From: Candidatus Limnocylindria bacterium
Lineage (GTDB): Bacteria; Chloroflexota; Limnocylindria; QHBO01
Assembly (NCBI GenBank): GCA_046262115.1
Contig: JBHENJ010000067.1
Coordinates: forward strand, 2,211 to 66,210
Reading direction: 5' to 3'
Length of the DNA stretch: 64,000 bases
The notes under the pieces: generated by a model
The model's database searches: none
What the model saw: only the letters and a program-made list of their open reading frames with translations
What the model was told of the DNA's origin: nothing
Translations under genes and position numbers: made by a program
Part shown: piece after piece, positions 1 to 64,000 of the stretch
How positions within the stretch are numbered: the first letter of the stretch is position 1
How the letters are laid out: every line of letters begins with the position of its first letter

Positions 1-383
1 GCCCTCGCATACCTGCGCACCTTGCGAGGCGCGAGCGTGATGTTCTGGAGCGCGGTCAGGTGCGGGAAAAGATTGAAGGACTGGAAGACCATCCCGATCT
101 CGCTGCGGATGGCGGCGATGTTGCGGACGTCATTCGTCAGCTCGATGCCGTCGACGATGATGTCGCCGCGCTGGTGCTCCTCCAGGCGATTGATGATGCG
201 GATGAAGGTCGACTTGCCGGAGCCCGACGGCCCGAAGATGACGACCACCTCGCCGGCGGCCACGCCGAGGTCGATCCCGCGCAGCACGTGGAGCTGGCCG
301 AACCACTTGTGGACGTCACGCGCAACGATGATGCTGTCGGCATCGGACGTTTGCGTCGTATTCGTCACCGGCTTCCGCTCCAT
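1..383 (-). CDS. Polar amino-acid ABC transporter ATP-binding protein (GlnQ/AapP-like); the ATG start at 383 and Walker A (GPSGSGKST) are present, the C-terminus runs off the window
   Basis: Minus-strand translation MERKPVTNTTQTSDADSIIVARDVHKWFGQLHVLRGIDLGVAAGEVVVIFGPSGSGKSTFIRIINRLEEHQRGDIIVDGIELTNDVRNIAAIRSEIGMVFQSFNLFPHL. Its ATG overlaps the TGA of the upstream permease (TGATG), indicating translational coupling. Confidence 0.85.
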   Translation of the reverse strand, partial: MERKPVTNTTQTSDADSIIVARDVHKWFGQLHVLRGIDLGVAAGEVVVIFGPSGSGKSTFIRIINRLEEHQRGDIIVDGIELTNDVRNIAAIRSEIGMVFQSFNLFPHLTALQNITLAPRKVRRYAR

Positions 384-1576
384 CAGCGTGTTCCGACCCC
401 CAGCGCACGCTCGATCCGGTAGCTGGCCTGCGACATCGCGTAGCAGAGGAAGAAGAAGACCGCGGCCACGAAGGCGTAGACCTCCATCCTGGCGCCAAGG
501 GATTCCGACTGCGCCAGCACGGCCCGCCCGATGCCCAGGATCTCGAGCAAGCCGATGATGGTGACGAGCGTCGTGTCCTTCAACAGGCTGATGAAGAGTC
601 CCACATTGGCAGGGATGACGGCCCGCAGCGCCTGCGGCAGGACGATGCTCACATTCGTCTGGACGCCGCTCAGGCCGAGCGCCTGGGCCGCCTCGACCTG
701 GCCGGTCGGAATCGCCTGGAGGCCGCCGCGGACGTTCTCGGCCACGTACGCCGCAGAGAAGAGGGTGATGCCCCCCATCGCACGCGCCACCCGGTCGAGC
801 CGCCACTCCGCGGGCAGGAAGACCGGCAGGATGAGGTCGGCCATGAACAGGATCGTCACCAGCGGAACACCGCGGATGAGCTCGATGTACGCGATCGACA
901 GGACGCGAACGACCGGCAGCCTGCTCCTCCGACCGAGAGCGAGCAGCACGCCGAACGGGAACGAGAGCACGATCCCAACCGCAGCCAGGACGACGGTGAG
1001 CAGCAGCCCGCCCCACAGGTTCGAGCCGACCGATGCCACCGGGGTGTCGGCGAGTCCGGCGATCAGGATGAAGGTGACCGGCAGCGACACGAGCCACGCA
1101 AGCGTGAGCGCGCGCCGACGAATCCACCCTCGTAGACCCACCACGTAGCCGATCCAGACGGCGGTTGCGTTCCCGGCATAGGCGACCGTTCCGAGCAGGC
1201 CGATGGGCGAGACCGCGATGAGGATCGCGAGGAGCACCTGGAAGCTGGACAGCGTCACTGCGAGGATCCGCGCCGTGCGGCCTAAGGATCCCGCACTCGC
1301 CCCACACAGGACGGAGAGCATGGCGAGGCTCAGCCAGATCCGCCACGCCTGCTCCGCCGGATACCGTCCGATGAGGAAGATGCGCAGGTTGTCGGTCACG
1401 ACGCTCCAACGCGCCTCGGTGGCGGCCCAGGCGCCCACCTGGAGCGTCACCCAGACGATCGCAGCTCCCAACAGAACGGTGAAGATGCTGTTCAGGGGCC
1501 CGGAGAACAGATTTCGGTGGAGCCAGGCGATGGGACCGATGGAGCTGCTGGGCGCGGGCAGGGCCTGCGCCGTCAT
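383..1576 (-). CDS. Amino-acid ABC transporter permease (AapM/HisM family)
   Basis: Starts MTAQALPAPSSS with the ATG at 1576, whereas the tool ORF is over-extended to 2062. It has the EAA-like loop and multiple TM segments typical of polar amino-acid permeases, and its stop overlaps the ATPase start. Confidence 0.8.
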   Translation of the reverse strand: MTAQALPAPSSSIGPIAWLHRNLFSGPLNSIFTVLLGAAIVWVTLQVGAWAATEARWSVVTDNLRIFLIGRYPAEQAWRIWLSLAMLSVLCGASAGSLGRTARILAVTLSSFQVLLAILIAVSPIGLLGTVAYAGNATAVWIGYVVGLRGWIRRRALTLAWLVSLPVTFILIAGLADTPVASVGSNLWGGLLLTVVLAAVGIVLSFPFGVLLALGRRSRLPVVRVLSIAYIELIRGVPLVTILFMADLILPVFLPAEWRLDRVARAMGGITLFSAAYVAENVRGGLQAIPTGQVEAAQALGLSGVQTNVSIVLPQALRAVIPANVGLFISLLKDTTLVTIIGLLEILGIGRAVLAQSESLGARMEVYAFVAAVFFFLCYAMSQASYRIERALGVGTR

Positions 1577-2760
1577 CGCTCCGTGACCTGGACTCGACGG
1601 TTGTAGAGATTCATGAGGAGGCTGGTCACGAGGCTGATGGCGAGGTAGGTCCCCATCATCAGCATGATCACCGGCACCGGTTGCCCGGTCTGGTTCGACA
1701 TCGTCTGACCGATCTTGAAGAGATCGGAGTAGCCGACGGCGATCGCCAGGCTCGAGTTCTTGGCAAGGTTGAGGTACTGGCTGGTGAGCGGTGGGACGAT
1801 GATGCGGAGCGCCTGCGGAAAGATCACCAGCCCGAGTACCTGACCCTCGGACAGCCCAAGCGCGCGTGCGGCCTCGACCTGACCGCGGCGGACAGCCTGG
1901 ATCGCACCTCGGACGACCTCGCCGATGAACGCCGCGGTGTAGATGACGAGGCCGGTGAGGAGCGCCGCGAACCCGGTCGAGAACTCCACGCCGCCGCTGA
2001 AGTTGAAGCGGCCCAGGACCGGGAGGTCGAAGGCGAGCGGAGAGCCGCCGGCAGCGATCCATCCGATCACGGGCAGCGCGACTGCGGCCAGGATCCCCAT
2101 CGTGCGCAACCGGGGCACCGGCCGGCCTGCGTCCTCCCGCCGCCTCGCCACGATCCGCGTCATGACCGCCGCCGCCACGGCCGCGACGCAGAAGCCGAGC
2201 CAGATCGGGAAGCCATCGGTGGCGTTGGCGCCCGGCACGTACAGTCCACGCTGGTTGAGGTAGACGACGTTGCCGATGGCGATCGAATCCCGTACCGGCG
2301 GAAGCCCCAGGAAGACAACGAAGAAGATGATGATCAGCTGGAGGAGGAGCGGCGTATTGCGGATGAGCTCCACGTAGCCCGCCGCAATGCGGCTGACGAG
2401 CCAGTTGGGTGAGAGGCGTGCGATGCCAACGCCAATGCCGAGAATGGTGGCGAGGATGATGCCCACCACGCTGACGAAGAGGGTATTGAGCAGGCCCACC
2501 AGGAATGCGGTCCCGTAGCTGTCCCGGGCCGAGTACGGAATCAGGCTGTCATCGATCTCGAATCCGGCCTGGCGGCCGAGAAAGCTGATGCCGAAGCCCA
2601 GCCCGCGCTGCTCGGTGGCTGACGCGAAGTTGCGGGCCAGGAAGGCGATGACCAACCCGAGGACGATGAGGACATCGACCTGCGCCGCAACACGAAGGAC
2701 GCGCACGTCCCGCCACACGGGAACGGCTCCCGCTCCTGCCCGATGGACCTCGCTGCTCAC
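1573..2760 (-). CDS. Amino-acid ABC transporter permease (AapQ-like, long N-terminal form)
   Basis: Matches the AapQ pattern (NFASATEQRGLGFGISFLGRQAGFEIDDSLIPY ... FDLPVLGRFNFSGGVEFS ... EAARALGLSEGQ). I place the start at the GTG (VSSEV) at 2760, which is preceded by GAGG. The tool ORF start at 2880 would overlap the substrate-binding-protein gene and an intergenic hairpin. Confidence 0.7.
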   Translation of the reverse strand: MSSEVHRAGAGAVPVWRDVRVLRVAAQVDVLIVLGLVIAFLARNFASATEQRGLGFGISFLGRQAGFEIDDSLIPYSARDSYGTAFLVGLLNTLFVSVVGIILATILGIGVGIARLSPNWLVSRIAAGYVELIRNTPLLLQLIIIFFVVFLGLPPVRDSIAIGNVVYLNQRGLYVPGANATDGFPIWLGFCVAAVAAAVMTRIVARRREDAGRPVPRLRTMGILAAVALPVIGWIAAGGSPLAFDLPVLGRFNFSGGVEFSTGFAALLTGLVIYTAAFIGEVVRGAIQAVRRGQVEAARALGLSEGQVLGLVIFPQALRIIVPPLTSQYLNLAKNSSLAIAVGYSDLFKIGQTMSNQTGQPVPVIMLMMGTYLAISLVTSLLMNLYNRRVQVTER

Positions 2761-2782
2761 CCCGGCCTCGGCGGTGTGAACC

Positions 2783-2805
2783 GGGGCGGGGTCAGGCCCC
2801 GCCCC
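2783..2805. other. Perfect 9-bp inverted repeat (GGGGCGGGG-tcagg-CCCCGCCCC) in the intergenic spacer between the SBP gene and the first permease gene
   Basis: Seen directly in the sequence. There is no U-tract, so it is more likely an intra-operon RNA stability or processing hairpin than a terminator. Confidence 0.4.
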
Positions 2806-2821
2806 AATCGGTTGGTCTGGA

Positions 2822-3970
2822 CTAGCGGTAGGGTGGCGCGTAGAGGAGGCCGTCGTCGCTCCACAGGCTGTTGAGTCCACGCTCGAGGCCGATGGCGGTC
2901 TCCGGCCCGAGGTTCCGGTCGTAGATCTCCGCGTAGTTGCCGACCTGGGAGATCACAGTGACAACCCAGTCGGGCTCGAGGCCCAGGCCGGACTCGAACG
3001 GCTCCTCGCCCTCCGGCGTCACGCCCAGAAGGCGCTGGACCACCGGATCCTCGGTCGAGGCGGCCGTCTCCTCGACGTTGTCGGACGTGAGTCCCTGCTC
3101 CTCGGCCTCGATCGTGGCGAACACCACCCACTTGACCACGTTGAACCACTCGTCGTCGCCGAGCGGCACGACCGGGCCGAGCGGCTCCTTCGATAGCACG
3201 TCATCCAGGATCAGGTGATCCTCGGGGTTTTCAAACCCCGAACGCTGGGCCGTCAGCTGGGACCGGTCGCTCGTCGCTGCGTCACAGATGCTGTTCTCCT
3301 CGGTGTAGGTGCTGTAGAGGTCCGGGGCCTCCGGGAATGTCTCGGGATTCAGCTCGATGCCGGCCAACTGCGCGGCGTCCTGCAGGTTCTGCTCGGTCGT
3401 GGTTCCGGTCAGGACGCAGACCGTGGCGCCATCCAGCTCTTCGAGACTCGTCGCATCGATCTGCGTGGAGTTCACCATGATGGCCTGGCCGTCGTAGAAG
3501 GTCGTCGGCGCGAAGAGGCCCCATGCCGTGTCGCGGCTCACCGTCCAGGTGGTGTTCCGGATGAGGACATCGATGTCGCCGGTCTGGAGCGCCGTCGAGC
3601 GCTGGTCGGCCGTCAGCTCGCGGAACTCGACCGCCTCCGCGTCACCGAGCACTGCCGCCGCGATCGCGCGACAGAAGTCCGCGTCGAAGCCGACGGTGTT
3701 GCCCTCCGCATCGAGAACGCTGAACCCGGGTAGCGTGCCGTTGATGCCGCAGATCAGCTCACCGCGATCTCGCACCAGCGCCAGTCGGCCGTCGGTCGGC
3801 TGCTCCGGGGCAGTCGTCTCCGCAGTCGTCTCCGCGGTCGTCTCCGCGGTCGTCTCCGCGGCGGTGGTGCCCGGCTCGTCCGTGGGCAGCGGCGGAGTCG
3901 TGTCGCCGCAGGCCGCGACCACCAGCGCAACCATGAGGGGGCCGATGACAACCGAGATTCGCCTGACCAT
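2822..3970 (-). CDS. General L-amino-acid ABC transporter substrate-binding lipoprotein (AapJ-like)
   Basis: Signal peptide with lipobox (LVVAAC), a strong GGAGGAG Shine-Dalgarno sequence and a family-3 SBP fold. It carries an ETTA x4 linker. Confidence 0.85.
   Translation of the reverse strand: MVRRISVVIGPLMVALVVAACGDTTPPLPTDEPGTTAAETTAETTAETTAETTAPEQPTDGRLALVRDRGELICGINGTLPGFSVLDAEGNTVGFDADFCRAIAAAVLGDAEAVEFRELTADQRSTALQTGDIDVLIRNTTWTVSRDTAWGLFAPTTFYDGQAIMVNSTQIDATSLEELDGATVCVLTGTTTEQNLQDAAQLAGIELNPETFPEAPDLYSTYTEENSICDAATSDRSQLTAQRSGFENPEDHLILDDVLSKEPLGPVVPLGDDEWFNVVKWVVFATIEAEEQGLTSDNVEETAASTEDPVVQRLLGVTPEGEEPFESGLGLEPDWVVTVISQVGNYAEIYDRNLGPETAIGLERGLNSLWSDDGLLYAPPYR
3812..3859. repeat. 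Tandem 12-nt repeat x4 (AGTCGTCTCCGC / GGTCGTCTCCGC) encoding (A)ETTAETTAETTAETTA in the SBP linker
   Basis: Seen directly in the sequence; it is in frame and lies inside the SBP CDS. Confidence 0.9.
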
Positions 3971-4117
3971 GGACGCTCCTCCACTTCACGAACGCGAACC
4001 GGACCGTGCGCCGATCATGCTAGCGGTTCGCCTCGCCGATGCACCATGAGCTGCATCGTCGCCGACCCGGAGACCGGCTCACCTCGATGCGGTCCAGCGT
4101 TTGGCGCTCCGCTGCGG

Positions 4118-4774
4118 TCAGCCGGCTGCGGCGTGTTCCCTGATCCAGGAGGCGACCAACGCGAGGTCGTCGACGAAGAGCCGCATCTCGGCCTGACGGA
4201 ACGCCGGATCGCCCCGCAGGATCGAGGACGGATGGACGGTGGCGGTGATCCACGGTCCGAGCGTCGACTCGAGGAACTGGCCGCGCTGCCTGGTGACGCG
4301 GAAGTCCTTCCCGATCAGCGCCTGCGCCGCGGTGGCGCCGAGGCACACGATGACCTTCGGCCTCACCTGCGCGATCTCGGCCTCGAGCCACGGCCGGCAG
4401 GCGCCGATCTCCTCGGGGTTCGGCTTCTGGTGGATGCGCCGCTTGCCGCGCGGCAGCCACTTGAAGTGCTTCACCACGTTCGTGACGTACGCGCGCCTGC
4501 GGTCGATGCCGGCCTGGTCGAGCGCCTGGTCGAGCAGCTGCCCCGCCGGCCCGACGAACGGTTGGCCGGCCAGGTCCTCGCGATCGCCCGGCTGCTCGCC
4601 GACCAGCATGATGTCGGAGCCGCTGCCGCCCTCGCCGAAGACCGTCTGGGTGCCGATGCGCCACAGGTCGCAGGCTTGGCAGCCCGCCGCCGCCTGGCGC
4701 AGCGTCTCCAGCGTCGGTCGCTCGGGGATCAGGTCACGCGCCGAGCTGGTCGCGGCAGCCTTGGCGTCAAACAT
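4118..4774 (-). CDS. udgX: UdgX-type uracil-DNA glycosylase (family-4-like, forms a covalent complex with uracil-DNA)
   Basis: Carries motif A as GEQPG (family 4 has GEGPG), the R-loop KRRIH with the crosslinking His, the HPSS motif and Fe-S cysteines (CQAC...C...C). The near-full-length alignment to M. smegmatis UdgX is from my memory: GEQPGDxEDLAGxPFVGPAGxLLDxAL, VKHFK...GKRRIH, ACRPWL, LGATAAxAL, ATVHPSS. Confidence 0.85.
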   Translation of the reverse strand: MFDAKAAATSSARDLIPERPTLETLRQAAAGCQACDLWRIGTQTVFGEGGSGSDIMLVGEQPGDREDLAGQPFVGPAGQLLDQALDQAGIDRRRAYVTNVVKHFKWLPRGKRRIHQKPNPEEIGACRPWLEAEIAQVRPKVIVCLGATAAQALIGKDFRVTRQRGQFLESTLGPWITATVHPSSILRGDPAFRQAEMRLFVDDLALVASWIREHAAAG

Positions 4775-4786
4775 CGTCGAATTGCG

Positions 4787-4862
4787 TGGTGGAGATGAGG
4801 GGACTCGAACCCCTGACCCCCGCGATGCGAACGCGGTGCTCTCCCAGCTGAGCTACATCCCC
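4787..4862 (-). tRNA. tRNA-Ala (anticodon CGC), CCA encoded
   Basis: A 76-nt cloverleaf: GGGGATGTAGCTCAGCTGGGAGAGCACCGCGTTCGCATCGCGGGGGTCAGGGGTTCGAGTCCCCTCATCTCCACCA. It has the G3:U70 Ala identity pair, and the anticodon loop TTCGCAT gives anticodon CGC. Confidence 0.9.
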
Positions 4863-4897
4863 ACGGGGTGGCTGCGAGTATAACGCGGCCGTTGCTA

Positions 4898-4913
4898 TCG
4901 AACATACGTTCTA
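4898..4913. promoter_or_regulatory. LexA (SOS) box of the Cheo type: TCGAACATACGTTCTA, a perfect GAAC-N4-GTTC palindrome
   Basis: Lies 3 nt upstream of the imuA' ATG and about 36 nt upstream of the tRNA-Ala 5' end on the other strand. A TATAAC/TATACT -10 hexamer sits at 4879-4884. Confidence 0.7.
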
Positions 4914-4915
4914 TT

Positions 4916-5749
4916 ATGCTCTTCCCTATGCTGGCCACTGCGCCCGTCGTTCGTCCGCTCCCGGAGGTGCTCGTCGAGCTGCGGTCGAAGGGGCTGCGGC
5001 GTGGCGTGACCGATGCCTCCGTTCCCCGCGAGCCGCCGATCTCCACCGGCTTTGCGGAGCTGGATGACGCCCTCCGCACGGACGGGCTCCCGCGCGGAAG
5101 CTGCACGCTCCTCGACGCGGATCGCGGCAGCGGCGCAACCACGCTCGCGCTGCACACGCTCGCCGCGGCGCAGCGCGGCGGTGGCCTGGCCGCGTACGTC
5201 GACGTCGCGGGCTCGTTCGATCCGGCGACCGCGGCGCGCCTCGGCGTCCGGCTCGAGTGGCTGCTGGTGGTGCGGCCGGCGACGATCGACGAGGCGGTCG
5301 AGATTTCCGGCTGGCTGGCGCGCAGCCGCCTGATCGACGCGTTCGTGCTGGATCTCGTCGGCGCGAGGCGCCCCGTCGTGGCCGCGGCGACGAGCGCCGC
5401 GGCGCGGAGCCTCGACCGGCTGGCGCAGGTACTGGCGAGGACCTCGGCGACGGGGATCCTGCTGACGGGTCGAGCAGACCGCGAGGCGGGATTCCAGGTG
5501 GCGGGGGTCCGGATCGCGCTTGAGCGGCGGGCATGGCTGGCCATCGGTCGCGACCTGGTCGGGCAGCGCGTCGCGGCGACCGTCACGCGCCACCGCTGGG
5601 CAGTGCCCGGCGGCCGCGCGGAGCTCGACCTGTGGTTTGCCGAGGGGCGGCGGATCGACCCGATGGTCGCGCGACGCGCCGAGACGCGCGAGCTGCCACC
5701 ATCGGTCGTCGAACGGACGGCCGATCGGGTGCGCGTTCTCACGGCATAG
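4916..5749 (+). CDS. imuA: ImuA' (RecA-fold SOS mutasome accessory protein)
   Basis: RecA-like core with a P-loop (GLPRGSCTLLDADRGSGATTLALHTL) and the sequence AYVDVAGSFDPATAARLGV. The tool ORF start at 4868 would include the LexA box and abut the tRNA, so I start at the ATG at 4916; an alternative ATG is at 4928. Its place in the cassette is LexA box, imuA', imuB. Confidence 0.7.
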   Translation: MLFPMLATAPVVRPLPEVLVELRSKGLRRGVTDASVPREPPISTGFAELDDALRTDGLPRGSCTLLDADRGSGATTLALHTLAAAQRGGGLAAYVDVAGSFDPATAARLGVRLEWLLVVRPATIDEAVEISGWLARSRLIDAFVLDLVGARRPVVAAATSAAARSLDRLAQVLARTSATGILLTGRADREAGFQVAGVRIALERRAWLAIGRDLVGQRVAATVTRHRWAVPGGRAELDLWFAEGRRIDPMVARRAETRELPPSVVERTADRVRVLTA

Positions 5750-5799
5750 GAGGCGAGATTGCGGTTCAGCATCAGCCCTCAAGACGGACATGGCGAGCT

Positions 5800-6068
5800 T
5801 CACGCCGGATGACCTCCGCGAGATCGTCGCCTACATCGCCGAGCACCGGACGAGCGACGCGCCGTTCGACGTCGTGGCCGGCGGGGAGACGCCCGGCGGC
5901 GACGACCCCGCGGAGTGGGCGGCGGCCGGCGCCACCTGGTGGATCGAGCCGATCCATCCGCAGCGCTTCGCGGCGGAGGTGAACGGCGAGCCCGGCAGCG
6001 ATGAGCGGCGAAGGGCCGTGCTCGCGGCGATGACCGAGCGGATCGGCCACGGCCCGCCGCGCTTCTGA
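5800..6068 (+). CDS. Hypothetical 89-aa protein between imuA' and imuB (MASFTPDDLREIVAYIAEHRTSDAPFDVVAGGETPGGDDPAEWAAAGATWWIEPIHP...)
   Basis: Codon usage is coding-like. It faintly resembles the C-terminal end of LLM-class flavin/F420 oxidoreductases, so it may be a gene remnant. It is not part of canonical imuA'-imuB cassettes. Confidence 0.35.
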
Positions 6069-6085
6069 GCCGGAGCGGTCCGGCC

Positions 6086-7165
6086 GTGTCGCGCATCCTG
6101 GCGATGATCTGGCCGGCGCTCCGTTCCCGCGCGGCTGCCGGCCTGGATCCCGCCGAAGCCGCCGGGTTCGACGCCGCGCTCGACGCGCTGGATGAGCTCT
6201 CCCCGCGGGTCGAGAGCCCGGCCGTCGGATACGCACTCGTGGACGTCACGGGCCTGGGGCGGCTGTTCGGCGACGAGCCGCGGGTCGCCGCGCGGGCCGC
6301 CCACCTCGTCCGGGGCGTTGAACCGCTCGCGGTCCGCCTGGGGATCGGCGACAACCGCTGGCTGGCGACCGTGGCGGCGTCCCGCGCCGCCCACGGCGGC
6401 GTCGAGCGTGTGGCGCCGGACGGCGGCCGCCGCTACCTCGCGCCGCTACCGATCCGGTTGCTCCCCGCCGACGAGGACGTTCGCGGGCGGTTCACGCTGT
6501 TCGGACTGCGGGAGATCGGGCAGCTGGCCGACCTGCCGCGCGCCGCCGTGGCGGCACAGTTCGGCGTGGCGGGCGAGCGGCTGCACGCGCTGGCACGCGG
6601 CGAGGACTCGCGGCCGCTCACGCCGCGCCGCCGTCCCGAATCGGTCGCCGTCGAGTTGCCGTTCGACCCGCCGGTGGACGGCCTGGAGAGGATGGCCTTC
6701 GGCCTGCGACGCGGCTGCGGCGAGCTGTGCGTGACACTCGGGCGGCGGCATCGGGCTCCGGGACGCGCCCGGCTCGAGGTTCAGCTCGAGGCAGGCGCGC
6801 CACTCTGCGTCGAGGTCGTGCTTCCGCAGCCCGCGCTGGAGCCGGACTGGATCGCGCGGCTGCTGATCGCGCGGCTGGAGGCGACGCTGCGGGACGTATC
6901 GGTCCACCACGACGATGCGGAAGAGCCGCGGATCGTCGCGATCCGCCTGACCTTCGATCGGCTCAGCGACCCGTGGGCGCGGCAGCTGCCGGCGTTCGAG
7001 CCGCAGGCGGCGCGCTGGGAGGAGCTGCGCTGGTCGCTTGAGCGGATGCGCAGCCGCTTCGGCCCGGGGCGTCTCCGGCGGGCGCTCCACGAACGGCCGG
7101 CGGCGGCGCTCGCCGAGCGGCAGTCGCGCTTCGTCGACATCGGTCTGGAGGCCGATGCGTCGTGA
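6086..7165 (+). CDS. imuB: ImuB-like inactive Y-family polymerase (N-terminally short; C-terminal domain encoded separately)
   Basis: Contains ELSPRVES...ALVDVTGLGRLFGDEP...RLGIGDNRWLA, the ImuB/UmuC-like little-finger region. At 359 aa it is shorter than typical ImuB (about 450-530 aa), and the canonical N-terminal WCPDWP segment is absent. The GTG start at 6086 is the only start in frame. Confidence 0.65.
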   Translation: MSRILAMIWPALRSRAAAGLDPAEAAGFDAALDALDELSPRVESPAVGYALVDVTGLGRLFGDEPRVAARAAHLVRGVEPLAVRLGIGDNRWLATVAASRAAHGGVERVAPDGGRRYLAPLPIRLLPADEDVRGRFTLFGLREIGQLADLPRAAVAAQFGVAGERLHALARGEDSRPLTPRRRPESVAVELPFDPPVDGLERMAFGLRRGCGELCVTLGRRHRAPGRARLEVQLEAGAPLCVEVVLPQPALEPDWIARLLIARLEATLRDVSVHHDDAEEPRIVAIRLTFDRLSDPWARQLPAFEPQAARWEELRWSLERMRSRFGPGRLRRALHERPAAALAERQSRFVDIGLEADAS

Positions 7166-7416
7166 CCCGTCTCTACACCGATCACCCGTTGGTCCAGGTG
7201 GAGACCGATGTCGACGGGCAGCCACGCACCCTCCGCCTCGACGGCGCGACGCACGGGGAGGTGGGGGTCTGCAACCGCTGGCGGGTCGACGACGACTGGT
7301 GGCGGAACCTGGTGGCGCGCGCCTACTACAAGGTCGTCACGCGCGACGGGCTGCTCTGCACGATCTACCTCGACGAGATGCGCGGGACCTGGCACCTCGA
7401 GCGCATCTTCGACTGA
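7162..7416 (+). CDS. ImuB C-terminal domain-like ORF (DUF4113-like; WRVDDDWW ... AYYKVVTRDGLLCTIYLDEMRGTWHLERIFD)
   Basis: The GTG start overlaps the imuB TGA (GTGA). The sequence matches the conserved extreme C-terminus of ImuB (RFQVV..DG...L.....G.WW.E.iYD), so it is either the frameshifted end of imuB or a split gene. Confidence 0.6.
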   Translation: MTRLYTDHPLVQVETDVDGQPRTLRLDGATHGEVGVCNRWRVDDDWWRNLVARAYYKVVTRDGLLCTIYLDEMRGTWHLERIFD

Positions 7417-7747
7417 CGGTCGGTCACGCGCCGTCCCAGCCGCCTGCCGGTGTCCGTCCGCGGCCGCCCTCCACCCAGGAGCCGGAGCGCGCCGACCACG
7501 ACCAGCTCGACGATCGACCACCTGATCAGGGCCGGAAGGACGGAGGTGTCCATCTGGCCGGTCCCGAACATCGGAAAGGCGTCGCCTCCGGGCGAACGTG
7601 CGGAACGGCGCCATCAGGAGGTCGGTCACCTGGATGAAGAGCGGAAACAGCGATTCGAACTGCTCCGGCCAGCCGAACCGGCAGGATCAGACCAAGCCCG
7701 AGCAGCGCCTGGATGATGCCGAACGCGGCCACGACCAGCGTCAGCAT
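7365..7747 (-). pseudogene. YggT-family small membrane protein, disrupted by two +1 frameshifts
   Basis: Three successive minus-strand frames together rebuild a YggT/YlmG-like protein: MLTLVVAAFGIIQALLGLGLILP | RFGWPEQFESLFPLFIQVTDLLMAPFRTFARR | AFPMFGTGQMDTSVLPALIRWSIVELVVVGALRLL. The shifts lie near positions 7680 and 7590. Confidence 0.5.
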
Positions 7748-7851
7748 CGGGAGCGTCGGCAGAGGCTGTTCGCGTCCGAGGCGCCACCGGTCATGCGCGA
7801 ACACTACGCAGCGCCGCAAGGACCGGTGGCCTGTCATGGCATGCTATCGGG

Positions 7852-8274
7852 GTGACCGATGACGAACGCTTCCCCGCCATCGACGACCCCGGAATGACCG
7901 GCGGCGGGATGCCGCGGCCGGGCGGCACGACAGGGGAGGCCGCCGCCGCCAACCCGTCGCAGCCGGCGCCCCGCGACGTCCCGATCAGCGACCTCGACCT
8001 TCCCGGGCCGGATGACCCCGTCGCCTGGCGCTACGTCAAGCCCGGGACGCCGGTCCACGGCCCGGACGGCGAGCAGATCGGCACCGTCGACACGATGCTC
8101 GGCAGCGACCAGGAGGACATCTTCCACGGAATCGCGGTGCGCATCGGGCTGCTCGGCGCGCCGCGCGTCGTCCGCGCCGACGACGTCGCCGAGATGACAC
8201 CCACCGGCGTCGCCGTGCGGCTCGATGCGGAGGCTCTCTCGAACGCGCCCGAGCATCGGCCGGCCGAACGGTAG
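7852..8274 (+). CDS. PRC-barrel / DUF2171-like domain protein
   Basis: The motif VKPGTPVHGPDGEQIGTVDTMLGSDQEDIFHGIAVRIG is PRC-barrel-like. The start is a GTG. Confidence 0.45.
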   Translation: MTDDERFPAIDDPGMTGGGMPRPGGTTGEAAAANPSQPAPRDVPISDLDLPGPDDPVAWRYVKPGTPVHGPDGEQIGTVDTMLGSDQEDIFHGIAVRIGLLGAPRVVRADDVAEMTPTGVAVRLDAEALSNAPEHRPAER

Positions 8275-9130
8275 CGGCGCCGCCATCGGGGCCTCGGACA
8301 CCGACCCGCCGTTGTCCGCTCAGGGTGGATTCCGGGTCGACCGGTTGTGGCCCGAGCCGGCCTCCGACCTCGACCTGAACGACACCTTCGCCGACCTCCG
8401 CCTTGCGCCGCCGCCGCCGGGACGCGCGTGGCTCGGGCTCAACATGGTTACCACTATCGATGGGCGGGCGACGCGGCTGGGCAGCGCCGAGGGCATGGCG
8501 GGTCGGGCCGACCGGCGGCTCATGCGGCTCCTCCGCGCCGCTCACGATGCCGTCGCGGTGGGCGCCGGAACGCTGCGGCAGGCGGACTTCTTCTCGCGCC
8601 TGCCGGAGGACCTGGCCGCTCGCCGCGTCGAGGCCGGGCGGCCGGCGCAACCCATCGCCGTGGTCATCGGCGGCGCGGGGACGATCCCCCTCGATCGCCG
8701 CTTCTTCGCCGGCGACCAGCCGCGCATCGTCGTGGTCGGCAGCGAGCACGACCCCGAGGTGCTCGACGGGCTCCGCGGCGTGGCCGAGGTCGTCATGGCA
8801 CCGACGCCGCGCCCCGAGCCGGCGTGGCTGCTCGCCGTCCTGCGCGAGCGGGGTGTCGACTCGGTTCTCCTCGAGGGCGGCCCGACCACGAACGCCGGCT
8901 TTCTCGCGGCGGACCTCATCGACGAGCTGTACTGGACCGTCGGGGCGCTTCTGCTCGGCAACGACGGCCTGCCGATGATCGCTCCGGTGCCGGGCGGATC
9001 GCCGTGGGAGTTCGCGCCGCGGATGGGACGGCTGCTCTCGGTTCATCGGTCGGGAGAGGATCTCTTCCTGCGCTATCGGTTCGCGCCTGCCCGTCCGTCG
9101 CGACCCGGCGAGATCGGTCCCGCGGCATGA
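8225..9130 (+). CDS. RibD C-terminal domain / dihydrofolate-reductase-like reductase
   Basis: LNMVTTIDGRATRLGSAEGMAGRADRRLMRLLRAAHDAVAVGAGT is the RibD_C signature. The true start may be internal, at a TTG near 8312, because the ATG at 8225 overlaps the previous ORF by 50 nt. Confidence 0.6.
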   Translation: MRRLSRTRPSIGRPNGSGAAIGASDTDPPLSAQGGFRVDRLWPEPASDLDLNDTFADLRLAPPPPGRAWLGLNMVTTIDGRATRLGSAEGMAGRADRRLMRLLRAAHDAVAVGAGTLRQADFFSRLPEDLAARRVEAGRPAQPIAVVIGGAGTIPLDRRFFAGDQPRIVVVGSEHDPEVLDGLRGVAEVVMAPTPRPEPAWLLAVLRERGVDSVLLEGGPTTNAGFLAADLIDELYWTVGALLLGNDGLPMIAPVPGGSPWEFAPRMGRLLSVHRSGEDLFLRYRFAPARPSRPGEIGPAA

Positions 9131-10029
9131 GCGAGTTGGGACGCATCGGCGTTTGGGGACACCTCGACAGCCTCGTCGCGCAGCATTTCGGCCCGTACGT
9201 CGTGCGCGTCGAGCAGCTCGGGTTCGCGACTCTCTGGGTTCCCGAGACGGTCGGGCGCGAGCCGTTCAGCCTGCTTGCGACGGCCGCCGCGGTGACACAG
9301 ACGCTTCGTCTGGGGACGAGCATCGCGTCGATCTGGGCCCGGGATGCGGTGACGATGCGCTGTTCCGCGCTAGGGCTCCAGGAGCTGTCCGAAGGCCGAT
9401 TCGTCCTGGGCCTCGGCGTCTCGCATCACCACCTCACGCAGAAGGTCCGGGGCCACCGCTACGAACGACCATTGAGCCGCATGAGGGAGTACCTGGCCGC
9501 GTATCGGGCTGCGCCGTACCGCGGCCCGGTCCACGAGCCGCGTCCGGAGCCGCCGATCGTCGTCGCCGCGCTCCGCGAGCGGATGGTCGAGCTGGCAGCG
9601 CGCGAGACCGACGGCGCGTTCCCGTACCTCGTGACGGCGGAGCGCGTCCGATGGATGCGCGATCGCCTGGACGCCGCTGCGGATGAGGCGCACCCGATCC
9701 TCGCGGTGACGCTCCCAGTCGTCCTCGATACCTCGTCGCCCTCCGCGCGCCAGACGGCACGCGCGTACCTCACGCCGTACCTGCGGACGCCGAACTACCA
9801 GGCCAGCTGGACCGAGCAGGGCTTCGAAGACGCCGACTGGGAGAAACCGGGTAGCGACCGTCTTGTCGACGCGATGGTCGCGCACGGCGACGAAGCCGCG
9901 CTCGTCGACCGGGTCGCGGAGCTCCATAGCGCGGGAGCCGATCACGTCGCGCTCATCCCGCTCGCCTCCGACGGAACGACGGAGCACCTCCCAACTCTCG
10001 TCGCGCTGGCCGGGTGCCTGGGTCTCTGA
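9127..10029 (+). CDS. LLM-class (luciferase-like) F420/flavin-dependent oxidoreductase
   Basis: LGFATLWVPE...GLGVSHHHL is the LLM signature. The ATG overlaps the upstream TGA (ATGA). Confidence 0.75.
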   Translation: MSELGRIGVWGHLDSLVAQHFGPYVVRVEQLGFATLWVPETVGREPFSLLATAAAVTQTLRLGTSIASIWARDAVTMRCSALGLQELSEGRFVLGLGVSHHHLTQKVRGHRYERPLSRMREYLAAYRAAPYRGPVHEPRPEPPIVVAALRERMVELAARETDGAFPYLVTAERVRWMRDRLDAAADEAHPILAVTLPVVLDTSSPSARQTARAYLTPYLRTPNYQASWTEQGFEDADWEKPGSDRLVDAMVAHGDEAALVDRVAELHSAGADHVALIPLASDGTTEHLPTLVALAGCLGL

Positions 10030-10041
10030 CATGATCCAGCC

Positions 10042-10470
10042 GTGACCCAGGTTGGGGGCGGTGTCCTCGTGGTGGTCCTCGTGAGCGGGTGCGCCGCCGG
10101 TGCACCGGGCGGGGATTCCGTGACGGAGGCGTCCGCGACAGGGGCCGAATCGCCGGACGCCGGCGAAGCGACCGATGGTCCCGGCGGCGGGCTCGAGCGC
10201 GCCGACATCATCGGCACGCTCGGTGGCGACCCGCAGCTCGAAGGCGGCTGCGCGTGGATCGACGCCGAGGATGGTGAGCGGTACGAGGTCGTCTACCCGA
10301 ACGGCTGGCACGTGGATCAGGACCCCCTCCGCCTCATCGATCCCGACGGTGAAGTTGCCGCCCAGGCCGGCGACCGTATCGGTCTCGTGGGTGCGGTGGA
10401 TGCGGCGATGGCGTCGATCTGCCAGATCGGTCCGATCTTCGTCGCGACCGAGGTCCTGGCCGAGGACTGA
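10042..10470 (+). CDS. Secreted lipoprotein, function unknown
   Basis: Signal peptide plus lipobox (VLVSGC), a GTG start and coding-like GC3. Confidence 0.45.
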   Translation: MTQVGGGVLVVVLVSGCAAGAPGGDSVTEASATGAESPDAGEATDGPGGGLERADIIGTLGGDPQLEGGCAWIDAEDGERYEVVYPNGWHVDQDPLRLIDPDGEVAAQAGDRIGLVGAVDAAMASICQIGPIFVATEVLAED

Positions 10471-10495
10471 CACGCGGCGCGGGTACCATCGGCCG

Positions 10496-11401
10496 ATGAA
10501 GGCGCTCGCGCCGGCGCTGCTGGTGGTCGCCGGTGCGCTCGTCGGCTGCTCCACCGTCGGAGTCGTCAGCTCGCCGGCCCCGACCGCGTCCGTGGACTTC
10601 TCGGCGGCGGCGGGCCGCTCACCCTCACCGTCTCCCGAGCTCGAGCTCCCACCGGAGGTCGTCGCCGGTCCGGATCCCGAGCTCGGTCCACCCCCGGCAC
10701 CGGAGATCGCAGCACTCACGCTGGAGACGCCAGGGGCCGGCGTCGCCGAGGGCGGGCCGCCGGACGACGGCTACATCGGCGACTACTGCGTGCCGCGCGA
10801 CTGGCTGACGCCGCACCTCGCCTACTCCGATTACGCCCGGACTGTCGTCGACCCGACCTACATGGTCACCTCCTACTACGAGCCGCCCGATCTCGTCGCG
10901 GTTTCCGGCGCGCGATTCGGCGGGGAGACGTCGCACGAGCTCGTGCGGGCAGTCGCGATCGATGACCTCGCGTCGTTGCGCACGGCCGCAGAGGCCGCGG
11001 GCGCACCGATCGACGTGCTGTCCGGGTATCGGTCGTACGCGCAGCAGGAAGCGACGTTCACCTACTGGTGGGGGATCCTCGGGTACGAAGCCGCCGTCCA
11101 CCGCGCGGCGCGCCCGGGCCACTCGGAGCACCAACTCGGGACGAGCCTGGACTTCAGCTCGCCGGGCTGGACGGGACGATTCGGCGACTGGGCCACCGAG
11201 AGCCCGTCCGGGGCGTGGATGGCGCAGCATGCGTGGGAGTTCGGCTTCATGATGAGCTATCCGGCTGGCGGCGACCTCGCGACCTGCTACGGGTACGAAC
11301 CGTGGCACTACCGCTGGATCGGCCGCGAGGCCGCCAATGCCGTGCACGCCAGCGGCGTCACGCTCCAGGAGTTCCTGATCGCGAGCGACGTCCGCGAGTG
11401 A
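10496..11401 (+). CDS. D-Ala-D-Ala carboxypeptidase family (peptidase M15B/VanY-like) lipoprotein
   Basis: Lipobox (LVGCS); SGYRSYAQQ...HxxGTSLD...EPWHY are zinc-peptidase M15 motifs. Confidence 0.75.
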   Translation: MKALAPALLVVAGALVGCSTVGVVSSPAPTASVDFSAAAGRSPSPSPELELPPEVVAGPDPELGPPPAPEIAALTLETPGAGVAEGGPPDDGYIGDYCVPRDWLTPHLAYSDYARTVVDPTYMVTSYYEPPDLVAVSGARFGGETSHELVRAVAIDDLASLRTAAEAAGAPIDVLSGYRSYAQQEATFTYWWGILGYEAAVHRAARPGHSEHQLGTSLDFSSPGWTGRFGDWATESPSGAWMAQHAWEFGFMMSYPAGGDLATCYGYEPWHYRWIGREAANAVHASGVTLQEFLIASDVRE

Positions 11402-11419
11402 TGCACGATCCGTTCGCCT

Positions 11420-11629
11420 ATGACCGGAGCTGTCTACGGCCAGTACGGCGGGCCCGCCGCACTGGCCGCGTGGGAGATCGGGCGCGATTGGCAGCTGACT
11501 CACGAGCCGGATCCACCCTTCCAGCAGATCGTCCTCGTGGTCGGGAGCGGCGAGCGCCTGTATGTCATCGACGCGCGGTACGGTTCGAATATCGTGCGGC
11601 GAGTGGCGGTGTTCATCCGCGATCCCTGA
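11420..11629 (+). CDS. Hypothetical 69-aa protein immediately upstream of the dnaE2 LexA box
   Basis: High GC3 (about 80%), so coding-like, with no recognisable domain. Confidence 0.35.
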   Translation: MTGAVYGQYGGPAALAAWEIGRDWQLTHEPDPPFQQIVLVVGSGERLYVIDARYGSNIVRRVAVFIRDP

Positions 11630-11643
11630 AGGGCTTGCCGTTC

Positions 11644-11659
11644 TAGAACATTCGTTCTA
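11644..11659. promoter_or_regulatory. LexA (SOS) box TAGAACATTCGTTCTA (GAAC-N4-GTTC palindrome), 11 nt upstream of the dnaE2 start
   Basis: A perfect palindrome seen in the sequence. dnaE2 is a canonical LexA-regulon member. Confidence 0.75.
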
Positions 11660-11669
11660 ATCTGGGCCG

Positions 11670-14600
11670 ATGCGCTCGGCGCCATCGGTCAGTGAGTACG
11701 TCGAGCTCCACGCCCACAGCAACTTCAGCTTCCTGGACGGGGCGAGCCATCCCGAGGACCTCGTGGCGCAGGCGGCGCTGGTCGACATGCCGGCGCTGGC
11801 GGTCACCGACCACGCCGGCCTCTACGGAGCGGTTCGCCTCTGGAAGGCAGCCGGACAGACCGATACGGACGCTGCCCGCGCAGCCGGGCTCGCACCGGTA
11901 CGCCCGATCGTTGGGCTGGAGATCGCCGTGCCACGGGACGACGACGAGCTTGCCGCCGCACGACGGGGACGGAAGCTCAACGAGCGCGTCCGCGGGGAGC
12001 GGGCGAGCCGCGGCTGGCCCGGCGAGTTCCACGCCGGCCCGCAGCCCGGTGACCATCTCGTCCTGATTGCGCGCGACGCCGAGGGCTACAGCGCGCTGTC
12101 GCGCCTCGCGTCGCGCGGCCACCTCGCCGGTGAGAAGCAGTTCCCTGTCTTCGCGTCCGAGCTCGTCGCGGCCGCGCTCGACGATGCGCGCGGCCACCTG
12201 GTCGCGCTGTCGGGCTGCCGCAACGGCGAGGTCGCGCAACGCGTGCTCGCCGGCGACCGCGACGGGGCGCTCGACAGCGCGCGGCGGCTCGCGGCGCGCT
12301 TCCCGGACGGCGACTTCGCGATCGAGCTGTCGCACCACTGCCAGCCCGACGATGACTGGCTGGTGACCGAGCTGGCCGCGCTCGCCGACGAGGCGGCCCT
12401 GCCAACCGTGGTCACGAACGAGGTGCACTACGCCGAGCCCGGCGGCCATCGGCTCCACGACGTGCTGGTCTGCATCCGGCACGGCGCGACGCTCGACGAG
12501 AGCCACGAGCTGCGACTGCCGAACGGGGAGTATCGGCTCAAGAGCGGTCGTGAGCTCGTGGCGCTCGGCACGCGGCTGCCCGACGCGCGCGCGCGGCGGG
12601 CGTGGCGCGACGGGATGGCCTGGGCGGCCCGTATCGGCGGTGAGTGCCGGCTTGACCTGGGGTTCGAGCAGTATCGGTTTCCGGGCTTTCAGGTTCCTCC
12701 GGGTGAGACGCCGTTCAGCTACCTCTACCAGCTTGCCCACGACGGCTTACGGGAGCGTTACCGCCCGATTACCAAGCGCGCCCTCGAGCAGCTGACGCAT
12801 GAGCTGGACGTCATTGACCGGACCAACCTGGCCGAGTTCTTCCTGATCGTGTGGGACCTGATGGAGTTCGCGCGCCGCTCCGGGATCATCGGCCAGGGGC
12901 GCGGCAGCTCCGGCGACTCGATCGTGGCCTATGCGCTGGGGATCACCAAGGTCGACCCGATCGAGCACAAGCTGCTCTTCGAGCGCTTCATCAACGAGGC
13001 GCGCGCGCTCCCCGACATCGACATCGACTTCGACGTCAACCGGCGCGAGGAGGTGATCCAGTACGTGTACGACCGATACGGCGCGGACCACGCCGCCATG
13101 GTCTGCAACGTGGTGACGTACCGTGCCCGCTCGGCGGTGCGCGAGGTCGCCAAGGCGCTCGGCTTCCCGACCGAGGCGGTCGATCGGCTCGCGAAGTCGC
13201 TCGACACCCGCGACGCCGGCGACGTGGCGCGCGACCTCGCGCTCGACGGGTCGTTCGGTTGGCTGTTCGACGAGATCGGCGCCGACATGGCCTCGCACGC
13301 CGTCCCGCCGGGGCGTGACGGGCGTGGCAACTACGGCAATCGCGTCGGCGGGCTCGTGCAGCGGGTCGCCGACGACTCGTGGAACCCGCGGCCGCGGCCG
13401 GCGCTGCAGCCGGGCGCCGGGGGATCGGCTGCGCCGGCCGCGACACCGGCTCCGCCGCTCGCCGATGGGCGGCCGCGCTCGGAGAGCGGCTGGTATCCGG
13501 CAAAGCGACCGAGCGTCCTCGACGCATCGGTCACTTCGGTGAAGTACGAAGGTCAGGAGACGAAGCGGTACGCGTTGGTCGACGCGGGGCCCGCCGCGCC
13601 GCCGCTCGACGTTCCGGAGCCGCGGGACAACGGGACGCCCGGGCCGTCGGGCGCGCGGCCGAGCGTGGTCCGGATCGACGAGGAGAGCGGCATGCCGGTG
13701 CGCGTCCCGCGCACGACGGAGATCCGGCCGACGGCCGCTATCGACTCCGGCACGGCGTCCGCGCCGCGCAACCGGTGGCAGTGGCTGCTCCAGCTGTGCG
13801 GGGAGATCAACGGCTTCCCCCGGCACCTCGGCATCCACGTAGGCGGGATGCTCGTGACGCGGACGCCGCTCATCGACATCGTCCCGATCGAGCGGGCAAC
13901 CATGCCGCGGAGGGTCGTCACCCAGTACGACAAGGAGGACGTGGAGGCGCTCGGGCTGGTCAAGATCGACCTGCTCTCCCTGCGGACGTTGGGCGTGGTG
14001 AGCGAGGCGCTCGAGACGATCGAGCGGGACACGGGGCGCAGGATCGACCTCGACCGGCTCCCGCACGACGATCCTAAGGTCTTCGCCACGGTCCAGGCGG
14101 CCGATACGGTGGGCATGTTCCAGATCGAGAGCCGGGCGCAGATGCAGGCGCTCCCCAAGGCGCGCCCCGAGCGCTTCGAGGACCTCGTGGTCCAGGTCGC
14201 GATCATCCGCCCCGGGCCGATCCAGGGGAACGCGGTCCACCCCTACCTGCGGCGGCGGGCGGGCCTCGAGCCGGTGACCTACCTCCACCCAAGCCTCGAG
14301 CCGATCCTGGGCGACACGCTCGGCGTGATCCTCTACCAGGAGCAGGTGATGCAGATCGCCATCGCGGTGTGCGGCTACTCGGCGCTGGAGGCCGATACGT
14401 TCCGCAAGGCGATGGGCTCGCATCGGAGTCATCGCGAGATGGAGCGGGAGCACGTCCGATTTGTCGAAGGCGCCATCGCGACGGGGCTGACGCCCGATGA
14501 CGCCGAGGAGCTGTTCCGGCGTTGCGGGGCGTTCGCCGAGTTCGGGTTCGCCCGTGCGCACGCCGCCGCGTTCGCGAAGATCTGCTACGACACGGCGTGG

Positions 14601-15578
14601 CTCAAGCTCTACTACCCGGCGCACTACTGTGCGGGTGTCCTCAACAACCAGCCGATGGGCTTCTACTCCCCGGGAGTGGTCGTCAATGACGCCAAGCGGC
14701 ACGGGACGCGGGTGCTCCCCGTGGACGTCAACGCCTCGTGGTGGTCGACGCGCACGGAACGCGTGGACACGACCGGCGATGCGGCACGCGACTTCGGGGT
14801 CCGCCTCGGGCTCCACCAGGTGAAGGGCATCGGAGAGGAGGACAGGGAGCGCCTCGACGCGGAGCGGGCCGCGGGGCCGTACGCCGGGGTGCGGGAGTTC
14901 GTGGCACGCATGCGGGTGTCGGAGCGGGTCGTCGAGCGGCTGATCTCCGTGGGGGCCTTCGACTGGACGCGACGTGAACGCCGCGAGCTGTTGTGGGAGC
15001 TGCGCGGCACGTGGGCAGCTGCCGACCCGAAACGCCCGGCCCTGCCGCTCACCGAGGTGGAGCCGATCCCCCTTGGCCTTCCCCCCATGACCGCGACCGA
15101 TGAGGTCGCGGCCGACTATCGCGAGATGGGGCTGAGTTCACGAGCACATGCCGTGGAGCTGTATCGACCGAGGTTGCTACCTCGCGGAGTCGTGCCGGTG
15201 GGGGAGGCGGGTCGTTGGCGCGATCGGTACCGGATCAGGCTGGCAGGCCTCGCGGTGGCGGTGCAGCACCCAATGACGGCGAAGAACTTCGTCTTCATCG
15301 CTCTCGAGGACGAGACCGGCATGATCAACGTCACGCTCCGCCCGGACGTCTATCAGCGGCATCGGGGCGTCGTGCACCGCTCGCCGCTCATGGTCGTGGA
15401 GGGCATCCTCCAGGTGGAGGGCGCGGTGCTCAACGTGGTTGCGCAGCGCCTGATCCCGCTCGACGAGTTCGTCGCCTCGACCCGCGAGACTGACTCCCGG
15501 ACCGATCCGGATCGGCGCGGCTCGACGCCCCGCGCCGGAGACCTAGAGGTGCGCAAGCAGCAGCGGATGTTTCGGTAG
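11670..15578 (+). CDS. dnaE2: Error-prone DNA polymerase DnaE2 (ImuC), 1302 aa, with a low-complexity insertion of about 150-200 aa
   Basis: PHP domain start (YVELHAHSNFSFLDGAS), polymerase III alpha core (GIHVGGM, FDLLSLRTLGV) and a C-terminal OB region. An extra Pro/Gly/Ala-rich stretch (about nt 13370-13800) is absent from canonical DnaE2. Confidence 0.9.
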   Translation: MRSAPSVSEYVELHAHSNFSFLDGASHPEDLVAQAALVDMPALAVTDHAGLYGAVRLWKAAGQTDTDAARAAGLAPVRPIVGLEIAVPRDDDELAAARRGRKLNERVRGERASRGWPGEFHAGPQPGDHLVLIARDAEGYSALSRLASRGHLAGEKQFPVFASELVAAALDDARGHLVALSGCRNGEVAQRVLAGDRDGALDSARRLAARFPDGDFAIELSHHCQPDDDWLVTELAALADEAALPTVVTNEVHYAEPGGHRLHDVLVCIRHGATLDESHELRLPNGEYRLKSGRELVALGTRLPDARARRAWRDGMAWAARIGGECRLDLGFEQYRFPGFQVPPGETPFSYLYQLAHDGLRERYRPITKRALEQLTHELDVIDRTNLAEFFLIVWDLMEFARRSGIIGQGRGSSGDSIVAYALGITKVDPIEHKLLFERFINEARALPDIDIDFDVNRREEVIQYVYDRYGADHAAMVCNVVTYRARSAVREVAKALGFPTEAVDRLAKSLDTRDAGDVARDLALDGSFGWLFDEIGADMASHAVPPGRDGRGNYGNRVGGLVQRVADDSWNPRPRPALQPGAGGSAAPAATPAPPLADGRPRSESGWYPAKRPSVLDASVTSVKYEGQETKRYALVDAGPAAPPLDVPEPRDNGTPGPSGARPSVVRIDEESGMPVRVPRTTEIRPTAAIDSGTASAPRNRWQWLLQLCGEINGFPRHLGIHVGGMLVTRTPLIDIVPIERATMPRRVVTQYDKEDVEALGLVKIDLLSLRTLGVVSEALETIERDTGRRIDLDRLPHDDPKVFATVQAADTVGMFQIESRAQMQALPKARPERFEDLVVQVAIIRPGPIQGNAVHPYLRRRAGLEPVTYLHPSLEPILGDTLGVILYQEQVMQIAIAVCGYSALEADTFRKAMGSHRSHREMEREHVRFVEGAIATGLTPDDAEELFRRCGAFAEFGFARAHAAAFAKICYDTAWLKLYYPAHYCAGVLNNQPMGFYSPGVVVNDAKRHGTRVLPVDVNASWWSTRTERVDTTGDAARDFGVRLGLHQVKGIGEEDRERLDAERAAGPYAGVREFVARMRVSERVVERLISVGAFDWTRRERRELLWELRGTWAAADPKRPALPLTEVEPIPLGLPPMTATDEVAADYREMGLSSRAHAVELYRPRLLPRGVVPVGEAGRWRDRYRIRLAGLAVAVQHPMTAKNFVFIALEDETGMINVTLRPDVYQRHRGVVHRSPLMVVEGILQVEGAVLNVVAQRLIPLDEFVASTRETDSRTDPDRRGSTPRAGDLEVRKQQRMFR

Positions 15579-15595
15579 ATGCATCTCGCCGCCGG

Positions 15596-18112
15596 CTAGA
15601 GCGCCTCGACCGCCTCCCTGATCTGCTCGGTCGCGGCCTCGTAGTTCGTCCCAACGGGAAATACGAGCGGCCGCCCGAAGATCAGCTCCACGTCGCCGCG
15701 CCACGGCGCGCCCCGCTGGTCGATCACTGACATCCGGTTGATCTTCAACTTCATCGGCACCACCGGCGTCGCGCCGTCCACGGCGACCAGGCCGGTGCCC
15801 GACTTGAACGGCTGCATCGGGCCGCCGAGGGTGAGCTTGCCCTCCGGGTACACCAGCACCGAAAAGTCGCGGTCCAGGCGAGCGCCGAGGAGCTCGAGGC
15901 TGCGGCGCACGGCGCCTTCGCGGGCAAGCGGGAAGGCGTTGCCGACCAGCCCGGCGACGAACCCTCGCAGCTGACTGCCGAAGACGTCGTCCTTGGCGGC
16001 GGCCACGCTGAGGCGCCAGCGCCACGCCAGGGGCATGCAGGTCAGGATGATCGCGTTGTCGAAGTGCAGCCAGTGGTTCGGCGTGAACAGCACCGGCCCG
16101 GCGAGGCCGCTCAGGTGGTGGCGGCCGCTGACCCGGGTCCGGTAGAAGACCATCAGAAACGGCGCGAGCAGCAGCTGCTGGAGAGCGATACGCACCGATC
16201 CCGCCACCGGGCTGAGCGGCCAGCCGTAGATGCCGGTCTCCCTGGGTTGCCCCGTCGCGCCATCGACGAGGGCGCGCACGTCCGCGACCGTCGCTTCGGG
16301 GTCGACCGCGGCGTCGTCGACGAAGGCACCCAGCTCTTCCTCAATCACACTGAGCAGCTCGATCCGGGCCAAGGAGTCGAGACCGAGATCGCTCGACAGC
16401 CGTGAGTGGTCGTGCACCTGGTCGACCGAGACCCCGGCCACGCTCGCGACCACGCTCTCGACCGACACGGCCGGTCTGGCGGCTTGCGTCGCGTGCGGGC
16501 GCTCGTCGGCAGTGACCTCGCGGCCGCTCTGCCGTTCGAGCATTTCGAGCCGATCGACGACGAGCCGCTTCTTGACCTTCAACGTGTGGGTGCGCGGGAA
16601 GTCCTCGTCGGGCCAGACCGAGTGGGCGCGGATCTGCTGGCTTGGCGAGAGCCTGGCGTTCGCGTCGCGCACGATCGCCTCGCCGTCGATGGCGTTGCCG
16701 TCGGTCGCCGCTGTCACGTCGGCCGGCAGCAGCACGGCATGGATCTGCATGCCCTCGCCGAGCCGCTCGCGGCCGACGACCACGGCGTCCCTGAGCCGGT
16801 CGTCGTGGGCGAGGACGTTCTCGATGTCCTCGGGAAAGACGTTGGTGCCGTCGGCGAGGACGATCATGTCCTTCTTGCGCCCGCGCAGTGTCAGGAAGCC
16901 GTCGCTCGACAGCTCGCCCAGGTCTCCGGTGGCGTACCAGCCGTCCCGGAGGACGGCTTGCGTCGCCGACGGCTCCTCCCAGTAGCCCGGGAAGACGCTC
17001 GCGCCTCGGACGAGGATCTCGCCGTCGCTGGCGATGGTGACCTGCATGCCGGGGACCGCCCGGCCGACGGTGCCGAGACGGTTCGCATTGGTCCTCGTGA
17101 AGCTGATCACCGGCGAGCACTCCGTGGCGCCGTAGCCCTGCAGCACCTGCATCCCCATCTCCTCCCAGCGCCGTCCCAGCTCGGCGTCGAGCGCCGCGCC
17201 CCCAACCGCAATGAATCGAAGGCGGCCACCGAAGCCGCGGTGCACCGGCAGGAACAGTAGGCGTCGCAACCGCATCGGCAGCCGGCGCGCGAGGCGGTGA
17301 AGTCGCTCGAAGCTCCGGCGCCTGCCCGAGGCGTCCACCTGCCTCTCGATCGCGTTGTCGAGGAGGCGCAGCGCCTGCGGCACGAGCAGGATCATGGTGA
17401 TGCCGTAGTCGCGGAAGGCGCGGACCAGGACCGATGGCTGGCGGCTCATCGGATACGCGACCGACGCACCTGCAAGCAGCGGCGCCAGCAGCCCGCAGGT
17501 CTGCTCGAACATGTGCGACAGGGGCAGGACCGAGAGCAATCGTTGGCGGGGGCCTAGCGGGAAGACCTCGACCAGCGCCGTCGCGTTCGAGAGCACGTTG
17601 CCATGGGTCAGCATCACCCCCTTCGGCTCACCGGTCGTTCCGGATGTGAACATGACCTCGGCGAGGTCGTCGGCGCCGATGGCGGCGCGCGGCAACGGCG
17701 TCTGGTCCCGGGCCAGGTCGGGAAGGGACTCGATCATCAGGATCGGCAGGCCGAGGGACTTCGCAAGGTCGAGCGTCTGGACGGACGCGATCACGAGCCG
17801 GGCACGCGTGTGCTCGACCACCTTGCGCGCGAGATCCGTCTGCGAGCGCACATCGAGCGGCACGAGCACGGCGCCGGCGTGGAGCGCGCCGAGAAAGGCG
17901 ATGCCCCACTCCGGCCGGTTGACCGCCCAGATCACGACCCGGTCACCCTGCTTCACGCCGTCCGCGGCGAACACCGCCGCCACGCGGGCCACCAGGTCCG
18001 GGAGCTGGCGGTAGCGCCAGCGCCGGGTGCGGAAGCCCGGCTTGATGAGCAGCGCCGGCTGCCTCGCGAACCGCGCCGCCGATGCGTCGATGACTTCGAG
18101 GAGATTGCTCAT
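15596..18112 (-). CDS. Tri-domain fusion: acyl-AMP ligase (FadD-like), acyl-carrier domain and 1-acyl-sn-glycerol-3-phosphate acyltransferase (PlsC/LPLAT)
   Basis: AMP-binding motifs (TSGTTGEPKGVMLTH, YGATE, GDLG), the phosphopantetheine site LGLDSLARIEL, then the acyltransferase motifs NHWLHFD (HX4D) and VYPEGK. I start at the ATG at 18112 (MSNLLEV), whereas the tool ORF is over-extended to 18304. Confidence 0.8.
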   Translation of the reverse strand: MSNLLEVIDASAARFARQPALLIKPGFRTRRWRYRQLPDLVARVAAVFAADGVKQGDRVVIWAVNRPEWGIAFLGALHAGAVLVPLDVRSQTDLARKVVEHTRARLVIASVQTLDLAKSLGLPILMIESLPDLARDQTPLPRAAIGADDLAEVMFTSGTTGEPKGVMLTHGNVLSNATALVEVFPLGPRQRLLSVLPLSHMFEQTCGLLAPLLAGASVAYPMSRQPSVLVRAFRDYGITMILLVPQALRLLDNAIERQVDASGRRRSFERLHRLARRLPMRLRRLLFLPVHRGFGGRLRFIAVGGAALDAELGRRWEEMGMQVLQGYGATECSPVISFTRTNANRLGTVGRAVPGMQVTIASDGEILVRGASVFPGYWEEPSATQAVLRDGWYATGDLGELSSDGFLTLRGRKKDMIVLADGTNVFPEDIENVLAHDDRLRDAVVVGRERLGEGMQIHAVLLPADVTAATDGNAIDGEAIVRDANARLSPSQQIRAHSVWPDEDFPRTHTLKVKKRLVVDRLEMLERQSGREVTADERPHATQAARPAVSVESVVASVAGVSVDQVHDHSRLSSDLGLDSLARIELLSVIEEELGAFVDDAAVDPEATVADVRALVDGATGQPRETGIYGWPLSPVAGSVRIALQQLLLAPFLMVFYRTRVSGRHHLSGLAGPVLFTPNHWLHFDNAIILTCMPLAWRWRLSVAAAKDDVFGSQLRGFVAGLVGNAFPLAREGAVRRSLELLGARLDRDFSVLVYPEGKLTLGGPMQPFKSGTGLVAVDGATPVVPMKLKINRMSVIDQRGAPWRGDVELIFGRPLVFPVGTNYEAATEQIREAVEAL

Positions 18113-18113
18113 C

Positions 18114-18775
18114 TCAGCCGCCCTCGGCCACCGCTGCGATGCTACGCCGGGCGTCGAGGCGCCATGGCGGGTAGTGGGCCAGGCAGATCGTCTCGACGTC
18201 GAGCTCGGCGAGCCGCGACAACGAGCGCCTGGCCATGGCGACGTCGTCGCTGAAGAAGGCACTGGGCCCCATGAGGCGTCCGCGGAAGACCTGGAGCATG
18301 TCACCCACGATCAGGACGCGATGCTGCGACCCGTACAGGCAGACGCTGCCCGGTGTGTGACCCGGGGTGTGGATGACCCGCAGCCCGCCGAGCGCGGGGA
18401 ACTCCTGGCCGTCGTCGATCGGCCTCGCGTTCTCCAGCGGGCGGGTGAGGAGGGCGATGAGACCCGGCCGGGCACGACTGGCGAGAGCCTCGCGGAAGGT
18501 GATCCTCAGCCGCTCGCCGTCGGCAGGGTGGATGAACACCTCGCCACCGACGCTGCCGCGATCTCGTGGGCGCCACCGACGTGGTCGGGATGGCCGTGGG
18601 TGCAGATGATGCGCGTCACCTCGTCGATCGATCGGCCCAGACCGTCGAGATAGCGCGCCAGGCGCCGAGCGGAGCCGCGGTGGCCCGCGTCGACGAGCGT
18701 GATGGCGTCCTCGCAGATCAAGTATCCGGTGGAGCCGATGAGCTGCACCGCGTGCAGCGTCGGCAAGACCTCCAC
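18114..18775 (-). pseudogene. MBL-fold metallo-hydrolase with one frameshift
   Basis: The N-terminal half (VEVLPTLHAVQLIGSTGYLICEDAITLVDAGH...ICTHGHPDHVGGAHEIAA, with the HxHxDH motif) is in one frame. The C-terminal half (GGEVFIHPADGERL...GGLRVIHTPGHTPGSV...) is in another frame. The junction is near 18545-18565. Confidence 0.5.
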
Positions 18776-19770
18776 CGCTCCGACTCAGGCCGGTGTCACG
18801 GCGCAGGGCGCCCTCGAAGAACTCGCGCAGCCAGGCGCGGTAGTCATCGCGACACGTCTCCAGCACGGCGGCGTGCACAGCGTCGGGACAGAGGTGCAGC
18901 GCCGCGACCACGCCGCCCTCCTGCGCCGCCGCGACGAGCTGCTCAGCGTTCTCCGGGCCCTGTTCCTGGTCGCGCCCGCCCTGGAGAATCAGTCGCCGAG
19001 GTCTTCCACGGCATCGACCGCATCCGCTGACGGTATCCAGGCCCCGGTCCGGACCCACGTTCCGAGGATGACCGCCCAGTATCCGGGGAGCGTGAGCGGG
19101 TAGCGCTGGTTGCGGAGCCGCGCCTCGATCGTGTTTCCGATCGTCGCGTGGGTCGAATCCACCGCGACCGCGGCGACGCGGCCATCGCCCGCCGCCACGT
19201 TGAGCGCCGTCACGCCGCCCATCGACAGTCCGGACAGGCCGACCCGCTGTGGTGCCTTCTCACGTGCCAGCCAGTCGAGCACCGCGCTCACGTCGTCCTG
19301 CTCGCGCACTCCCATGGCCGTGTGCATGGCTTGGCTGCGCCCGTGATTCCTCAGGTCGAAGAGCACGACGTTGTACCGATCATGAATCAGCTCGGCGTAA
19401 TTCGAGCATGTCGCTCTTGGAGTTGTTGTGACCGTGCACGAACACCACGGTCTCGCCGTGCCGGCCGATCTCATCGCCCGCCGCGATGTACCAGCCCGCC
19501 AGACGCGTCCCGTCGGCGCTGACGAGCTCCGAGCGAGGTCCCCGCGCCCCGTCGTGCACTTCCGCAGATCGGCCTGCTCTCGCTCCAGTCGCTCGTCATC
19601 GGCGCGGTCGTAGTTGATCGCCTCATAGGCCCAGCCGTACTCCGTGCGCGGGGTGAAGCACCATATGCTCCGCGACGGATGGACGAGCAGGCGCGATAAG
19701 GTACGCGGCCGCGATGAGTACGGCCGCGACGGCCACGAAGACCTCGGGCCGCCGGAGCCGGCTACGCGTC
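18776..19770 (-). pseudogene. Membrane-anchored alpha/beta-hydrolase (DUF1100/BAAT-like) broken by at least 4 frameshifts
   Basis: Four frames read in succession rebuild one protein: an N-terminal TM segment (MTRSRLRRPEVFVAVAAVLIAAAYL...), then ...SADGTRLAGWYIAAGDEIGRHGETVVFVHGHNNSKSDMLE, then YAELIHDRYNVVLFDLRNHGRS...GLSMGG (nucleophile elbow) and finally ...RLILQGGRDQEQGPENAEQL...HLCPDAVHAAV...FFEGAL. The shifts lie at about 19650 (a CCCC run), about 19520-19545, about 19395 and about 18990. Confidence 0.5.
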
Positions 19771-19779
19771 ATCGATCAC

Positions 19780-20205
19780 ATGATCACAGGGGCCGCCAGG
19801 CTCGGCCGCCGGCGGCAAGCTGCGGCGTACCCTTCGGTCGTGGCATCGGTCGTCGAAACGCTGCGGCGTCGCGCGTTCGCCTATCCGGGCGCCTACGAGG
19901 ATCATCCTTGGGGGGAGAGCGTCGCCAAGGTAGACGGCAAGGTGTTCGCCTTCTTCGGGATGGCCGATGATCGCGGCCGCCATACCGGGTTCACCGTGAA
20001 GCTGCCGGCGTCGAGCGAGGGCGCGCTGATGCTGCCGTTCGTGGAATCGACCGGCTATGGGCTCGGCCCCAGCGGATGGGTGACCGTCAGGCCGCCGGAG
20101 GATTGGCCGGTGGACCCGTTCATGGACTGGCTCGACGAGAGCTATCGCGCCGTGGCGAAGAAGGCGCGCATCGCCGAACTGGACGCGAACCGGGCGCCCC
20201 GCTAG
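19780..20205 (+). CDS. MmcQ/YjbR-family protein
   Basis: YPGAYEDHPWGESVAKVDGKVFAFFG matches YjbR (PF04237). I start at the internal ATG at 19780, since the tool ORF start at 19714 would run into the divergent hydrolase. Confidence 0.55.
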   Translation: MITGAARLGRRRQAAAYPSVVASVVETLRRRAFAYPGAYEDHPWGESVAKVDGKVFAFFGMADDRGRHTGFTVKLPASSEGALMLPFVESTGYGLGPSGWVTVRPPEDWPVDPFMDWLDESYRAVAKKARIAELDANRAPR

Positions 20206-20215
20206 CGATTCCGAG

Positions 20216-20464
20216 TCACTTCCACGCCTTGCGGGCGGGCGGCCGGGTCAGCGGGTGGGGGACGAAGAGTGGGTCGACGTTGACCTCGAGTCCCTCGCGG
20301 TGGGCAATCGCGAGGCGGCGGGTATGCTCGGCGCAGGTGTGAACGGTTCGCTGGGGTAGCACGACAACCTGCGCTGCGAGCAGCCGGCAGCCCGACCAAT
20401 CGCACTGCGTTTTCGGATCCACGGAACCGTCCCGGCCGCACTCCGTGAGCTGGGTGAGCGTCAA
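20216..20464 (-). CDS. Hypothetical Cys/His-rich 82-aa protein (ECGRDG...QCDWSGC...HTCAEH)
   Basis: The ORF has high GC3. There is no Shine-Dalgarno sequence, and the function is unknown. Confidence 0.3.
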   Translation of the reverse strand: MTLTQLTECGRDGSVDPKTQCDWSGCRLLAAQVVVLPQRTVHTCAEHTRRLAIAHREGLEVNVDPLFVPHPLTRPPARKAWK

Positions 20465-20505
20465 CCATACGCCTGCGCGCGCCGGCTCGGGACACGCCGA
20501 CGAGG

Positions 20506-20973
20506 TCAGCTCGCCGGTGGGCCTCCACTCAGCGCGCCGAGGATGCGCTGCTCCAGCTCCAGGATGCGCTGCTCGAGCGCCTGTAGGTGCTCGAGGATCT
20601 CCGTGCTGCCGCGCAGCAGTCGCTCGTTCTGCTCCTCCTCGACATCGGCCTCCGCGGCCGCGTGCTCGAGCGTCATGCGGTCGCGCAGCGCGGCACGGTT
20701 GCCGGCCAGCAGGATCAGCGGCGCGGCGTACGCGGCCTGCGTGGAGAAGGCGAGGTTGAGCAGGATGAAGGGATACGGATCGAAGCGCGCGTTGAACAGC
20801 GCATAGACGTTGACCGTGACCCAGGCGATCACGATCACGGTCTGCAGCACGATGAAGCGCCAGCTGCCCATGAACCCGGTGACGGCGTCAGCGATGCGCG
20901 CGCCGGCCGGCGCGCGGTCGAACGTCGCCTGGTTGACCGGGTGCTGGCTCGGCTGATCGGCGGGCAACTGCAT
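20506..20973 (-). CDS. DUF1003-domain membrane protein
   Basis: GSWRFIVLQTVIVIAWVTVN...FDPYPFILLNLAFSTQAAYAAPLILLAGNR is the DUF1003 signature. The ATG at 20973 is preceded by a GGAGAA Shine-Dalgarno sequence, whereas the tool ORF is over-extended. Confidence 0.6.
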   Translation of the reverse strand: MQLPADQPSQHPVNQATFDRAPAGARIADAVTGFMGSWRFIVLQTVIVIAWVTVNVYALFNARFDPYPFILLNLAFSTQAAYAAPLILLAGNRAALRDRMTLEHAAAEADVEEEQNERLLRGSTEILEHLQALEQRILELEQRILGALSGGPPAS

Positions 20974-21031
20974 CTCGGTTCTCCTCGCGGCTGGGGGCGT
21001 GTGACGCAGCGCCGACGATAGACTCGCCCGC

Positions 21032-22138
21032 GTGAGAGCACGAGAGATCGGCGTCGTGATCGGTTCAGGGATCCCCGGATCGATGAACGCCATCACCGAC
21101 GTGCGCGGCGTACGGGTCGGTCACACCACGCTCATCGAGGGAGACGGCCCGCTCATCGTCGGCCAGGGACCGATACGGACCGGTGTCACCGTCGTCGTCC
21201 CGCGTGATGGCGACGTCTGGGACGAGCCGCTCTTCGCGGGGAGCCATCGGCTGAACGGCAACGGCGAGATGACCGGCCTGGAGTGGGTTCGCGAGTCCGG
21301 CCTGGTCACCTCGCCGATCGGGCTCACGACCACGCACAGCATCGGCGCCGTGCACGAGGGACTGATCCGCGCCGAGGTCGCACGGCGCGGTCGCGGCGAT
21401 TACTGGGGACTCCCGGTCGTGGCCGAGACATGGGACGGCCGCCTGAACGACATCAACGGCTTCCACGTGCGGCCCGACCACGTCGCCGAGGCGCTCGCGG
21501 CGGCCGCGAGCGGCGCTGTGGCCGAGGGAAACGTGGGCGGCGGGACGGGGATGGTCTGCCACGGCTTCAAGGGCGGGATAGGGACGGCCTCGAGAGTCGT
21601 CGACGACGAGGCGGGCGGGTACACGGTCGGCGTCCTGGTCCAGGCGAACTACGGCCGCCGGGAGCGGCTGCGCGTGAACGGAGCGGCGGTCGGCGACCGG
21701 ATACCGCCCAGTGAGGTTCCGCTGCCGACGCCGTCGCGTGCGACCGCGACGCCGCCGCCGGGTGCCGGCTCGATCATCGTCGTCATCGCGACCGACGCGC
21801 CTCTGCTGCCGCACCAGTGCAGGCGACTGGCACAGCGCGCAGGGCTCGGCGTCGCACGCATGGGCGGCGCGGGCGAGCACTGGAGCGGCGACCTGTTCAT
21901 CGCCTTCGCGACCGGCAACCGCGGCATCCCGTCGAGCGCGTACGGCGCGCGCACGCCGGTCGACGCGCCGCTCTCGATGCTCGCCGACGCGCACATCACG
22001 CCGCTGTTCTACGCCGTCGTCGAGGCCACCGAGGAGGCGATCCTGAACGCCCTCCTCGCCGCCGAAACCATGACGGGCGTTGACGGCGTCACGGCTTACG
22101 GACTGGAGGCCGACCGGCTGCTGGACGCGCTGGGCTGA
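21032..22138 (+). CDS. P1-family (DmpA/S58) L-aminopeptidase
   Basis: GxGIxT...VGVLVQANYG...ATDAPL is the DmpA/ArgJ-like fold signature. Confidence 0.75.
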   Translation: MRAREIGVVIGSGIPGSMNAITDVRGVRVGHTTLIEGDGPLIVGQGPIRTGVTVVVPRDGDVWDEPLFAGSHRLNGNGEMTGLEWVRESGLVTSPIGLTTTHSIGAVHEGLIRAEVARRGRGDYWGLPVVAETWDGRLNDINGFHVRPDHVAEALAAAASGAVAEGNVGGGTGMVCHGFKGGIGTASRVVDDEAGGYTVGVLVQANYGRRERLRVNGAAVGDRIPPSEVPLPTPSRATATPPPGAGSIIVVIATDAPLLPHQCRRLAQRAGLGVARMGGAGEHWSGDLFIAFATGNRGIPSSAYGARTPVDAPLSMLADAHITPLFYAVVEATEEAILNALLAAETMTGVDGVTAYGLEADRLLDALG

Positions 22139-22140
22139 CT

Positions 22141-22881
22141 ATGCTAGGTCCCATGGACGAGGCCCGGCCGAAGGCGACGCCCGAGCAGATCGCGACGTTC
22201 CTGACCACCGAGCACTACAGCCTCCAGTCGATCCGCACCGGGACGATCGCGGACTCGAACGGCCGCACCGCGCTCTTCCTCGGCACGCTTTCGGGCTCAC
22301 TGGTGGCCCTGGCGCTGGTCGGCCAGGTCTCGCAGCTCGGCGAGCCGATGTTCGTGCTTGCGATGGTCGTCTTCCCGACGGTCCTGTTCATCGGCCTGGT
22401 CACATACGTCCGCGTCCTCCAGGTGGCCCTGGAGGACATCCTCTGCATGCTCGGCATCGCGAGGATCCGGCGTTACTACCAGGAGATGGCGCCTCACACT
22501 CGGCCGTACTTCGTCCTGGGCGCGTACGACGACCTGGACGGGATCTGGGAGAACTACGTCTCCACGATCCCCGGCGGGCTCCAGATCTTCATGACGACGG
22601 CCGGCATGGTGGCGGTGATCGACAGCGTCCTGGCGGGCGTCACCGCCGCGCTGTTGCTTAGCCGCATCGGGATGGGCATGACCGACGTCCTGCTTCCGGG
22701 CATCGCGGCGTTCTTCATCGTCCTGGTGGCGCTCCAGGCCCACCAGGCGAGGTGCTGGCGCCGCCTGCGCCGCGGCTGGCGCTCACGCTTCCCCACGCCT
22801 GCGGTCGCCAGCGGTCCCGTGGAGACCGGCGCGGGTACGGGCGCCGCCGCCGGCGAGGGCGTGACCGCGACGCGGCGCTAG
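22141..22881 (+). CDS. Integral membrane protein, function unknown
   Basis: Multiple TM helices. Its start is 3 nt after the upstream stop. Confidence 0.45.
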   Translation: MLGPMDEARPKATPEQIATFLTTEHYSLQSIRTGTIADSNGRTALFLGTLSGSLVALALVGQVSQLGEPMFVLAMVVFPTVLFIGLVTYVRVLQVALEDILCMLGIARIRRYYQEMAPHTRPYFVLGAYDDLDGIWENYVSTIPGGLQIFMTTAGMVAVIDSVLAGVTAALLLSRIGMGMTDVLLPGIAAFFIVLVALQAHQARCWRRLRRGWRSRFPTPAVASGPVETGAGTGAAAGEGVTATRR

Positions 22882-23774
22882 AGCGCCAGCACGAACTGGT
22901 CCGGCTCCGGTGGCGGCGCGAGCGGCGTGGCTCTTCGGTCGGCGATCTCGAACCGTGCGGCAAGCTCCCGCACGCGCTTGACGGTCGGCGCGGTCTCCCC
23001 GTGCGGCAGATAAGAGCGCCGTGCGTACAGGCGCTCGTATCGGTCCAGCTCCTGCGGCCAGTCGCGCGCCAGGTTCTCGACGAAGTGCTCCCGCGTGCCG
23101 GGAGTCAGGTACAGGAGCTTGCCCCACACGTTCGTGGCGCCGGCCGCGCGTGCCGCTCGGACGACCTCTGCGAGCTGGTCGGGGCGGTCGGAGAGGCCCG
23201 GCAGGATCGGAGCGATCCCGACGCCCGCACGGATGCCCGCGTCGACGAGTGTCTTGAGCGCGCGCAGCCGCTGGCGGGGCGGCGGGGTGCCGGGCTCGGT
23301 GCGCCGCCATACCTCCGCGTCGAGGGTCGGGATCGAGAAGGTGACCGATACCTCCGCCCGCCGGGCCGCCTCGCTCAGGACGTCGAGGTCGCGCACGATC
23401 ATGGGCGAGCGGGTGATAATGCTGAGCGGGTTCCGTGCGTCGGACAGCACCTCTAGGCACGCGCGCGTCAGCCGGTATCGGCCCTCGGCCGGCTGGTACG
23501 GGTCGGTCGCCGCGCCGATGGCGACCATCTCGCGGCGCCATGACCTGCGCGCCAGCTCTTTGCGGAGGACGTCCGCGACGTTGATCTTCACGCGGATGCT
23601 CGTCCCGTACCGGTCGTCAGACGGTCGGCCGGCGCGAAGCTCGAACCCGCGGACGTAACAGAACGTGCACCGATGCGCGCAGCCCATGTATGGGTTGAGC
23701 GACCAGCGGAACGGCATGCTGGTCACCTTGTTGAGCGCGCTCCGGCAGGGCTCCTCGCGGTACTCGATCTTCAT
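22878..23774 (-). CDS. Radical-SAM DNA-repair-photolyase-like protein (SplB / Rv2578c family)
   Basis: The CAHRCTFCY radical-SAM cluster motif is close to the N-terminus (start at MKIEYREEP), and the fold is SplB-like. A LexA box lies 17 nt upstream. Confidence 0.7.
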   Translation of the reverse strand: MKIEYREEPCRSALNKVTSMPFRWSLNPYMGCAHRCTFCYVRGFELRAGRPSDDRYGTSIRVKINVADVLRKELARRSWRREMVAIGAATDPYQPAEGRYRLTRACLEVLSDARNPLSIITRSPMIVRDLDVLSEAARRAEVSVTFSIPTLDAEVWRRTEPGTPPPRQRLRALKTLVDAGIRAGVGIAPILPGLSDRPDQLAEVVRAARAAGATNVWGKLLYLTPGTREHFVENLARDWPQELDRYERLYARRSYLPHGETAPTVKRVRELAARFEIADRRATPLAPPPEPDQFVLAL

Positions 23775-23790
23775 CGGAATCCAGCCAGTA

Positions 23791-23806
23791 TAGAACGTCA
23801 GTTCTA
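23791..23806. promoter_or_regulatory. LexA (SOS) box TAGAACGTCAGTTCTA (GAAC-N4-GTTC palindrome) in the divergent region between the radical-SAM gene and the RNHCP gene
   Basis: A perfect palindrome seen in the sequence. Confidence 0.7.
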
Positions 23807-24018
23807 GTTCTCCAAGGTTGACGCGGAAAGGGCGCGGTACCGATACTCCCACAGTTCCGACGACGCCGATCGCGGCGTCGTGGCTACCGCAGCGGAGGAG
23901 TGTCATGACGACGGTTGTGTCGATCGAGCTCGTGTCACGCCCCCGCGGAGTCAGCGGCTAGCACTCGCTGACCCACTGCCGTCCCGCGTGGACGGCGCTC
24001 CCGCTCCGGGTCGCCGGC

Positions 24019-24411
24019 GTGACATCGCCCGCGACCCTTCTTCTTGTTCGGGAGCCTTCACCAGTGCCCCAGACCGATACGTTCCGGTGCACGCATTGTG
24101 GCGATCGCGTTCGCCGCACTGCGCACGGGACGCGACACCGAAACCACTGCCCACGCTGCCTCTGGAGTCGCCACGTCGACGAGCGTCCGGGCGACCGCGC
24201 CGCCGCCTGCCTCGGCGACATGGAGCCGATCGCGATCTCCGTGCGGGGCGAGGAATGGATCCTCATCCACCGCTGCCGGGCGTGCGGGACGTTGCGTGCG
24301 AACCGCAGCGCCGGCGACGACGACGCGGCGCAGCTGCTCGCCATCGCAGCGCGTCCGCTGGCGCACCCGCCCTTCCCGCTTGAGAAGCCGGGCCGCCTTC
24401 CGCGCGTCTGA
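24019..24411 (+). CDS. RNHCP-domain zinc-ribbon protein
   Basis: FRCTHCGDRVRRTAHGTRHRNHCPRCLWSRHVD and the later HRCRACG form two CxxC pairs and the RNHCP motif. The start could instead be an internal GTG at about 24067. Confidence 0.55.
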   Translation: MTSPATLLLVREPSPVPQTDTFRCTHCGDRVRRTAHGTRHRNHCPRCLWSRHVDERPGDRAAACLGDMEPIAISVRGEEWILIHRCRACGTLRANRSAGDDDAAQLLAIAARPLAHPPFPLEKPGRLPRV

Positions 24412-24442
24412 GTAACGATGCCGTTCGCGCTGGGCTGTCGCG

Positions 24443-25705
24443 TCAAGCCGACAGGGGTCCCATGGCTGCCGTGACGGCGGCCGCGAGGCGGCTCTCGGTC
24501 GGCCAGATCACGCGCGTCGCTCCCACGAACGACCGGTACGCCGCCAGCGCGCCGGCGAAGGCCGCGATGAACCCGGGCTCGGCGAGCGGCTCGAAGTTCG
24601 GCTCGAACGACAGGCCGAGGATGCGCAGCGTCTCGGGCGCCGCCCGCTCGACACGCGGCTCGATCCGTCCGACCAGCCGGTCGCCGAACAGGATCGGCAG
24701 CACGTAGTAGCCCCAGCGGCGCTTCGGCGCCGGCACGTAGACCTCCCAGAGATAGTCGAAGCCGAACAGCTCGCGCAAATGACCTCGGTCCCAGACGAGC
24801 GGATCCAGGGGCGCCAGGAACGAGACGCCGGGATGACGACGCGTGCCCGCGCGTCGCGCCGCTTCGAGCACGGCTCGCTCCTCCCCGAGGGCGTGCCGGA
24901 TCCCGGGCAGTCCGTCGACCTCCACGCGGATCCGCGTTCCGTCCTCGACGAGACCGGCGATGAGTGCCGTGCGCTCCACCTTCGTGCCGGTGGCGTACAG
25001 CACCTCGCCCAGCGGCCGCGGCCCCACGAGACCGACGGCGCGGAATCGCGACAGAAGCCGGTGACGTTGCGACTCCTCGCGGGGCACGCGGCGCGACAAC
25101 ACGTCGCCGGGGAAGAGCCGCTCCACGAGGTCGTAGTAGCGTCGGTTGCCGTTCCGGCGAGAGATTCCCAGCCGCCCGGCGGTGAAGAGCGCCTCCAGCA
25201 CGGCACGTGCGACGCGGGTGGGGGCCCACCACCAGTCGATCGACGCGGTGTACTCGGTGAACGCGGCTGTCGAGAGTGGGCCCTCGCTCCGGATACGCTC
25301 GAGGATCGCCGTCGCCACGTCCCGCTGCTCCGCGAGGATATTCGCGTCGTGGTACGCGCTGCTGCGGTCCCACGCGATCCGGTAGTAGGGCAGTTCCTCC
25401 AGCGGCAGGATGTTGAGCGACTTGTTGTAGGCCTCGAACAGGCGGCGTTTTTCCGGTGGCCCGTACAGCCATCGGTCGCACCACTCGTGGCGGTAGTCGC
25501 GGATCCGTGCATGCAGCACGAGGTCGTGGTTGCGCGCGCCCGGGACCTCGAGCGGGTCGAATTGCAGGAGCCCCAACCGTTCGACCACGCGAAGGACCGA
25601 TTCCGGCTTCGCCGGCAGCGACCGCGGCGGGTCGAGCAGGTGGCGCCGGACGAGGAAGCGTCGCGCCTGCTGCGGCGTCACGGTCAGGACGGAGGCATCG
25701 GTCAT
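24443..25705 (-). CDS. YcaQ/AlkZ-family (HTH_42, winged-helix) DNA glycosylase candidate
   Basis: A protein of about 420 aa with the QFD (Q-phi-D) catalytic motif in LGLLQFDPLEV near the N-terminus, as in YcaQ-like interstrand-crosslink glycosylases. The overall pattern is of the DUF1006/YcaQ type. Confidence 0.6.
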   Translation of the reverse strand: MTDASVLTVTPQQARRFLVRRHLLDPPRSLPAKPESVLRVVERLGLLQFDPLEVPGARNHDLVLHARIRDYRHEWCDRWLYGPPEKRRLFEAYNKSLNILPLEELPYYRIAWDRSSAYHDANILAEQRDVATAILERIRSEGPLSTAAFTEYTASIDWWWAPTRVARAVLEALFTAGRLGISRRNGNRRYYDLVERLFPGDVLSRRVPREESQRHRLLSRFRAVGLVGPRPLGEVLYATGTKVERTALIAGLVEDGTRIRVEVDGLPGIRHALGEERAVLEAARRAGTRRHPGVSFLAPLDPLVWDRGHLRELFGFDYLWEVYVPAPKRRWGYYVLPILFGDRLVGRIEPRVERAAPETLRILGLSFEPNFEPLAEPGFIAAFAGALAAYRSFVGATRVIWPTESRLAAAVTAAMGPLSA

Positions 25706-25782
25706 GCGGGCGCGATTATCGCGGCGGAGAATGGCCGCACTCGCCGCATCGGAGAACCGCCGTGTCGCTCACAACCACGGAG

Positions 25783-26427
25783 ATGACGCCCGAGCTCCAG
25801 GACTACCTCGTCTCGATCAGCGTCCGCGACCACCCGGTCCTGGTCAGGCTGCGCGAGGAGACGGCGCGCCTGTCGGAGGCCAACATGCAGATCGGTCCCG
25901 AGCAGGGCGCGTTCATGCAGGTGCTGGTCGAGATGCTCGGCGCGCGGCGCTGTCTCGAGCTTGGCGTATTCACCGGCTACAGCTCGCTCGTCGTCGCGCT
26001 GGCGATGCCGTCCGACGGCCGCATCACGGCCTGCGACGTGAGCGAGGAGTGGACCTCCATCGCACGACGCTATTGGGCGGAGGCCGGCGTCGCGGACAGG
26101 ATCGACCTGAGGCTGGCGCCGGCGACGGAGACGCTCGACGCGCTGCTTCGCGACGGAGCGGCGGGCACGTACGACTTCGCGTTCATCGACGCGGACAAGT
26201 CCGAGTACGACACGTACTACGAGCGGACGATCGAGCTGCTGCGGCCGGGCGGGCTGATGGCCATCGACAACGTCTTCTGGGGCGGTGAGGTCGTGGACCA
26301 GACGAGGCACGACGCCGACCTGGACGCGATCCGCGCCCTCAATGCCAGGATCGTCACGGACGAGCGCGTGACAATGTGCGTCGTGCCAATCGCCGATGGC
26401 CTGACGCTTGCGCGGAAACGCGGGTAG
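25783..26427 (+). CDS. Class I SAM-dependent O-methyltransferase (caffeoyl-CoA OMT family 3)
   Basis: VLELGVFTGYSSL...FIDADK...D are the OMT motifs. The ATG at 25783 is in the tool frame, and an alternative GTG lies at 25763. Confidence 0.7.
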   Translation: MTPELQDYLVSISVRDHPVLVRLREETARLSEANMQIGPEQGAFMQVLVEMLGARRCLELGVFTGYSSLVVALAMPSDGRITACDVSEEWTSIARRYWAEAGVADRIDLRLAPATETLDALLRDGAAGTYDFAFIDADKSEYDTYYERTIELLRPGGLMAIDNVFWGGEVVDQTRHDADLDAIRALNARIVTDERVTMCVVPIADGLTLARKRG

Positions 26428-26486
26428 CGGAGGCGGGCTGGCGGCCGTCCCTATACTCACGGCCGAAGGGACCGAACCCGCCCCGC

Positions 26487-26700
26487 ATGGTCATCGTCAT
26501 CGCGGCCGTGGCGCTTCTCGTCATCCGCCTGTCGTTGACGCTCATCCCCATCGGGCCGCTCGACGACTTCCCGCTCCGATACGTCCACCCGACGTTCCTG
26601 AACTATGGGTACGCGGTCGACCGTCAGCTTGGCTACATGTGCCTCCCCGCCGCGCCGATCCTCTCATCGTCGGCTCACTCTTTCCGGGTATCTGACAGGC
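26487..26700 (+). CDS. Hypothetical small membrane protein (MVIVIAAVALLVIRLSLTLIPIG...); the end point is uncertain
   Basis: It has an N-terminal TM helix, but the tool ORF continues into a low-complexity tail that is probably not real. It is similar to the next small ORF. Confidence 0.25.
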
Positions 26701-26704
26701 ACCG

Positions 26705-26878
26705 ATGCGCGGTACCCAGCACGCCCCGCGCTTCATCACGATCGTCATCGCCGCGGCACTTGTCGTGGTGGGTGTCCTGGGCACGTTCGCCGGCGTCCTG
26801 CCGGACACGATCGGCGTCTCGTCGTACGTCGCCGCGTTCGTGCTCCTGATCATCGGGGTCTTGATCCGGCAGATCTGA
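26705..26878 (+). CDS. Hypothetical 57-aa two-TM membrane protein (MRGTQHAPRFITIVIAAALVVVGVLGTFAGVLPDTIGVSSYVAAFVLLIIGVLIRQI)
   Basis: It forms a clean TM hairpin. It falls below the ORF-track size cutoff. Confidence 0.35.
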   Translation: MRGTQHAPRFITIVIAAALVVVGVLGTFAGVLPDTIGVSSYVAAFVLLIIGVLIRQI

Positions 26879-26982
26879 TGGGTCTGCCCCGACCGATGGC
26901 GAGACCGGCGACGCGCTTCGGACCTGTGTGAGAGCGCCACGCGGGCGCAGGTGAGACGATCCGAGTCGAGGAGGACCCCGCC

Positions 26983-27486
26983 ATGCAGAAGATCACCCCC
27001 AACCTCTGGTTCGACGACCAGGCCGAAGACGCGGCGAACTTCTACGTCTCCGTCTTCACGTCCGAGCGCAGGCCCGGCTCGAGCGCCCGCGACTCGAGGA
27101 TCGTGGAGGTCTCGCGCTACGGTGAAGCCGGGCCACGGCCCGCCGATATGGTTCTGACCGTCAACTTCCGGCTCGACGGCCAGGAGTTCACGGCGTTGAA
27201 CGGCGGCCCCGACTTCAAGTTCACAGAGGCCGTGTCGTTCCTCGTGAACTGCGAATCGCAGGAAGAGGTCGACTACTTCTGGGATGCGCTCGTCGACGGC
27301 GGCGAGCCCGGGCAGTGCGCATGGCTCAAGGACCGATACGGCCTGTCATGGCAGATCGTGCCGACCGCGCTGGCCGGGCTGCTCAGCGACCCGGATCCCG
27401 AGAAGTCGCAGCGTGTCATGAAGGCGATGCTGGCGATGACCAAGATAGAGATCGACGAACTCGAGCGCGCTGCGGAAGCGGCGTAA
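26983..27486 (+). CDS. VOC-family protein (3-demethylubiquinone-9 3-methyltransferase-like / PhnB-like domain)
   Basis: MQKITPNLWFDDQAEDAANFYVSVF...GQCAWLKDRYGLSWQIVP is the signature. A GAGGAGG Shine-Dalgarno sequence is present. Confidence 0.75.
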   Translation: MQKITPNLWFDDQAEDAANFYVSVFTSERRPGSSARDSRIVEVSRYGEAGPRPADMVLTVNFRLDGQEFTALNGGPDFKFTEAVSFLVNCESQEEVDYFWDALVDGGEPGQCAWLKDRYGLSWQIVPTALAGLLSDPDPEKSQRVMKAMLAMTKIEIDELERAAEAA

Positions 27487-27502
27487 CTCCGATCGAACCG
27501 GC

Positions 27503-28321
27503 TCAGCCGGGCGGCGGCGGCGCGCCGAGCAACGTGGGCAGGACGCTGCCGAAGAAGTAGCCCGCGATCCCGGCGAAGGCTCCCAGTGCCAGGATCTCGA
27601 GACCGGACACCAGCGGGTTGCGGCGCGTCCATCGGCTCTTGACGACGCCGAGCCCGAACAGCACCAGCGCGGTCGCGACCACCGACGCATACGCGCCCGA
27701 CTGCACCGGGAGGAATACGTACGGCAGGATCGGGACGGCCGCGCCGGCGCCGAAGGCCGCGCCCATCACCAGTGCGCCCTGCAAGGGCGTGCCGGCGTGG
27801 TCCTCCACGCGGAGCCCGAGCTCCTTCTCGACCATGGTCTTGAGCAGCACCTCGGGGTGTCGCGCGAGCGACGCCGCGACTTGGGTGGCGGCCTCACGGG
27901 GCAGCCCGTCCTCCTCGAACATGTAGGCGATCTCCGCCTCCGCCTCGCCGGGGCGCTCGAGGACCTCCTCGCGCTCGTCGACGATCTGGGCGTCGAAGAT
28001 CTCGCGCTGGCTCTTGCTGCTCATGAACTCGCCGGCCGCCATGCTGAAGACGCCCGCGAGCCCGGACGCGATCCCCGCGACCAGGATCGGGAAGCGGTTG
28101 AAGGTGGCGCCCCCGACGGTGCTGACGACGGCCAGCGTGCTCACGAGCCCGTCCTGCGCCCCGAAGATGACCTCCCGGATCTCGCCGAGCAGGCTCGAGT
28201 TGCGGCGCTCGCTCGCGAGGTGCTGGCGCAGCCACTCGCGATCGAAGCTCGCGGCGTGGCGCGGGTGGGACCCCGCCGATCTGGGGGCGCGTGCCGCGAC
28301 GTGGTCGCTCGTGTGTGACAT
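27503..28321 (-). CDS. VIT1/CCC1-family iron/manganese transporter
   Basis: A VIT-family TM core lies after the N-terminal region (start at MSHTSDHV), and a conserved FGAQDGLVSTLAVV stretch is present. I start at the ATG at 28321, whereas the tool ORF is over-extended to 29404. Confidence 0.7.
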   Translation of the reverse strand: MSHTSDHVAARAPRSAGSHPRHAASFDREWLRQHLASERRNSSLLGEIREVIFGAQDGLVSTLAVVSTVGGATFNRFPILVAGIASGLAGVFSMAAGEFMSSKSQREIFDAQIVDEREEVLERPGEAEAEIAYMFEEDGLPREAATQVAASLARHPEVLLKTMVEKELGLRVEDHAGTPLQGALVMGAAFGAGAAVPILPYVFLPVQSGAYASVVATALVLFGLGVVKSRWTRRNPLVSGLEILALGAFAGIAGYFFGSVLPTLLGAPPPPG

Positions 28322-28435
28322 CGGTCTTCCCATCGTATCCGGGAACCGATGGTGGCGGCACCGCGTCACACCCGGCAACAACGCGATGAACGCCCGAACC
28401 GGCGGACGCGTAGCACTGAAGAGAGAGTCAACCCA

Positions 28436-29353
28436 ATGCACGCAACCAGACTTCCACGGGTGGCGGCGCTCGGCGCCACGGTCCTCCTCGCAGGCCTCGT
28501 GGCCGCATGCTCGGGCGGCGCCGTCGCGATGCCGATCGGCGCCGGGAGCGGGGCGCCCGAGGCAGCTGCCCTGGGGTCGGACACCGATGAGGGCCAGCGA
28601 GGGATCGCCGAGGGTAACGACTCCGCCAACGGTGGGGCGATCGCCGACCTCGCGCTCAACCTCGAGCGGCGGATCATCCAGATCGGTGAGGTGTCGATCG
28701 AAGTCGAGGACGTCGAGGCGACGCTCACCGAGGTTCGGGCCGTGGCCAGCGCGCTCGGCGGCTACGTGGCGGCCACCGAGGCGAGCGACGTCGCCGACAG
28801 TGGCGCCTCGCTCACGCTGCGCATCCCGGCCGAGCAGTTCGACGAGGCGCTGGGGCGCCTCCACGACGTGGGCGAGGTGCTCCACGAGTCGACGCACGAG
28901 GAGGACGTGACGAGCGCGATCGTCGACCTTGAGGCGCGGATCGAGAACCTGCGGGCCTCCGAGGTCACGTATCGGTCGCTGCTCGAGCGCGCGACCGATA
29001 TCGAGGACATCCTGGCCGTCCAGAGCCGGCTCGACGAGGTCCGCAGCCAGATCGAGCAGCTCGACGCCCAGGCGCAGTCGCTGAGCGGCCAGGCGGACCT
29101 CTCGACGCTCACCGTCCGCCTCGTCCCACAGCCGCTGCCGGTCGAGGAGTCGACCGAGGGCTGGAACCCCGGCGAGTCCGCGGAGCAGGCGGTCGCGGCG
29201 CTGCTGACGCTCGGCCGTGGTCTGCTCACCGCGCTGATCTGGATCGCGATCGTGCTGCTGCCGCTGGGCATCGTGTTCGGCGTGGCTGCGCTGCTCGTGC
29301 TTCGCCTGACCGGCGTGTTCCGACGCCGGACGGTGGAGCAGCCTCCGGCATAG
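28436..29353 (+). CDS. DUF4349-domain lipoprotein (coiled-coil plus C-terminal TM anchor)
   Basis: A lipobox (LVAACSGG) near the N-terminus (start at MHATRLPRV), the DUF4349-like region LERRIIQIGEVSIEVEDVEATL...ENLRASEVTYRSLLERATDIEDIL, and a C-terminal TM segment. Confidence 0.6.
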   Translation: MHATRLPRVAALGATVLLAGLVAACSGGAVAMPIGAGSGAPEAAALGSDTDEGQRGIAEGNDSANGGAIADLALNLERRIIQIGEVSIEVEDVEATLTEVRAVASALGGYVAATEASDVADSGASLTLRIPAEQFDEALGRLHDVGEVLHESTHEEDVTSAIVDLEARIENLRASEVTYRSLLERATDIEDILAVQSRLDEVRSQIEQLDAQAQSLSGQADLSTLTVRLVPQPLPVEESTEGWNPGESAEQAVAALLTLGRGLLTALIWIAIVLLPLGIVFGVAALLVLRLTGVFRRRTVEQPPA

Positions 29354-29493
29354 CGGGGCCGCTTGGGATCGGACGGGTGCCCCGCGCGACGATCCGCGGA
29401 GCACCCGAGCGTGAATCGGCCGCTCCGAGGTCGCTCCATGCGGTAGACTCGATCGACCTTTAATCCGGCACGGAGAGGCCGGGAAGGAGACCG

Positions 29494-30657
29494 ATGGCTC
29501 TGCACCAGCTCGAGACGCCCGCCGCGACGACGCGGTCGGCGTCTTCTTTGTATCCGGGGATCCTGGCGCTCGAGGGTGGCAGCGTCTACGCCGGGCGGCT
29601 CTTTGGCGCGCCGGTCGAGGCCCACGGCGAGCTCATCTTCACGACCGCCGCGTCGGGCTGGGGCGAGATCGTCAGCGACCCGTCGTACGCGGGACAGATC
29701 GTCGTGCTCACGCACCCGATGGTCGGCAACTACCGGATCCGCGACGACGAGCTCGAGTCCGAGCGGGTCCAGGCGCGTGCCATCGTGGCGTCCCGCCTGA
29801 TGGAGCCGCCGGAGGGCCCGGGGCGCAGCCTCCATGCGTTGCTGACCGGTGCGGGCGTGCCCGCGCTATCAGGCATCGACACCCGCGCGCTGACGCTGGA
29901 GATCCGCCGCGGAGCGCGACGCCGCGCCGTGATCCATCCCGTGGCCGGCGATCCAGCGGAGCGCGCTTCGGCCGTCGAGGCGGCGCGCACCAGCCCGTCA
30001 TGGGACGCCGTCGATCACGTGGCGACCGTCTCGCCGCGCTCGCCTTACGTCGTCGCGGCGCGCGGAGAGCGACGCGCGCGCGCGGTCCTGCTGGACATGG
30101 GCGTCAAGCGCTCGCTGCTGGCCGCGCTCGCGGCACGCGGGCTCGAGATCGCCGCCTACCCGCATGACGCCACGGCGGAGGCGCTCCTCGCGACGGGACC
30201 CGACCTCGTCGTGCTCTCGCCGGGTCCGGGTGATCCGGCGCGGATGGAGCCGCAGATCGACACCGTTCGGCAGCTCGCGGCGGCGGCGCTCGATGGTGGA
30301 CCGCCGGTGCTCGGGATCTGCCTGGGCCATCAGCTTCTCGCGCTCGCCGCCGGCGCGGCGACGCGGCGGCTGGTGGTCGGCCACCACGGCGGCAACCATG
30401 CGGTGCGCGAAGAGCCATCGGGTCGCGTGGACATCGGGGCGCACAACCACGAGGTGACAGTGGTCGACGACGAGCGGCTTCGTGCGGCGGAGTACCGGGT
30501 CACGCATCGAGACCTCAACGACGGCACCGTCGAAGGCCTGGCGCACGCCTCGGGACGCATCGCATCGGTCCAGTTCCATCCCGAGGGTGCGCCGGGACCG
30601 ACCGATGCGGCGCGCATCTTCGACCTCGCGCTCGACGCATGCCGCGCCGCGTCCTGA
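29494..30657 (+). CDS. carA: Carbamoyl-phosphate synthase small (glutaminase) subunit
   Basis: GICLGHQLLALA plus HH...E is the glutamine amidotransferase class I triad. A GGAAGGAGA Shine-Dalgarno sequence is present. Confidence 0.9.
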   Translation: MALHQLETPAATTRSASSLYPGILALEGGSVYAGRLFGAPVEAHGELIFTTAASGWGEIVSDPSYAGQIVVLTHPMVGNYRIRDDELESERVQARAIVASRLMEPPEGPGRSLHALLTGAGVPALSGIDTRALTLEIRRGARRRAVIHPVAGDPAERASAVEAARTSPSWDAVDHVATVSPRSPYVVAARGERRARAVLLDMGVKRSLLAALAARGLEIAAYPHDATAEALLATGPDLVVLSPGPGDPARMEPQIDTVRQLAAAALDGGPPVLGICLGHQLLALAAGAATRRLVVGHHGGNHAVREEPSGRVDIGAHNHEVTVVDDERLRAAEYRVTHRDLNDGTVEGLAHASGRIASVQFHPEGAPGPTDAARIFDLALDACRAAS

Positions 30658-33428
30658 TCATCGGCTCCGGGCCGATCGTCATCGGTCAGGCTGCCGAGTT
30701 CGACTATGCAGGCGTGCAGGCGTGCCTGGCGTTGCGCGGCGCGGGGGTCGAGACACTGCTCGTCAACTCCAACCCGGCGACGGTGATGACCGATCCCGAC
30801 GTCGGCGGCACCGTGCTGATCGGCCCGCTCAGCGTTGAGAACCTGACGCGGATCGTCGAGGAGCACCGCCCCGATGCGCTGCTGCCCACGCTGGGCGGAC
30901 AGACCGGCCTCAACCTGGCGGTCGCGCTCGACGATGCGGGCGTCCTGCGTCGCCACGGCGTCGAGGTGCTCGGGACGCCGCTGGCGGCGGTGCGCGCGGC
31001 GGAGGACCGCGGCGGGTTCAGGGACCTCGTGACGGCGATGGGCGAGCCCGTTCCCGAGAGCGCGGTCGTCGAGGACGTCGAGTCGGGGCTGCGCTTCGTC
31101 CGCGGCGTCGGGACGCCGGTCGTCATACGGCCCGCGTACACGCTCGGCGGCGGCGGCGGCGGGTTCGCCTTCGACCTCGACGAGGCGCGCGCCCGCATCG
31201 GCGCCGGGCTCGCTGCGAGTCCAATCGGCCAGGTGCTCGTGGAGCGCTCCCTCCTGGGCTGGCAGGAGATCGAGTTCGAGGTCCTGCGCGACCGCGCCGA
31301 CACCGCCATTGCCGTCTGCGGCATGGAGAACTTCGACCCGATGGGCGTTCACACCGGCGACTCGGTCGTCGTCGCGCCCATCCAGACGCTGCCCGACGCG
31401 GTCGTCCAGCGGCTGCGCTGGTGCGCGCTGAAGATCGTCCGCGCGCTCGGCATCGAGGGTGGCTGCAACGTCCAGCTGGCGGTCGCGCCCGATGGCTCCG
31501 ACTACCGCGTCATCGAAGTCAATCCGCGCGTGAGCCGGTCCAGCGCGCTGGCCTCCAAGGCGACCGGCTACCCAATCGCGAGGGTCGCCGCGCTTCTCGC
31601 GCTCGGCACCCGGTTGGACGAGCTTCCGAACCCGGCGACTCGTGGGGGCTCGGCGGCGTTCGAGCCTGCGCTCGACTATGTGGTCGTGAAGCTGCCGCGC
31701 TGGCCGTTCGACAAGTTCCCGCTGGCGGACCGATCGCTGGGGGTGCAGATGAAGGCGACCGGCGAGGCGATGGCCATCGACCGCGAGTTCGGCCCCGCGC
31801 TGCTCAAGGCGATCCGCTCGGTCGAGCCGCGGCGGCGCGGCTGGCTCTGGGAGGATGAAGCGTGGGGGGTCGAACGCGGCGGCCCGGACAACCTTCGCGT
31901 CTTCCTGGAACCGTCCGACACGCGGCTCTGGCGACTCGTGGCCGTGCTGCGCCACGGATTGAGCGATGCCGCCGAGCTCGCGGCCCTGACGGGGATCAAT
32001 CCATGGTTCACGGAACGCCTCGCCGAGCTCGTCGCCGCCGAGACGAAGGTAGTGGGAGCCCCGCTCGACGAGGCGAAATCGGCGGGCTTCGGGGACGCCG
32101 ACATCGGCTTGCTGTCGGGAGTGCCGGCCGCAGCCGTCCGGCGTGCACGGGTGCGCGCCGGCATCGGCCCCGCCTACCGCCGCGTCGACACCTGCGCCGG
32201 CGAGTTCCCGGCCGAGACCCCCTACTTCTACTCGAGCTACGCGGCGCCCGAGGTGGCACCGCCCGCCGGCCGCCGCTCGGTGATTGTCGTCGGCTCGGGG
32301 CCCATCGGCATCGGCCAGGGGATCGAGTTCGACTACTGCTCGGTGCGCGCCGCGTGGGCGATCCGTCGGATGGGCTATGACGCGGTGGTCGTCAACAACA
32401 ATCCCGAGACGGTCAGCACCGACTACGACGCCTGCAGCCGCCTCTACTTCGAGCCGCTCGACACCGAGAGCGTGCTCGACGTGATCGATCACGAGCGGGC
32501 GCTCACCGGCGAGCCGCCGCACGTCGTGCTGACGTTCGGCGGACAGACCGCCATCGACCTCGCGAGAGACCTCGCCTACGCCGACGTGCCGATCGCCGGG
32601 CTCACCGCCGACGCGATCGAGATCACCGAGGACCGCGAGCGCTTCGCGCAGTTGCTGGAAGAGCTGGGCATCGACGCTCCGCGCGGCCTACCCGCGGCCG
32701 ATGCGGAACAGCTCCACGCGGCGGTCGCAACGCTGGGGCTGCCGGTGATCGTCCGGCCTTCGTGGGTGATCGGCGGCCGGGGGATCACCGTCATACGGAC
32801 ACTCGACGATCTGCGCGAGCTCCTCGCGGGCGGCGGAATCGCATGGCCGCTGCGCGTCGACGAGCTGGTGGACGGGATCGAGCTCGACATCGATGCGGTC
32901 TCCGATGGCGAGGCGACGTGCGTGCCCGGCATCCTCGAACAGCTCGATCCGCCGGGCATCCATTCCGGCGACAGCGCCGCCGTCGTCCCGCCGCAGCGGC
33001 TGTCGCGCGCGGTCCAGGAACGAGCCGCGGACGTCGCCGCGCGGATCGCGGCGGCACTCGGCGTGCGCGGCATCATCAACGTCCAGGCAGTCGTCGACGG
33101 GGATCGCATCGTCGTCATCGAGGCCAACCCCCGGGCGAGCCGCACCGTTCCGATCCTCGCCAAGGCCACCGGACACGACATCGTGGCAGCGGCCGTCCGG
33201 TGTGCCCTCGGCGCTTCGCTGACCGACGTCGGGCTCGCGACAGGGCTGTTTCCCGATGCGCCACTCGTCGCGGTCAAGTGGCCGGTCGACTCGCTTTGGA
33301 GGCTGCCCGGCGTGGACCGGAACGTCGGTCCCGAGATGCGCTCCACGGGAGAGGTGCTGGGACTCGAGGCCACCTACGCGGATGCGCTTCGATCCGCCCG
33401 CGATGCGGTCGTCCCGCACCAGCGATAG
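30639..33428 (+). CDS. carB: Carbamoyl-phosphate synthase large subunit, 929 aa, lacking the C-terminal MGS-like allosteric domain
   Basis: Two ATP-grasp halves, each with an IGQA/IGQG(I)EFDY motif. The protein ends right after the ...MRSTGEV motif. It overlaps carA by 19 nt. Confidence 0.9.
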   Translation: MPRRVLIIGSGPIVIGQAAEFDYAGVQACLALRGAGVETLLVNSNPATVMTDPDVGGTVLIGPLSVENLTRIVEEHRPDALLPTLGGQTGLNLAVALDDAGVLRRHGVEVLGTPLAAVRAAEDRGGFRDLVTAMGEPVPESAVVEDVESGLRFVRGVGTPVVIRPAYTLGGGGGGFAFDLDEARARIGAGLAASPIGQVLVERSLLGWQEIEFEVLRDRADTAIAVCGMENFDPMGVHTGDSVVVAPIQTLPDAVVQRLRWCALKIVRALGIEGGCNVQLAVAPDGSDYRVIEVNPRVSRSSALASKATGYPIARVAALLALGTRLDELPNPATRGGSAAFEPALDYVVVKLPRWPFDKFPLADRSLGVQMKATGEAMAIDREFGPALLKAIRSVEPRRRGWLWEDEAWGVERGGPDNLRVFLEPSDTRLWRLVAVLRHGLSDAAELAALTGINPWFTERLAELVAAETKVVGAPLDEAKSAGFGDADIGLLSGVPAAAVRRARVRAGIGPAYRRVDTCAGEFPAETPYFYSSYAAPEVAPPAGRRSVIVVGSGPIGIGQGIEFDYCSVRAAWAIRRMGYDAVVVNNNPETVSTDYDACSRLYFEPLDTESVLDVIDHERALTGEPPHVVLTFGGQTAIDLARDLAYADVPIAGLTADAIEITEDRERFAQLLEELGIDAPRGLPAADAEQLHAAVATLGLPVIVRPSWVIGGRGITVIRTLDDLRELLAGGGIAWPLRVDELVDGIELDIDAVSDGEATCVPGILEQLDPPGIHSGDSAAVVPPQRLSRAVQERAADVAARIAAALGVRGIINVQAVVDGDRIVVIEANPRASRTVPILAKATGHDIVAAAVRCALGASLTDVGLATGLFPDAPLVAVKWPVDSLWRLPGVDRNVGPEMRSTGEVLGLEATYADALRSARDAVVPHQR

Positions 33429-33437
33429 CGAGCGCGG

Positions 33438-34103
33438 TCAACGCCGAGCGTGCCGCGCAGCCTCCCGAAGTGTCCGCGCCTCGGCGAGCCGGCGGCGCCA
33501 ATACCCGCCGAACCAGCCAGCGAGCGCTCCGAGCAGGACCGTCGGCAGGCCGAAATAGAGGACAAAAACGCCGATGAATCCCGGGTCGAAACCGACCCCC
33601 GACGACGTGATCTGATAGACCGCGTACGCGAGCAGGAAGATCAACCCCGTCACCGCCGCCGCCAGCCCGTACAGCCACGGTCGCTGCCAGCCAAGGTACC
33701 CGGCGCCGATAAGCGCGCCGAACTCGACCATGGAGGCGACGAATCCGATCGCGCTGGACGACTCGAACAGCCTGGCGACCGCCCACACCAGGCCGGCGAC
33801 GAGCCAGATCACCGGGTTCGCGCGGAGGACATGGACGCCGGCGGCAGGCGCCCGGAGCCAGCTCGGCCCGGAGTGCGAGAACCCCGCGAGCGGATCGGGC
33901 TTGTCGGGAAGCGGCGCCGCAGGCGGGACGAACATCCGCTGTAAGAGGTTCGGCCGGGGCGGCCGATCTCGGCCGGCCGAGTCGACGTCGCCCTCATCGT
34001 CGTCCGGCTCCCGATCGGTGCCGGCGCCCTGTCGCGCGCGTCGGCGAGCTTCGGCGCGGCTCTCGGCGTCACGAGACGAGCGTCGCCGCGAGCTCTGCGC
34101 CAT
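33438..34103 (-). CDS. Membrane protein with a charged N-terminal region and 4 TM segments, function unknown
   Basis: ORF of 221 aa with high GC3. Confidence 0.45.
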   Translation of the reverse strand: MAQSSRRRSSRDAESRAEARRRARQGAGTDREPDDDEGDVDSAGRDRPPRPNLLQRMFVPPAAPLPDKPDPLAGFSHSGPSWLRAPAAGVHVLRANPVIWLVAGLVWAVARLFESSSAIGFVASMVEFGALIGAGYLGWQRPWLYGLAAAVTGLIFLLAYAVYQITSSGVGFDPGFIGVFVLYFGLPTVLLGALAGWFGGYWRRRLAEARTLREAARHARR

Positions 34104-34238
34104 CGGCCGATTCTACGACCGGCCGCCGTAACCGCCCGGTAACGCCGGCGTAACCGCCTCCGCGGACTTTCTCCCGGCTGCGTCTCCGTGCAGGGAGGAG
34201 TGCGGATGCCTCGGGAGAATCGACCGCGAGCCGCGGTC

Positions 34239-37200
34239 ATGACGATCGCGCGCGCTACGGTGTCTCTCGTGGCCGCCATCGGGCCGTTGATGGCGTGGAC
34301 GACGATCGGCGTGGCGGCCGACGCTTCGCACCTCGTCATCAGCGAGCTCGTCACGGGTGGAGCGACTGCCAGCGACGAGTTCATCGAGATCTACAACCCG
34401 CTGGCCGTCGATGCGCCGCTCGCGGGGCTGGAGCTCATCTACGTGACTGCCAGCGGGACCACCGTGACCCGGCGCGCGGCGTGGAGCGAGGGCGCGATCG
34501 CTCCGCACGCGCACGTCCTCGTCGCAAACGACGCAGGGATCTATCGGACGGTCGCCGACAGCGTGTACACCAGCGGCACGAGCGCTTCGGGCGGGAGCGT
34601 CGCGTTGCGTGCGATCGGCTCGTCGACGGCCATCGATGCGGTCGGGTGGGGCAATGCCACAAGCACGTGGGTGGAGGGCGACCCGGCCACGGCGGCGCCC
34701 CCGGGCTCGAGCCTCGAGCGTCTTCCCGGCGGCACGCTCGGGTCGGGCCACGACACGGACGACAACGCGCACGACCTGGTCATCCGATCCGTCCCTGAGC
34801 CGCAGAACATGGGCTCGCAGCCGACTCCGCCCATCGGCCCCGGTGGAACGCCATCGCCGGCGTTTGGCGACCCGTCGTCCACGCCGCCGTCGCCGCTGCC
34901 GAGCGCGGAGCCCACGTCTCTCACCTCGCCAGGCGCGACGCCATCATCAACCGCCAGCCCGAGCGCCGCTCCATCAGCCACGGCGACGCCAACAGCCACC
35001 GCCGCGCCCACAGTGACGCTTCCGCCGTCGTCGACGGCGACTCCCATGGAGCCGGCAGCGCCTGCGCCGATCACCGTCGCCACGGCGCGTTCGCTCCCGG
35101 AGGGCGCTCCGGCGACGATCGAAGGCACGGCGCTGAGCGCGTCCGACTTCACCGATGGTGGCGGGTTCGTCGCCGACCACTCCGCCGGTATCGCCGTGAT
35201 CGTGTCGGGCGACACGTTCGAACGCGGCGAGCGCGTGCGACTCAGCGGCGTGACGGATGAGCGCTATCACCAGACGACGCTTCGCGCCGACACGGTCACA
35301 CACCTCGGTGCCCGCTCCGAGCCCGCGGCCGAGGACCGGTCGACCGGGAGCATCGGCGAGTCAGCCGAGGCCACCCTCGTCTCCATCCGCGGGTACGTGA
35401 TCGGGCGCGCCACGGAGCTGACCGCGGGTCTGGCGTACGAGCTCGACGACGGATCAGGCGCGGTGCGCGTCCTCGTCGTCCCGGTCACCGGGATCGACAC
35501 CACTGGCTGGGTCCCGGGCGCCGCCGTCTCGGTTACCGGCGTGGTGAGCCAGCGCGACTCGAGCGGCCACCGGCACGGCCGGTTACCGCGTCCTTCCGCG
35601 CGACGAACAGGATGTCCGCGACGTGTCGCCGCCACCGTCTCCGACGGCGAGCGCGTCCGGTTCACCGTCCTCGACGCCTCGGCCGACGACGCCATCGCCG
35701 ACGCGGTCCGGTCCGGCAGGCAGCCAGGCCGCGCTCCCGCTGATCTCGATCGCAGCGGCGCGCGCAGCGGAGTCCGACGAGTCCGTGCGCATCCGCGGCG
35801 TAATCACCGCGTCACGGGGCGCAGTGCTCGACGCCGACAGCGCCTTCGTGCAGGACGACACAGCCGCGCTCCTGCTCCGCGTACCCGATGACGTGACGCT
35901 TCCCGGGCGCGACGAAACCGTGGAGCTGTCCGGCACCCGCTCCTCGAAGGCCGGGATGCTCTCGCTCCGCGTCGAGGCTGCGACGGCGGTCGGGCACGCG
36001 GCGGCACCATCGCCCATCGAGGTCGCGACCGGCGCACTCGTCAACAGCGGCGAGGACTACGAGGCGCGCCTCGTCCGCGTCGCCGGCGTGGTCGCCTCAC
36101 CCCGTCTGTCGTCGCTCGGCAACCTGTCGTTCACCATCGACGACGGGAGCGGCCCGCTTCGCGTCTTCGTGTACGCGTCGACCGGCATCGACGCCGTGGT
36201 CTTCGAGGCCGGCGCATGGTTCGAGCTGCGCGGGGTGCTCGGACAGGAGACGAGCGGGGACAACCCGACCGAAGGCTATCGCCTGTGGCCGCGCGACTCC
36301 GGCGACGTGCGCCTCGTCGCGCCGGCGACCGCGGCAGGAGGCTCTGCCGGCCAGGCCGCAACCGCCGACCGAGCGGCCGACGGCGGCTCGGACGGCGCCA
36401 TCGGCGAAGTACGCGACCCCGACGGCCAGGACCTGGGCTCCCTGGTTGCGCCCCGTCCGGGTGAGAGCGGAGGACCGGCCGCCGCCACGCTCGTCCTACC
36501 GGCGTGGCCCGAGCTCGACCTTGCGGCTCTCCTGTGGGACGGCTCGACCGCGGTGGGCGTCCGCGACTCGCCCGATGCCCGCGATCGCGTCAGGACCCTT
36601 CTCGACGGCCGTCGGCCTCCGCTGGTGGTGAGCGTCGACGGCGAGGCGAGCGCGGCGACGTGGGGTCCGCTGGCGGGATGGACCCTCACACTCAGCGATC
36701 CGGGGGCGCTCGAGACCATCGGCGGCAGTCCGCGGCCTCCGGCCACGTCGCTTCCGTCCGAGCCGGCGGCGGCGTGGACGCAGCTGCTCGGCCGCCTCGA
36801 GATTGGCCGCGACAGTGCCGCGCTGCGGGTCGACGGCGCGTCCGTGCCGGTGGAACTCCAGTGCGAGGACGCTTCGTCAACCGAGGCGTGGTCGTCGCTC
36901 GACGGTAAGCTGATCAGGGTCACGGGGCTCGCCGGTGACGCCGGAGGCGGGGTCATGATGCTCGTGCCGTGCTCGGGATTCGCCGCGGCGCCCACGCTCG
37001 CTGCCGATGGTTCCGGGCTGTCCACGGACCGCGCCAGCGCGGCTTCGGCCGAGCGCGACATCCGCGAACCGTCGTCCGAGGTCGATGCCGGGATGCTGCT
37101 CGTCGGCGCCGGGGTGGCGACGATGCTGACGAGCACGCTCATCGCCCTCGCCTGGCGGAACGGCACGATCGGCCGCGTCCTGGCGCGATTTCGGCCCGAG

Positions 37201-37242
37201 GAGCCGGCCGGTGAGCCACGGGAGGAGCGGCCAGCGTCCTGA
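34239..37242 (+). pseudogene. Large lamin-tail-domain (LTD) cell-surface protein with three repeated beta-rich modules and a C-terminal TM anchor, carrying one frameshift (~35578)
   Basis: Signal peptide, the LTD motif (HLVISELVTGGATASDEFIEIYNP) and a Pro/Ser/Thr linker. The repeat-1 end ...VTGVVSQRDSSGHRHG continues in the next frame as YRVLPRDEQDV, which parallels the repeat-2 end GVLGQETSGDNPTEGYRLWPRDSGDV. The junction lies in a GGCCGG run. Confidence 0.5.
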
Positions 37243-37269
37243 CCGTGACGTCCCGACCGGCGCGGCGCC

Positions 37270-38211
37270 TTGACGTTGCCGGAGCACCGCCGGGATACTC
37301 CGCGCGGTTTGAGCGACCGGACGCGAGCCGATGCGCCGCGCAGCGGCGGAAAGCAGTACCACCTCGGGCTCGAACAGGGCGAGCTGGCGGAGTACGTCCT
37401 GCTCGCCGGTGACCCCGAGCGACCGGCGCGTGTTGCCGAGCGCTTCGATGCGATCGACGTACGCCGCCAGACACGCGAGATCGCGACGATCACCGGCCGC
37501 TACCGCGGCATGCCGGTGTCCGTTATGTCGACCGGGATGGGCGCGGACAACATCGAGATCGTCGTCGCCGAGGCGCTCGAGATCACGCGCCACCCGACCT
37601 TGCTGCGCATCGGCTCATCCGGCGCGCTGCAGCCGCAGATCTCCGCGGGGGACCTCGTGATCTCGACCGGAGCCGTGCGGCTCGAGAACACGACCTCGTT
37701 CTACGTCCACGACGGATACCCGGCGATCGCGCACCGCGAGGTCGTCTGGGCGCTGGAGACGGCGTGTCGGAGACTCGGACATCGGTATCACGTGGGCGTC
37801 ACCGCCACGGCGTCGGGGTTCTACGCTGCGCAGGGACGGCCGATGCGCACGCTCCCGGTTCGCTATCCTGATCTCGCGGACGAGCTCCGCGGCCAGGGCG
37901 TGGCGAACTTCGAGATGGAGTCGTCGGCGCTCTTCGTGCTCGCGGCGCTCGCGGGGGTCCGAGCGGGGACCGTCTGCGCGGCGTATGCGCAGCGTGTCGA
38001 CGGAACGTTCCTCGAAGGCGCGGATAAGGAGGCCGCGGAGGCACGCTGCATCGACGCGGGGTTGGCCGCGATCCATCTACTGTGGGAGCTCGACCACGCA
38101 TCCGAGGCCGATCGCCACGATCGGTGGACGGCACTCATCGGGCAGGCGGCAGGGGCCGCCGAGGCTCCCGGCCCGCAAGGCAACTCAGAGGAGGCACAGA
38201 GTGGCAACTGA
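37270..38211 (+). CDS. Nucleoside phosphorylase (PNP_UDP_1 family, uridine/purine nucleoside phosphorylase-like)
   Basis: LLAGDPERPARVAERFD...STGMGADNIEIVV...EMESSALF are the family motifs. Confidence 0.7.
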   Translation: MTLPEHRRDTPRGLSDRTRADAPRSGGKQYHLGLEQGELAEYVLLAGDPERPARVAERFDAIDVRRQTREIATITGRYRGMPVSVMSTGMGADNIEIVVAEALEITRHPTLLRIGSSGALQPQISAGDLVISTGAVRLENTTSFYVHDGYPAIAHREVVWALETACRRLGHRYHVGVTATASGFYAAQGRPMRTLPVRYPDLADELRGQGVANFEMESSALFVLAALAGVRAGTVCAAYAQRVDGTFLEGADKEAAEARCIDAGLAAIHLLWELDHASEADRHDRWTALIGQAAGAAEAPGPQGNSEEAQSGN

Positions 38212-38344
38212 AGCCTACTGCGTGAAGTGCAAGACCAAGCGCACCATGAAGAACGACCAGCGCATCACGATGAAGAACGGCAAGCCCGCCACGGAGGGCA
38301 CGTGCCCGGTGTGCGGGACCAAGATGTTCAAGATCGGGGGCTGA
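38201..38344 (+). CDS. Small zinc-ribbon protein (47 aa; YCVKCKTKR...CPVCGTKMFKIGG; DUF5679-like)
   Basis: Two CxxC pairs. A GAGGAGG Shine-Dalgarno sequence lies 6 nt before the GTG. It overlaps the 3' end of the phosphorylase gene in another frame. Confidence 0.55.
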   Translation: MATEAYCVKCKTKRTMKNDQRITMKNGKPATEGTCPVCGTKMFKIGG

Positions 38345-38367
38345 CGAGCAGCTCAGTTCCCGGCGCG

Positions 38368-39402
38368 ATGGGGCAGCCGGCCCTCGGGCCGGTTGTCGCC
38401 ATCGATCTCGGCGGCACGCAGATCCGGGCTGGGTACGCCACGCCCGACTTTCAGGTCGAGTTTCGCCGCGCCGTCCCGACCGGCGACACGAGCAGGGTGG
38501 CGGCGGTCATCGCCGAAATCATCGGCCTCGCATCCGCGGTCATCGACGACGTGCGGGCCGCCGGCCGTCCGGAACCGCTCGGGGTCGGCATATCGTCCCC
38601 CGGACCGATCGATCCGTGGCGCGGTCTCGTGGTGGCGCCGCCGAATCTCCACGGCTGGCATGACGTGCCGCTCGCCGACGAGGTGGAGCGCGCCCTCGGG
38701 CTACCGACGTTCCTCGAGCGCGACACCAACGTCGCGGTGCTGGGCGAATGGCGTGCCGGCGCGGGCGCGGCCGCCGACGACGTGGTGTACGTGACCGTCT
38801 CGACGGGGATCGGCGGTGGGATCGTCACGGGCGGGTCTCCGCTCATCGGCCCCGATGGCACGGCGGGCGAGGTCGGGCACATGACCGTGGAGCTCGACGG
38901 CCCGCTCTGCGGGGATGGCAAGCCTGGGCACGCAGAGGCGATCGGGTCCGGAACGGCGATCGCCCGCGACGGGCGTGAGCTCGTGGCCACGCGTCGGGCA
39001 GACGTCCTGGCGCGGCTCGTCGACGGCGACGCCGACAGGGTCACCGCCGCGATCGTCGCACGGGCGGCGGATGAGGGCGATCTGGCGTGCGTCGCTATCA
39101 TGGAGCGCGCATACCAGGCCGTGGGCGCCATGTGCGCGAGCCTCGTCAACGCCCTCAACCCCGAGGTCATCGTGCTCGGCGGCTCGATCGCGGAGCACCG
39201 GCCGCGCCTCCGCGAGGTGGCTCGTGAAGAGATCGACCGGCGTGCCTTCGCGATCCCCGCGGCGCGCGTCCGCGTGGTGGCCCCGCACTTCGGCGACGAC
39301 GTGTCGCTGGTCGGAGCGGTCCCGCTGGTCGGCGACCGGCGGGCCGACCCGGCGTTCCAGCGCAATCGCAGCACCGCTCCGCCGATCCGCGGCCAGACCT
39401 GA
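38368..39402 (+). CDS. ROK-family sugar kinase (glucokinase-like)
   Basis: LGGTQIR...GIGGGIV...GHM...C..C..G..GHAEA is the ROK signature with its zinc motif. Confidence 0.75.
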   Translation: MGQPALGPVVAIDLGGTQIRAGYATPDFQVEFRRAVPTGDTSRVAAVIAEIIGLASAVIDDVRAAGRPEPLGVGISSPGPIDPWRGLVVAPPNLHGWHDVPLADEVERALGLPTFLERDTNVAVLGEWRAGAGAAADDVVYVTVSTGIGGGIVTGGSPLIGPDGTAGEVGHMTVELDGPLCGDGKPGHAEAIGSGTAIARDGRELVATRRADVLARLVDGDADRVTAAIVARAADEGDLACVAIMERAYQAVGAMCASLVNALNPEVIVLGGSIAEHRPRLREVAREEIDRRAFAIPAARVRVVAPHFGDDVSLVGAVPLVGDRRADPAFQRNRSTAPPIRGQT

Positions 39403-40422
<1,020 letters not shown>

Positions 40423-40449
40423 GCACACGAGCAGGGGGCGCAGAGGCCG

Positions 40450-42953
<2,504 letters not shown>

Positions 42954-42955
42954 GG

Positions 42956-43459
42956 TCAGGCCTCGGGCGTTTCGGCCTCGGATGTCGTTCGGCTGCGGCG
43001 CGTCTCGGCGCGCGACTCGCGCGACGCCCTGGTGACGGCGACCTTGGCCTTACCGGCCGCGGTGCGCGGCCGGTCGGCCGCACGGCCCGCGGCGGCCTTG
43101 GAGGCCTTGGCGGCGGCGACCTTCTTGCGCGTGGCGGTCTTGCTCGCCGCCGTCCGCGCGCGGCCGGTGGTCGGAGCGATGGCCTGGTCGTCGAGGAGGT
43201 GCGCGGCGTTGGCCTTGGCCATCAGCCGGCGCTTGCGGCGGGCGGCGTTGTTCGGGTGGATGATCCCCTTGGCCGCGGCCCGGTCGAGCGCACTGACGGC
43301 GCTCACGACGGCCGCCTGGCCGTCCCCATCCGTCTGACCGAGTGCGATGCGGGTCGCCCGCTGGACGAGCGACTTGGCGGCGCTGCGTGTACGCTTGTTG
43401 ACCGATCGGCGGCCCAGTGTCTGGCGCACGCGCTTGATCGCCTGGCGAGTGTTCGCCAC
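42956..43459 (-). CDS. rpsT: 30S ribosomal protein S20 with a Lys/Ala/Arg-rich C-terminal extension of about 100 aa
   Basis: The GTG start (VANTRQAIKRVRQ) is preceded by a GGGAGGA Shine-Dalgarno sequence. The S20 core is ...AAKGIIHPNNAARRKRRL, and the frame then continues with AKANAAHLLDD...KKVAAAKASKAAAGRAADRPRTAAGKAKVAVTRASRESRAETRRSRTTSEAETPEA. Confidence 0.8.
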   Translation of the reverse strand: MANTRQAIKRVRQTLGRRSVNKRTRSAAKSLVQRATRIALGQTDGDGQAAVVSAVSALDRAAAKGIIHPNNAARRKRRLMAKANAAHLLDDQAIAPTTGRARTAASKTATRKKVAAAKASKAAAGRAADRPRTAAGKAKVAVTRASRESRAETRRSRTTSEAETPEA

Positions 43460-43545
43460 GTGGATCCTCCCGGGATTGACGCCGAAACGGCGGGCCACGC
43501 AGCATACCAGAGCGTGATCGGGCTCACCGCCGGCGCCTGGAGGGA

Positions 43546-45444
43546 GTGAAATATCGCTCGGCAGAACGCAGCGTGACCGTCGCGACGGATAGGCTGCACC
43601 TCTTCCCGTCGGCGTTCGCCAACCTGCGGTGGTCGGCGGTGCTGGCGGGCTTCGCTTCGACAACAGTCGTTCTCGGAGTCGCCGTTGTCGGTGGGGCGAC
43701 GGCCCTCGCCGCCACGTACGACGGTCGCGTCATGCCCGGCGTCGAGATCGGCGGTGCCGAGGTCGCGGGGCTCGACCGCGCGGCGGCCGACGACGCGGTC
43801 CGGGCGGCCCTTCCATCATTGTCGAGCGGCTCCGTCACGCTCGTCGCGGGCGACGAGGAGCGGTCGGTCCCGTACGCCGCGTTCGAGCGCGACTACCGGA
43901 TCGACGCCATGCTCGACGACGCCTTCGCCGTCGGCCGACGAGGCAACTTCCTCGAACGCGCAGTCGCGTTCATGCGCTCCGGGATCCATTCCGCGCACGT
44001 CTCCGTGGCAGCCACTTACGACCCCGAGGCTCTCGATCGACTCGTGACCTCGGCCGCGGCCGATCTCGTGCGCCAGCCCCGCGATGCCGTTGCGACGCTC
44101 AGCGGTGGAACCTTCGAGGTCGAGGCGGGGGTGAGCGGCCGCCGCATCGACGCCCCGACGTCGGTGGTCGCGGTCGCGGCCGCACTGGCCAGCACCGACC
44201 CCGGCGACGTAACGGTTCGCCTCGTCGCGCGCGACGTCGAGCCATCGGTCACTACCGAGGAGGCCGAATTCGCCGCAGCCCACGCGATCGCGATGACGGC
44301 CCACGACCTCACGCTCACCGCCGGCGACGACGAGTTCACGATAGGCGCCGCCTCGTTGCGGCCATGGGTCGAATTCGTCACGACGGCAGGAGGTGGTTAC
44401 AGGGCCCGTCTGCTCACCGATCCGATCGTCGAGCGGCTCCGCGCGCTCGCTGCCGACATCGACCGCCAGCCGCAGGACGCGAGCTTCTACAGCGACGGGG
44501 CGCAGCTCAGCGTCATCCCGAGCGTCGAGGGCCGCACGCTCGACGTCGAGGCCAGCGTCCGGCGCGTGGTCGAGACGCTCGAGGCCCTGCGGACCGGCGC
44601 GTCGGCGCCGACCGTCGAGCTCTCGATTGCCACCGCACAGCCCGCGCTGACGACCGAGCAGGCCGAGGCCGCCGTCCCGCAGATGCAGGTGATCTCGAGC
44701 TGGACGACCTACTTCACGCCGAACCCGGGCGATTTCTTCGGCGAGAACATCGCCGTCCCGACGCGGATCCTGGACGGGTACGTCGTGGTGCCCGGCGCGT
44801 GGTTCGACTTCTGGACCGCCGTCGGACCGGTCACCCCGGAGCGTGGCTATGGTCCGGGCGGCGCGATCATCAACGGTCGCAGCGTCTCGACCGGCGCGCT
44901 GGGTGGCGGCATCTGCTCGACGTCGACGACGCTCTTCAACGCCGCGCTGCGCGCCGGGCTCGAGATCGGTGCGCGGACAAACCACTACTACTACATCTCG
45001 CGCTACCCGACCGGCCTCGACGCCACGGTCTACATGGACGACACCTCGGTCGTGACGATGAGCTTCCGCAACGACACGCCGTATCCGATCATCATCCGCG
45101 GCTACAACGACTACGGCGTGGTCCGGTTCGACCTTCTCAGCGTGCCGACCGGCAGGACGGTCTTCTTCACGGACCCGATCATCCGCAACCAGCGCGCGGC
45201 GAAGGACGTGATCGAGTACACCGACGAACTGGAGCCGGGTGTCCAGGAGCGGGTGGAGTTTCCGCACGACGGGATGCAGGTGTGGGTCACCCGAACCGTG
45301 ACCGATGCGGGTGGCGCGGTCATCCACCAGGAGGAGTACTTCTCCGATTACCGCGTCGTGAACGGCATCATCCGCCAAGGCACGCCCGAGGAGACACCGA
45401 GCCCGACTCCGAGCGCCTCGCCGAGCCCGAGTCCGTCGCCCTGA
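43546..45444 (+). CDS. VanW-family protein with N-terminal TM segment and peptidoglycan-binding-like repeats
   Basis: A C-terminal VanW domain (YGPGGAIINGRSVSTGALGGGICSTSTTLFNAALRAGLEI). Confidence 0.7.
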   Translation: MKYRSAERSVTVATDRLHLFPSAFANLRWSAVLAGFASTTVVLGVAVVGGATALAATYDGRVMPGVEIGGAEVAGLDRAAADDAVRAALPSLSSGSVTLVAGDEERSVPYAAFERDYRIDAMLDDAFAVGRRGNFLERAVAFMRSGIHSAHVSVAATYDPEALDRLVTSAAADLVRQPRDAVATLSGGTFEVEAGVSGRRIDAPTSVVAVAAALASTDPGDVTVRLVARDVEPSVTTEEAEFAAAHAIAMTAHDLTLTAGDDEFTIGAASLRPWVEFVTTAGGGYRARLLTDPIVERLRALAADIDRQPQDASFYSDGAQLSVIPSVEGRTLDVEASVRRVVETLEALRTGASAPTVELSIATAQPALTTEQAEAAVPQMQVISSWTTYFTPNPGDFFGENIAVPTRILDGYVVVPGAWFDFWTAVGPVTPERGYGPGGAIINGRSVSTGALGGGICSTSTTLFNAALRAGLEIGARTNHYYYISRYPTGLDATVYMDDTSVVTMSFRNDTPYPIIIRGYNDYGVVRFDLLSVPTGRTVFFTDPIIRNQRAAKDVIEYTDELEPGVQERVEFPHDGMQVWVTRTVTDAGGAVIHQEEYFSDYRVVNGIIRQGTPEETPSPTPSASPSPSPSP

Positions 45445-45452
45445 GGCGACCC

Positions 45453-46640
45453 TCAGCGGTAGACGCCGTTGTGACCGATGCTCATCGATCCCGGCTGCGG
45501 GAAGTAGGTGAGACCGTGCGGCGCGTGGGCGACCGCGATCGTGGCGATGACGGATCCCTCTGCCGTGTCGATCACCGAGACGCTGTCGTGATAGCGATTC
45601 GACACCCACAGCTGGGAACCGTCGGGTGACACGTTCAGCATGTCCGGACTCCCGCCGACGTTCCAGGTCGCGACGATGCTGCGCGTCGAGAAGTCGATCA
45701 TGCTCATCGTCCCCTCGAGCCGGTTGCTGACGAACAGGGAGCGCGTGTCGCGGCTCACAGCCAGCCCGTGCGCCCCGCGCCCGGTGGGAAGGAAGTCGAG
45801 TTCGGTCATCGTGACCGGGTCGACAATCGAGACGCCGTGCCGGCCCTGATTCGCGATGTAGAAGACCGATCCGTCCGGTGACACCTTCACGTCGACCGGC
45901 AGGCCACCGAGGTTGAGCTCGCCGGAGACCGCGAGCGTGTCGATGTCGACCTTTACCAGCCAGCCGTCGAACTCGGTGCTCGCCAGCAGGTAACTGCCGT
46001 CTGCGGCGAAGTCGAGGTGGTCCACACCCCAATACGCGATCGGAACGCTCTGCACGAGCTCCCACGTCTCCCGTTTGAAGAAGTCGAGACGCCGGAGGTC
46101 CTCGGCGACGACGATCGTGTACCGGCCGTCGGGCGTGAAGTAGAGGTTGTAGGGGCGTCTCACCTCGACGGTTCCCGTCACCTGGCCCGTGCCCGCATCG
46201 ATCTCGGTCAGCGTGTCGGACAGCATGTTGTTCACGTACAGCCGCGTCATGTCCCATGACGGCGTCACGTGGTGGGCGATGCTCCCCGTCGCGAAGCCAT
46301 CGATGATCTCGAACGTCGTCGGGTCGATGACCACCACGGTGCCGGAGATCTCGTGCGGGACGTAGACCCGCGCCGGGATGCCGGCCACGGCAGGAGCGAG
46401 CATGCCGGCGCGTGTGCCGGCGTACACGCTCAGCGGCGGCGTGGGGCTCGCCGTCGGCGCGACACTCGGCGCACGACTGACCGATGGCGGCGGCGTCCCG
46501 CTCGGAGTCGCCGTGGCCAAGATCGGCTCCGTGGCGAGCGGACCCGTGGGGCTCGCAGGCCCGATCGCGCCGCCCGGCGGCGCCCCGCCGCACCCGGCAA
46601 GGAGAGCGGCGACCCCGAAGGTAGCCAGAAAGAGGCGCAT
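45453..46640 (-). CDS. YVTN/YncE-like beta-propeller lipoprotein
   Basis: A lipobox (LLAGCGG) and repeated ...DGS.LYVSN... propeller blades. The ATG at 46640 is in the tool frame. Confidence 0.65.
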
Positions 46641-46881
46641 CGTGCCGCAGTCTATCGGTGTGGGAATGAATGTTTCGGCGAGCTGCGGCGTCAATACCAG
46701 TGAAGGGCCCGCCGCGCCCGGAGGACGGAATGCTGGGCGACGGCGAGGAGGCCGTGAGGCCGGACTCGGGGGTGTCCCGTGCCGCGCTCTTCGGTCGGCT
46801 CGTCCACGAGCGGCTGGACGCCGCGTACCGCCTGGCGCGAACACAGGACGAGGGGGAGGTCTGGGGCTAGACTCGGGCCCC

Positions 46882-48696
<1,815 letters not shown>

Positions 48697-48711
48697 CGGC
48701 GGCCGCCCGAG

Positions 48712-49371
48712 GTGAGCTTCTTCGACTCACTCCGCCTGGCGATCGTGTTCGGCCTCTCGCTGTTCCTGGTCCTCCTGCGCTTCGACTCCGACCGGATCAT
48801 CCGCTCCGACTACTTCCGCTACCGCAGCGGCTGGCTCGGCGCGTTCAGCTACTACGCCTTCGTCATCGGCTTCGCGCTGCTCATCGCCTTCGTGTTCCAG
48901 GACCGCGACCAGCTCTTCCTGCGGGGCGGCGACAGCGGCGTCCTCCTGCAGGCTTCGCTGCTGTTCGCGGTGGTCGGCCTTATCAATGCGTTCTTCCTGG
49001 CCCTTCTTCGGTTCGGCGCGATCACGCCGCTTCCCAGCCGCCTTCTGCCGAGCCGGACCTTCGGCGCCGCCGCGAACGCGGTGGCCGACGAGCTCCAGTT
49101 CCGCTCGGTCGTGCTCGGCCTGCTGCTCTTCGCCGGGGCGTCCACGACGGTCGCGCTCGTCGTCCAGGCGCTCCTGTTCGGGCTTGCGCACCGGCGGCTG
49201 TGGCGCGACCGCGACTGGTACTTCCTCGCGGGCTCGGTGCTCCTCGGGTACGCCGCGGGGATGGCGACGCTCGCGGCCGGATCGGTCCTCCCGGCCATCG
49301 TCGGCCATTTCGCGATCAGCATGTCGCTGTTTGCCTTCGCCGGCGGGCGGCTGCGGCAGCGACCGATCTAA
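48712..49371 (+). CDS. CPBP-family (CAAX/Abi) intramembrane metalloprotease
   Basis: The EExxxR-like motif DELQFRS and the FGLAH motif are present. Confidence 0.7.
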   Translation: MSFFDSLRLAIVFGLSLFLVLLRFDSDRIIRSDYFRYRSGWLGAFSYYAFVIGFALLIAFVFQDRDQLFLRGGDSGVLLQASLLFAVVGLINAFFLALLRFGAITPLPSRLLPSRTFGAAANAVADELQFRSVVLGLLLFAGASTTVALVVQALLFGLAHRRLWRDRDWYFLAGSVLLGYAAGMATLAAGSVLPAIVGHFAISMSLFAFAGGRLRQRPI

Positions 49372-49372
49372 G

Positions 49373-50536
49373 GTGTCGCCCGGCGCCGACGCGCGGCACC
49401 ACCTCTACATCCACGTTCCCTTCTGCCGGCTGGTGTGCGCCTACTGCGATTTCGTGGCGGTCGCCGGGCGCAGGGCCGATATCCCCCGGTACGTCGACGC
49501 CCTGCTCTCGGAGATGGCCGTGCGGCCGGCGCCGGGTGAGCTGCGCACGATCTACTTCGGCGGCGGGACGCCTTCGCAACTCGACACGGCGCACGTGGAG
49601 CGGCTCGTGGCGGCGGCGATGGAGCGGTGGAACGACACGCCGGCCGAGGTCTCGCTGGAAGCGAATCCCAGCGCCCGCGAGCGGCCGGACTGGATCGGGC
49701 TCCGATCGGCCGGCGTCACGCGGCTCTCGCTGGGCGTCCAGTCGCTGCATGACGCCGATCTTCGCGAGCTCGCGCGTGGGCACTCCGCGGGCGAGGCGGT
49801 CGCGGCGTACCGCGCGGTGCGAGCCGCGGGATTCGAGAGCGTCAGCCTCGACCTGATGTACGGCATCCCGGGCCAGACAGTCGCCGGGTGGCGGCGCGGA
49901 GTCGCGGCGGCGCTCGCGCTGGGTCCCGACCAGCTGTCGTTGTACAGCCTCTCGCTGGCAGTGACGCCGGACGAGTGGGCCGGCGCGCCGCGCGCCGGCG
50001 CGCTGAGGTGGCGGAGGGCCATGGCGGAGCGTCAGGACGACGACGTCGCGGCTGAGCAGTACCGCGTGGCGGAGGAGCTGCTCGACGCCGCGGGGTTTGG
50101 TCACTATGAGCTCAGCTCGTGGGCACGTCCCGGCCACGAGTGCGTCCACAACCGGGCGTACTGGGAGCGGCTTCCGTACACGGGGCTCGGCGCCGGCGCG
50201 CACTCGTTCGACGGCACGACTCGATCGTGGAACGTCCGCGACGTCGACGCCTATATCGCCGCCGTCGAGCGCGGCGCGAGCCCCCGAGAGGACGGCGAGA
50301 CCGTGGACGAGCGGGAGAGCGCATTCGAGACGCTGGCGCTCGCCCTGCGGACGCTGGATGGCCTGTCGCGGTCCGCATTCCGCGACCGCTTCGGGGATGA
50401 TCCGGCCACTCGCTACGCCGTGGCCGTGGATATCTCGGCGACGCGTGGCCTCATCGAGCTCGACGCCGACTCGATTCGGTTGACGCCGGCCGGCCGCCTC
50501 CTCGCGAACGACGTGCTCGTGGCATTCATCGGCTGA
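49373..50536 (+). CDS. hemW: Radical-SAM heme chaperone HemW (HemN-like, oxygen-independent coproporphyrinogen oxidase family)
   Basis: HLYIHVPFCRLVCAYCDF is the radical-SAM cluster motif. The GTG start lies 2 nt after the upstream stop. Confidence 0.85.
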   Translation: MSPGADARHHLYIHVPFCRLVCAYCDFVAVAGRRADIPRYVDALLSEMAVRPAPGELRTIYFGGGTPSQLDTAHVERLVAAAMERWNDTPAEVSLEANPSARERPDWIGLRSAGVTRLSLGVQSLHDADLRELARGHSAGEAVAAYRAVRAAGFESVSLDLMYGIPGQTVAGWRRGVAAALALGPDQLSLYSLSLAVTPDEWAGAPRAGALRWRRAMAERQDDDVAAEQYRVAEELLDAAGFGHYELSSWARPGHECVHNRAYWERLPYTGLGAGAHSFDGTTRSWNVRDVDAYIAAVERGASPREDGETVDERESAFETLALALRTLDGLSRSAFRDRFGDDPATRYAVAVDISATRGLIELDADSIRLTPAGRLLANDVLVAFIG

Positions 50537-50596
50537 GCGGAGCGCCCCGCGCGCGTTGACACTCCTCCGCGCAAGTTGGTATCCTCGTGCTCCCGG

Positions 50597-50623
50597 TTAG
50601 CACTCTCACCCTAAGAGTGCCAA
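50597..50623. promoter_or_regulatory. CIRCE element (HrcA operator): TTAGCACTC-N9-GAGTGCCAA, upstream of hrcA-grpE-dnaK
   Basis: A near-consensus inverted repeat seen in the sequence. Confidence 0.85.
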
Positions 50624-50691
50624 TGGCCCGGGCGACGGGACCACACAGCACGACTGGACGCGAAAGCACGCACGAGACGTTCACCGACCCG

Positions 50692-51777
50692 ATGACGGAA
50701 CACCGCCGACCCAGTTTCGAGGTATCGCTCAGCGAGCGACAGCGCCAGGTTCTCCGCGCCGTCGTGGAGGACTATCTGCTGACAGCGGTGCCGGTCGGGT
50801 CGCTGAGCCTCGTGAGCCGATACCGACTCGACGTGAGCCCGGCGACGGTGCGGAGCGAGATGGCCGGCCTCGAGAGCCTCGGTCTTCTGATGCACCCCCA
50901 CACGTCTGCGGGGCGCATCCCGTCCGACCTCGGATACCGGGTGTTCGTGGAGTCACTGATGCGCGAAGCGGAGCTCGACGGCGCCGATCAGACGATGATC
51001 CGCCATCAGTTCAGCCAGGTGCAGCTCAGGACGAACGACTGGCTGCGGCTCGCAGCATCGATCCTGGCGGGGAGCACGCGGAGCGCCGCCGTCGTGACGC
51101 CGGCACGGGCGCGGCGTGCCCGCTTCGGCCACGTCCAGATCGCCGAGCTCGCGGATCAGAGCCGGCTCCTGGTTCTCGTGCTGGGTGACGGCAACGTCGT
51201 CCAGCGCAAGATCGACCGCGCGTCGATGGACGTGACGCTTCCCGGCACCGCGATCGGTCAGCTCGAGCTCGACACCATTGCTGCTCTGCTGAATCGAGAG
51301 CTCGCCGGGATGACCGCGGCCCAGATCCGCCGCCGCATGGCTCGCCTTCCGCCGCCGGCGGCACATGTCGCACGCATCGTCGAGCAACTGGTGAGCGACG
51401 CTGGCGAGCCCGTGATCGAGGAGGTCTTCACCGACGGCCTGGTCCACGTCCTCGAGCAGCCGGAGTTCGCCGAGGGCGACAAGCTCCGCCGCGTCGTCGA
51501 GGTCCTCCAGCGCAGCGACTTCCTCGAGCAGCTGCTCCCGGTGGTGACGCGAGGCGGCGGCGTGCACGTCATCATCGGCCGCGAGAACGAGAACGACGCG
51601 ATGCACGAGGTGAGTCTCGTCTTCGCCCCGTACGGGACTCCCGACCGGGCGCTCGGTCTGCTGGGCGTCCTCGGGCCGACCCGCATGCCGTACCCGCGTG
51701 CGATCCCGACAGTCCGGTACCTGAGCGCGATCATGAACGAACTCATCGGCACCGAGGCGACCACCAGCCATGACTGA
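50692..51777 (+). CDS. hrcA: Heat-inducible transcription repressor HrcA
   Basis: SERQRQVLRAVVEDYL...GSLSL...HTSAGRIPSDLGYR is the HrcA signature. I start at the ATG at 50692, downstream of CIRCE. Confidence 0.85.
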   Translation: MTEHRRPSFEVSLSERQRQVLRAVVEDYLLTAVPVGSLSLVSRYRLDVSPATVRSEMAGLESLGLLMHPHTSAGRIPSDLGYRVFVESLMREAELDGADQTMIRHQFSQVQLRTNDWLRLAASILAGSTRSAAVVTPARARRARFGHVQIAELADQSRLLVLVLGDGNVVQRKIDRASMDVTLPGTAIGQLELDTIAALLNRELAGMTAAQIRRRMARLPPPAAHVARIVEQLVSDAGEPVIEEVFTDGLVHVLEQPEFAEGDKLRRVVEVLQRSDFLEQLLPVVTRGGGVHVIIGRENENDAMHEVSLVFAPYGTPDRALGLLGVLGPTRMPYPRAIPTVRYLSAIMNELIGTEATTSHD

Positions 51778-52381
51778 CAAGACGGACACGTCCAACGCGC
51801 GACCCGCGGCCGCGAGCGCCAGCGACGGCGACTCCCGGCGCAGGACGAGGGCGCAGGAGCGCGCCGAATCGGTCCGGACGCCCAGTCGCGCAGAGCTCGC
51901 CGAGCGCATCGAGCAGCTCCAGCGCGAGATCGAGGATCTGCGCGGACAGGCCGAACAGAACCTGCGCAACTGGCAGCGGTCGGCTGCCGACTTTGCGAAC
52001 TACAAGCGCCGCGTCGATGAGGAGCGCGGCGAGATGGCGCATCTCTCCAAGATGATCGTGATCGGCAAGCTGCTGACCGTGCTCGACGACTTCGATCGCG
52101 CGCTTGAGAGCGTGCCGGAGGACCTCGCCGGGCTCAGCTGGGTCGAGGGCATCCGCCTCGTCGAACGCAAGCTCCGCTACCTGCTCGAATCCGAGGGACT
52201 CACCGCGATCGATGCGCTCGGGACGCAGTTCGACCCGAACGTTCACGAGGCCGTCCTGCACGAGGAGACGGCGGAACATCCAGACAACGAGGTGATCGGC
52301 GAGCTTCAGCGCGGCTACCGCCTGGGGGACCGGGTGATCCGGCCGACGCTCGTCAAGGTCGCCAACAACCCAAGCAAGTAG
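51770..52381 (+). CDS. grpE: Nucleotide exchange factor GrpE
   Basis: A coiled-coil plus the GrpE C-terminal domain. It overlaps hrcA by 8 nt. Confidence 0.9.
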
Positions 52382-52409
52382 ACAAGAAAGACGTCGAGGG
52401 AACACGCAT

Positions 52410-54323
52410 ATGGGCAAGATCATCGGCATCGACCTGGGGACCACGAACAGCGTGGTCGCGGTCATGGAGGGCGGCGAGCCGCAGGTCATCACCAACGCGG
52501 AGGGCGGACGCATCACGCCTTCGGTCGTCGGCTTCGCGAAGTCCGGCGAGCGCCTGGTGGGCCAGGTGGCCAAGCGTCAGGCGATCACCAACCCGGAGAA
52601 CACCGTCTTCAGCATCAAGCGCTTCATGGGGCGTCGCTACGAGGACCCCGAGGTCAAGCACAGCAAGAACCTGGTTCCGTACCAGGTCGAGAAGGACCCC
52701 AAGTCCGACGGCGTGGTGGTCAAGCTCGGGAACGGGAAGACTTTCAGCCCGCCCGAGATCAGCGCCATGATCCTCCAGAAGCTGAAGGGCGACGCTGAGG
52801 CGTATCTCGGCGAGAAGGTCACCGAGGCAGTCATCACCGTGCCGGCCTATTTCGATGACACGCAGCGCCAGGCCACCAAGGATGCGGGCCGCATCGCCGG
52901 CCTGGACGTCAAGCGCATCGTCAACGAGCCGACCGCCTCGGCTCTCGCCTACGGGCTCGACAAGCAGAAGGAAGAGAAGATCGCGGTCTACGACCTGGGC
53001 GGCGGAACGTTCGACATCAGCATCCTCGAGCTGTCCGAAGGGGTCTTCGAGGTTCGCTCGACCAACGGCGACACGCACCTCGGCGGCGACGACTTCGACC
53101 AGCGCGTCATCGAGTGGCTCGTCGCCGAGTTCCGCAAGAGCGAGGGGATCGACCTCTCCAAGGACCGGATCGCGGTCCAGCGGCTCAAGGAGGCGGCCGA
53201 GAAGGCGAAGATCGAGCTCTCGAGCACGACCCAGACGGAGATCAACCTGCCGTTCATCAGCGCCGACGCCACTGGTCCGAAGCACCTCGTCGTGACGCTG
53301 AGCCGGGCCAAGCTCGAGGACCTGGTGGCGGACCTGATCGGGAAGACCGAGGAGCCGGTGCGGAAGGCGCTGGCCGATGCCAACCTCAAGCCCGGCGACG
53401 TCAACGAGGTGATCCTCGTCGGCGGTATGACGCGCATGCCGGCGGTCGTCGAGGCGGTCAAGAAGATGTTCGCAGGGAAGGAGCCGCACAAGGGCGTCAA
53501 CCCCGATGAGGTCGTCGCGGTCGGCGCCGCGATCCAGGCCGGCGTTCTGGGCGGCGAAGTCAAGGACGTCCTGCTGCTCGATGTGACGCCGCTCTCGCTG
53601 GGCATCGAGACGCTGGGAGGCGTCGCGACCAAGATGATCAACCGCAACACGACCATCCCGACATCGCACACGCAGATCTTCAGCACGGCGTCGGACAACC
53701 AGCCGTCGGTCGACATCGTCGTACTCCAGGGCGAGCGCGAGATGGCGGCAGACAACAAGCGGCTGGCGACGTTCCGGCTGGACGGCATCCCGCCCGCTCC
53801 GCGGGGGGTGCCGCAGATCGAGGTGACCTTCGACATCGACGCGAACGGCATCCTCAACGTCACCGCCAAGGACAAGGCCACCAATCGCGAGCAGAAGGTG
53901 ACGATCACCGCGAGCTCGATGCTGGCCAAGGAGGACGTCGACCGGATGGTTCGCGAGGCCGCGGAGCACGCCGAGGAGGACCGTCAGCGGCGGAGCGAGG
54001 TCGAGTCGCGGAACGAGGCCGACGCCCTCACGTTCCAGGCGGAGCGACTGATCAAGGATCTCGGCGACAAGCTCTCGGCGGAGGATCGTGCGGACATCGA
54101 GTCCAAGATCGCGTCGGTCCGCGAGGCCCTGAACGGGACCGATGCGGGCGCGATCGACTCGACCAAGAACCAGCTGGCGGAGACGCTGCAGCGCGTCGGC
54201 GCGGCCGCGTACCAGCAGGCGGAGCCGCAGCCCGGCGGTGGTGACGGCCAGGGCCCCGACGGGACCGGTCCGGCCGCCGAGGAAGAGGGCGAGACGATCG
54301 AGGGCGAGTACAAAGAGGTCTAG
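52410..54323 (+). CDS. dnaK: Molecular chaperone DnaK (Hsp70)
   Basis: [10 protein letters not shown] and DLGGGTFD are the Hsp70 signatures. Confidence 0.95.
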
Positions 54324-54340
54324 TCTCGAGCGGAGCGCGG

Positions 54341-54811
54341 TTGCAGGCTGTTCGCGCAACCAGGGAGGGCGACGTGGCGACCGGGTTCCAGGTGACCTTC
54401 GACTGCGCCGACCCCGATCGGGTCGCCCGCTTCTGGGCGTCGGCGCTGCGCTACAAGATCCAGGACCCGCCTGCCGGGTTCGACAACTGGGAGGCGTTCC
54501 TCGCGGCGCAGGGCATGCCGGAGTCGCAGTGGAACAGCGCCAGTGCGGTCGTCGACCCGGACGGTCACGGGTCACGCCTGTACTTCCAGCGCGTACCCGA
54601 AGGGAAGGTCGTCAAGAACCGCGTCCATCTCGACCTCAACGTGAGTGGAGGACGCGAGCTTCCCCTCGAGGGACGGCTCGATCGCATCCGGTCCGAGCAG
54701 GCGCGCCTGATCGCCGAGGGCGCGCGCGAGATCCGGCCGCTCGGCGAGGAGAACGGCGAGTGGTGGACCGTGATGCAGGACGTGGAGGGCAACGAGTTCT
54801 GCCTCCAGTAG
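54341..54811 (+). CDS. VOC/glyoxalase-like domain protein
   Basis: The FQVTFDCADPDRVARFWASAL...RLYFQRVPE...HLDL pattern is glyoxalase_6-like. Confidence 0.55.
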   Translation: MQAVRATREGDVATGFQVTFDCADPDRVARFWASALRYKIQDPPAGFDNWEAFLAAQGMPESQWNSASAVVDPDGHGSRLYFQRVPEGKVVKNRVHLDLNVSGGRELPLEGRLDRIRSEQARLIAEGAREIRPLGEENGEWWTVMQDVEGNEFCLQ

Positions 54812-54816
54812 CCTGA

Positions 54817-55617
54817 ATGCGGCTCGCGACCTGGAACGTCAACTCGCTGAGCGCCAGACTCGAGCGCGTGCTCGCGTGGCTCGGATCGGCGCAACCCGAC
54901 GTCTTCTGCATGCAGGAGACGAAGGTCACCGATGAGGCGGTCCCGTCGCTCGCCTTCCGCGAGCTGGGCTACGACGTCGCGCATCACGGGCTTGGACGCT
55001 GGAACGGCGTCGGCATCGCGTCGCGGGTCGGCATTGACGATGTCACCGCCGGGCTGGGCCCCGCACCGGACGGATGGACCGATGACGGTGGCCGCTTCAT
55101 CGCCGCCACCTGCGCCGGCATCAGGGTGATGAGCGTCTACGTCCCGAACGGCCGCGTCGTGGGCAGCGAGTTCTACGCCGCCAAGCTCGCGTGGCTGGAC
55201 CGGCTCAACGAGTGGGTCGCCACCAACTGCGATCTCGGCGACGAGCTGGCGCTGTGCGGTGACTTCAACGTCGCACCCACGGACGACGACGTCTGGGACG
55301 CGGAGGCGGCCCACGGCGCAACGCACGTCTCGCCGGCTGAGCGCGAACGCGTCGCGCGGCTACGCGCGTGGGGGCTCGTCGACGTGGTCCGCCGGTTCCA
55401 CCCCGAGCCCGGCTTCTACACCTGGTGGGACTACCGCGCGGGGCACTTCCACAAGAACTTCGGGATGCGGATCGACCATGTCTACGCCACGCCGCCGCTG
55501 GCGGCTCGTGCGGTGGCGGCGGAACGCGACCGCGAGGCGCGCAAGCCGAAGTCGTTCCCGGGCATCCCCTCGGACCATGCGCCCCTATACGTCGATCTTG
55601 CGGACGCCGGCGGCTAG
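54817..55617 (+). CDS. xthA: Exodeoxyribonuclease III (AP endonuclease)
   Basis: MRLATWNVNS...QETK...GDFNV...SDHAP are the EEP-family motifs. Confidence 0.85.
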   Translation: MRLATWNVNSLSARLERVLAWLGSAQPDVFCMQETKVTDEAVPSLAFRELGYDVAHHGLGRWNGVGIASRVGIDDVTAGLGPAPDGWTDDGGRFIAATCAGIRVMSVYVPNGRVVGSEFYAAKLAWLDRLNEWVATNCDLGDELALCGDFNVAPTDDDVWDAEAAHGATHVSPAERERVARLRAWGLVDVVRRFHPEPGFYTWWDYRAGHFHKNFGMRIDHVYATPPLAARAVAAERDREARKPKSFPGIPSDHAPLYVDLADAGG

Positions 55618-56234
55618 ATCACCGCCTCCAGTTCTTCGCCCCCACGCGCGCCGAGCCAGCCACCGACCGCCGACGCCAGGGCGGGGATGGCCGACGAGAG
55701 GAACGCGATCAGCGCAGAGCTGCGCAGGGTCGCGGCCACCTCCTGCGGGTCCTGCCCCGCGATCGATCCGGTGAGCGAGCGCAGCTGCGCGAAGAGGTTT
55801 CCGAGCGCTCCGAACATCTGACCGAGCCCGATCGCGCTAAGCACCGCGATGAGGAGAATGCCGAGCGCCCACACGAGGAACCCGTTCAGCAGGCCGCTGG
55901 CCCTGCCTCGGATCGCCGACGTTCGGCCGGTGACGAATCCGCCGATCAGGAACGAGAGAACCGCGAGGAGCGCGGCGACGTACTCGCCGAGCTGGGTGGC
56001 GGCGTTTCCCTGGACCGCACCGCTGCTGACCGTCTCGATCCCGATCACGAGAGCGAGCAGGCTGAGGATCAGGAACGCGCTGATGGCGACGAGGAGACCC
56101 GCCCAGATCGGTCCCCAGCGAACGGCGTCTCGCGGAGCGACGATGGGCGTCGCGGCCGGATACAGCGGCGGCGCATTGACGTTCGCGGCGGTCGCAGTCG
56201 GGGGCGTCGGCGGCGTGAGCGGGTCTCGAGTCAT
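55614..56234 (-). CDS. Proline-rich N-terminus plus 4-TM membrane protein, function unknown
   Basis: An ORF of 206 aa, convergent with xthA. Confidence 0.45.
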   Translation of the reverse strand: MTRDPLTPPTPPTATAANVNAPPLYPAATPIVAPRDAVRWGPIWAGLLVAISAFLILSLLALVIGIETVSSGAVQGNAATQLGEYVAALLAVLSFLIGGFVTGRTSAIRGRASGLLNGFLVWALGILLIAVLSAIGLGQMFGALGNLFAQLRSLTGSIAGQDPQEVAATLRSSALIAFLSSAIPALASAVGGWLGARGGEELEAVI

Positions 56235-56355
56235 CGGGCGTCTCCGAGTCGGTGCGAGCGCCCGGCGGTGCTCCGAGGCACCGAGCCGGGTGGCTGCTCA
56301 CGCGCGCAAGCGACGTGCCACGCCGGGAGGTTCGTCGAGCGCCGTTGGTTCCGCG

Positions 56356-56382
56356 CTGGCACTCCGGAATCCGGAGTGCTCG
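56356..56382. promoter_or_regulatory. Degenerate CIRCE-like inverted repeat CTGGCACTC-N9-GAGTGCTCG upstream of dnaJ, followed by a TATAAT hexamer at 56387-56392
   Basis: The GCACTC/GAGTGC arms with a 9-nt spacer match the CIRCE core. The -10 hexamer sits 9 nt before the ATG, which suggests a leaderless dnaJ transcript. Confidence 0.55.
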
Positions 56383-56401
56383 CCCGTATAATCTGCGGCC
56401 G

Positions 56402-57523
56402 ATGGCGATCAAACGGGACTATTACGAGATTCTCGGCGTGTCGCGCGACGCGAGCGACGAGGAGATCAAGCGCGCCTTTCGCAGGGCGGCGCAGCGCCAC
56501 CACCCCGACGTCGACACCAGCGCCGGGGCCGAGGAGCGGTTCAAGGAGCTCAACGAGGCATATCGCGTCCTCTCCGATCGCCAGCGGCGCCAGGCGTATG
56601 ACATGTTCGGCCACAGCGCCGTCGATCTTGGCACCGGCGGCGAGGGATTCGGTGGCGGCTTCGGGCCGTTCGGCGACATCTTCGACGCATTCTTCGGCGG
56701 TACCGCGACGACGCGCGGACGCCGGCGGGTGGTGGCCGGATCGGACCTGCGCTATGACCTGACGATCGACTTCGACGAGGCCGTGTTCGGCACCACCAAG
56801 ACGATCCGGTTCCCGAACCTCATCCGCTGCAACGTGTGCGACGGGAGCGGCATCGAGCCCGGAACCGAACCCGAGCGATGTCCGGACTGCGGCGGCAGCG
56901 GCGAGCGGCGTCGCGTCAGCCAGACGATCCTCGGCCAGATGGTGAACATCGTCGCGTGCCCGCGCTGCAACGGCGAGGGTCGCGTGGTCACCACGCCCTG
57001 CACGACGTGCCACGGCGACGGCCGCGTCCGCGAGGAGCGCGAGCTGGAGGTGCGCATACCGGCCGGGATCGACTCCGGACAGCGCATCGCGCTTGACGGC
57101 CAGGGAGAGGCCGGGCCCCGCGGCGGCCCCGCGGGCGACCTCTTCGTCGTCGTCAACGTCAAAGAGCATCCCGAGCTCGCGCGCCGTGGGAGTGAGATCT
57201 ACTACGAGCTCCCGATCACGTTCCCGCAGGCCGCCCTCGGCACCAAGGCCACCGTCCCGACCGTCGACGGCGAGGCGGATGTCGACGTCCCGCCCGGTAC
57301 CCAGAGCGGCTACGAGATCCGCCTCCGCGGCAAGGGAGTTCCGAGGCTGCGCGGCAACGGCCGAGGCGACCAGTACGTGATCGTCAACGTCGTCGTCCCA
57401 CACAAACTCTCGAAGCGAGAGCGCGAGCTGCTCGAGGAGCTCGGCGATGTCAGCGCGCCGGCCGCGCTCGACGACGAGAAGCACGGAAGCGTCTTCGACC
57501 GGTTCCGCAACCTCTTCGACTGA
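56402..57523 (+). CDS. dnaJ: Molecular chaperone DnaJ
   Basis: A J-domain (DYYEILGV...HPD), a G/F region and four CxxCxGxG zinc-finger repeats. I start at the ATG at 56402. Confidence 0.9.
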   Translation: MAIKRDYYEILGVSRDASDEEIKRAFRRAAQRHHPDVDTSAGAEERFKELNEAYRVLSDRQRRQAYDMFGHSAVDLGTGGEGFGGGFGPFGDIFDAFFGGTATTRGRRRVVAGSDLRYDLTIDFDEAVFGTTKTIRFPNLIRCNVCDGSGIEPGTEPERCPDCGGSGERRRVSQTILGQMVNIVACPRCNGEGRVVTTPCTTCHGDGRVREERELEVRIPAGIDSGQRIALDGQGEAGPRGGPAGDLFVVVNVKEHPELARRGSEIYYELPITFPQAALGTKATVPTVDGEADVDVPPGTQSGYEIRLRGKGVPRLRGNGRGDQYVIVNVVVPHKLSKRERELLEELGDVSAPAALDDEKHGSVFDRFRNLFD

Positions 57524-57530
57524 CGGCCGC

Positions 57531-58457
57531 GTGCGCTGGCTCGAGCTGAGCGTCGAGGCCGGGAGCGAGGCGGTCGAAGCCGTGAGCGAGATCCTGTGTC
57601 GCCTCGGCCGGGGGGCGGCGGTTCGCCCGACCCGGCTGCTGACTCAACCAGGAGACGAGCTGTCTGCGCGGGAGGACCACGACGCGCCGTACATCCTTAC
57701 CGCGCACGTGCCCAACGAGACGACCGCCGCGGATGAGGTCGAGTCGACCAGGCGCGCGCTGTGGCACCTCCAGGCCTTCGGCCTCGGCCCCGTCGGCGAG
57801 CTCCGCATCCGTGACGTCGACGACGAGCAGTGGGCCGATGCGTGGCGCGCGCACTATGCGCCGCAACGCTTCGGCCGCATCGTGATCGTGCCGTCGTGGA
57901 TGGAGGAGCGGATTGCGGCCGATGAGGTGGCGATCAGGCTCGATCCCGGCATGGCGTTCGGGACCGGGCTCCATCCCTCGACGCGCGGCTGCTTGGTGCT
58001 GATGCAGCGCAGCTCTCCGCCGAAGGCGCTGCTCGACGTCGGCTCCGGCTCCGGAATCCTCGCGATCGCAGGCGTCAAGCTGGGCGCGGAGACGGCGACG
58101 TGCCTCGACGTCGACCCGGTGGCAGTCGACGCCACCCGCCGGAACGCGCAGGTCAATGACGTTGCCGATCGGATCGACGCGCTCCACGGAACGCTGCCGC
58201 TCCGGCCGCCGCGTCGATTCGCACTCGTGTGCGCGAACCTCGTCGCGCGCGTACTGGTCGAGCTCGCCGACGAGCTCGTCGCCCACCTCGCCGACGATGC
58301 GGAGCTCGTAGCCGGCGGGATCGTGTCGGAGCGCGCGACCGAGGTCGAGCTCGCGTTCGCGGAGCGGCGCGTATCGGTCATCGAACGGTTGGCCGATGCA
58401 AACTGGGTCACGCTCCGGCTGGGTCGTGGTACCGCGGCGAGCGCCGCGGTTGCCTGA
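57531..58457 (+). CDS. prmA: Ribosomal protein L11 methyltransferase
   Basis: LDVGSGSGILAIA is the SAM-binding motif. PrmA follows dnaJ, as it does in Bacillus. Confidence 0.8.
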   Translation: MRWLELSVEAGSEAVEAVSEILCRLGRGAAVRPTRLLTQPGDELSAREDHDAPYILTAHVPNETTAADEVESTRRALWHLQAFGLGPVGELRIRDVDDEQWADAWRAHYAPQRFGRIVIVPSWMEERIAADEVAIRLDPGMAFGTGLHPSTRGCLVLMQRSSPPKALLDVGSGSGILAIAGVKLGAETATCLDVDPVAVDATRRNAQVNDVADRIDALHGTLPLRPPRRFALVCANLVARVLVELADELVAHLADDAELVAGGIVSERATEVELAFAERRVSVIERLADANWVTLRLGRGTAASAAVA

Positions 58458-58490
58458 TCGCGGCATGTCGCGTCGCGTACGCTGACCGGC

Positions 58491-58829
58491 ATGGACGCGT
58501 GCCTCTTCTGTCGGATCGCACGCGGCGAGGTGCCGGCGAATATCGTCCGCGAGGATGACACGCTCGTCGTCTTCCGCGACATCAACCCGCAGGCGCCGAT
58601 CCACCTGCTCGCCATCCCGCGCCGCCACATCGCGTCCGTGCGCGAGCTGGAGGGCCCTGATGCCGGCCTGCTCGGCGCGCTCGCAGACGCGCTGAGGAAC
58701 GCCGCCGACGACGAGGGGGCCGCCAGCTACCGGCTCGTGACGAACGTGGGCCCGGATGCCGGGCAGAGCGTCGCCCACCTGCACGTGCACCTGCTGGCGG
58801 GACGTCGCCTGGGATGGCCCCCCGGATGA
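58491..58829 (+). CDS. HIT-family protein (Hint)
   Basis: A CLFC zinc knuckle and the HLHVHLL histidine triad. Confidence 0.8.
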   Translation: MDACLFCRIARGEVPANIVREDDTLVVFRDINPQAPIHLLAIPRRHIASVRELEGPDAGLLGALADALRNAADDEGAASYRLVTNVGPDAGQSVAHLHVHLLAGRRLGWPPG

Positions 58830-58853
58830 GCCCGCCTGCGAATCGCAGGATCG

Positions 58854-58883
58854 TTGACCCTGCTCGGCGGCCGCTGATATGCT
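58854..58883 (+). promoter_or_regulatory. Candidate sigma-A promoter TTGACC-N18-TATGCT upstream of rpsU
   Basis: A hexamer pattern seen in the sequence, with no further evidence. Confidence 0.3.
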
Positions 58884-58931
58884 CCCGCGGGCCCAGCACG
58901 GGCATGCAATCACGGGAAGGCGGGAAGTCGT

Positions 58932-59108
58932 TTGGCCGAAGTCCGCGTGGGCGAGAACGAGACGTTCGAGAGTGCGCTCCGTCGCTTCAACAAGAAGATC
59001 CAGCAGTCGGGCATCCTCGCCGAGGCGCGGCGACGGGAGCACTACGAGAAGCCCAGCGTGAAGCGCAAGCGGAAGGAAGCCAAGAAGCGCAAGGCGACCC
59101 GCACCTGA
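58932..59108 (+). CDS. rpsU: 30S ribosomal protein S21
   Basis: (M)[61 protein letters not shown] start with a GGAAGG Shine-Dalgarno sequence; the ORF is missed by the tool because it is under 60 aa. Confidence 0.8.
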
Positions 59109-59160
59109 TTCCGCGGTCCGCGTCGGCGGCCGCTGTGCGGCCCGCCGGGTCGGGACCGAT

Positions 59161-59697
59161 GTGACCCTCCAGGAGACGATCGAGCAGGCGGTTCGCGACG
59201 CGATGCGCGCCGGCGATTCGGTGCGGACGTCAACGCTGCGCATGGTCCTCGCGGCCGCGCAGAACCGGCGGATCGAGGTCGGCCGGGCGCTGGACGACGC
59301 GGAGATGACACAGGTCGTCGCGAAGCAGGCGAAGCAGCGCCGCGAGAGCATCGAGCACTTCCGTGCCGCCGGCCGCATCGAGCTCGCGGAAAAGGAGGAG
59401 TCCGAGCTCGCCGTGCTCGGTGAGTTCCTGCCGCAGCAGCTCACGCCGAGCGAGCTCGAGCGGATGGCCCGCGACGCCGTCGCAGCCAGCGGCGCATCGA
59501 CCCCCGCCGAGCTCGGCCGCGTCATGGCGCTGCTCGCGCCACAGGTCAAGGGCCGTGCCGACGGCCGAGAGGTTTCCGAGATCGTGCGGCGGCTGCTCGC
59601 CGGCGATGCCGCCGACGCGGGCCCGGGACCGGTCCCGACGAGTTCCGACGCTTCACCGCCGCCGGCTCCGACGGGGACGGCGCGCGAGACCGGCTGA
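59161..59697 (+). CDS. GatB/YqeY-domain protein
   Basis: The YqeY fold pattern is present. It follows rpsU, as in Bacillus. Confidence 0.7.
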   Translation: MTLQETIEQAVRDAMRAGDSVRTSTLRMVLAAAQNRRIEVGRALDDAEMTQVVAKQAKQRRESIEHFRAAGRIELAEKEESELAVLGEFLPQQLTPSELERMARDAVAASGASTPAELGRVMALLAPQVKGRADGREVSEIVRRLLAGDAADAGPGPVPTSSDASPPPAPTGTARETG

Positions 59698-59702
59698 CGA
59701 AC

Positions 59703-61817
59703 GTGTTCATCCCGCGAACGCTCTCGGCGCGGCGTCAGCCCCTGCCCGTCGGGAGCTTCGCCCGCGCGGCGGCGGTGATGGTCATTCTCGCCGCGGGCCT
59801 TACCGCCGTCCTCTCGTTGAACGTCATCCCCGGGCAGTTCAGCCTGACCGAGGGCGACGTGGCGCAACAGGCGATCCAGGCGCCGCGCCGGGCGACGTTC
59901 GAGTCGTCGGTCGAGACCGACGCGGCGCGGCAGGAGGCCGAGGCGGCCGTCGAGCCCGTGTACGTTGAGATCGCGCCTCGCGCGGACATCCGCGACGCGC
60001 AGCTAACTGACCTCGACCGCCGCGCCGGCCGCGTCGAGCGACTCCTGGCGCAGGCGGCGTCAGAAGGGCCGCCAGTCGAGGAGGTAACCGCCGACCTGGC
60101 GCTCATCCTCCCCGAGGTCGACGGGGAGCTCATCGACGTCATCGCGACGCTCAGCGTCCGGCAGTGGCAATCCGTCGCCGCGTCGGCCCGCTCCGTCCTC
60201 GACGAGGCTCTGAGCGATGACGTGCCGGAGGACGATCTCGACGCGACCAGGGAGCTCGTCCGCAACCGGATCACCGCCAGTCTGCCCGAGCCGGAGCGGA
60301 CGCTGTCGGGCGAGCTGGCCGCCGCGTTCCTCACTCCCAACACGGAGATCTCGGTGGAGCAGACCGAGGCGGCGCGCCAGCGCGCCAGAGCGGCCGTGGA
60401 GCCGGTGCGCGTCGACGTTCGGCAGGGCGAGACGATCGTCCGCGAGGGCGAGCGGATCACGGCGCTCGATATCGAGACGCTGGGCCAGCTGGGACTCACC
60501 CAACCGCAGCTCGAACTCGGGACGGTGGCGGGCAACGCGTTGCTGTCGGTCGTGCTGTCGAGCGTGCTGGTGGCGTTCCTGGTGCGCCTGGAGCCCGAGA
60601 TCTGGCACCGCAACCGGACGCTGCTCCTGTTCATGCTCGCGCTGCTCGTCACCGCGGTGGCGATCAAGATCGCGGGCGGCCGGTCGATCTGGTCGTTCAT
60701 GGTCCCGTCCGTGGCTGCGGTGATGCTGATCGCGATCCTTCTCGACGGCTACACGGCAGCCGCCCTCGCCGCCGCCCTGGCGGTCATCGCCGGGACGGTG
60801 AACGGATCGTCGCTCGAGATCGCGACGGTCACGCTGGCGGGAGGCATGGTGTCGGTACTGGCGCTTTCGCGCGCCGAGCGGCTCAACGTGTTCGTGCGCG
60901 CCGGGCTCGTGCTCGCCGCCGCCAACGTGGGCATCACGCTCGGCTTCTCGCTGCTCGGCCAGCGGGACCTCGCGGGGATCGTCCAGCTCTCGGCCGTGGG
61001 GGTCGCGAACGCCGGCCTGTCCGTGATCCTCGCGGTGGGCTCATTCGCCCTGCTCGGCAACCTGTTCGGGATCAGCACCATCTTCCAGTTGCTCGAGCTC
61101 GCGAACCCGTCGTCGCCGTTGCTCCGACGGCTCCTCCTCGAGACGCCCGGGACGTATCACCACAGCGTCATGGTCGGCAATCTCGGCGAGCGCGCGGCGG
61201 AGACGATCGGCGCGGACGCGCTCCTCGTTCGCGTCGCGGCGTACTACCACGACATCGGCAAGATGAAGAACCCGCTCGCCTTCATCGAGAACCAGGCCGG
61301 CGCGCGCAACGTCCACGACGAGCTGCCGGCGGAGACGAGCGCGCGCATCATCGCCAGTCACATCCGGGACGGGATTGACCTGGGCTATCAGCACCGGCTG
61401 CCGGTCCAGATCATCGGCTTCATCCCGCAGCACCATGGCACCAGCGTGATGAGCTACTTCCACGGCAAGGCGGTCCGCGAGGTCGATGCATTCCGCGACC
61501 GACCGGTCGACGAGTCGCGGTTCCGGTATCCCGGCCCCAAGCCGCAGAGCCGCGAGGCGGCGATCCTGATGCTGGCCGATGGGGTGGAGGCATCGGTCCG
61601 TTCGATCGACGACAAGGATGAGCGCTCCATCCGGGCGATGGTCGACCGCATCGTCGACGCCCGCGTCGAGGACGGGCAGCTGGACGATGCCGATCTGACC
61701 CTGAAGGACATCCGCCACATCAAGGAGGCGTTCGTCCAGCAACTCCTCGGGATGTACCACGCGCGGATCAAGTACCCGGAGAACGTCGTACCGCTCGAGC
61801 GCCGCGGCGTGGGCTGA
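59703..61817 (+). CDS. 7TM-receptor with intracellular HD-GYP-like HD hydrolase domain (YqfF/7TM-HD family)
   Basis: A 7TM region and the HD domain motif HHSVMVGNLGERAAETIGADALLVRVAAYYHDIGK. Confidence 0.8.
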   Translation: MFIPRTLSARRQPLPVGSFARAAAVMVILAAGLTAVLSLNVIPGQFSLTEGDVAQQAIQAPRRATFESSVETDAARQEAEAAVEPVYVEIAPRADIRDAQLTDLDRRAGRVERLLAQAASEGPPVEEVTADLALILPEVDGELIDVIATLSVRQWQSVAASARSVLDEALSDDVPEDDLDATRELVRNRITASLPEPERTLSGELAAAFLTPNTEISVEQTEAARQRARAAVEPVRVDVRQGETIVREGERITALDIETLGQLGLTQPQLELGTVAGNALLSVVLSSVLVAFLVRLEPEIWHRNRTLLLFMLALLVTAVAIKIAGGRSIWSFMVPSVAAVMLIAILLDGYTAAALAAALAVIAGTVNGSSLEIATVTLAGGMVSVLALSRAERLNVFVRAGLVLAAANVGITLGFSLLGQRDLAGIVQLSAVGVANAGLSVILAVGSFALLGNLFGISTIFQLLELANPSSPLLRRLLLETPGTYHHSVMVGNLGERAAETIGADALLVRVAAYYHDIGKMKNPLAFIENQAGARNVHDELPAETSARIIASHIRDGIDLGYQHRLPVQIIGFIPQHHGTSVMSYFHGKAVREVDAFRDRPVDESRFRYPGPKPQSREAAILMLADGVEASVRSIDDKDERSIRAMVDRIVDARVEDGQLDDADLTLKDIRHIKEAFVQQLLGMYHARIKYPENVVPLERRGVG

Positions 61818-61861
61818 TCGGCTCGCCGCACCGGTTGCGGGCGGGGCCTACGATACGCCCG

Positions 61862-62452
61862 ATGGGTGGGGCGGTCACGGTCCACGATCGGGTCGGCGGG
61901 CAGCGCCTCGCCGCTGCGATGGAACCGCTCTCCGCCGCCGAGGGCCTCCGGGTGGTCGAGACGGCGATCCTCGGGACAGCCGCAGCGTGTCTCGGCTCCG
62001 CGCCTGTCGAGGTGGAGCTGACGCTCTGCGCGGACGCGGAGATGGAGCGCCTGAACTTCGATCACATGGGCGAGCGCGGGCCGACGGACGTGCTGGCCTT
62101 TCCGCTGCACAGCTGGACCGTGGACGGCGGCCGCTCGCACCTCGACGAGGACGACGGCGCCGCGCCCCCGGGGCGCGGCGTGCTGCTCGGCGACGTCGTC
62201 ATCGACCTCGACCAGGCGGTGCGCCAGGCGGTCGACGGCGACTGGACCGTGGTCGAGGAGGTCGCGCTCCTAGCGGTCCACGGCACGCTCCACCTCCTGG
62301 GCCACGACCACGCCGACATCGCTGAAGAGGAGGCGATGCGCGCCGCGGAGCACACCGTGCTCAATGCCCTCCGGCGCCGCTACCGCAACGTCGACTGGCA
62401 GCCCGGCTCGCTCTTCGATCGCCCCGGGCACGCGGTGATGAGCGGGACGTAG
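61862..62452 (+). CDS. ybeY: Endoribonuclease YbeY (rRNA maturation)
   Basis: The zinc motif HGTLHLLGHDH. I start at the ATG at 61862. Confidence 0.8.
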   Translation: MGGAVTVHDRVGGQRLAAAMEPLSAAEGLRVVETAILGTAAACLGSAPVEVELTLCADAEMERLNFDHMGERGPTDVLAFPLHSWTVDGGRSHLDEDDGAAPPGRGVLLGDVVIDLDQAVRQAVDGDWTVVEEVALLAVHGTLHLLGHDHADIAEEEAMRAAEHTVLNALRRRYRNVDWQPGSLFDRPGHAVMSGT

Positions 62453-62482
62453 ACCCTCTCGCGCTCGGCTAGCATCGGGCGC

Positions 62483-63067
62483 GTGAAGATCATCTGCGGA
62501 CTCGGCAATCCGGGGGAGCGTTACCGGCTCACGCGGCACAACGTCGGGTTCCGTGTCGTCGACCTTCTCGCCGATCGCTGGGGCGTGCGCGACGGGCGCG
62601 TCCGGGACGGTGCGGCGGTGCTCAGCGTCGCCCGCCCAGAGCCGGTGGGCGGAGTCCTGCTCGTTAAACCCCTCAAGCATATGAACCTCTCCGGCCGGCC
62701 GCTCGCGGCCGCGGTTCGCAACACCGGCGCGGAACCGGAGACGGATCTTCTCGTCGTGGTCGACGACATCGACCTTCCACTTGGACGCCTGCGGATCCGG
62801 CCGTTCGGGTCTGCCGGAGGGCACAACGGAGTGCGCGACATCATTGCCGCGCTGGGCACCGACCGATTCGCGCGGTTGCGGGTCGGGATCGGGCGGAGCG
62901 GTGACGCCGTCGACCACGTGCTGTCGACCTTCAAGCGATCCGAGCATTCCATCGCGGCCGAGGTTCTCGCAAGCGCAGCAGATGCGGTCGAGGCGTGGCT
63001 GCTGCACGGCGTCGAAGACGCGATGAACGCGTTCAACGGAGTCGACCTGGCAGCCGCCGCCTCGTGA
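62483..63067 (+). CDS. pth: Peptidyl-tRNA hydrolase
   Basis: GLGNPG...HNVG are the Pth motifs. Confidence 0.85.
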   Translation: MKIICGLGNPGERYRLTRHNVGFRVVDLLADRWGVRDGRVRDGAAVLSVARPEPVGGVLLVKPLKHMNLSGRPLAAAVRNTGAEPETDLLVVVDDIDLPLGRLRIRPFGSAGGHNGVRDIIAALGTDRFARLRVGIGRSGDAVDHVLSTFKRSEHSIAAEVLASAADAVEAWLLHGVEDAMNAFNGVDLAAAAS

Positions 63068-64000
63068 CCACGGCGAGCGGGACACGACCGGCGCACCGCG
63101 CGTCCGCGCCCGATACCGATCGGTCTCCGGGCGGCGGTCACGGCCGGCTCGGTGCGCTGACGTCGCTGCTGGCCGACGCCTTGACCGAGCCCGCGCCGGG
63201 ACGGGCCGGCGAAGCCACGGTACCGGCCGCGGCTCGAGCGGCGTATCTGGCGGCACGCCGCCGCGGGCTGCGCGACGGCATCCCACTCGTCGTGGTGGTC
63301 CGCAACGAAGAAGAGGCGTACCGGCTGACCGACGATCTCGCCGCCTGGCTGGCCGGCGGCGGCGTGCACGTGTTGCCGGAACGCGGGGCCCTCCCGCTGG
63401 AGCGGGCGCTGCCCGAGCGTGAGGAGTCGGCAGCGCGGCTGGAAGTCCTGGGCCTGCTAGCAGAACGCCATCTCCGCCTGGTCGTCGTGGCACCGCTCCT
63501 CGCACTCGTGCAGCGGACCCTTTCGCCGCGACAGCTGCGCGAGTCGCGCGTCGAGTTGCGCGTCGGCGGCCGCGCCGAGCAGCACCGGCTCCTCGAGTCT
63601 CTGGTCGCCGGCGGCTACGAGGCGGCGGTCGAGGTCACCGGAGTCGGTCAATTCGCACATCGCGGCGGCATCGTCGACGTCTGGCCACCGGCCGCGCGGG
63701 ACCCGCTCCGGATCGAGCTGTTCGGCGACGAGATCGAGTCGATCCGCGCCTTCGATCCGTCCACGCAGGGCTCGCGGCGCCGCCTCGGGCGAGCGACGCT
63801 CGTTCCGGCCAGCGAGTTCCTCCCGGTCGCCGGATTCGATCGCATCCGCGCGGTCCCCGGCTCGAAGCACTCCGACGAGCTGGCCGCGGATCTCGCGCGA
63901 CTCGAGCAGGGCGACGTGGCGGAAGCGGCCGAGGTGTGGGCGCATCACCTGACCGCAGGGCCGGCGGTCGAGCACCTCCCGGAACGCGCGGAGCTGGTGC
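63064..64000 (+). CDS. mfd: Transcription-repair coupling factor Mfd, N-terminal part (runs off the window)
   Basis: The GTG start overlaps the pth stop (GTGA). The UvrB-homology module (GQFAHRGGIVDVWPP...LRIELFGDEIESIRAFDPSTQ) is present. The tool did not list this ORF because it has no stop within the window. Confidence 0.8.
   Translation, partial: MTTASGTRPAHRASAPDTDRSPGGGHGRLGALTSLLADALTEPAPGRAGEATVPAAARAAYLAARRRGLRDGIPLVVVVRNEEEAYRLTDDLAAWLAGGGVHVLPERGALPLERALPEREESAARLEVLGLLAERHLRLVVVAPLLALVQRTLSPRQLRESRVELRVGGRAEQHRLLESLVAGGYEAAVEVTGVGQFAHRGGIVDVWPPAARDPLRIELFGDEIESIRAFDPSTQGSRRRLGRATLVPASEFLPVAGFDRIRAVPGSKHSDELAADLARLEQGDVAEAAEVWAHHLTAGPAVEHLPERAELV

Follow-up and report, generated by a model that had tools for sequence, protein, structure and literature searches.

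In the window, i.e. the whole 64-kb stretch of DNA that was analysed, the gene udgX is located on the minus strand at positions 4118..4774. The open reading frame starts with ATG and encodes 218 aa. With a GC3 of 0.94 in a window of 70% GC it fits a real gene. On the same strand a tRNA-Ala(CGC) gene with encoded CCA (4787..4862, ARAGORN) precedes it, and the gap to the udgX ATG is 12 nt. A divergent spacer of 65 bp follows, in which a LexA-type box of the form GAAC-N4-GTTC (TCGAACATACGTTCTA, 4898..4913) was detected by motif scan. From this spacer an operon runs away from udgX on the plus strand. It comprises an imuA'-like truncated RecA-fold gene (4928..5749, 273 aa), a small conserved ORF (5790..6068, 92 aa), an imuB-like gene for a Y-family polymerase core (6086..7165, 359 aa) and a gene for a stand-alone ImuB-C domain protein (7162..7416, 84 aa), whose start overlaps the imuB stop (GTGA). 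Further along the plus strand lies dnaE2 (11670..15578), encoding a 1302-aa error-prone DNA polymerase into which about 190 aa are inserted (aa 516-704). It was identified with model NF004225 (1060 bits vs. a cut-off of 939) and by its Pfam domains.

This gene order is directly established. The preliminary description had udgX embedded in an SOS mutagenesis locus, next to imuA'/imuB/dnaE2. The adjacency to the imuA'-like and imuB-like genes was confirmed. For dnaE2 it does not apply, as this gene is 6.9 kb away from udgX behind three unrelated genes (RibD_C, F420 LLM oxidoreductase and VanY), and "embedded" is not the right term for a divergent gene at the edge of the locus. For the ORF 7852-8274 only a sub-threshold match to DUF2171 was found with Pfam and NCBIfam.

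The product of the imuA'-like gene matched the RecA N-terminal region with 86-92 bits. Towards the ImuA model NF033429 it reached 39.8 bits, below the cut-off of 150, and no match to the ImuA' model NF058630 was detected for the product of 4928..5749. The earlier label imuA' is therefore backed by RecA-fold similarity and context, but not by these models. We use "imuA'-like" as a putative designation, based on the N-terminal RecA-fold similarity and on the place of the gene before imuB. The imuB-like product is only weakly matched by Pol IV models, at 77 bits where the cut-offs exceed 250, and by IMS with 25.7 bits. Its N-terminus is about 55 residues shorter than that of Pol IV, residue 29 being aligned to profile position 84. 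By ORF clustering the gene was grouped with ImuB genes from other loci. The ImuB-C domain protein was recognized by a home-made profile (E 1e-9) and a WR..DWWR motif, and blastp aligned it with the C-termini of full-length ImuB proteins (1e-7 to 1e-5). A homolog is situated between imuB and dnaE2 in locus L030. Neither this ORF (7162-7416) nor the small ORF 5790-6068 gave a match in Pfam and NCBIfam; a 96-aa gene occupies the place of the latter in the related locus L083. A frameshift in imuB was considered and rejected, since L083 shows the same split into a core and an 84-aa ORF.

The protein encoded by udgX belongs to the UdgX clade by every sequence criterion tested. It passed the NCBIfam profile TIGR03914 (UdgX) with 278.6 bits at a cut-off of 189.95. 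With phmmer against the PDB the best matches were all chains of Mycobacterium smegmatis UdgX (6ail, 6iod and others; E 5e-65, 222 bits), aligned to aa 9-208, whereas the family-4 uracil-DNA glycosylase (UDG) 1ui0 reached 114 bits (E 7e-32), about half the bits of the UdgX chains. A MAFFT alignment gave 55% identity to M. smegmatis UdgX over the full length. Thus, the membership in the UdgX clade and the whole-length alignment, both named in the preliminary description, were borne out by homology search.

The motifs named there could all be read in the translation. Motif A, GEQPG (aa 59-63), has Q where family-4 UDGs have A or G; it is invariant in the homolog alignment and was found in 159 of the 164 surveyed homologs. 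The R-loop KRRIH (aa 111-115, with His115) aligns column for column with K105-H109 of M. smegmatis. Motif B, HPSSILR (aa 181-187), agrees with the pattern HPS(S/A)(L/V)(L/V)R, apart from a conservative Ile instead of L/V at the fifth position that is present in most aligned homologs. The predicted Fe-S ligands C32, C35, H103 and C126 are all invariant in the homolog alignment, H103 taking the fourth ligand position in a 3Cys+1His pattern. The exchange of one Fe-S cysteine for histidine has been described for UdgX (Sang 2015, PMC4787834). In M. smegmatis UdgX ten residues were studied by mutation, namely E52, Q53, D56, D59, F65, N91, K94, R107, H109 and H178 (PMC10776899). Their counterparts are E60, Q61, D64, D67, F73, N99, K102, R113, H115 and H181. 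Because these experimentally defined residues are completely conserved, we infer that the protein would crosslink to DNA. The identification itself is routine and not new, since an identical protein in NCBI (Candidatus Limnocylindria, Chloroflexota MAG) is already named "UdgX family". The organism accordingly belongs to Chloroflexota and not to the actinobacteria.

Two more LexA-type boxes were found in the window. The second (TAGAACATTCGTTCTA, 11644..11659) precedes the dnaE2 ATG by 10 nt and the third (TAGAACGTCAGTTCTA, 23791..23806) lies 16 nt upstream of an splB-like radical SAM gene (22878..23774, minus strand; Rv2578c-family rSAM 282 bits, Radical_SAM domain). Hence each of the three GAAC-N4-GTTC boxes stands 10-16 nt before the start of imuA', dnaE2 or the splB-like gene. 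For AGAAC-N4-GTTCT with at most one mismatch, four matches were counted vs. 0.6 expected, a number reached in none of 100 shuffles. The operator type is directly established, and the box before the splB-like gene validates it for this genome. Within the 64-kb window no lexA gene was found.

The statement that udgX lies under a LexA box could not be upheld. Between the nearest box (4898-4913) and the udgX ATG there are 123 nt, which include the tRNA-Ala gene; the distance of the box is 14 nt to the imuA' ATG and 35 nt to the 5' end of the tRNA. In the relative L083 the spacing to imuA' is kept (13 nt), whereas the spacing to the putative -10 on the tRNA side is not conserved (15 nt in the window vs. 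30 nt). As the udgX ATG follows the tRNA by only 12 nt, space for an own promoter is absent, and tRNA-Ala(CGC) and udgX are probably co-transcribed. A scan of positions 3900-5100 for sigma-70 promoters and terminators found nothing. Our statements on a promoter of tRNA and udgX are based on a TATACT upstream of the tRNA, which was spotted by eye as conserved in three relatives. The right half of the box takes the expected -35 position for this TATACT, 15 nt before it. LexA could therefore also occlude the putative promoter of tRNA and udgX.

Close relatives of the locus were compared. In L083 (83% identical) the order imuA'<>tRNA-udgX is retained, with an imuA'-like product of 272 aa matching RecA_N, an imuB-like product of 378 aa and an ImuB-C-like product of 84 aa. 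The tRNA also precedes udgX in L081 (8-nt gap) and in L083/L084 (197-nt gap). In L081 (90% identical) a second UdgX paralog is located upstream of the tRNA in place of imuA'.

The co-localisation survey suggested in the preliminary description was carried out with 80 species-level genome loci and a metagenome set, which sample the nearest homologs of the query (56-73% identity) and not all UdgX proteins. In the genome set, imu/dnaE2, lexA, recA or splB were present within 10 kb of udgX in 20 of the 80 loci, 14 of them within 2 kb; imuA/imuB/dnaE2 were present within 10 kb in 11 of the 80. After clustering of the UdgX proteins at 70% identity, an SOS neighbour was found in 13 of 52 clusters. 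This adjacency far exceeds the chance level, roughly estimated at about 1-2%, and is mostly a matter of the nearest 2 kb. Across phyla, SOS genes and udgX are combined in at least eight different ways, and stand-alone udgX genes adjacent to SOS genes were detected in Acidobacteriota, Chloroflexota, Actinomycetota, Myxococcota and Dormibacterota. About 75% of the surveyed loci have no SOS neighbour within the DNA available. L062 and L068, two of the three further Chloroflexota loci, are among these, as is a homolog of 72% identity from a contig of 100 kb.

In the metagenome set 72 loci offer 300 bp or more upstream of udgX, and 46 of these have a divergent imuA whose start is no further than about 300 nt from that of udgX; lexA was observed just downstream of udgX in 37 of 80. 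These loci are not independent, because one soil lineage dominates the sample. Many Acidobacteriota have the arrangement dnaE2-imuB-imuA<>udgX-lexA, and the order dnaE2<-imuB<-imuA<>udgX->lexA was upheld by independent gene calls and Pfam matches. The imu cassette is the commonest and tightest partner of udgX, and in dozens of loci only 6-90 nt separate the start codons. In Sorangium the cassette is found about 5 kb downstream of udgX. For splB, adjacency was found in L014, L039, L065 and L058. A LexA box, splB and udgX follow each other on one strand in the Chloroflexi relative L014, and in L039 and L065 the divergent splB and udgX share a box that stands between them. In L028, L031, L051 and L057, as well as L162 and L164, udgX is followed at a distance of 1.8-5.2 kb by a genuine recA (TIGR02012, >550 bits). 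When all flanking ORFs were clustered, no further specific recurrent neighbour emerged; the other large clusters were large paralogous families (response regulators, ABC ATPases, SDRs, aldehyde dehydrogenases and TonB receptors). On the basis of the survey counts, the acidobacterial arrangement and the LexA-box-splB-udgX order, UdgX is a recurrent neighbour of SOS genes.

The regulation of udgX at these loci was examined by scanning for GAAC-N4-GTTC in the 350 bp upstream of udgX. A single match was obtained in 164 loci (L039); this motif is used by some of the sampled phyla only. In Acidobacteria the operator of the lexA promoter consists of direct repeats, (G/A)TTCG-N6-(G/A)TTCG. These were not seen in the imuA<>udgX spacers, which instead contain the lineage-specific palindromes ATAGGNCCTAT and CGCAAAC-N4/5-GTTTGCG. 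LexA control of udgX is thus not established for Acidobacteria.

Literature searches on UdgX with imuB, on MSMEG_0265 and on lexA, imuA, Acidobacteria and glycosylase, with many subscription papers lying outside their range, yielded no description of this neighbourhood. The physiological role of UdgX is still described as largely unknown by its discoverers, and protection of AP sites was proposed (PMC10359453). At the same time the enzyme has found wide use as a tool in uracil mapping, base editors and DNA-protein conjugation. The window alone would be an anecdote. Its recurrence in the survey provides genomic-context support for the RecA- and TLS-dependent processing proposed from overexpression data in E. 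coli, and the pairing with SOS genes across phyla points to a testable role for UdgX.

Since udgX is repeatedly found beside imuA-imuB-dnaE2, lexA, recA and splB in at least five phyla, a role in the DNA damage response is most likely. With slightly better than even confidence we propose that the gene encodes a functional UdgX with such a role, whose adducts are handed over to RecA processes and to synthesis by ImuA'/ImuB/DnaE2. As a family-4-derived Fe-S uracil-DNA glycosylase the protein would flip out uracil and break the glycosidic bond. In the same step the histidine of the R-loop (His115, equivalent to His109 of M. smegmatis) would bond to C1' of the abasic sugar, and a suicide DNA-protein crosslink would be formed instead of a free AP site. 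The gene would be transcribed just behind tRNA-Ala(CGC), opposite the presumably LexA-box-controlled operon of imuA'-like gene, small ORF, imuB-like gene and ImuB-C. Uracils arising from cytosine deamination, which should be frequent in SOS-exposed single-stranded DNA, might be captured by UdgX as protein-capped AP sites. Such capping would keep strands from being broken through the action of ordinary UDG and AP lyase. The adduct could then be tolerated or removed via RecA-dependent processes and translesion synthesis by ImuA'/ImuB/DnaE2; this hand-off to the mutasome, like the crosslinking and regulation of the protein, is stated here as a proposal. Published work agrees with such a role: E. 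coli strains without recA, recB, ruvA, dinB or umuDC tolerate UdgX poorly (PMC4787834), AP-site protection was proposed (PMC10359453), and an operon with a UDG domain was predicted to be LexA-controlled in Verrucomicrobia and Bacteroidetes (PMC4951493, PMC8565304).

A more specific version is that UdgX acts as a dedicated accessory of a LexA/ImuA/ImuB/DnaE2 cassette for adaptive mutagenesis. During the SOS response it would turn deaminated cytosines of exposed single-stranded DNA into capped AP sites. These would be bypassed by the mutasome, gaps would be protected from breakage and uracils channelled into damage-induced, C-targeted mutagenesis. We put this forward tentatively, as less likely than not.

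Rather unlikely is the explanation that a genuine UdgX is expressed as a constitutive housekeeping gene from the tRNA-Ala(CGC) promoter and that the proximity of imuA' reflects synteny without regulatory or functional coupling. Promoters of tRNA genes are normally constitutive. The short gap behind the tRNA, in the window as in L081, leaves no room for a promoter of udgX, and the conserved TATACT as well as a box spacing that is kept towards imuA' and not towards the tRNA fit this explanation. So do the retention of tRNA-udgX without imuA' in L081 and the absence of SOS neighbours at most UdgX loci. Against it stand the frequency of SOS adjacency, which far exceeds the chance estimate, is highest within 2 kb and comes in at least eight arrangements, the loci in which udgX sits right behind or next to a LexA box (L014, L039, L065), and the position of the box half at the putative -35, from which LexA could block transcription of tRNA and udgX.

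It is improbable that UdgX is linked to SOS but partners RecA recombination, proteolysis or an SplB-type radical SAM protein rather than ImuA'/ImuB/DnaE2, the adjacency to imu being mere clustering of SOS genes. The six loci with recA downstream and the four with adjoining splB agree with such partners, as do predictions of LexA regulation for operons of UDG-domain and radical-SAM genes (PMC4951493, PMC8565304, PMC3765255). Among the E. coli mutants with poor tolerance of UdgX, those in recA are the most sensitive (Sang 2015, PMC4787834), which also speaks for RecA, but the sensitivity of the dinB and umuDC mutants and the rank of the imu cassette as commonest and tightest partner argue against this explanation. 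That the protein is an ordinary turnover family-4 UDG of base excision repair can hardly be believed. It does pass the broader family-4 model TIGR00758 (150.7 bits vs. a cut-off of 125.3) and shares the fold and the predicted Fe-S cluster of the family. Against this explanation speak the Q of motif A, the complete KRRIH R-loop including the nucleophilic His, and the His in place of one Cys ligand. UdgX structures are matched with twice the bits of family-4 UDGs, and turnover of M. smegmatis UdgX appears only when His109 is mutated (PMC10776899, PMC4787834).

The preferred reading, a UdgX acting in the DNA damage response, can be compared with several known systems. Family-4 UDGs, e.g. Thermus thermophilus UDGA (PDB 1UI0), share the alpha/beta fold family and the predicted Fe-S cluster with the udgX product. 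They have GE(A/G)PG, no KRRIH loop, four Cys ligands and turnover, whereas the udgX product shows none of these sequence states and is predicted not to turn over. For an operon of a radical-SAM gene (TIGR03916) and a DUF4130-UDG gene (TIGR03915 plus TIGR03914 domain), LexA control was predicted in Verrucomicrobia, Alphaproteobacteria and Bacteroidetes (PMC4951493, PMC8565304). The network of SOS gene neighbourhoods drawn up by Aravind et al. 2013 (PMC3765255) likewise includes a TIGR03914-type UDG domain. The UDG domain of that operon belongs to the same NCBIfam family as the udgX product, which in contrast stands alone, without an adjoining DUF4130/TIGR03916 partner. Such a partner was not found among the flanking ORFs of the surveyed UdgX loci either; what recurs beside udgX is imuA-imuB-dnaE2, lexA, recA or a radical SAM gene of the SplB/Rv2578c type.

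SRAP proteins (bacterial YedK, human HMCES) also crosslink covalently to AP sites, and their genes are tied to SOS and ImuB-DnaE2 neighbourhoods (PMC3765255). The comparison with UdgX is a working analogy only and not a homology, as fold and chemistry are unrelated. SRAP forms a thiazolidine with its N-terminal Cys on an AP site that is already present. UdgX, unlike SRAP, makes the AP site itself from uracil and is linked via His. If UdgX served as an accessory of the mutasome, it would correspond to the HMCES/SRAP logic, in a bacterial form that uses a glycosylase.

The closest known protein is UdgX of M. smegmatis (MSMEG_0265; PDB 6AIL, 6IOD, 6AJO, 8IIE and others), in which UdgX and mutasome are both already under study. 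GEQPG, KRRIH with the crosslinking His, HPSS(L/I)LR and 3Cys+1His are common to both proteins, and all ten mutationally defined residues are kept in the protein from Chloroflexota. The latter has a 3-residue deletion before motif B and an R-loop that is 2 residues shorter (FKWLPRGKRRIH) than that of M. smegmatis UdgX (FKFTRAAGGKRRIH), the shorter form being the common one among the aligned homologs.

The udgX gene (4118..4774, minus strand) starts with ATG and codes for 218 amino acids. With a GC3 of 0.94 in the 70% GC window, its codon usage fits a genuine gene. Directly upstream on the same strand tRNA-Ala(CGC) (4787..4862, minus strand) is located; an amino-acid ABC transporter lies on the other side. 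The gap between tRNA and udgX amounts to 12 nt in the window (4775-4862), counted from the tRNA 3' end to the ATG, 8 nt in L081 (667-752) and 197 nt in L083 (3350-3622), the loci of two close relatives with 90% and 83% identity, respectively. The 12 nt of the window therefore leave no space for a separate promoter, and udgX would most simply be read as co-transcribed with tRNA-Ala(CGC). Such proximity of a protein gene to the tRNA ahead of it implies a joint tRNA-mRNA transcript, which becomes an almost leaderless mRNA once the tRNA 3' end is processed; the 12 nt in between, CGCAATTCGACG, show no recognisable Shine-Dalgarno sequence. Within the longer spacer of L083 (3426-3621), a GTGACGCAC / GTGCATC-type motif occurs about five times in imperfect form; it is absent from the window and may represent an operator array or a repeat. 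In L081, the closest relative, tandem UdgX-family genes (2-598 and 750-1415, both plus strand) flank the tRNA. The upstream paralog carries KRRLH where the UdgX of the window has KRRIH, reaches 275.6 bits with TIGR03914 and takes the position of imuA' upstream of the tRNA.

The preliminary description placed udgX under a LexA box. Such a box, TCGAACATACGTTCTA (4898-4913, GAAC-N4-GTTC), is located in the 65 bp that separate the tRNA from the imuA'-like gene, 14 nt from the ATG of the latter (4928). This distance is retained in L083 (13 nt), whereas the conserved TATACT ahead of the tRNA is 15 nt from the box in the window and 30 nt in L083. Judged by its spacing, the box therefore belongs primarily to imuA'. 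As worded, the claim is not supported: the tRNA intervenes between box and udgX, and the conserved spacing is that to imuA'. Since the right half of the box falls at the expected -35 position for the TATACT of the window, LexA could additionally occlude the putative tRNA/udgX promoter there. From the tRNA arrangement it might also be argued that udgX is transcribed along with the tRNA as a housekeeping gene and that its synteny with SOS genes is incidental. We consider this the most serious alternative, though rather unlikely in view of the survey of related loci described below.

The imuA'-like gene (4928..5749, plus strand) codes for a RecA-fold protein resembling the N-terminal part of RecA. 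The ImuA model matched it weakly (39.8 bits, cut-off 150) and the ImuA' model gave no match. The operon continues on the plus strand with a conserved ORF of 92 aa (5790-6068), an imuB-like Y-family core of 359 aa (6086-7165), with an N-terminus about 55 residues shorter than in Pol IV, and a stand-alone ImuB-C domain protein of 84 aa (7162-7416), whose GTG overlaps the imuB stop. Just after the operon an ORF of 140 aa (7852-8274, plus strand) follows. No above-threshold family match was obtained for the 92-aa and 140-aa ORFs, the latter showing a sub-threshold match to DUF2171; L083 has counterparts of similar size (96 and 140 aa) at equal positions. The split ImuB is kept in L083 as well (378 aa and 84 aa), and the actinomycete locus L030 encodes a homolog of the ImuB-C protein between imuB and dnaE2.

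The dnaE2 gene (11670-15578; NF004225, 1060 bits, cut-off 939) is preceded at 10 nt by a second LexA-type box, TAGAACATTCGTTCTA (11644-11659). Its product of 1302 aa contains about 190 inserted residues (aa 516-704), which split the DNA_pol3_alpha domain and gave no match to a Pfam family. Ahead of dnaE2 unrelated genes are found (RibD_C, F420-dependent LLM oxidoreductase, VanY). Hence the proposed location of UdgX next to imuA', imuB and dnaE2 holds for the adjoining imuA'-like and imuB-like genes, but not for dnaE2. A SplB/Rv2578c-type radical SAM gene (22878-23774, minus strand, start 23774), of a family reported to be LexA-regulated in many phyla (PMC4951493), has a third box (23791-23806) 16 nt upstream. 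The longest ORF call for this gene (to 23906) overextends across the box. For AGAAC-N4-GTTCT with at most one mismatch, 4 matches were counted in the 64-kb window compared to 0.6 expected, and none of 100 shuffles reached 4. The operator type is regarded as validated, because three boxes in 64 kb are each positioned 10-16 nt before a canonical SOS gene.

The survey for co-localisation suggested in the preliminary description was carried out with one genome per GTDB species, scanned with a UdgX alignment. It resulted in 80 loci from many phyla, 56-69% identical to the UdgX of the window. Imu genes (imuA-like/imuB/dnaE2) were present in 11/80 loci; in tBLASTn searches and all-against-all clustering of the ORFs around udgX they formed the sole specific recurrent neighbourhood. 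Any SOS gene (the imu set, lexA, splB or genuine recA with TIGR02012 above 550 bits) was found within 10 kb for 20/80 loci, for 14 of these 20 within 2 kb. Of the 56 loci whose flanks extend 3 kb or more in each direction, 15 had an SOS neighbour; after clustering UdgX at 70% identity, 13 of 52 clusters were positive. Chance would give about 1.6% by a rough estimate, which assumes four such loci per 5-Mb genome and ±10 kb. For about three quarters of the loci no SOS neighbour was found in the DNA at hand, among them a homolog with 72% identity, whose contig extends over 100 kb, and the Limnocylindria loci L062 and L068; many contigs are short, and the counts are lower bounds.

In Acidobacteriota (Blastocatellia and other classes) imuA-imuB(-dnaE2) is divergent and abuts udgX (L002, L004, L026, L046) or lies 1.1-1.5 kb off (L008, L025). 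The cassette is located on the same strand 3-6 kb downstream in Sorangium (L005, L010) and L030. In loci of Thermoanaerobaculia, Dormibacterota and Acidobacteriota (L028, L031, L051, L057, and also L162 and L164), genuine recA follows udgX on the same strand at a distance of 1.8-5.2 kb (TIGR02012 above 550 bits where scanned). The order LexA box, splB, udgX on a single strand was observed for Chloroflexi (L014), and two Solirubrobacterales loci (L039, L065) share divergent splB and udgX with a LexA box between them. These recA and splB loci would also fit an SOS link of UdgX via recombination or SplB and not the mutasome. With the imu genes as the commonest and closest partners, we regard this as improbable.

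A metagenome sample was dominated by one soil lineage and is not independent evidence; both samples comprise the nearest homologs of the window UdgX, not all UdgX. Divergent imuA was present in 46 of the 72 metagenome loci for which 300 bp or more ahead of udgX were available (median distance of start codons about 52 nt, minimum 6 nt), and lexA 27-540 nt downstream in 37/80. The arrangement of dnaE2, imuB and imuA (RecA_N+MT3502_N) divergent from udgX and lexA was confirmed by independent gene calls and precomputed Pfam matches, the lexA assignment by 197 bits on TIGR00498. Start codons of imuA and udgX are 6-90 nt apart in Acidobacteriota (L002, L004, L088, L112, L152, L153 and others). Their lexA has a separate promoter, TTGAC-N17-GATAAT, overlapped by a direct-repeat operator, (G/A)TTCG-N6-(G/A)TTCG. 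This operator was not found in the acidobacterial imuA-udgX spacers, which differ by containing lineage-specific palindromes, either ATAGGNCCTAT in two to three copies or GTAACGCAAAC-N4/5-GTTTGCGTTAC in one to two. One acidobacterial cassette (L165/L166, 6310-7092) contains an opposite-strand MerR/TipAS-family regulator gene between imuA and imuB.

The motifs of the protein named in the preliminary description were all recovered from the translation: GEQPG (aa 59-63), KRRIH (aa 111-115), HPSSILR (aa 181-187) and the cysteines C32, C35 and C126. Membership in the UdgX clade is confirmed by TIGR03914, "UdgX family uracil-DNA binding protein" (NCBIfam, 278.6 bits, curated cut-off 189.95). The broader family-4 UDG model of NCBIfam is passed too (150.7 bits), and Pfam gave the UDG superfamily only. 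Among all PDB sequences, UdgX of M. smegmatis and its mutants are the 24 best matches (E 5e-65, 222 bits, aa 9-208), compared to 114 bits for the top family-4 UDG, 1ui0. Identity to M. smegmatis UdgX is 55% (MAFFT). Mutagenesis of the latter marked E52, Q53, D56, D59, F65, N91, K94, R107, H109 and H178 as important (PMC10776899); all ten are conserved as E60, Q61, D64, D67, F73, N99, K102, R113, H115 and H181. At the fourth Fe-S ligand position His103 replaces Cys, a UdgX-specific state (Sang et al. 2015). The R-loop of M. smegmatis UdgX is two residues longer; the shorter form of the window prevails among aligned homologs. By homology, the protein should excise uracil and trap the abasic sugar covalently via His115, with Glu60 in the catalytic dyad; a turnover family-4 UDG, although the family-4 model is passed, is very improbable given the PDB scores and conserved residues. 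NCBI already lists an identical protein from a Chloroflexota MAG, which identifies the host as such. The protein thus adds one more member to a known family; it is already annotated automatically, and its identification is routine.

From the gene context we infer a role of UdgX in the DNA-damage response. DNA that becomes exposed as single strands during SOS would deaminate fast, and the AP sites produced in it by an ordinary UDG would be fragile. UdgX would cap these sites, and the adducts might then be handled by RecA-dependent processes, proteolysis and bypass by ImuA'/ImuB/DnaE2. Such a role fits the poor tolerance of UdgX by E. coli without recA, recB, ruvA, dinB or umuDC (PMC4787834) and the AP-site protection proposed by the Varshney laboratory (PMC10359453). 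The observation is moderately interesting, because the context offers a concrete, testable handle on the cellular function of UdgX.

In the searchable literature, with its incomplete coverage, no description of a stand-alone UdgX paired with imuA-imuB-dnaE2 and lexA was found. Stand-alone ImuB-C systems that lack imuA were described earlier (Timinskas and Venclovas 2019), whereas the window pairs stand-alone ImuB-C with an imuA'-like gene. For a TIGR03914-family UDG domain that forms a fusion with DUF4130 and is accompanied by a radical SAM enzyme, LexA control was predicted in Verrucomicrobia, Alphaproteobacteria and Bacteroidetes; this UDG domain is also present in a published SOS neighbourhood network. 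The UDG of this system belongs to the same NCBIfam family as the UdgX of the window, but it is part of a fusion, whereas UdgX is a stand-alone protein.

Follow-up and report, generated by a model that had tools for sequence, protein, structure and literature searches.

The window, by which we mean the whole 64-kb stretch of DNA that was analyzed, holds mutasome-type genes on its plus strand and, divergent from them, a tRNA gene followed by udgX on its minus strand. The plus-strand unit, for which LexA control is predicted, is headed by a gene for a 273-residue imuA'-like protein (4928–5749; Pfam RecA, 86.3 bits) and continues with an imuB-like gene (6086–7165); dnaE2 lies in the same window (11670–15578), and this order is shared by the relatives, whose contigs were gathered from among those encoding protein matches. 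Against curated ImuA profiles the first protein scored 39.9 bits with NCBIfam ImuA (NF033429), below the cutoff of 150, and gave no match to ImuA' (NF058630) at E ≤ 1e-3; judged by its sequence, only its RecA fold is certain. The imuB-like product is a truncated Y-family polymerase of 359 residues (Pfam IMS, 25.7 bits, C-terminal domain part only) that Pol IV models match weakly, and its gene is syntenic in relatives. Its stop is overlapped by 4 nt by an ORF for a small cassette protein of 84 residues (7162–7416), which is highly conserved (88–95% identical in L083, L169, L170 and L171) and has a weak best domain match, to DUF6504 (E 0.056). DnaE2, an error-prone DNA polymerase of 1302 residues, scores 1060 bits with NCBIfam NF004225, whose cutoff is 939.

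A consensus scan for promoters and terminators over positions 3900–6200 returned nothing, the E. coli-type criteria being too strict for a GC-rich lineage, and promoter elements were therefore read by eye and by conservation. Upstream of the imuA'-like gene a −35 hexamer, TTGCTA (4892–4897), is followed after 17 nt by a −10 hexamer, TATGCT (4915–4920), and after a further 7 nt by ATG 4928, from which a leaderless mRNA is predicted. This layout is kept in related contigs, with TTGCGA-, TTGCCT- or TTGTGG-type −35 hexamers in the corresponding place in six of the seven relatives and aligned TANNNT hexamers (TACACT, TAAACT, TAGACT) that precede the ATG by 6–7 nt, again in six of the seven; the odd one out, L173, has no clear hexamers of either kind. 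The spacer between the two elements is filled by the 16-mer TCGAACATACGTTCTA (4898–4913), a predicted Cheo-type LexA operator, which is present at imuA' in L083/84, L085, L168, L169, L170, L171 and L173. Its distance to the ATG is a constant 13–14 nt in all seven related contigs that extend upstream of imuA', L173 included despite its unclear hexamers. A sequence-only reading of this DNA had put the box 3 nt before the imuA' ATG, which does not hold: the in-frame ATG 4916 is 2 nt away and can be ruled out as the start, since it lies inside the −10 hexamer and both the alignment of relatives and a 273-residue database protein favor ATG 4928, the conserved start, 14 nt past the box.

Two further sites of this kind were found, one (11644–11659; TAGAACATTCGTTCTA) in the spacer of the dnaE2 promoter (TTGCCG, N17, TAATCT, N6, ATG) and the other (23791–23806; TAGAACGTCAGTTCTA) in the promoter of a minus-strand radical-SAM (SplB-like) gene (22878–23776), so that all three boxes sit in the 17-nt spacer between −35 and −10 elements. 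The 64 kb thus contain three GAAC-N4-GTTC sites where 0.49 would be expected; a scan with TAGAACNNNNGTTCTA allowing up to two mismatches returned the same three sites, a number reached in none of 100 shuffles. Given this excess, and given that all three boxes adjoin known SOS genes, the palindrome at 4898–4913 is very probably a LexA operator, as had been proposed from the letters of the locus. It combines the GAAC-N4-GTTC core and flanks, the position in SOS-gene core promoters and the conservation at orthologous genes that mark Cheo-type operators. The claim that the box is perfect stands for the core palindrome and fails for the flanks, in which one base departs from the local consensus TAGAAC-N4-GTTCTA, built from the three window sites and seven relatives. 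None of the window ORFs of at least 150 residues carries the S24 peptidase GxSM motif looked for as a sign of lexA.

On the minus strand, ARAGORN identified the expected tRNA-Ala(CGC) at 4787–4862, with an encoded CCA and the G3:U70 pair, and its sequence is 100% identical in five aligned relatives. An Rfam tmRNA match on the same gene, from a search of 3800–6200, was sub-threshold (40.4 against 47 bits) and was set aside as spurious, the tRNA-like domain being its cause. Upstream of the tRNA 5' end, at a distance of 14 nt, stands the −10 hexamer TATACT with a GC-rich discriminator after it; the hexamer had been noticed before, and is indeed present, although as the complement of 4877–4882 and not of 4879–4884. 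It is invariant in six aligned loci while the flanks diverge, is found in L170, L171 and L173 as well, and has three occurrences in the window against 0.62 expected. The box covers about −43 to −28 of this predicted promoter, the sole candidate for tRNA and udgX in the window, which bears out the earlier view that it overlaps the likely tRNA −35 position. The promoter has no recognizable −35 and lacks the TGn extension that most relatives have, and that it relies on the sequence beneath the box is for that reason an assumption.

The udgX gene (4118–4774) encodes a protein of 218 residues that exceeds the cutoff of NCBIfam TIGR03914, the family of uracil-DNA binding and crosslinking glycosylases, by a wide measure (278.6 against 189.95 bits). 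Motif A, GEQPG, is present in VGEQPGDREDLAG; by the definition in PMC10359453, its Gln replaces the Ala/Gly of family 4 in UdgX. The R-loop KRRIH with the crosslinking histidine is found in LPRGKRRIHQKPN, aligned to KRRIH of Mycobacterium smegmatis UdgX, and motif B, HPS(S/A)(L/V)(L/V)R, reads HPSSILR, with I at one L/V position. The match to the M. smegmatis UdgX structures 6ail, 6ajo and 6iod has an E-value of about 5e-65, and a database protein identical over all 218 residues is assigned to the UdgX family of Candidatus Limnocylindria. By every sequence criterion the protein is a true UdgX, as first named, and crosslinking is predicted.

The udgX ATG stands exactly 12 nt from the tRNA CCA, and this spacer (4775–4786; CGCAATTCGACG) contains neither a Shine-Dalgarno sequence nor a promoter, in line with the earlier remark that it leaves no room for one. 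No TANNNT hexamer occurs in the window from the tRNA 5' end through the udgX ATG, on which ground an internal udgX promoter within the tRNA gene was rejected, and the stretch from tRNA to udgX ATG is likewise free of one in L081, L169 and L171 (gaps of 7, 63 and 49 nt, against 12 nt in the window); no terminator-like site was returned for 3900–6200. Given the 12-nt gap and the missing −10-like hexamer, udgX most likely depends on the tRNA promoter and rides on the tRNA transcript. It is far less credible that udgX is an independent gene or island with a promoter of its own, lodged at the tRNA 3' end as an insertion hot spot. The sequence downstream of the tRNA does vary among relatives (gaps of 7–196 nt, an extra ORF in L085, rsgA and two further genes in L168), UdgX is sporadically distributed (PMC10776899), tRNA-Cys adjoins udgX in some Actinomycetota, and the closest UdgX relatives from genome and metagenome scans are at most 73% identical among the matches listed, the nearest genomic ones, again among those listed, being from Acidobacteriota at about 70%. 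However, in addition to the missing hexamer, the tRNA 3' end is not repeated in the window, the ORFs that were checked beside the locus revealed no integrase gene, and GC content is unremarkable across it, with no compositional break, leaving a tRNA-targeted island unsupported.

Eight distinct contigs, the window included, hold the imuA'-like gene, the box and tRNA-Ala(CGC) together, with the tRNA of L170 cut at the contig end. The gap between box and TATACT is 15 nt in the window as against 30, 29, 32, 29, 29, 37 and 27 nt in the seven relatives, which places their boxes upstream of the tRNA −35 position; among the eight contigs, overlap of the box with the tRNA core promoter is confined to the window, and in most relatives the −10 is of the extended TGn kind, for which no −35 is required. 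One box lying over core elements of both (predicted) divergent promoters is thus a geometry that fits in the window and in none of the seven relatives. Of six contigs that read through the tRNA, five (L083/84, L085, L168, L169 and L171; not L173) have udgX downstream of the tRNA and beside imuA', and in four of these five it lies on the tRNA strand, no more than about 0.7 kb away. Whether linkage and box are conserved in relatives, a question raised by the sequence-only reading, accordingly has a divided answer: imuA', box and tRNA are kept together in seven contigs, whereas L081 keeps the tRNA-udgX pair and has no box, L168 has udgX displaced by 1.75 kb with no box of its own, and L173 has the tRNA beside imuA' and no udgX.

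These comparisons weigh on the idea that one box serves two units by design, as a purpose-built two-way operator through which tRNA-Ala(CGC) and UdgX would be SOS-induced along with the mutasome. The overlap in the window, the recurrent place of udgX beside imuA', the divergent udgX loci of other phyla considered below and the documented LexA regulation of UDG-domain genes in other phyla all speak for it. With the box upstream of the tRNA −35 in seven relatives, however, two-way control is not a conserved design; what is conserved is the placement in the imuA' spacer. The tRNA-udgX pair of L081 and the displaced udgX of L168 do without the box, L083 provides udgX with its own promoter (TACAAT-N7-GTG), Actinomycetota loci show no Cheo box near udgX, and the literature searched yielded no example of a tRNA under LexA control. 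We consider the purpose-built operator unlikely, and bidirectional control, judged from the geometry, plausible in this genome.

It is likewise doubtful that tRNA and udgX are simply constitutive, with a negligible LexA effect, the adjacency being inherited gene order and the box mattering to imuA' only. The tRNA promoter is conserved regardless of where the box stands, GC-rich discriminators are typical of stable-RNA promoters, and L173 shows the tRNA beside imuA' with no udgX to regulate; the ssb gene of E. coli shares the uvrA LexA box, and its SOS dependence has been disputed for decades (PMC9505508). In the window, however, LexA at 4898–4913 would occupy the −35 region and polymerase at the tRNA promoter would overlap the imuA' promoter, a geometry with which full independence is hard to reconcile.

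On balance, the account that we think probable is that LexA acts through the palindrome on a leaderless imuA' promoter, a design common to dnaE2 and the SplB-like gene, and that tRNA-Ala(CGC) is a conserved divergent neighbor with its own TATACT promoter. Having no promoter of its own, udgX would form the 3' portion of the tRNA precursor transcript, and cleavage at the tRNA 3' end would release an mRNA with a leader of at most 12 nt and no Shine-Dalgarno sequence; in an actinobacterium, tRNAs with an encoded CCA have been seen to be cut endonucleolytically a few nucleotides past their 3' end (PMC3848588). The spacer of the window, about 15 bp shorter than in relatives, would bring the operator over the tRNA −35 position and cause the two promoters to overlap, about 58 bp lying between their predicted start sites. 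Because of this position and overlap, LexA probably also dampens tRNA-udgX transcription in this genome, much as a LexA box over the −35 represses E. coli uvrA (PMC9505508). LexA binding, start sites, co-transcription and repression on the tRNA side are here read from computed sequence features, family membership and conservation. The effect on the tRNA side would then probably be a lineage-specific outcome of promoter crowding and not the conserved purpose of the box. The shorter spacer could, on the other hand, itself have been selected to put tRNA and udgX under LexA, and the wide occurrence of the udgX-imuA linkage in Acidobacteriota speaks against reading the tie between UdgX and the SOS cassette as a mere accident.

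The shared SOS box of E. coli uvrA and ssb was reportedly described by Brandsma et al. in 1983. One LexA box for divergent genes is a classical arrangement (PMC9505508), and the present locus resembles it in that a single box between divergent units overlaps one −35 and can influence the other unit. It differs in that the box occupies the −35/−10 spacer of one promoter, that of imuA', and the −35 position of its counterpart, in that a tRNA with an mRNA in tow, and not a protein gene, makes up the second unit, and in that relatives do not keep the two-way geometry. LexA control of operons with UDG domains has also been published (PMC4951493, PMC8565304), so that the claim of an undescribed arrangement survives for the linkage of udgX to imuA, which we did not find in the literature searched, and not for shared boxes or LexA-controlled UDG genes as such. 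The operon in question pairs a radical-SAM protein with a DUF4130-UDG protein (TIGR03916 with TIGR03915/TIGR03914) under LexA control that is predicted or EMSA-supported (PMC4951493, PMC8565304, PMC3765255); it shares with our locus a family-4-like UDG and a tie to the SOS mutagenesis network, and TIGR03914, a model now named for the UdgX family, matches both its UDG domain and the UdgX described here. Unlike that operon, the window has a stand-alone UdgX with the KRRIH loop and no DUF4130 fusion, and its gene adjoins imuA' and is unpaired with a TIGR03916 radical-SAM protein. M. smegmatis UdgX (MSMEG_0265; PMC4787834, PMC10359453) and the present protein share all class-defining motifs and align over their full length, whereas udgX is here predicted to lie on a tRNA transcript beside imuA'; neither LexA control nor mutasome linkage of M. 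smegmatis UdgX was reported in the UdgX literature searched.

The plus-strand genes likewise have a known counterpart. A LexA-regulated imuA-imuB-dnaE2 mutagenesis cassette was reportedly described by Erill et al. in 2006, with imuA'-imuB and dnaE2 said to be its mycobacterial form. In mycobacteria the arrangement is split, imuA'-imuB forming one unit and dnaE2 another, and the window matches this, with a RecA-fold ImuA-like protein followed by a truncated Y-family ImuB-like one, DnaE2 nearby and GAAC-N4-GTTC operators at imuA' and dnaE2. It departs from the known cassette in its host, a Chloroflexota (Limnocylindria) MAG, in an ImuA-like protein that falls short of the NCBIfam ImuA cutoff and has no match to the ImuA' model, in a short ImuB followed by the separate conserved ORF, and in the divergent tRNA-Ala-udgX unit that abuts the operator. 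Co-transcription of tRNA and mRNA is known from the E. coli thrU-tyrU-glyT-thrT-tufB operon and from the tRNA punctuation model of mitochondria. As in these, a protein gene lies directly 3' of a tRNA on the same strand, with no promoter or terminator between them, would use the tRNA promoter and is predicted to have a processed mRNA 5' end. Unlike the tufB operon, there is one tRNA, the gap is 12 nt with no Shine-Dalgarno sequence, and the predicted mRNA is nearly leaderless.

The linkage of udgX to imuA proved more widespread than the reading of a single locus could show. Of 102 other UdgX loci sampled, 59, mostly in Acidobacteriota, have udgX and imuA-imuB-dnaE2 pointing away from each other, with a short spacer between them whose palindromes adjoin both starts; the same pairing occurs in Chloroflexota with a different ImuA type. 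This head-to-head linkage is apparently new, the literature searched yielding no stand-alone UdgX linked with the cassette. These 59 loci suggest UdgX as a companion of the mutasome, and we tentatively entertain, at somewhat less than even chances, that it is a dedicated, SOS-co-regulated companion of ImuA-ImuB-DnaE2, with Limnocylindria as one variant. UdgX may, by covalent attachment at the abasic site after uracil excision, shield or mark lesions in single-stranded DNA or at stalled forks for DnaE2-dependent bypass. If so, its function would parallel that of the SOS-linked SRAP/YedK/HMCES crosslinkers, and the Limnocylindria udgX message would be "tRNA-punctuated", nearly leaderless and made by tRNA processing. 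The UdgX literature searched treats only cell survival of UdgX DNA-protein crosslinks, and the recurrent pairing offers the testable hypothesis that UdgX acts in SOS mutagenesis or lesion tolerance. The spacer of 15 nt against roughly 29 nt, with the same operator and tRNA promoter, amounts to a natural experiment in which one LexA site would face either one promoter or two, and bears on the possibility of a tRNA joining the SOS regulon.

The acidobacterial spacers were read directly and specific palindromes counted, blind enumeration of repeats and palindromes being confounded by conserved imuA coding sequence. GCAAACT-N3-AGTTTGC, TAGGNCCTATAGGNCCTA and GGTTATATGTAACG are candidates for the LexA motif of Blastocatellia.

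The palindrome at 4898-4913 (a Cheo-type GAAC-N4-GTTC box reading TCGAACATACGTTCTA) is present as the sequence-only reading described it and is very probably a LexA operator. GAAC-N4-GTTC occurs three times in the window against 0.49 expected. The other two predicted LexA boxes precede the start codons of dnaE2 (box 11644-11659, at a distance of 10 nt) and of a minus-strand radical-SAM gene (box 23791-23806, at 14 nt). When up to two mismatches are allowed, the extended pattern TAGAACNNNNGTTCTA returns the same three sites, and none of 100 shuffles reaches three. At each site the box fills the 17-nt spacer of a predicted promoter: TTGCTA-N17-TATGCT-N7 before the imuA' ATG at 4928, TTGCCG-N17-TAATCT-N6 before the dnaE2 ATG at 11670, and TTGGAG-N17-TATACT-N12 before the radical-SAM ATG, where the third box also overlaps the TATACT -10. 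We are therefore confident in predicting that 4898-4913 is the LexA operator of imuA'.

The gap of 3 nt between box and imuA' ATG proposed earlier needs correction, since 2 nt lie between the box and the ATG at 4916, a codon that is probably not the start; the conserved start in the relatives and a 273-aa database protein both place it at 4928. The box lies 13-14 nt from the imuA' ATG throughout the relatives, and an alignment places a TANNNT hexamer 6-7 nt before the conserved start in six of seven of them, so that a leaderless imuA' mRNA is predicted. LexA bound at 4898-4913 would block this leaderless promoter, and dnaE2, also predicted to be leaderless and to have its own LexA box, and the radical-SAM gene would be under separate boxes. 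The imuA'-like RecA-fold ORF (4928-5749, plus strand; Pfam RecA, 86 bits) falls below the NCBIfam ImuA cutoff and gives no match to NCBIfam ImuA'. It is followed by a 93-aa ORF (5787-6068, plus strand) with no Pfam match, which shares 46% identity with a 96-aa ORF in the same place in the related contig L083 (2070-2360, minus strand) and absent from L169, L170 and L171, where imuB directly follows imuA'. The ImuB-like Y-family ORF (6086-7165, plus strand) is short, at 359 aa, and its stop is overlapped by 4 nt by a GTG-initiated 84-aa ORF (7162-7416, plus strand). Homologues of the latter (L083 679-933 and L169 2230-2484, minus strand; L170 2031-2285 and L171 2719-2973, plus strand) are 88-95% identical, whereas ImuA' there reaches only ∼67%, so that, by these comparisons, no other protein of the cassette is as highly conserved. 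This 84-aa product has a sole profile match, a weak one to DUF6504 (E 0.056), and may correspond to an ImuB C-terminal-type domain that has become detached, ImuB being short here. Between imuA'-imuB and dnaE2 (11670-15578, plus strand; 1302 aa; NF004225, 1060 bits) lie about 4.5 kb of unrelated genes (a RibD_C-like reductase, a luciferase-like oxidoreductase and others). The dnaE2 product carries an insert of ∼187 aa (residues 517-703) in which Ala, Pro, Gly and Arg are abundant. The radical-SAM gene (22878-23776, minus strand) is of the SplB/COG1533 kind, a recurrent SOS gene of other phyla in the list of Erill and co-workers (PMC4951493).

Divergent from imuA' is tRNA-Ala(CGC) (4787-4862, minus strand), the sole tRNA that ARAGORN finds in the 64-kb window; its CCA end is encoded, and it has a G3:U70 pair. 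Rfam matches this gene to tmRNA below threshold (40.4 bits; gathering score 47). The match, which surfaced at a permissive E-value threshold with the tRNA family masked by clan competition, was rejected as an artefact that arises because tmRNA has a tRNA-Ala-like domain. The window and five aligned relatives share 100% identity over the tRNA. The sequence upstream has a single invariant block, TATACT, followed by GC-rich discriminators, so that this hexamer, on the alignment, marks a real and conserved tRNA promoter. The hexamer is the complement of 4877-4882 rather than of 4879-4884.

Close relatives were found through protein matches followed by contig look-ups, the matches listed by the UdgX scans being only distant. 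The order imuA', box, divergent tRNA-Ala(CGC) is kept in 8 distinct contigs including the window, the others being L083/L084, L085, L168, L169, L170 (where the contig ends within the tRNA), L171 and L173. The claim that the box covers the -35 region of the tRNA promoter holds for the window, where 15 nt separate box and TATACT and the box reaches from about -43 to about -28, but fails in the seven relatives, where the gap is 27-37 nt (L173, 27; L085, L169 and L170, 29; L083, 30; L168, 32; L171, 37). In these the box lies at about -57 to -42, with the imuA' -35 hexamer between it and the tRNA promoter, and most have an extended TGn-TATACT, which would make a -35 element dispensable. The window spacer looks like a deletion variant of roughly 15 bp, in which the two promoters interpenetrate and the predicted start sites are about 58 bp apart.

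The product of the ORF at 4118-4774 (minus strand) is by sequence a bona fide UdgX: it carries the motifs GEQPG, KRRIH and HPSSILR, scores 278.6 bits against the NCBIfam TIGR03914 UdgX family (cutoff 189.95), aligns over its full length with the M. smegmatis UdgX of known structure (E about 5e-65) and is identical to a database protein from Candidatus Limnocylindria bacterium, which makes the source a Chloroflexota MAG and not an actinobacterium. Direct reading confirms that udgX starts 12 nt past the tRNA 3' end, and a promoter of its own is indeed not apparent, with no TANNNT hexamer from the tRNA 5' end to the udgX start in the window or in L081, L169 and L171. Co-transcription with the tRNA is hence the economical reading for the window, and we consider it likely. 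Box and tRNA stay beside imuA' in the 8 contigs; the tRNA-udgX linkage is variable, as is the box-tRNA spacing. The gene lies 7 nt downstream of the tRNA in L081, 49 nt in L171, 63 nt in L169 and 196 nt in L083, where TACAAT-N7-GTG is probably its own promoter; it lies beyond one extra ORF in L085 and 1.75 kb away in L168, past rsgA and two opposite-strand genes, and is replaced in L173 by a convergent Kelch-repeat gene. Among the relatives found, the closest UdgX (90% identity) is that of L081, in which no imuA' lies upstream of the tRNA, tandem udgX paralogues (2-598 and 750-1415) are split by the same tRNA-Ala(CGC) and TATACT promoter, and the 7.4-kb contig piece holds no LexA box. No relative has a second box near udgX, and, judged from these contigs, the LexA association of udgX in the clade comes solely from the adjoining imuA'. 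A tRNA-Ala(GGC), not found in the window, lies ∼0.9-1.7 kb downstream of udgX in L081 (2807-2882), L083 (5176-5251), L169 (6998-7073) and L166 (3241-3316).

In the proposed mechanism, transcription would start from the TATACT promoter and run through the tRNA into udgX, and RNase P and a 3' endonuclease would free the tRNA, leaving a udgX mRNA with a leader of at most 12 nt and no Shine-Dalgarno sequence. Leaderless translation, evidently in use in this organism for imuA' and dnaE2, would serve this mRNA too. As a result of the shortened spacer, LexA in this genome would probably lower tRNA-udgX transcription too, and after LexA cleavage the overlapping promoters would compete for RNA polymerase. 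For this one genome, the core of the sequence-only reading, that one box places imuA' and tRNA-Ala(CGC)-udgX under joint SOS control, is reasonable; the chances of a measurable LexA effect on the tRNA-udgX unit here seem evenly balanced, and a conserved, selected design is unlikely.

The arrangement had also been taken as undescribed, which is true in part. A classical LexA box common to divergent genes is known from uvrA-ssb, in which its influence on the partner lying farther away stayed contested over decades (PMC9505508), and the window is a local variant of that principle. SOS-linked UDG-family genes are likewise known, from a LexA-regulated operon of radical-SAM and UDG-domain genes (TIGR03916 and TIGR03915 with a TIGR03914 domain) reported in Verrucomicrobia, Alphaproteobacteria and Bacteroidetes (PMC4951493, PMC8565304) and from the SOS gene-neighbourhood network of Aravind et al., which includes DUF4130, radical-SAM and UDG genes (PMC3765255). 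The literature searched contains no LexA-regulated tRNA, and the UdgX literature searched mentions neither LexA control of udgX nor a link to imuA/dnaE2, so that the pairing of UdgX with the mutasome appears to be unreported there.

This pairing recurs and is the more valuable result, as it gives UdgX a testable biological context. Among 102 UdgX loci for which 2.5 kb or more of upstream sequence was available, drawn from the matches listed in genome and metagenome scans, 59 have imuB and/or dnaE2 directly upstream of udgX on the opposite strand, and almost all of the 59 also have a RecA-fold ImuA-like ORF (two were checked against NCBIfam) that starts roughly 0-280 nt from udgX in script coordinates. 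The paired loci are mostly from Pyrinomonadaceae, Blastocatellia and other Acidobacteriota; udgX-imuA linkage was not seen in the sampled Vicinamibacterales, Actinomycetota, Sorangium and others, and the sampled Actinomycetota loci have no Cheo box near udgX. A tblastn search with the window ImuA-like protein (E 1e-5) did not detect Acidobacterial ImuA, so the pairing involves different ImuA types in Chloroflexota and Acidobacteriota. The short udgX-imuA spacers hold lineage-specific palindromes (for example L153 2331-2413, L007 5934-5995 and L002 2846-2862) that are probably operators. GCAAACT-N3-AGTTTGC, typically present once near each divergent gene and with one further copy before imuB, occurs 24 times in 1.35 Mb; 21 of these copies lie no more than 320 nt upstream of udgX, as do all 10 occurrences of TAGGNCCTATAGGNCCTA. 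In 5 loci GGTTATATGTAACG occupies the whole of a 15-nt spacer. Across 169 UdgX loci among the matches listed, GEQPG is found in 165 and KRRIH in 163. A second and independent tRNA-udgX adjacency involves tRNA-Cys(GCA), which precedes udgX by 65-100 nt in several genome loci of Actinomycetota/Gaiellaceae and in two metagenome contigs that are unclassified, on the opposite strand (L029 5844-5914, L074 5847-5917, L075 5131-5201, L134 4855-4926) or the same strand (L112 4830-4900).

Follow-up and report, generated by a model that had tools for sequence, protein, structure and literature searches.

We analysed a 64-kb window, that is, the whole stretch of 64,000 nucleotides, of a Candidatus Limnocylindria MAG deposited at NCBI (soil Chloroflexota; 70% GC, 73-kb contig). 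Genes were mapped with a codon-usage Viterbi pass together with Pfam and NCBIfam scans. Lesions were detected by placing intact homologues on the DNA with a frameshift-aware aligner, and the window DNA was also aligned to close relatives; the sister assemblies used for this comparison share ~88% DNA identity with the window. Profile matches in one frame, running end to end or nearly so, were obtained for carA, carB, gap, pgk, eno, lepA, hemW, dnaK, dnaJ, dnaE2 and a ligase fusion, bearing out the original prediction that these core or long genes are free of frameshifts, and likewise for hrcA, grpE, prmA, ybeY, pth and rpsT/rpsU. The mfd gene is truncated by the window end and was left out of this judgement, and carB lacks the C-terminal allosteric domain. 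Several ORFs without a family match (7852-8274, 10042-10470, 22141-22881, 33438-34103 and 55614-56234) also have uninterrupted frames. The features around the frame changes are collected in Table 1.

Table 1. Position and state of the genes and segments at which the reading frame changes, and of their neighbours.
Feature	Position	Strand	State or supporting evidence
RecA-like ImuA' gene, directly upstream of the oxidoreductase remnant/imuB region	4868-5749		RecA E = 4.9e-24; ImuA_translesion 4.3e-10
LLM/luciferase-like flavin oxidoreductase remnant	5760-6068	+	560-nt frame-breaking internal deletion
ImuB-type (Y-family-like) body ORF, 359 aa	6086-7165	+	intact; IMS and Pol IV profiles; NCBI protein P0208 (ABR509_07050)
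Standalone ImuB-C ORF, 84 aa	7162-7416	+	GTG start overlapping upstream TGA (GTGA)
Segment with yggT-like pseudogene	7419-7795		cleanly missing from L166, L167 and L168 (blastn against the window)
yggT-like pseudogene	7424-7747	-	homology across three reading frames; 3 derived indels
4.26-kb block (ligase, MBL, alpha/beta hydrolase)	15579-19836		missing from sister MAG GCA_030860875.1
Ligase fusion (AMP-binding / carrier-protein / acyltransferase), 838 aa	15596-18112	-	intact; full-length Pfam domains; NCBI protein P0342
MBL-fold hydrolase	18115-18775	-	lacks 1 nt near 18545; frame -2 changes to -3
Alpha/beta hydrolase pseudogene	18785-19772	-	frameshift-aware alignments to P0001, P0002, P0003 and P0005; N- and C-terminal ends of homologues; three-frame reading
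Lamin-tail-domain (LTD) / OB-fold surface protein, ~1000 aa	34188-37242	+	broken; extra C at ~35566-35569; frame +3 to frame +1

The imuB / ImuB-C junction

The frame switch at 7162 had been read as a frameshift within imuB. We rejected this candidate on account of the GTGA stop/start overlap, the retention of the same junction in relatives (L001, L164 and L165) and the architecture of the homologues: ~118 of the best 120 are body-only proteins of 332–377 aa. The downstream ORF belongs to a cluster of 11 members, all of them 84-aa ORFs, of which 10 come from other assemblies and are at least 90% identical, and its dN/dS against L164 is 0.05. The switch is thus an ordinary split gene, and the encoding of ImuB-C as a standalone module explains the apparent frameshift.

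Standalone ImuB-C modules beside Y-family polymerases and DnaE2 have been described, in variants for which ImuA is reported absent (Timinskas and Venclovas 2019, PMC6511836; Aravind et al. 2013, PMC3765255). Like those systems, the window contains a Y-family-like body followed by a small ImuB-C ORF, with dnaE2 nearby. It differs from them in that ImuA' is encoded directly upstream, and in that dnaE2 lies ~4 kb away from the pair with unrelated genes between. Because ImuA' is present, the arrangement is a variant of the published one. In annotation, the imuB / ImuB-C pair ought not to be 'repaired' as a frameshift.

Broken genes and their counterparts in relatives

The yggT-like pseudogene carries indels of +1 (~7443), −5 (7592/7593) and −2 (7676/7677), all derived relative to the intact genes of L163 (P0200) and L164. 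Its stitched product matches the intact 109-aa P0200 at 86% identity and gives a full-length, weak match to Pfam YGGT; read from the ATG, the gene meets a premature stop after ~70 codons. A 140-aa ORF ~100 nt away shows only in-frame differences from close relatives, as do the other genes compared. In the ancestral frame the dN/dS of yggT is 0.11–0.12, which equals the value between the two intact relatives and shows no excess of non-synonymous change, and the three indels have therefore accumulated nearly unaccompanied by neutral substitutions. By our rough estimate, which assumes an indel-to-substitution rate of 1:10, such an outcome is ~10% likely. This pattern also resembles that of assembly errors and counts against a reading as decay.

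Upstream of the ImuB body, and overlooked in the original prediction, lies the flavin oxidoreductase remnant, which retains an RBS, a start codon and six codons and then, past the deletion, the final 97 codons. The intact 289-aa gene is found between imuA' and imuB in L164, and the deletion junction is visible in the DNA alignment. The retained part has 90% amino acid identity and a dN/dS of 0.12. L164 also has a DUF4260 gene (~355 nt; absent in the window) at the junction near 7417–7420, the point at which the yggT segment is missing from L166–L168, and L165 is without the oxidoreductase, DUF4260 and yggT.

The second affected region is a block flanked by the imperfect direct repeat CTCG(G)CCGCCGGC; in L169 the block is absent and yjbR begins 11 nt past the dnaE2 stop. 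Within it, the ligase fusion has single-frame homologues (52–64% identity) at 80 loci. The deletion in the neighbouring MBL gene is supported by frameshift-aware alignment to P0008, P0018 and P0043, and positions 9–67 and 96–196 of Pfam Lactamase_B match in different frames. In relatives, the MBL gene matches as one HSP in a single frame, immediately upstream of the ligase; the HSP spans the whole gene in 53 loci, and the pair is kept in more than 60 relatives. Given this conserved pairing, loss of the MBL gene alone is a little odd and counts against decay. The departure of MBL from its family is about as large as that of the ligase from its own, and the single MBL lesion therefore bears no sign of age.

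The alpha/beta hydrolase is more extensively damaged. It has lost ~20 nt near 19700, including seven conserved residues, and ~10 nt near 18990, including 3–4 conserved residues around 'RPL', and carries further lesions near 19545 (−1) and 19400 (+1). As no in-frame stop codon is present, we infer a fifth lesion near 18787–18808; the frame bearing the catalytic core is without a start codon. Among 37 sequences, namely the hydrolase and 36 homologues, it departs from conserved columns most often, including two positions that are 100% conserved, and it seems to be under some relaxation of constraint. Signs of relaxed selection were divided overall: dN/dS, a check proposed in the original prediction, stands at the control value in yggT and at 0.12 in the oxidoreductase remnant, MBL is no more deviant than the ligase, and the hydrolase alone stands out at its conserved columns.

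In the LTD gene, a +1 frameshift (FS+1) at 35569 was found in 3 of 3 alignments to homologues. The motif GVVSQRDSSG/TGTAGYRVLPRD is uninterrupted in homologues of 950–1060 aa, and P0081–P0083 together with more than 100 others fall in this size range and cover 89–96% of the stitched product.

Because the imuB / ImuB-C frame change is a conserved gene boundary here, one may ask whether the remaining frame changes are functional as well, through split genes or programmed frameshifting. This is almost certainly not the case. The yggT, hydrolase, MBL and LTD genes are each one continuous ORF in relatives, conserved residues have been deleted, translation of yggT from its start codon ends early, and three-frame readings revealed no start codon or coupled stop/start at the lesion junctions and no single full-length ORF.

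Lesion spectrum and clustering

In each of yggT, the hydrolase, MBL and LTD, the match to intact orthologues of full length runs across at least two frames of one strand, a pattern taken here as one mark of a frameshifted or decaying pseudogene. The four genes contain 9–10 frame-breaking lesions (yggT-like 3, hydrolase 4–5, MBL 1, LTD 1), such that the originally predicted minimum of 8–9 indels in about five accessory genes holds for these four, while imuB, a normal split gene, drops out. The spectrum is deletion-biased and many lesions are multi-base (2, 5, ~10 and ~20 nt), to which the oxidoreductase remnant adds its 560-nt deletion and the window its lack of the ~355-nt DUF4260 gene of L164. 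The summed changes are multiples of three in yggT (−6) and in the hydrolase (~−30), which may be chance. Exact-product look-ups returned no gene record or second assembly with the broken-gene products. MBL and LTD each carry a one-base lesion that sits in a 2-base run between perfectly conserved flanks; these two could still be sequencing errors, from which they are indistinguishable.

Long-read assemblies retain homopolymer indel errors, and homology-guided frameshift repair exists. The window resembles such a case in showing apparent frameshifts in otherwise good MAG ORFs, and it had been suggested that contig-wide random homopolymer errors were subsequently repaired in conserved genes by reference- or homology-guided polishing. 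Every lesion does lie outside the well-conserved core genes, and the source is a MAG for which the sequencing platform is unspecified. We nonetheless find this explanation very improbable. Lesion contexts and a run census placed no lesion in a homopolymer of 5 or more bases, and all ten 6-base runs of the window lie within intact, in-frame genes. The majority of the lesions are multi-base (with deletions of 2, 5, ~10 and ~20 nt) and they are clustered in four genes (P ~1e-4), whereas ORFs without a detectable family, which lie beyond the reach of homology-guided repair, are intact. Conversely, for the broken hydrolase, MBL, LTD and yggT genes, a protein-guided polisher would have had database homologues of 50–86% identity to work from. 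As a template for DNA-guided polishing, no genome closer than ~88% DNA identity was found.

If 9–10 lesions were placed at random, the probability that they would fall in four or fewer of the 62 genes is 2.5e-5 to 1.2e-4. The original prediction had instead stressed gene essentiality, an argument that proves weak. The probability that all 9–10 lesions fall outside core genes is 0.025–0.036 if the lesions are assumed to be independent, which they are not, and at the level of genes the contrast (4–5 of 45 non-core genes broken vs 0 of 17 core genes) is not significant (P = 0.19–0.27). Information lies instead in the significant concentration of several hits in the same genes.

Probable recent decay and competing explanations

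Both multi-hit loci coincide with clean deletions in the sister assemblies: as the proposed comparison with sister genomes brought out, the yggT segment is gone in L166–L168 and the 4.26-kb block in L169. Segments that are present in some close relatives and absent from others also invite a technical explanation, in which strains differing in segment presence produce poor local coverage and spurious indels in the consensus, the genes being intact in the cell. On this account one would understand why three indels in yggT come without any sign of relaxed selection, why MBL and LTD are each hit by one base in perfectly conserved surroundings, and why an MBL gene intact in 60 or more relatives, as the conserved partner of an intact ligase, should appear broken. 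On balance we think it unlikely. The six lesions of the block are all confined to MBL and hydrolase (1.65 kb), with none in the adjoining 2.5-kb ligase, for which the probability is (1.65/4.17)^6 = 0.004 if coverage were the cause. Lesions end at gene boundaries, leaving the 140-aa ORF beside yggT clean; consensus errors do not usually take the form of deletions of 5, ~10 and ~20 nt in which conserved residues are lost; the adjacent 560-nt deletion remnant represents real decay at the locus; and the hydrolase has substitutions at invariant positions too.

We consider it probable that the lesions are real, recent and deletion-biased, and that they fall in dispensable genes for which this Limnocylindria lineage has no further use. 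They would then reside in the DNA of the organism and not in the assembly alone, and the single-base lesions of MBL and LTD would presumably belong to the same process as the multi-hit decay. Genuine pseudogenisation, as originally proposed, is best supported for the yggT-like gene and the hydrolase, and is reinforced by the 560-nt deletion remnant and the deletions in sister genomes. The affected genes would occupy flexible parts of the chromosome: in close relatives they are either intact (L163 and L164, in the case of yggT and the oxidoreductase) or cleanly gone (L165–L169), and in the lineage of the window they would be caught mid-loss. A first inactivating hit would be followed by drift and by further small indels and deletions, which could yield the multi-hit yggT-like and hydrolase genes and the deletion remnant. 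Neighbours under selection (the ligase, the 140-aa ORF, the ImuB body, ImuB-C and all core genes) would remain clean, as purifying selection would purge such mutations from the core genes.

Mira, Ochman and Moran, and likewise Kuo and Ochman, have reportedly described the decay of bacterial pseudogenes with a deletional bias as a general phenomenon. The window conforms to this picture in that non-essential genes carry multiple indels, mostly deletions of 1 nt to hundreds, in that relatives span the range from intact gene to complete absence, and in that nearby selected genes are untouched. It departs from it in that the lesions look very young, with a dN/dS of 0.11–0.12 for yggT and the oxidoreductase remnant, and in an indel-to-substitution ratio above expectation; this comparison covers one 64-kb window and a few short sister contigs. 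Decay of this kind is ordinary, expected biology and involves no new mechanism. For an uncultured lineage from soil, the window captures the turnover of a flexible genome at one moment, with intact, broken and deleted states of the same genes among close relatives.

At least 5 of the ~62 genes in the window are dead or remnant. The lineage might be passing through a recent burst of gene inactivation driven by indels, for example through a period of elevated indel mutagenesis or a severe population bottleneck at the onset of genome reduction. That reading draws on the excess of indels over neutral substitutions in yggT and on frame shifts that partly cancel; if true, it would imply an unusual mutational regime in soil Limnocylindria, but we judge it improbable.

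In the deposit, fragments of the broken genes are listed as ordinary proteins. The LTD gene is annotated only as a 550-aa 'lamin tail domain protein' (P0080), which includes an out-of-frame tail, and the hydrolase appears as a 161-aa 'alpha/beta hydrolase'; for both, a pseudogene flag is due.

Frame-breaking indels in four non-core genes

The genes of the window (G+C content 70%) were mapped using a Viterbi pass on codon usage, with long ORFs as the training set, together with Pfam/NCBIfam scans of all coding segments. Several products, among them carB, gap, dnaK, dnaE2, the ligase, ImuB and ImuB-C, are identical to proteins of an NCBI MAG, Candidatus Limnocylindria bacterium (locus-tag prefix ABR509; 73,115-bp contig). 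This gave about 62 genes, including 17 classical core genes (carAB, gap, pgk, eno, rpsT, lepA, hemW, hrcA, grpE, dnaK, dnaJ, prmA, rpsU, ybeY, pth and mfd). To call lesions, pieces of the Viterbi path were stitched together, homologues were searched for, and intact homologues were re-aligned to the DNA with a custom frameshift-aware aligner. A total of 9–10 lesions was found in four genes. The original prediction had been close in its count (at least 8–9 indels) and had spread them over about five genes by including imuB, which is a split gene.

Genes carrying frame-breaking lesions, with the evidence used to place them
Feature	Position	Strand	Evidence
yggT-like pseudogene	7424-7747	-	Stitched product and DNA alignment to related contigs L163 and L164
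MBL-fold hydrolase, single lesion	18115-18775	-	Pfam frames and homologue alignment
Alpha/beta hydrolase pseudogene	~18785-19772	-	Frameshift-aware alignment to homologues
LTD (lamin-tail-domain) protein, one extra base	34188-37242	+	Three homologue alignments

The stitched yggT product matches an intact 109-aa protein encoded on L163 with 86% identity. Compared with L163 and L164, the window gene carries three derived indels: +1 near 7443, −5 at 7592/7593 and −2 at 7676/7677. Read in the ancestral frame, it shows a dN/dS of 0.11–0.12, equal to the value for two intact relatives. In the core of the gene (7544–7658, minus strand), the DNA of the window, L163 and L164 is 95–100% identical, against about 75–85% in its flanks and the neighbouring genes; conservation of the core is above expectation for synonymous sites.

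Homologues of the alpha/beta hydrolase are 324–347 aa long and 50–64% identical, and their alignment alternates between frames. Breaks fall near 19545 (−1), 19400 (+1) and 18990, the last of these preceding the LILQGG strand. Around 'RPL', the gene lacks three to four conserved residues here, and the deletion is therefore put at about 10 nt. Yet another frame encodes the N-terminal membrane helix, and the 7 residues that precede 'SRLLVHP' in all homologues are missing (about −20 nt near 19700). Because the final frame has no stop at the position where the homologues end, we infer a fifth lesion. Deviation at conserved columns is greater in this gene than in every homologue compared. The indels sum to a multiple of three both here (about −20−1+1−10 = −30) and in yggT (+1−5−2 = −6), such that the first and last segments of each gene share a common frame; these sums may be due to chance.

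In the MBL hydrolase, Pfam positions 9–67 and 96–196 are matched in different frames, and alignment to three homologues locates one missing nucleotide near 18545. In 68 related loci, an HSP in one frame represents the gene immediately upstream of the ligase (an AMP-binding/carrier-protein/acyltransferase fusion), and in 53 of them it spans the whole gene. In a test meant to date the lesion, deviation at conserved columns was no greater than in the intact ligase. The LTD protein has more than 100 homologues of 950–1060 aa covering 89–96% of the stitched product; all three alignments put the extra base at ~35569, within the conserved motif GVVSQRDSSG-TGTAGYRVLPRD.

Pieces of these broken genes stand in the public annotation as ordinary proteins. 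The interval 34188–35891 is given as a 550-aa 'lamin tail domain-containing protein' with out-of-frame, Arg-rich sequence over its final ~100 residues, and 18992–19474 as a 161-aa 'alpha/beta hydrolase'. Judging from the run of accession numbers, the yggT piece is probably annotated as a protein too.

Probable gene loss in the window and among relatives

On contig L164, the closest relative with the imuA'-imuB-yggT neighbourhood (ImuB 78% identical), imuA' and imuB are separated by an intact gene for a luciferase-like oxidoreductase of 289 aa, and ImuB-C and yggT by a DUF4260 gene. Decay in the window extends beyond the first reading. The oxidoreductase is reduced to a remnant: its ribosome-binding site is retained along with the start and six codons, 560 nt are missing, and the final 97 codons follow in another frame. 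DUF4260 is absent from the window. A further relative (L165, at 75%) lacks the oxidoreductase, DUF4260 and yggT. The dN/dS of the oxidoreductase remnant (0.12), like that of yggT, means either that the lesions arose very recently or that the small ones are artefacts.

Comparison with sister genomes, which had been proposed as a check, showed two of the affected loci to be absent there. Three sister assemblies (~88% DNA identity) lack exactly the segment 7419–7795, which holds yggT. In the sister MAG GCA_030860875.1, only 11 nt separate the dnaE2 stop from yjbR, so this genome lacks 15579–19836, the ligase-MBL-hydrolase block. GCA_030154965.1 and GCA_030154945.1 are sister MAGs as well. That 4.26-kb block is bounded in the window by an imperfect direct repeat, CTCG(G)CCGCCGGC, at 15579–15600 and 19795–19815, and the sister junction retains one similar copy; this suggests that the block was lost there by deletion between short repeats. 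Exact look-ups of GAPDH and of the annotated 550-aa LTD fragment matched no record. A DnaE2 scan of genome contigs returned only relatives at ≤51% identity and no sister genome. A ligase scan of metagenomes returned only relatives at ≤64%, good for MBL-ligase synteny and not for comparison of lesions. A literature search on pseudogenes in Limnocylindria yielded no hits.

Between the minus-strand radical SAM and AlkZ-like genes lies a stretch of 536 nt (23907–24442) with no coding signal; Pfam gave no match for the one plus-strand ORF tested, and nothing turned up in the Rfam scan. This might be another decayed gene. Across the whole window, the Rfam and tRNA scans yielded only a tRNA-Ala (4787–4862).

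Chance, error and selection

Under random placement on coding sequence, 9–10 lesions would fall in four genes or fewer with P = 2.5e-5 to 1.2e-4. This clustering argues against random sequencing error, as does the absence of any lesion from homopolymers of ≥5 bases; the ten 6-base runs of the window are all within intact genes. Reference-guided polishing, offered originally as the alternative to pseudogenisation, is opposed by the uninterrupted state of ORFs without a family match, which a homology-guided polisher could not have brought about. The main rival is a local consensus problem over strain-variable segments. Within the variable 4.26-kb block, all six lesions fall in the 1.65 kb of MBL and hydrolase and none in the ligase (P about 0.004). 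That rival is weakened since the lesions end at gene boundaries and a large deletion of clearly biological origin is adjacent.

Apart from imuB, the frameshifts are genuinely present in the sequence. Their best explanation is that dispensable genes in flexible regions have recently been undergoing ordinary loss, with a bias towards deletions; the single-base lesions in MBL and LTD may be sequencing errors. Nothing points to a new mechanism. It had also been argued that random errors would not respect gene essentiality. All lesions do lie outside core genes (P = 0.025–0.036 assuming independence, which the lesions do not have), but the core versus non-core contrast is not significant at the gene level (P = 0.19–0.27). 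Core genes are intact because of selection, as expected, and their intactness alone is not significant here.

The split imuB gene and other intact genes

A frameshift in imuB at 7162 was rejected: the TGA stop of the upstream ORF shares bases with a GTG start (GTGA), and the junction is identical in L164, L165 and L001, a Chloroflexi MAG with a DnaE2 of just 51% identity. Among the best 120 ImuB homologues, about 118 are 332–377 aa long and end where the window ORF ends, and only 2 are fused. The downstream 84-aa ImuB-C ORF has a dN/dS of 0.05 against L164 and is one of eleven 84-aa ORFs that cluster together and come from different assemblies. Standalone ImuB-C genes have already been described, in variants reported without ImuA (PMC6511836); in contrast, the Limnocylindria arrangement retains ImuA' and is widespread in relatives. 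In the window, 4868–7416 holds a RecA-like ImuA' gene, the Y-family body ORF and the standalone 84-aa ImuB-C, with dnaE2 (11670–15578) ~4 kb downstream.

Other candidates were also set aside. The interval 26487–26878 is not one frameshifted gene: it reads as two separate small membrane ORFs, which have their own starts and no support from homologues. The frame change within 9824–10066 and the segment upstream of VanY (10467–10691) are Viterbi noise in linker/signal-peptide regions, with open ORFs and complete profiles. The lepA ORF, like other long ORFs, has a long N-terminal extension that reflects high-GC over-extension and is not a lesion.

Among intact genes, gap, pgk and eno are adjacent (39412–42953), with no tpiA between pgk and eno; gap-pgk-tpiA is a common arrangement. 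CarB (30639–33428, 929 aa) matches its models only to position 925 of 1058 and lacks the C-terminal MGS-like allosteric domain; no remnant follows, and a convergent membrane-protein gene begins 10 nt past carB. DnaE2 (1302 aa) contains a ~190-aa insertion (roughly residues 517–703) that divides the match to the polymerase NTPase domain, and a low-complexity insert occupies the same position in its distant homologue on L001 (1387 aa).

Follow-up and report, generated by a model that had tools for sequence, protein, structure and literature searches.

A predicted LexA operator in the promoter of an SplB-like radical-SAM gene from Limnocylindria: a probable single-gene SOS unit beside an inserted RNHCP gene

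In the 64,000-nt stretch of a Limnocylindria (Chloroflexota) genome analyzed here (the window), a predicted SOS box lies between a gene for an SplB-like radical-SAM enzyme and a divergent gene for an RNHCP-domain protein, with an AlkZ-like glycosylase gene and an O-methyltransferase gene farther along (Table 1). The feature is most probably a single-gene SOS unit and not a four-gene module, with the adjacency of the RNHCP gene an accident of insertion. Judged from sequence, the box is credible as the LexA operator of the radical-SAM gene, which appears to be the only gene of the locus tied to it. The labels that a first-pass annotation had given the four genes (radical-SAM, RNHCP, YcaQ-like, and O-methyltransferase) proved correct by profile and structure-database matches; its grouping of them did not hold up.

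Table 1. Features of the locus, in window coordinates
Feature	Position	Strand	Basis
SplB-like (COG1533) radical-SAM protein, 298 aa	22878..23774	-	PF04055, 64 bits
Radical-SAM gene promoter, predicted	23787..23814	-	Promoter scan, consensus match only
LexA operator (SOS box) TAGAACGTCAGTTCTA, predicted	23791..23806	.	Exact palindrome; conserved in homologous loci
Lineage-specific 636-nt insertion	23807..24442	.	Homology breakpoints vs L161-L164
Promoter-like TTGACG-18-GATACT facing RNHCP	23818..23847	+	Promoter scan, consensus match only
RNHCP-domain zinc-binding protein, 115 aa	24064..24411	+	PF12647, 123.5 bits
YcaQ-like (YQL) AlkZ-like/HTH_42 DNA glycosylase family member, 420 aa	24443..25705	-	PF06224, 155.9 bits
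Class I SAM-dependent O-methyltransferase (Methyltransf_3)	25784..26427	+	PF01596, 237 bits

The box, TAGAACGTCAGTTCTA, is a perfect 16-nt palindrome that contains the exact core GAAC-N4-GTTC at 23793-23804, the inverted repeat that serves as the SOS box of Firmicutes, Actinobacteria, and Chloroflexi. Exact matches to this core occur three times in the 64-kb window versus 0.49 expected, and one in 100 shuffled sequences contained three. Boxes with one mismatch are at chance level in the window (22 versus 19.2 expected). Of the other two exact boxes, one is 5' of an imuA'-like (RecA-like) gene and one is 5' of a gene for a dnaE2-type polymerase; each of the three has a canonical SOS gene (imuA'-like, dnaE2, or SplB-like) starting no more than 20 nt downstream. 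No lexA gene is found within the 64-kb window.

At the radical-SAM gene, 16 nt separate the edge of the box from the start codon, ATG 23774. The box and a -10 hexamer (TATACT, 23787-23792) have 2 nt in common, 12 nt lie between that hexamer and the same ATG, and a -35-like element (TGGAGA) is found at 23809-23814. The box therefore fills the spacer and, with the promoter as assigned by consensus, overlaps the gene's core promoter. The promoter scan gave two sites versus 0.0 expected. With the operator placed between -35 and -10 and its 3' half-site fused to the -10 (GTTC-TATACT), bound LexA would be expected to block RNA polymerase at this promoter. DNA damage would then lead to RecA-stimulated self-cleavage of LexA and free the promoter, and the derepressed transcript would have a very short leader. 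In many relatives, the geometry suggests a transcript that is leaderless.

Of 80 homologous metagenome loci, 67 have an exact GAAC-N4-GTTC core within 60 nt of the radical-SAM start; many of the 80 have neighbors in common, so that they are largely one clade and not 80 independent observations. Elsewhere in those loci there are only three exact boxes in 392 kb. In every box-bearing locus the box abuts a TAnnnT -10 hexamer (a GTTC + TAnnnT fusion), and the spacing from this hexamer to the start codon is mostly 6-7 nt or about 13 nt. This compact promoter design, with a LexA half-site fused to the -10 and an often leaderless geometry, is common to many soil-metagenome homologues. The other 13 loci lack the box yet keep the -10 hexamer, and LexA control therefore does not extend to the whole family. 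The box is also present in all four closest relatives (L161-L164), whose radical-SAM enzymes are 86%-94% identical to that of the window. Chance can produce a 12-nt core in 64 kb, as the expectation given above indicates, but that the palindrome is such a match without a regulatory role is barely credible, given that its placement with respect to start codon and -10 is kept in the 67 homologues and the four close relatives and that the other exact boxes of the window precede imuA'-like and dnaE2 genes. The same conservation of position and sequence supports the first-pass placement of a LexA box upstream of the radical-SAM gene.

The 298-aa form of the radical-SAM protein is the annotated one and is also dominant among homologues; P0121, of the same length, is 100% identical to it. 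A longer ORF starting at ATG 23906 was rejected as spurious, since the box is where nucleotide homology to relatives begins. The radical-SAM cluster motif CxxxCxxC (C32-x3-C36-x2-C39, within CAHRCTFCY) is invariant in 20 homologues. The best NCBIfam matches are the Rv2578c family (NF038135) and the PA0069 family (NF033668), and the protein falls below the equivalog cutoffs of both (282 bits versus 430 and 212 bits versus 360, respectively). It therefore belongs to the broader COG1533 group and is no certified equivalog of either. An AF2 model of moderate confidence (pLDDT 72, falling below 50 around the cluster loop) has spore photoproduct lyase as all six of its best PDB matches (E 7e-8 to 6e-7, TM about 0.6), and as modeled, the protein has a fold like that of this lyase. 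By analogy, the enzyme presumably reverses or processes a DNA lesion by means of a 5'-deoxyadenosyl radical derived from [4Fe-4S]/SAM.

The identity of the RNHCP protein is clear, as its PF12647 score compares with a gathering score of 24 bits, its motif (R26-N27-H28-C29-P30) is invariant among homologues, the invariant Cys/His columns are present, and P0001 matches it in length at 115 aa. Its distance from the box depends on the start chosen. The figure of about 210 nt given previously agrees with the first possible start, GTG 24019, at 212 nt; the supported start, GTG 24064, which is that of the public annotation and of the homologue alignment and has GGGAG 9 nt upstream, is 257 nt away.

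Comparison with the closest relatives shows how the two genes came to face each other. Nucleotide homology to L161-L164 ends at 23806-23813 and resumes within the 3' end of the AlkZ-like gene, and these relatives have 0-16 nt where the window has 636 nt between the AlkZ-like stop codon and the box, a stretch that consists of the RNHCP gene with a 257-nt spacer before it and 31 nt after it. In all four, the order is AlkZ-like gene, box, and radical-SAM gene, directly adjacent and with no RNHCP gene. The RNHCP gene and its spacer are therefore a lineage-specific insertion that abuts the box. This recent insertion separated the operator from the AlkZ-like gene upstream of it, and it offers a clean example of an insertion mimicking a divergent operon.

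Wider sampling gives the same picture. Among 80 RNHCP-anchored loci there is none with an adjacent radical-SAM gene and none in which the 500 nt upstream of RNHCP contain an exact box, and no neighbor of RNHCP is conserved. One-mismatch boxes within 300 nt upstream of RNHCP are not enriched either (0.25 per kb versus 0.36 per kb background). Conversely, RNHCP is absent from all 61 radical-SAM-anchored loci with enough upstream sequence. Across the 160 anchored loci, the closest co-occurrence is in L080, where a radical-SAM homologue of 32% identity is 4.6 kb away from RNHCP. The first-pass annotation had proposed examining whether the radical-SAM/RNHCP pairing is conserved across genomes and had held that a gene neighborhood not conserved in relatives would indicate chance adjacency; the pairing is seen in 0/80 and 0/61 loci.

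These observations bear on two readings in which RNHCP would be under LexA control. In the first, the box controls a bidirectional SOS module: RNHCP is a genuine, so far overlooked LexA-regulon member, and the other three proteins of the locus are its working partners. The divergent arrangement around the box, a promoter-like site facing RNHCP 12 nt from it, and the presence of other SOS genes in the window would all suit such a module. However, RNHCP is missing at this position in relatives with nearly the same enzyme, its genes show no upstream box enrichment, the best co-occurrence is the distant one in L080, the box falls outside the candidate RNHCP promoter, with 257 nt between it and the start of the gene, and neither the AlkZ-like nor the methyltransferase gene has a box nearby. 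We regard this reading as highly improbable. The coherent four-gene SOS module proposed earlier is accordingly not supported, its neighborhood not being conserved in relatives and its AlkZ-like/methyltransferase region being box-free. RNHCP, proposed as a candidate new SOS-regulon member, can likewise be struck from the possible new SOS genes as a tempting but unsupported candidate, in view of the box counts at the 80 loci and its absence from this position in L161-L164.

In the second reading, recruitment was accidental: the insertion set RNHCP, a highly conserved orphan zinc protein, near an existing operator, so that LexA has come to damp RNHCP transcription in this lineage alone. The insertion does abut the box exactly, and the one sigma-70-like site that faces RNHCP begins close to it. 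The -35 of this site starts 12 nt past the box edge, however, and the two therefore do not overlap; measured from its center, the operator would precede the putative transcription start by about 55 nt, an atypical position for repression. The arrangement is also found in one genome only, and the RNHCP promoter is a consensus match. This seems unlikely, although, if true, the locus would show in nature how a regulon can gain a member through insertion beside an existing operator.

The AlkZ-like protein fits the YQL glycosylases, whose Q-phi-D catalytic motif is defined in PMC9040887, as it combines PF06224 with this motif (phi = Phe; activity is predicted). Its best PDB match, at E 4e-30, is Thermobifida fusca AlkX (9ZD6), whose QID aligns with QFD. 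The gene converges on RNHCP, with 31 nt between stop codons, and the O-methyltransferase gene (start at ATG 25784 or GTG 25762) diverges from it, an arrangement that had been described correctly. No SOS box is found in the AlkZ-like/methyltransferase intergenic region, even with one mismatch allowed, and the pairing of these two genes recurs in L161. On this evidence, they appear to be ordinary syntenic neighbors with a box-free control region of their own.

It might still be supposed that the ancestral pair was the AlkZ-like glycosylase and the SplB-like enzyme, co-transcribed or co-acting in crosslink or alkylation repair until RNHCP interrupted them. In L161, L162, and L164, one gene follows the other in the same orientation with 28-41 nt between them, and in L164 the AlkZ-like stop codon forms part of the box. 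But it is only among very close relatives that the two are adjacent, and there synteny would be expected anyway; none of 49 more distant radical-SAM-anchored loci has an AlkZ-like gene within 4 kb on either side. The box is also downstream of the AlkZ-like gene and therefore does not control it. An ancestral pair of this kind is distinctly unlikely, and a unit consisting of the radical-SAM gene and its operator remains the preferred reading.

The glycosylase resembles the interstrand-crosslink glycosylases E. coli YcaQ and T. fusca AlkX in its PF06224 and 9ZD6 matches and in aligning QFD on Q-phi-D, and differs in having Phe, not an aliphatic residue, in the middle of the motif; the gene is outside both the control of the SOS box and the conserved unit. 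The radical-SAM protein, in turn, shares with spore photoproduct lyase a CxxxCxxC-Y segment and an EPGT segment, and the lyase SplB (PDB 4FHC) is the top structural match of its AF2 model (E 1e-7, TM 0.62/0.55, about 300 columns). A weak HMM alignment, which leaves the position of catalytic Cys140 unaligned, would put invariant Y40 and F38 opposite Tyr98 and Tyr96 of the lyase, respectively (G. thermodenitrificans numbering, offset inferred). However, identity is 15%, the sequence-level PDB match is non-significant (E 0.26), the score against TIGR04070 is 26 bits where the cutoff is 400, and the window organism is not known as a spore former.

SOS control of the SplB-like family is already known (PMC4951493, PMC3381160, PMC9380542), and the gene described here is a new member in a Limnocylindria genome. 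In Mycobacterium tuberculosis, Rv2578c has LexA ChIP-seq peak 20 and RecA-dependent induction (PMC3381160), and Streptomyces venezuelae vnz_31145 combines 20-fold induction by mitomycin C with a LexA ChIP peak (PMC9380542). Rv2578c is the nearest of these by NCBIfam match, is likewise a COG1533-type radical-SAM protein, and has a GAAC-N4-GTTC-type box in its promoter region. The window protein differs in scoring below the family cutoff and in lacking an N-terminal extension of roughly 38 residues (the match begins at profile position 39); its divergent neighbor is RNHCP where that of Rv2578c is dhaA, and its host belongs to Chloroflexota, not Actinobacteria.

The splB/COG1533 gene, a "DNA repair photolyase," belongs to the core LexA regulon of Verrucomicrobia with EMSA support, and LexA-regulated orthologues have been reported in Actinobacteria and Alpha-, Beta-, and Gammaproteobacteria (PMC4951493). 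PA0069 is listed among the 15 Pseudomonas aeruginosa SOS genes in a preprint (bioRxiv 10.1101/2022.03.14.484287, citing Cirz 2006), and the window protein falls short of the cutoff for its family. As in these lineages, the radical-SAM gene described here stands alone under the direct control of a LexA operator, here a predicted one, and as in the documented cases a LexA-controlled imuA-imuB-dnaE2 cassette is found in the same genome region (PMC4951493). The LexA motif itself differs by phylum, being TGTTC-N4-GAACA in Verrucomicrobia, CTGT-N8-ACAG in Gammaproteobacteria, and GAAC-N4-GTTC here. The documented lexA/splB/imuA-imuB-dnaE2 core SOS set is thereby extended to a Limnocylindria genome.

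The four genes proposed between 22878 and 26427 and the palindrome upstream of the radical-SAM gene are all real. The sequence observations of the first-pass annotation, including its perfect LexA-type box, were correct once the start of the RNHCP gene had been adjusted. An Rfam scan of 22700-26600 (E up to 1) returned no relevant RNA element. Exact matches to the GAAC-N4-GTTC core occur three times in the 64-kb window (GC 70%), as against 0.49 expected, and each immediately precedes a canonical SOS gene; sites with one mismatch are about as common as chance predicts (22 observed, 19.2 expected). The three boxes have one design, the 3' GTTC running straight into a TAnnnT -10 hexamer. The hexamers after the boxes at 4898, 11644 and 23791 are TATTAT, TAATCT and TATACT, with 10, 6 and 12 nt, respectively, to the ATG. 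Given this fusion and the short distances, the box-hexamer-ATG arrangement (4898-4930, 11644-11672 and 23772-23806) implies SOS transcripts that would be leaderless or have very short leaders. A lexA gene was looked for within the window and not found, which is uninformative.

Features of the region and exact LexA-type boxes of the window
Feature	Position	Strand	Basis or context
Radical-SAM protein, 298 aa	22878-23774	minus	PF04055, CAHRCTFCY
RNHCP-domain protein, 115 aa	24064-24411	plus	PF12647, 123.5 bits
AlkZ-like protein, 420 aa	24443-25705	minus	PF06224, 155.9 bits
Methyltransf_3 O-methyltransferase	~25784 to 26427	plus	237 bits
Palindrome TAGAACGTCAGTTCTA, candidate LexA box (exact)	23791-23806		sequence match; before radical-SAM gene
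Exact box	4898-4913		before RecA-like (imuA'-type) gene, then IMS-family gene
Exact box	11644-11659		before dnaE2-type polymerase gene
Promoter at third box, box between hexamers	-35-like 23809-23814; -10 TATACT 23787-23792	minus	consensus scan
Sigma-70-like site facing RNHCP, TTGACG-18-GATACT	23818-23847	plus	consensus scan

Two further observations concern the other boxed genes. A tRNA-Ala (cgc) gene (4787-4862, minus) ends 36 nt from the LexA box of the imuA'-like gene. The dnaE2-type ORF (11670-15578) encodes 1302 aa. The Pfam domain DNA_pol3_alpha matches it in two separate parts and leaves about residues 516-772, ahead of the finger domain, unassigned. This gap points to an inserted segment of about 200 aa; none of the domains reported in the ORF at E up to 1e-4 is an intein.

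Scanning metagenome contigs with an alignment of radical-SAM homologues yielded 80 loci (69–77% protein identity). An exact box lies at most 60 nt upstream of the radical-SAM start codon in 67 of them, and the remaining 392 kb of these loci hold only three others. Every one of the 67 boxes abuts a TAnnnT hexamer, as in the window, and the spacing from hexamer to start codon is mostly 6–7 nt (a leaderless geometry) or about 13 nt. The 13 loci that lack the box mostly keep the hexamer. Because 42–47 of the 80 share the same neighbors, a CBS/CorC-type gene upstream (minus strand) and a LuxR-type response regulator downstream, the loci largely represent one (soil) clade and are not independent samples. 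Box spacers and flanks vary among them. The four loci whose gene is closest to that of the window (L161-L164) also carry the box, in a genomic context that differs from that of the metagenome loci. A SplB-like gene under predicted SOS control is real and conserved. Neighbor clustering across the 80 loci found no repair partner, only the clade synteny of the CBS/CorC-type protein and the LuxR-type regulator. No RNHCP gene was near the radical-SAM gene in the 61 loci whose upstream sequence reached 700 nt, and no AlkZ-like gene in the 49 where it reached 1300 nt. Neither the radical-SAM/RNHCP pairing nor the neighborhood is conserved, an outcome that the first-pass annotation had itself named as refuting its reading.

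NCBIfam ranks the Rv2578c family (282 bits) first and the PA0069 family (212 bits) second for the radical-SAM protein, and neither score reaches its equivalog cutoff. By the family test the protein is not a spore photoproduct lyase (SPL), with 26 bits against a cutoff of 400. No solved structure was significantly detectable by sequence (top hit SPL, E 0.26). With an AF2 model (pLDDT 72), the six best PDB matches are all SPL (E about 1e-7, TM about 0.6). Lipoyl synthase ranks after them, with E-values roughly 100- to 1000-fold higher and TM about 0.45, so that "SplB-like" is a fair description of the modeled fold. A 342-aa ORF starting at ATG 23906 was discarded, since homologues have 298 aa and nucleotide homology begins at the box. 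The protein (22881-23774, minus) also strongly matches a phage family of unknown function (phrog_13321, E 3e-54); such SplB-like enzymes thus occur in phages as well.

The RNHCP gene had been placed about 210 nt from the box. The gene itself stands, but its start is most likely GTG 24064: GGGAG lies 9 nt ahead of this codon, and both the homologue alignment and the publicly annotated length of 115 aa fit it. The distance thereby becomes 257 nt. An RNHCP-anchored scan of a genome collection gave 80 loci from Streptomyces, other Actinomycetota, Chloroflexota, Planctomycetota, Armatimonadota and Bacillota. In every one of them the 500 nt ahead of RNHCP are free of exact boxes, and one-mismatch boxes show no enrichment over the nearest 300 nt (0.25 per kb versus a background of 0.36 per kb). 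A box 666 nt upstream in one locus (L001) sits within hydrolase coding sequence and is not a regulatory site. A radical-SAM gene adjoins RNHCP in none of the 80; a single locus (L080) has one, 32% identical and 4.6 kb away. No neighbor genes are common beyond small clades, and Rfam at gathering thresholds gave one match in 20 RNHCP loci, a tRNA gene downstream of RNHCP in L050. Across phyla (Streptomyces, Chloroflexota, Planctomycetota, Armatimonadota, Bacillota), RNHCP identity is 55–70%. Invariant residues include C29, C32, H37, D39, C49, H69, C71, C74 and an NRxAGDD segment, and C9 and C12 are nearly invariant; in total, some ten Cys/His are invariant or nearly so. RNHCP (PF12647) is a strongly constrained orphan and a predicted zinc protein, with no match in PHROG or PADLOC, no known fold match, and no mention of the domain found in the literature. 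Nothing ties this protein to DNA damage.

Comparison with L161-L164, whose radical-SAM proteins are 94% (L164), 90% (L162 and L163) and 86% (L161) identical to that of the window, is decisive on how RNHCP came to lie beside the box. In all four, the order on one strand is AlkZ-like gene, 0–16 nt, box, radical-SAM gene, a spacing at which AlkZ-like read-through would enter the operator; in L164 the box begins with the three bases of the AlkZ-like stop codon, TAG. The junctions between AlkZ-like end and box lie at 273-310 in L164, 1940-1985 in L161 and 455-500 in L162. Nucleotide homology between the window and these relatives extends up to 23806-23813 and resumes at 24500-24517, inside the 3' end of the AlkZ-like gene, where the encoded C-terminus has diverged but is equally long. 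Since homology breaks at the box and resumes within the AlkZ-like gene, 23807-24442 is a 636-nt lineage-specific insertion, comprising a 257-nt spacer, the opposite-strand RNHCP gene and 31 nt. It is bordered by neither terminal repeats nor target-site duplications, and no repeats at its flanks mark a mobile element. The spacer has no second copy in the window, resembles none of the loci compared, whether as nucleotides or in translation, and has no clear coding frame by GC3 and no Rfam match. It contains about five GC-rich hairpins (23850-24070, plus), and its folding, more stable than that of shuffles (z -3.8), has no link to any function. The promoter-like site facing RNHCP starts clear of the box, 12 nt past its edge, and does not overlap it. 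It seems improbable that, through the insertion, LexA has gained a partial influence on RNHCP in this one lineage. The absence of RNHCP from this position in L161-L164, together with the lack of upstream boxes and adjoining radical-SAM genes in the 80 RNHCP loci, leaves the proposal of a new SOS-regulon member unsupported.

The methyltransferase/AlkZ-like/radical-SAM/S58-peptidase order common to the window and L161-L163 reflects common descent at short evolutionary distance and is no evidence of functional coupling. L161 has an erythromycin-esterase gene in place of the 246-aa membrane-protein gene at 22141-22881. The YcaQ-family label of the AlkZ-like protein holds: its QFD motif aligns with the catalytic QID of Thermobifida fusca AlkX (9ZD6), its best solved relative (E 4e-30). 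The Q-phi-D motif defines the YQL subfamily, whereas AlkZ-like self-resistance enzymes have (Q/H)-phi-Q instead (PMC9040887); on motif grounds, the window protein is assigned to the YcaQ-like type. The O-methyltransferase gene diverges from it as described, and their 80-nt shared control region contains no LexA-like box, even with one mismatch allowed. With these two genes lacking a box and the neighborhood not conserved, a coherent four-gene SOS module finds no support.

What survives of the earlier interpretation is thus the SplB-like gene under predicted SOS control, with its conserved box, and not the module or RNHCP membership; anything new would be the rather doubtful partial influence of LexA on RNHCP gained through the insertion. 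LexA control of this radical-SAM family is established, so the window gene is already known in kind. In M. tuberculosis, LexA gives a ChIP-seq peak at Rv2578c, and induction of the gene depends on RecA (PMC3381160). In S. venezuelae, ChIP-seq identifies vnz_31145 as a target, and mitomycin C raises its expression 20-fold (PMC9380542). The 15 P. aeruginosa SOS genes include PA0069, as relayed in a preprint (bioRxiv 10.1101/2022.03.14.484287, citing Cirz 2006). LexA-regulated splB/COG1533 orthologues have been reported in Actinobacteria and three proteobacterial classes, and the core Verrucomicrobia regulon, with EMSA support, includes splB/COG1533, lexA and imuA-imuB-dnaE2 (PMC4951493). The same paper gives the Chloroflexi LexA motif, citing Fernandez de Henestrosa 2002, as variations of GAAC-N4-GTTC. 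With imuA'-like, dnaE2 and splB-like genes each carrying a box, the window presents the known core set of these three in a Limnocylindria (Chloroflexota) genome.
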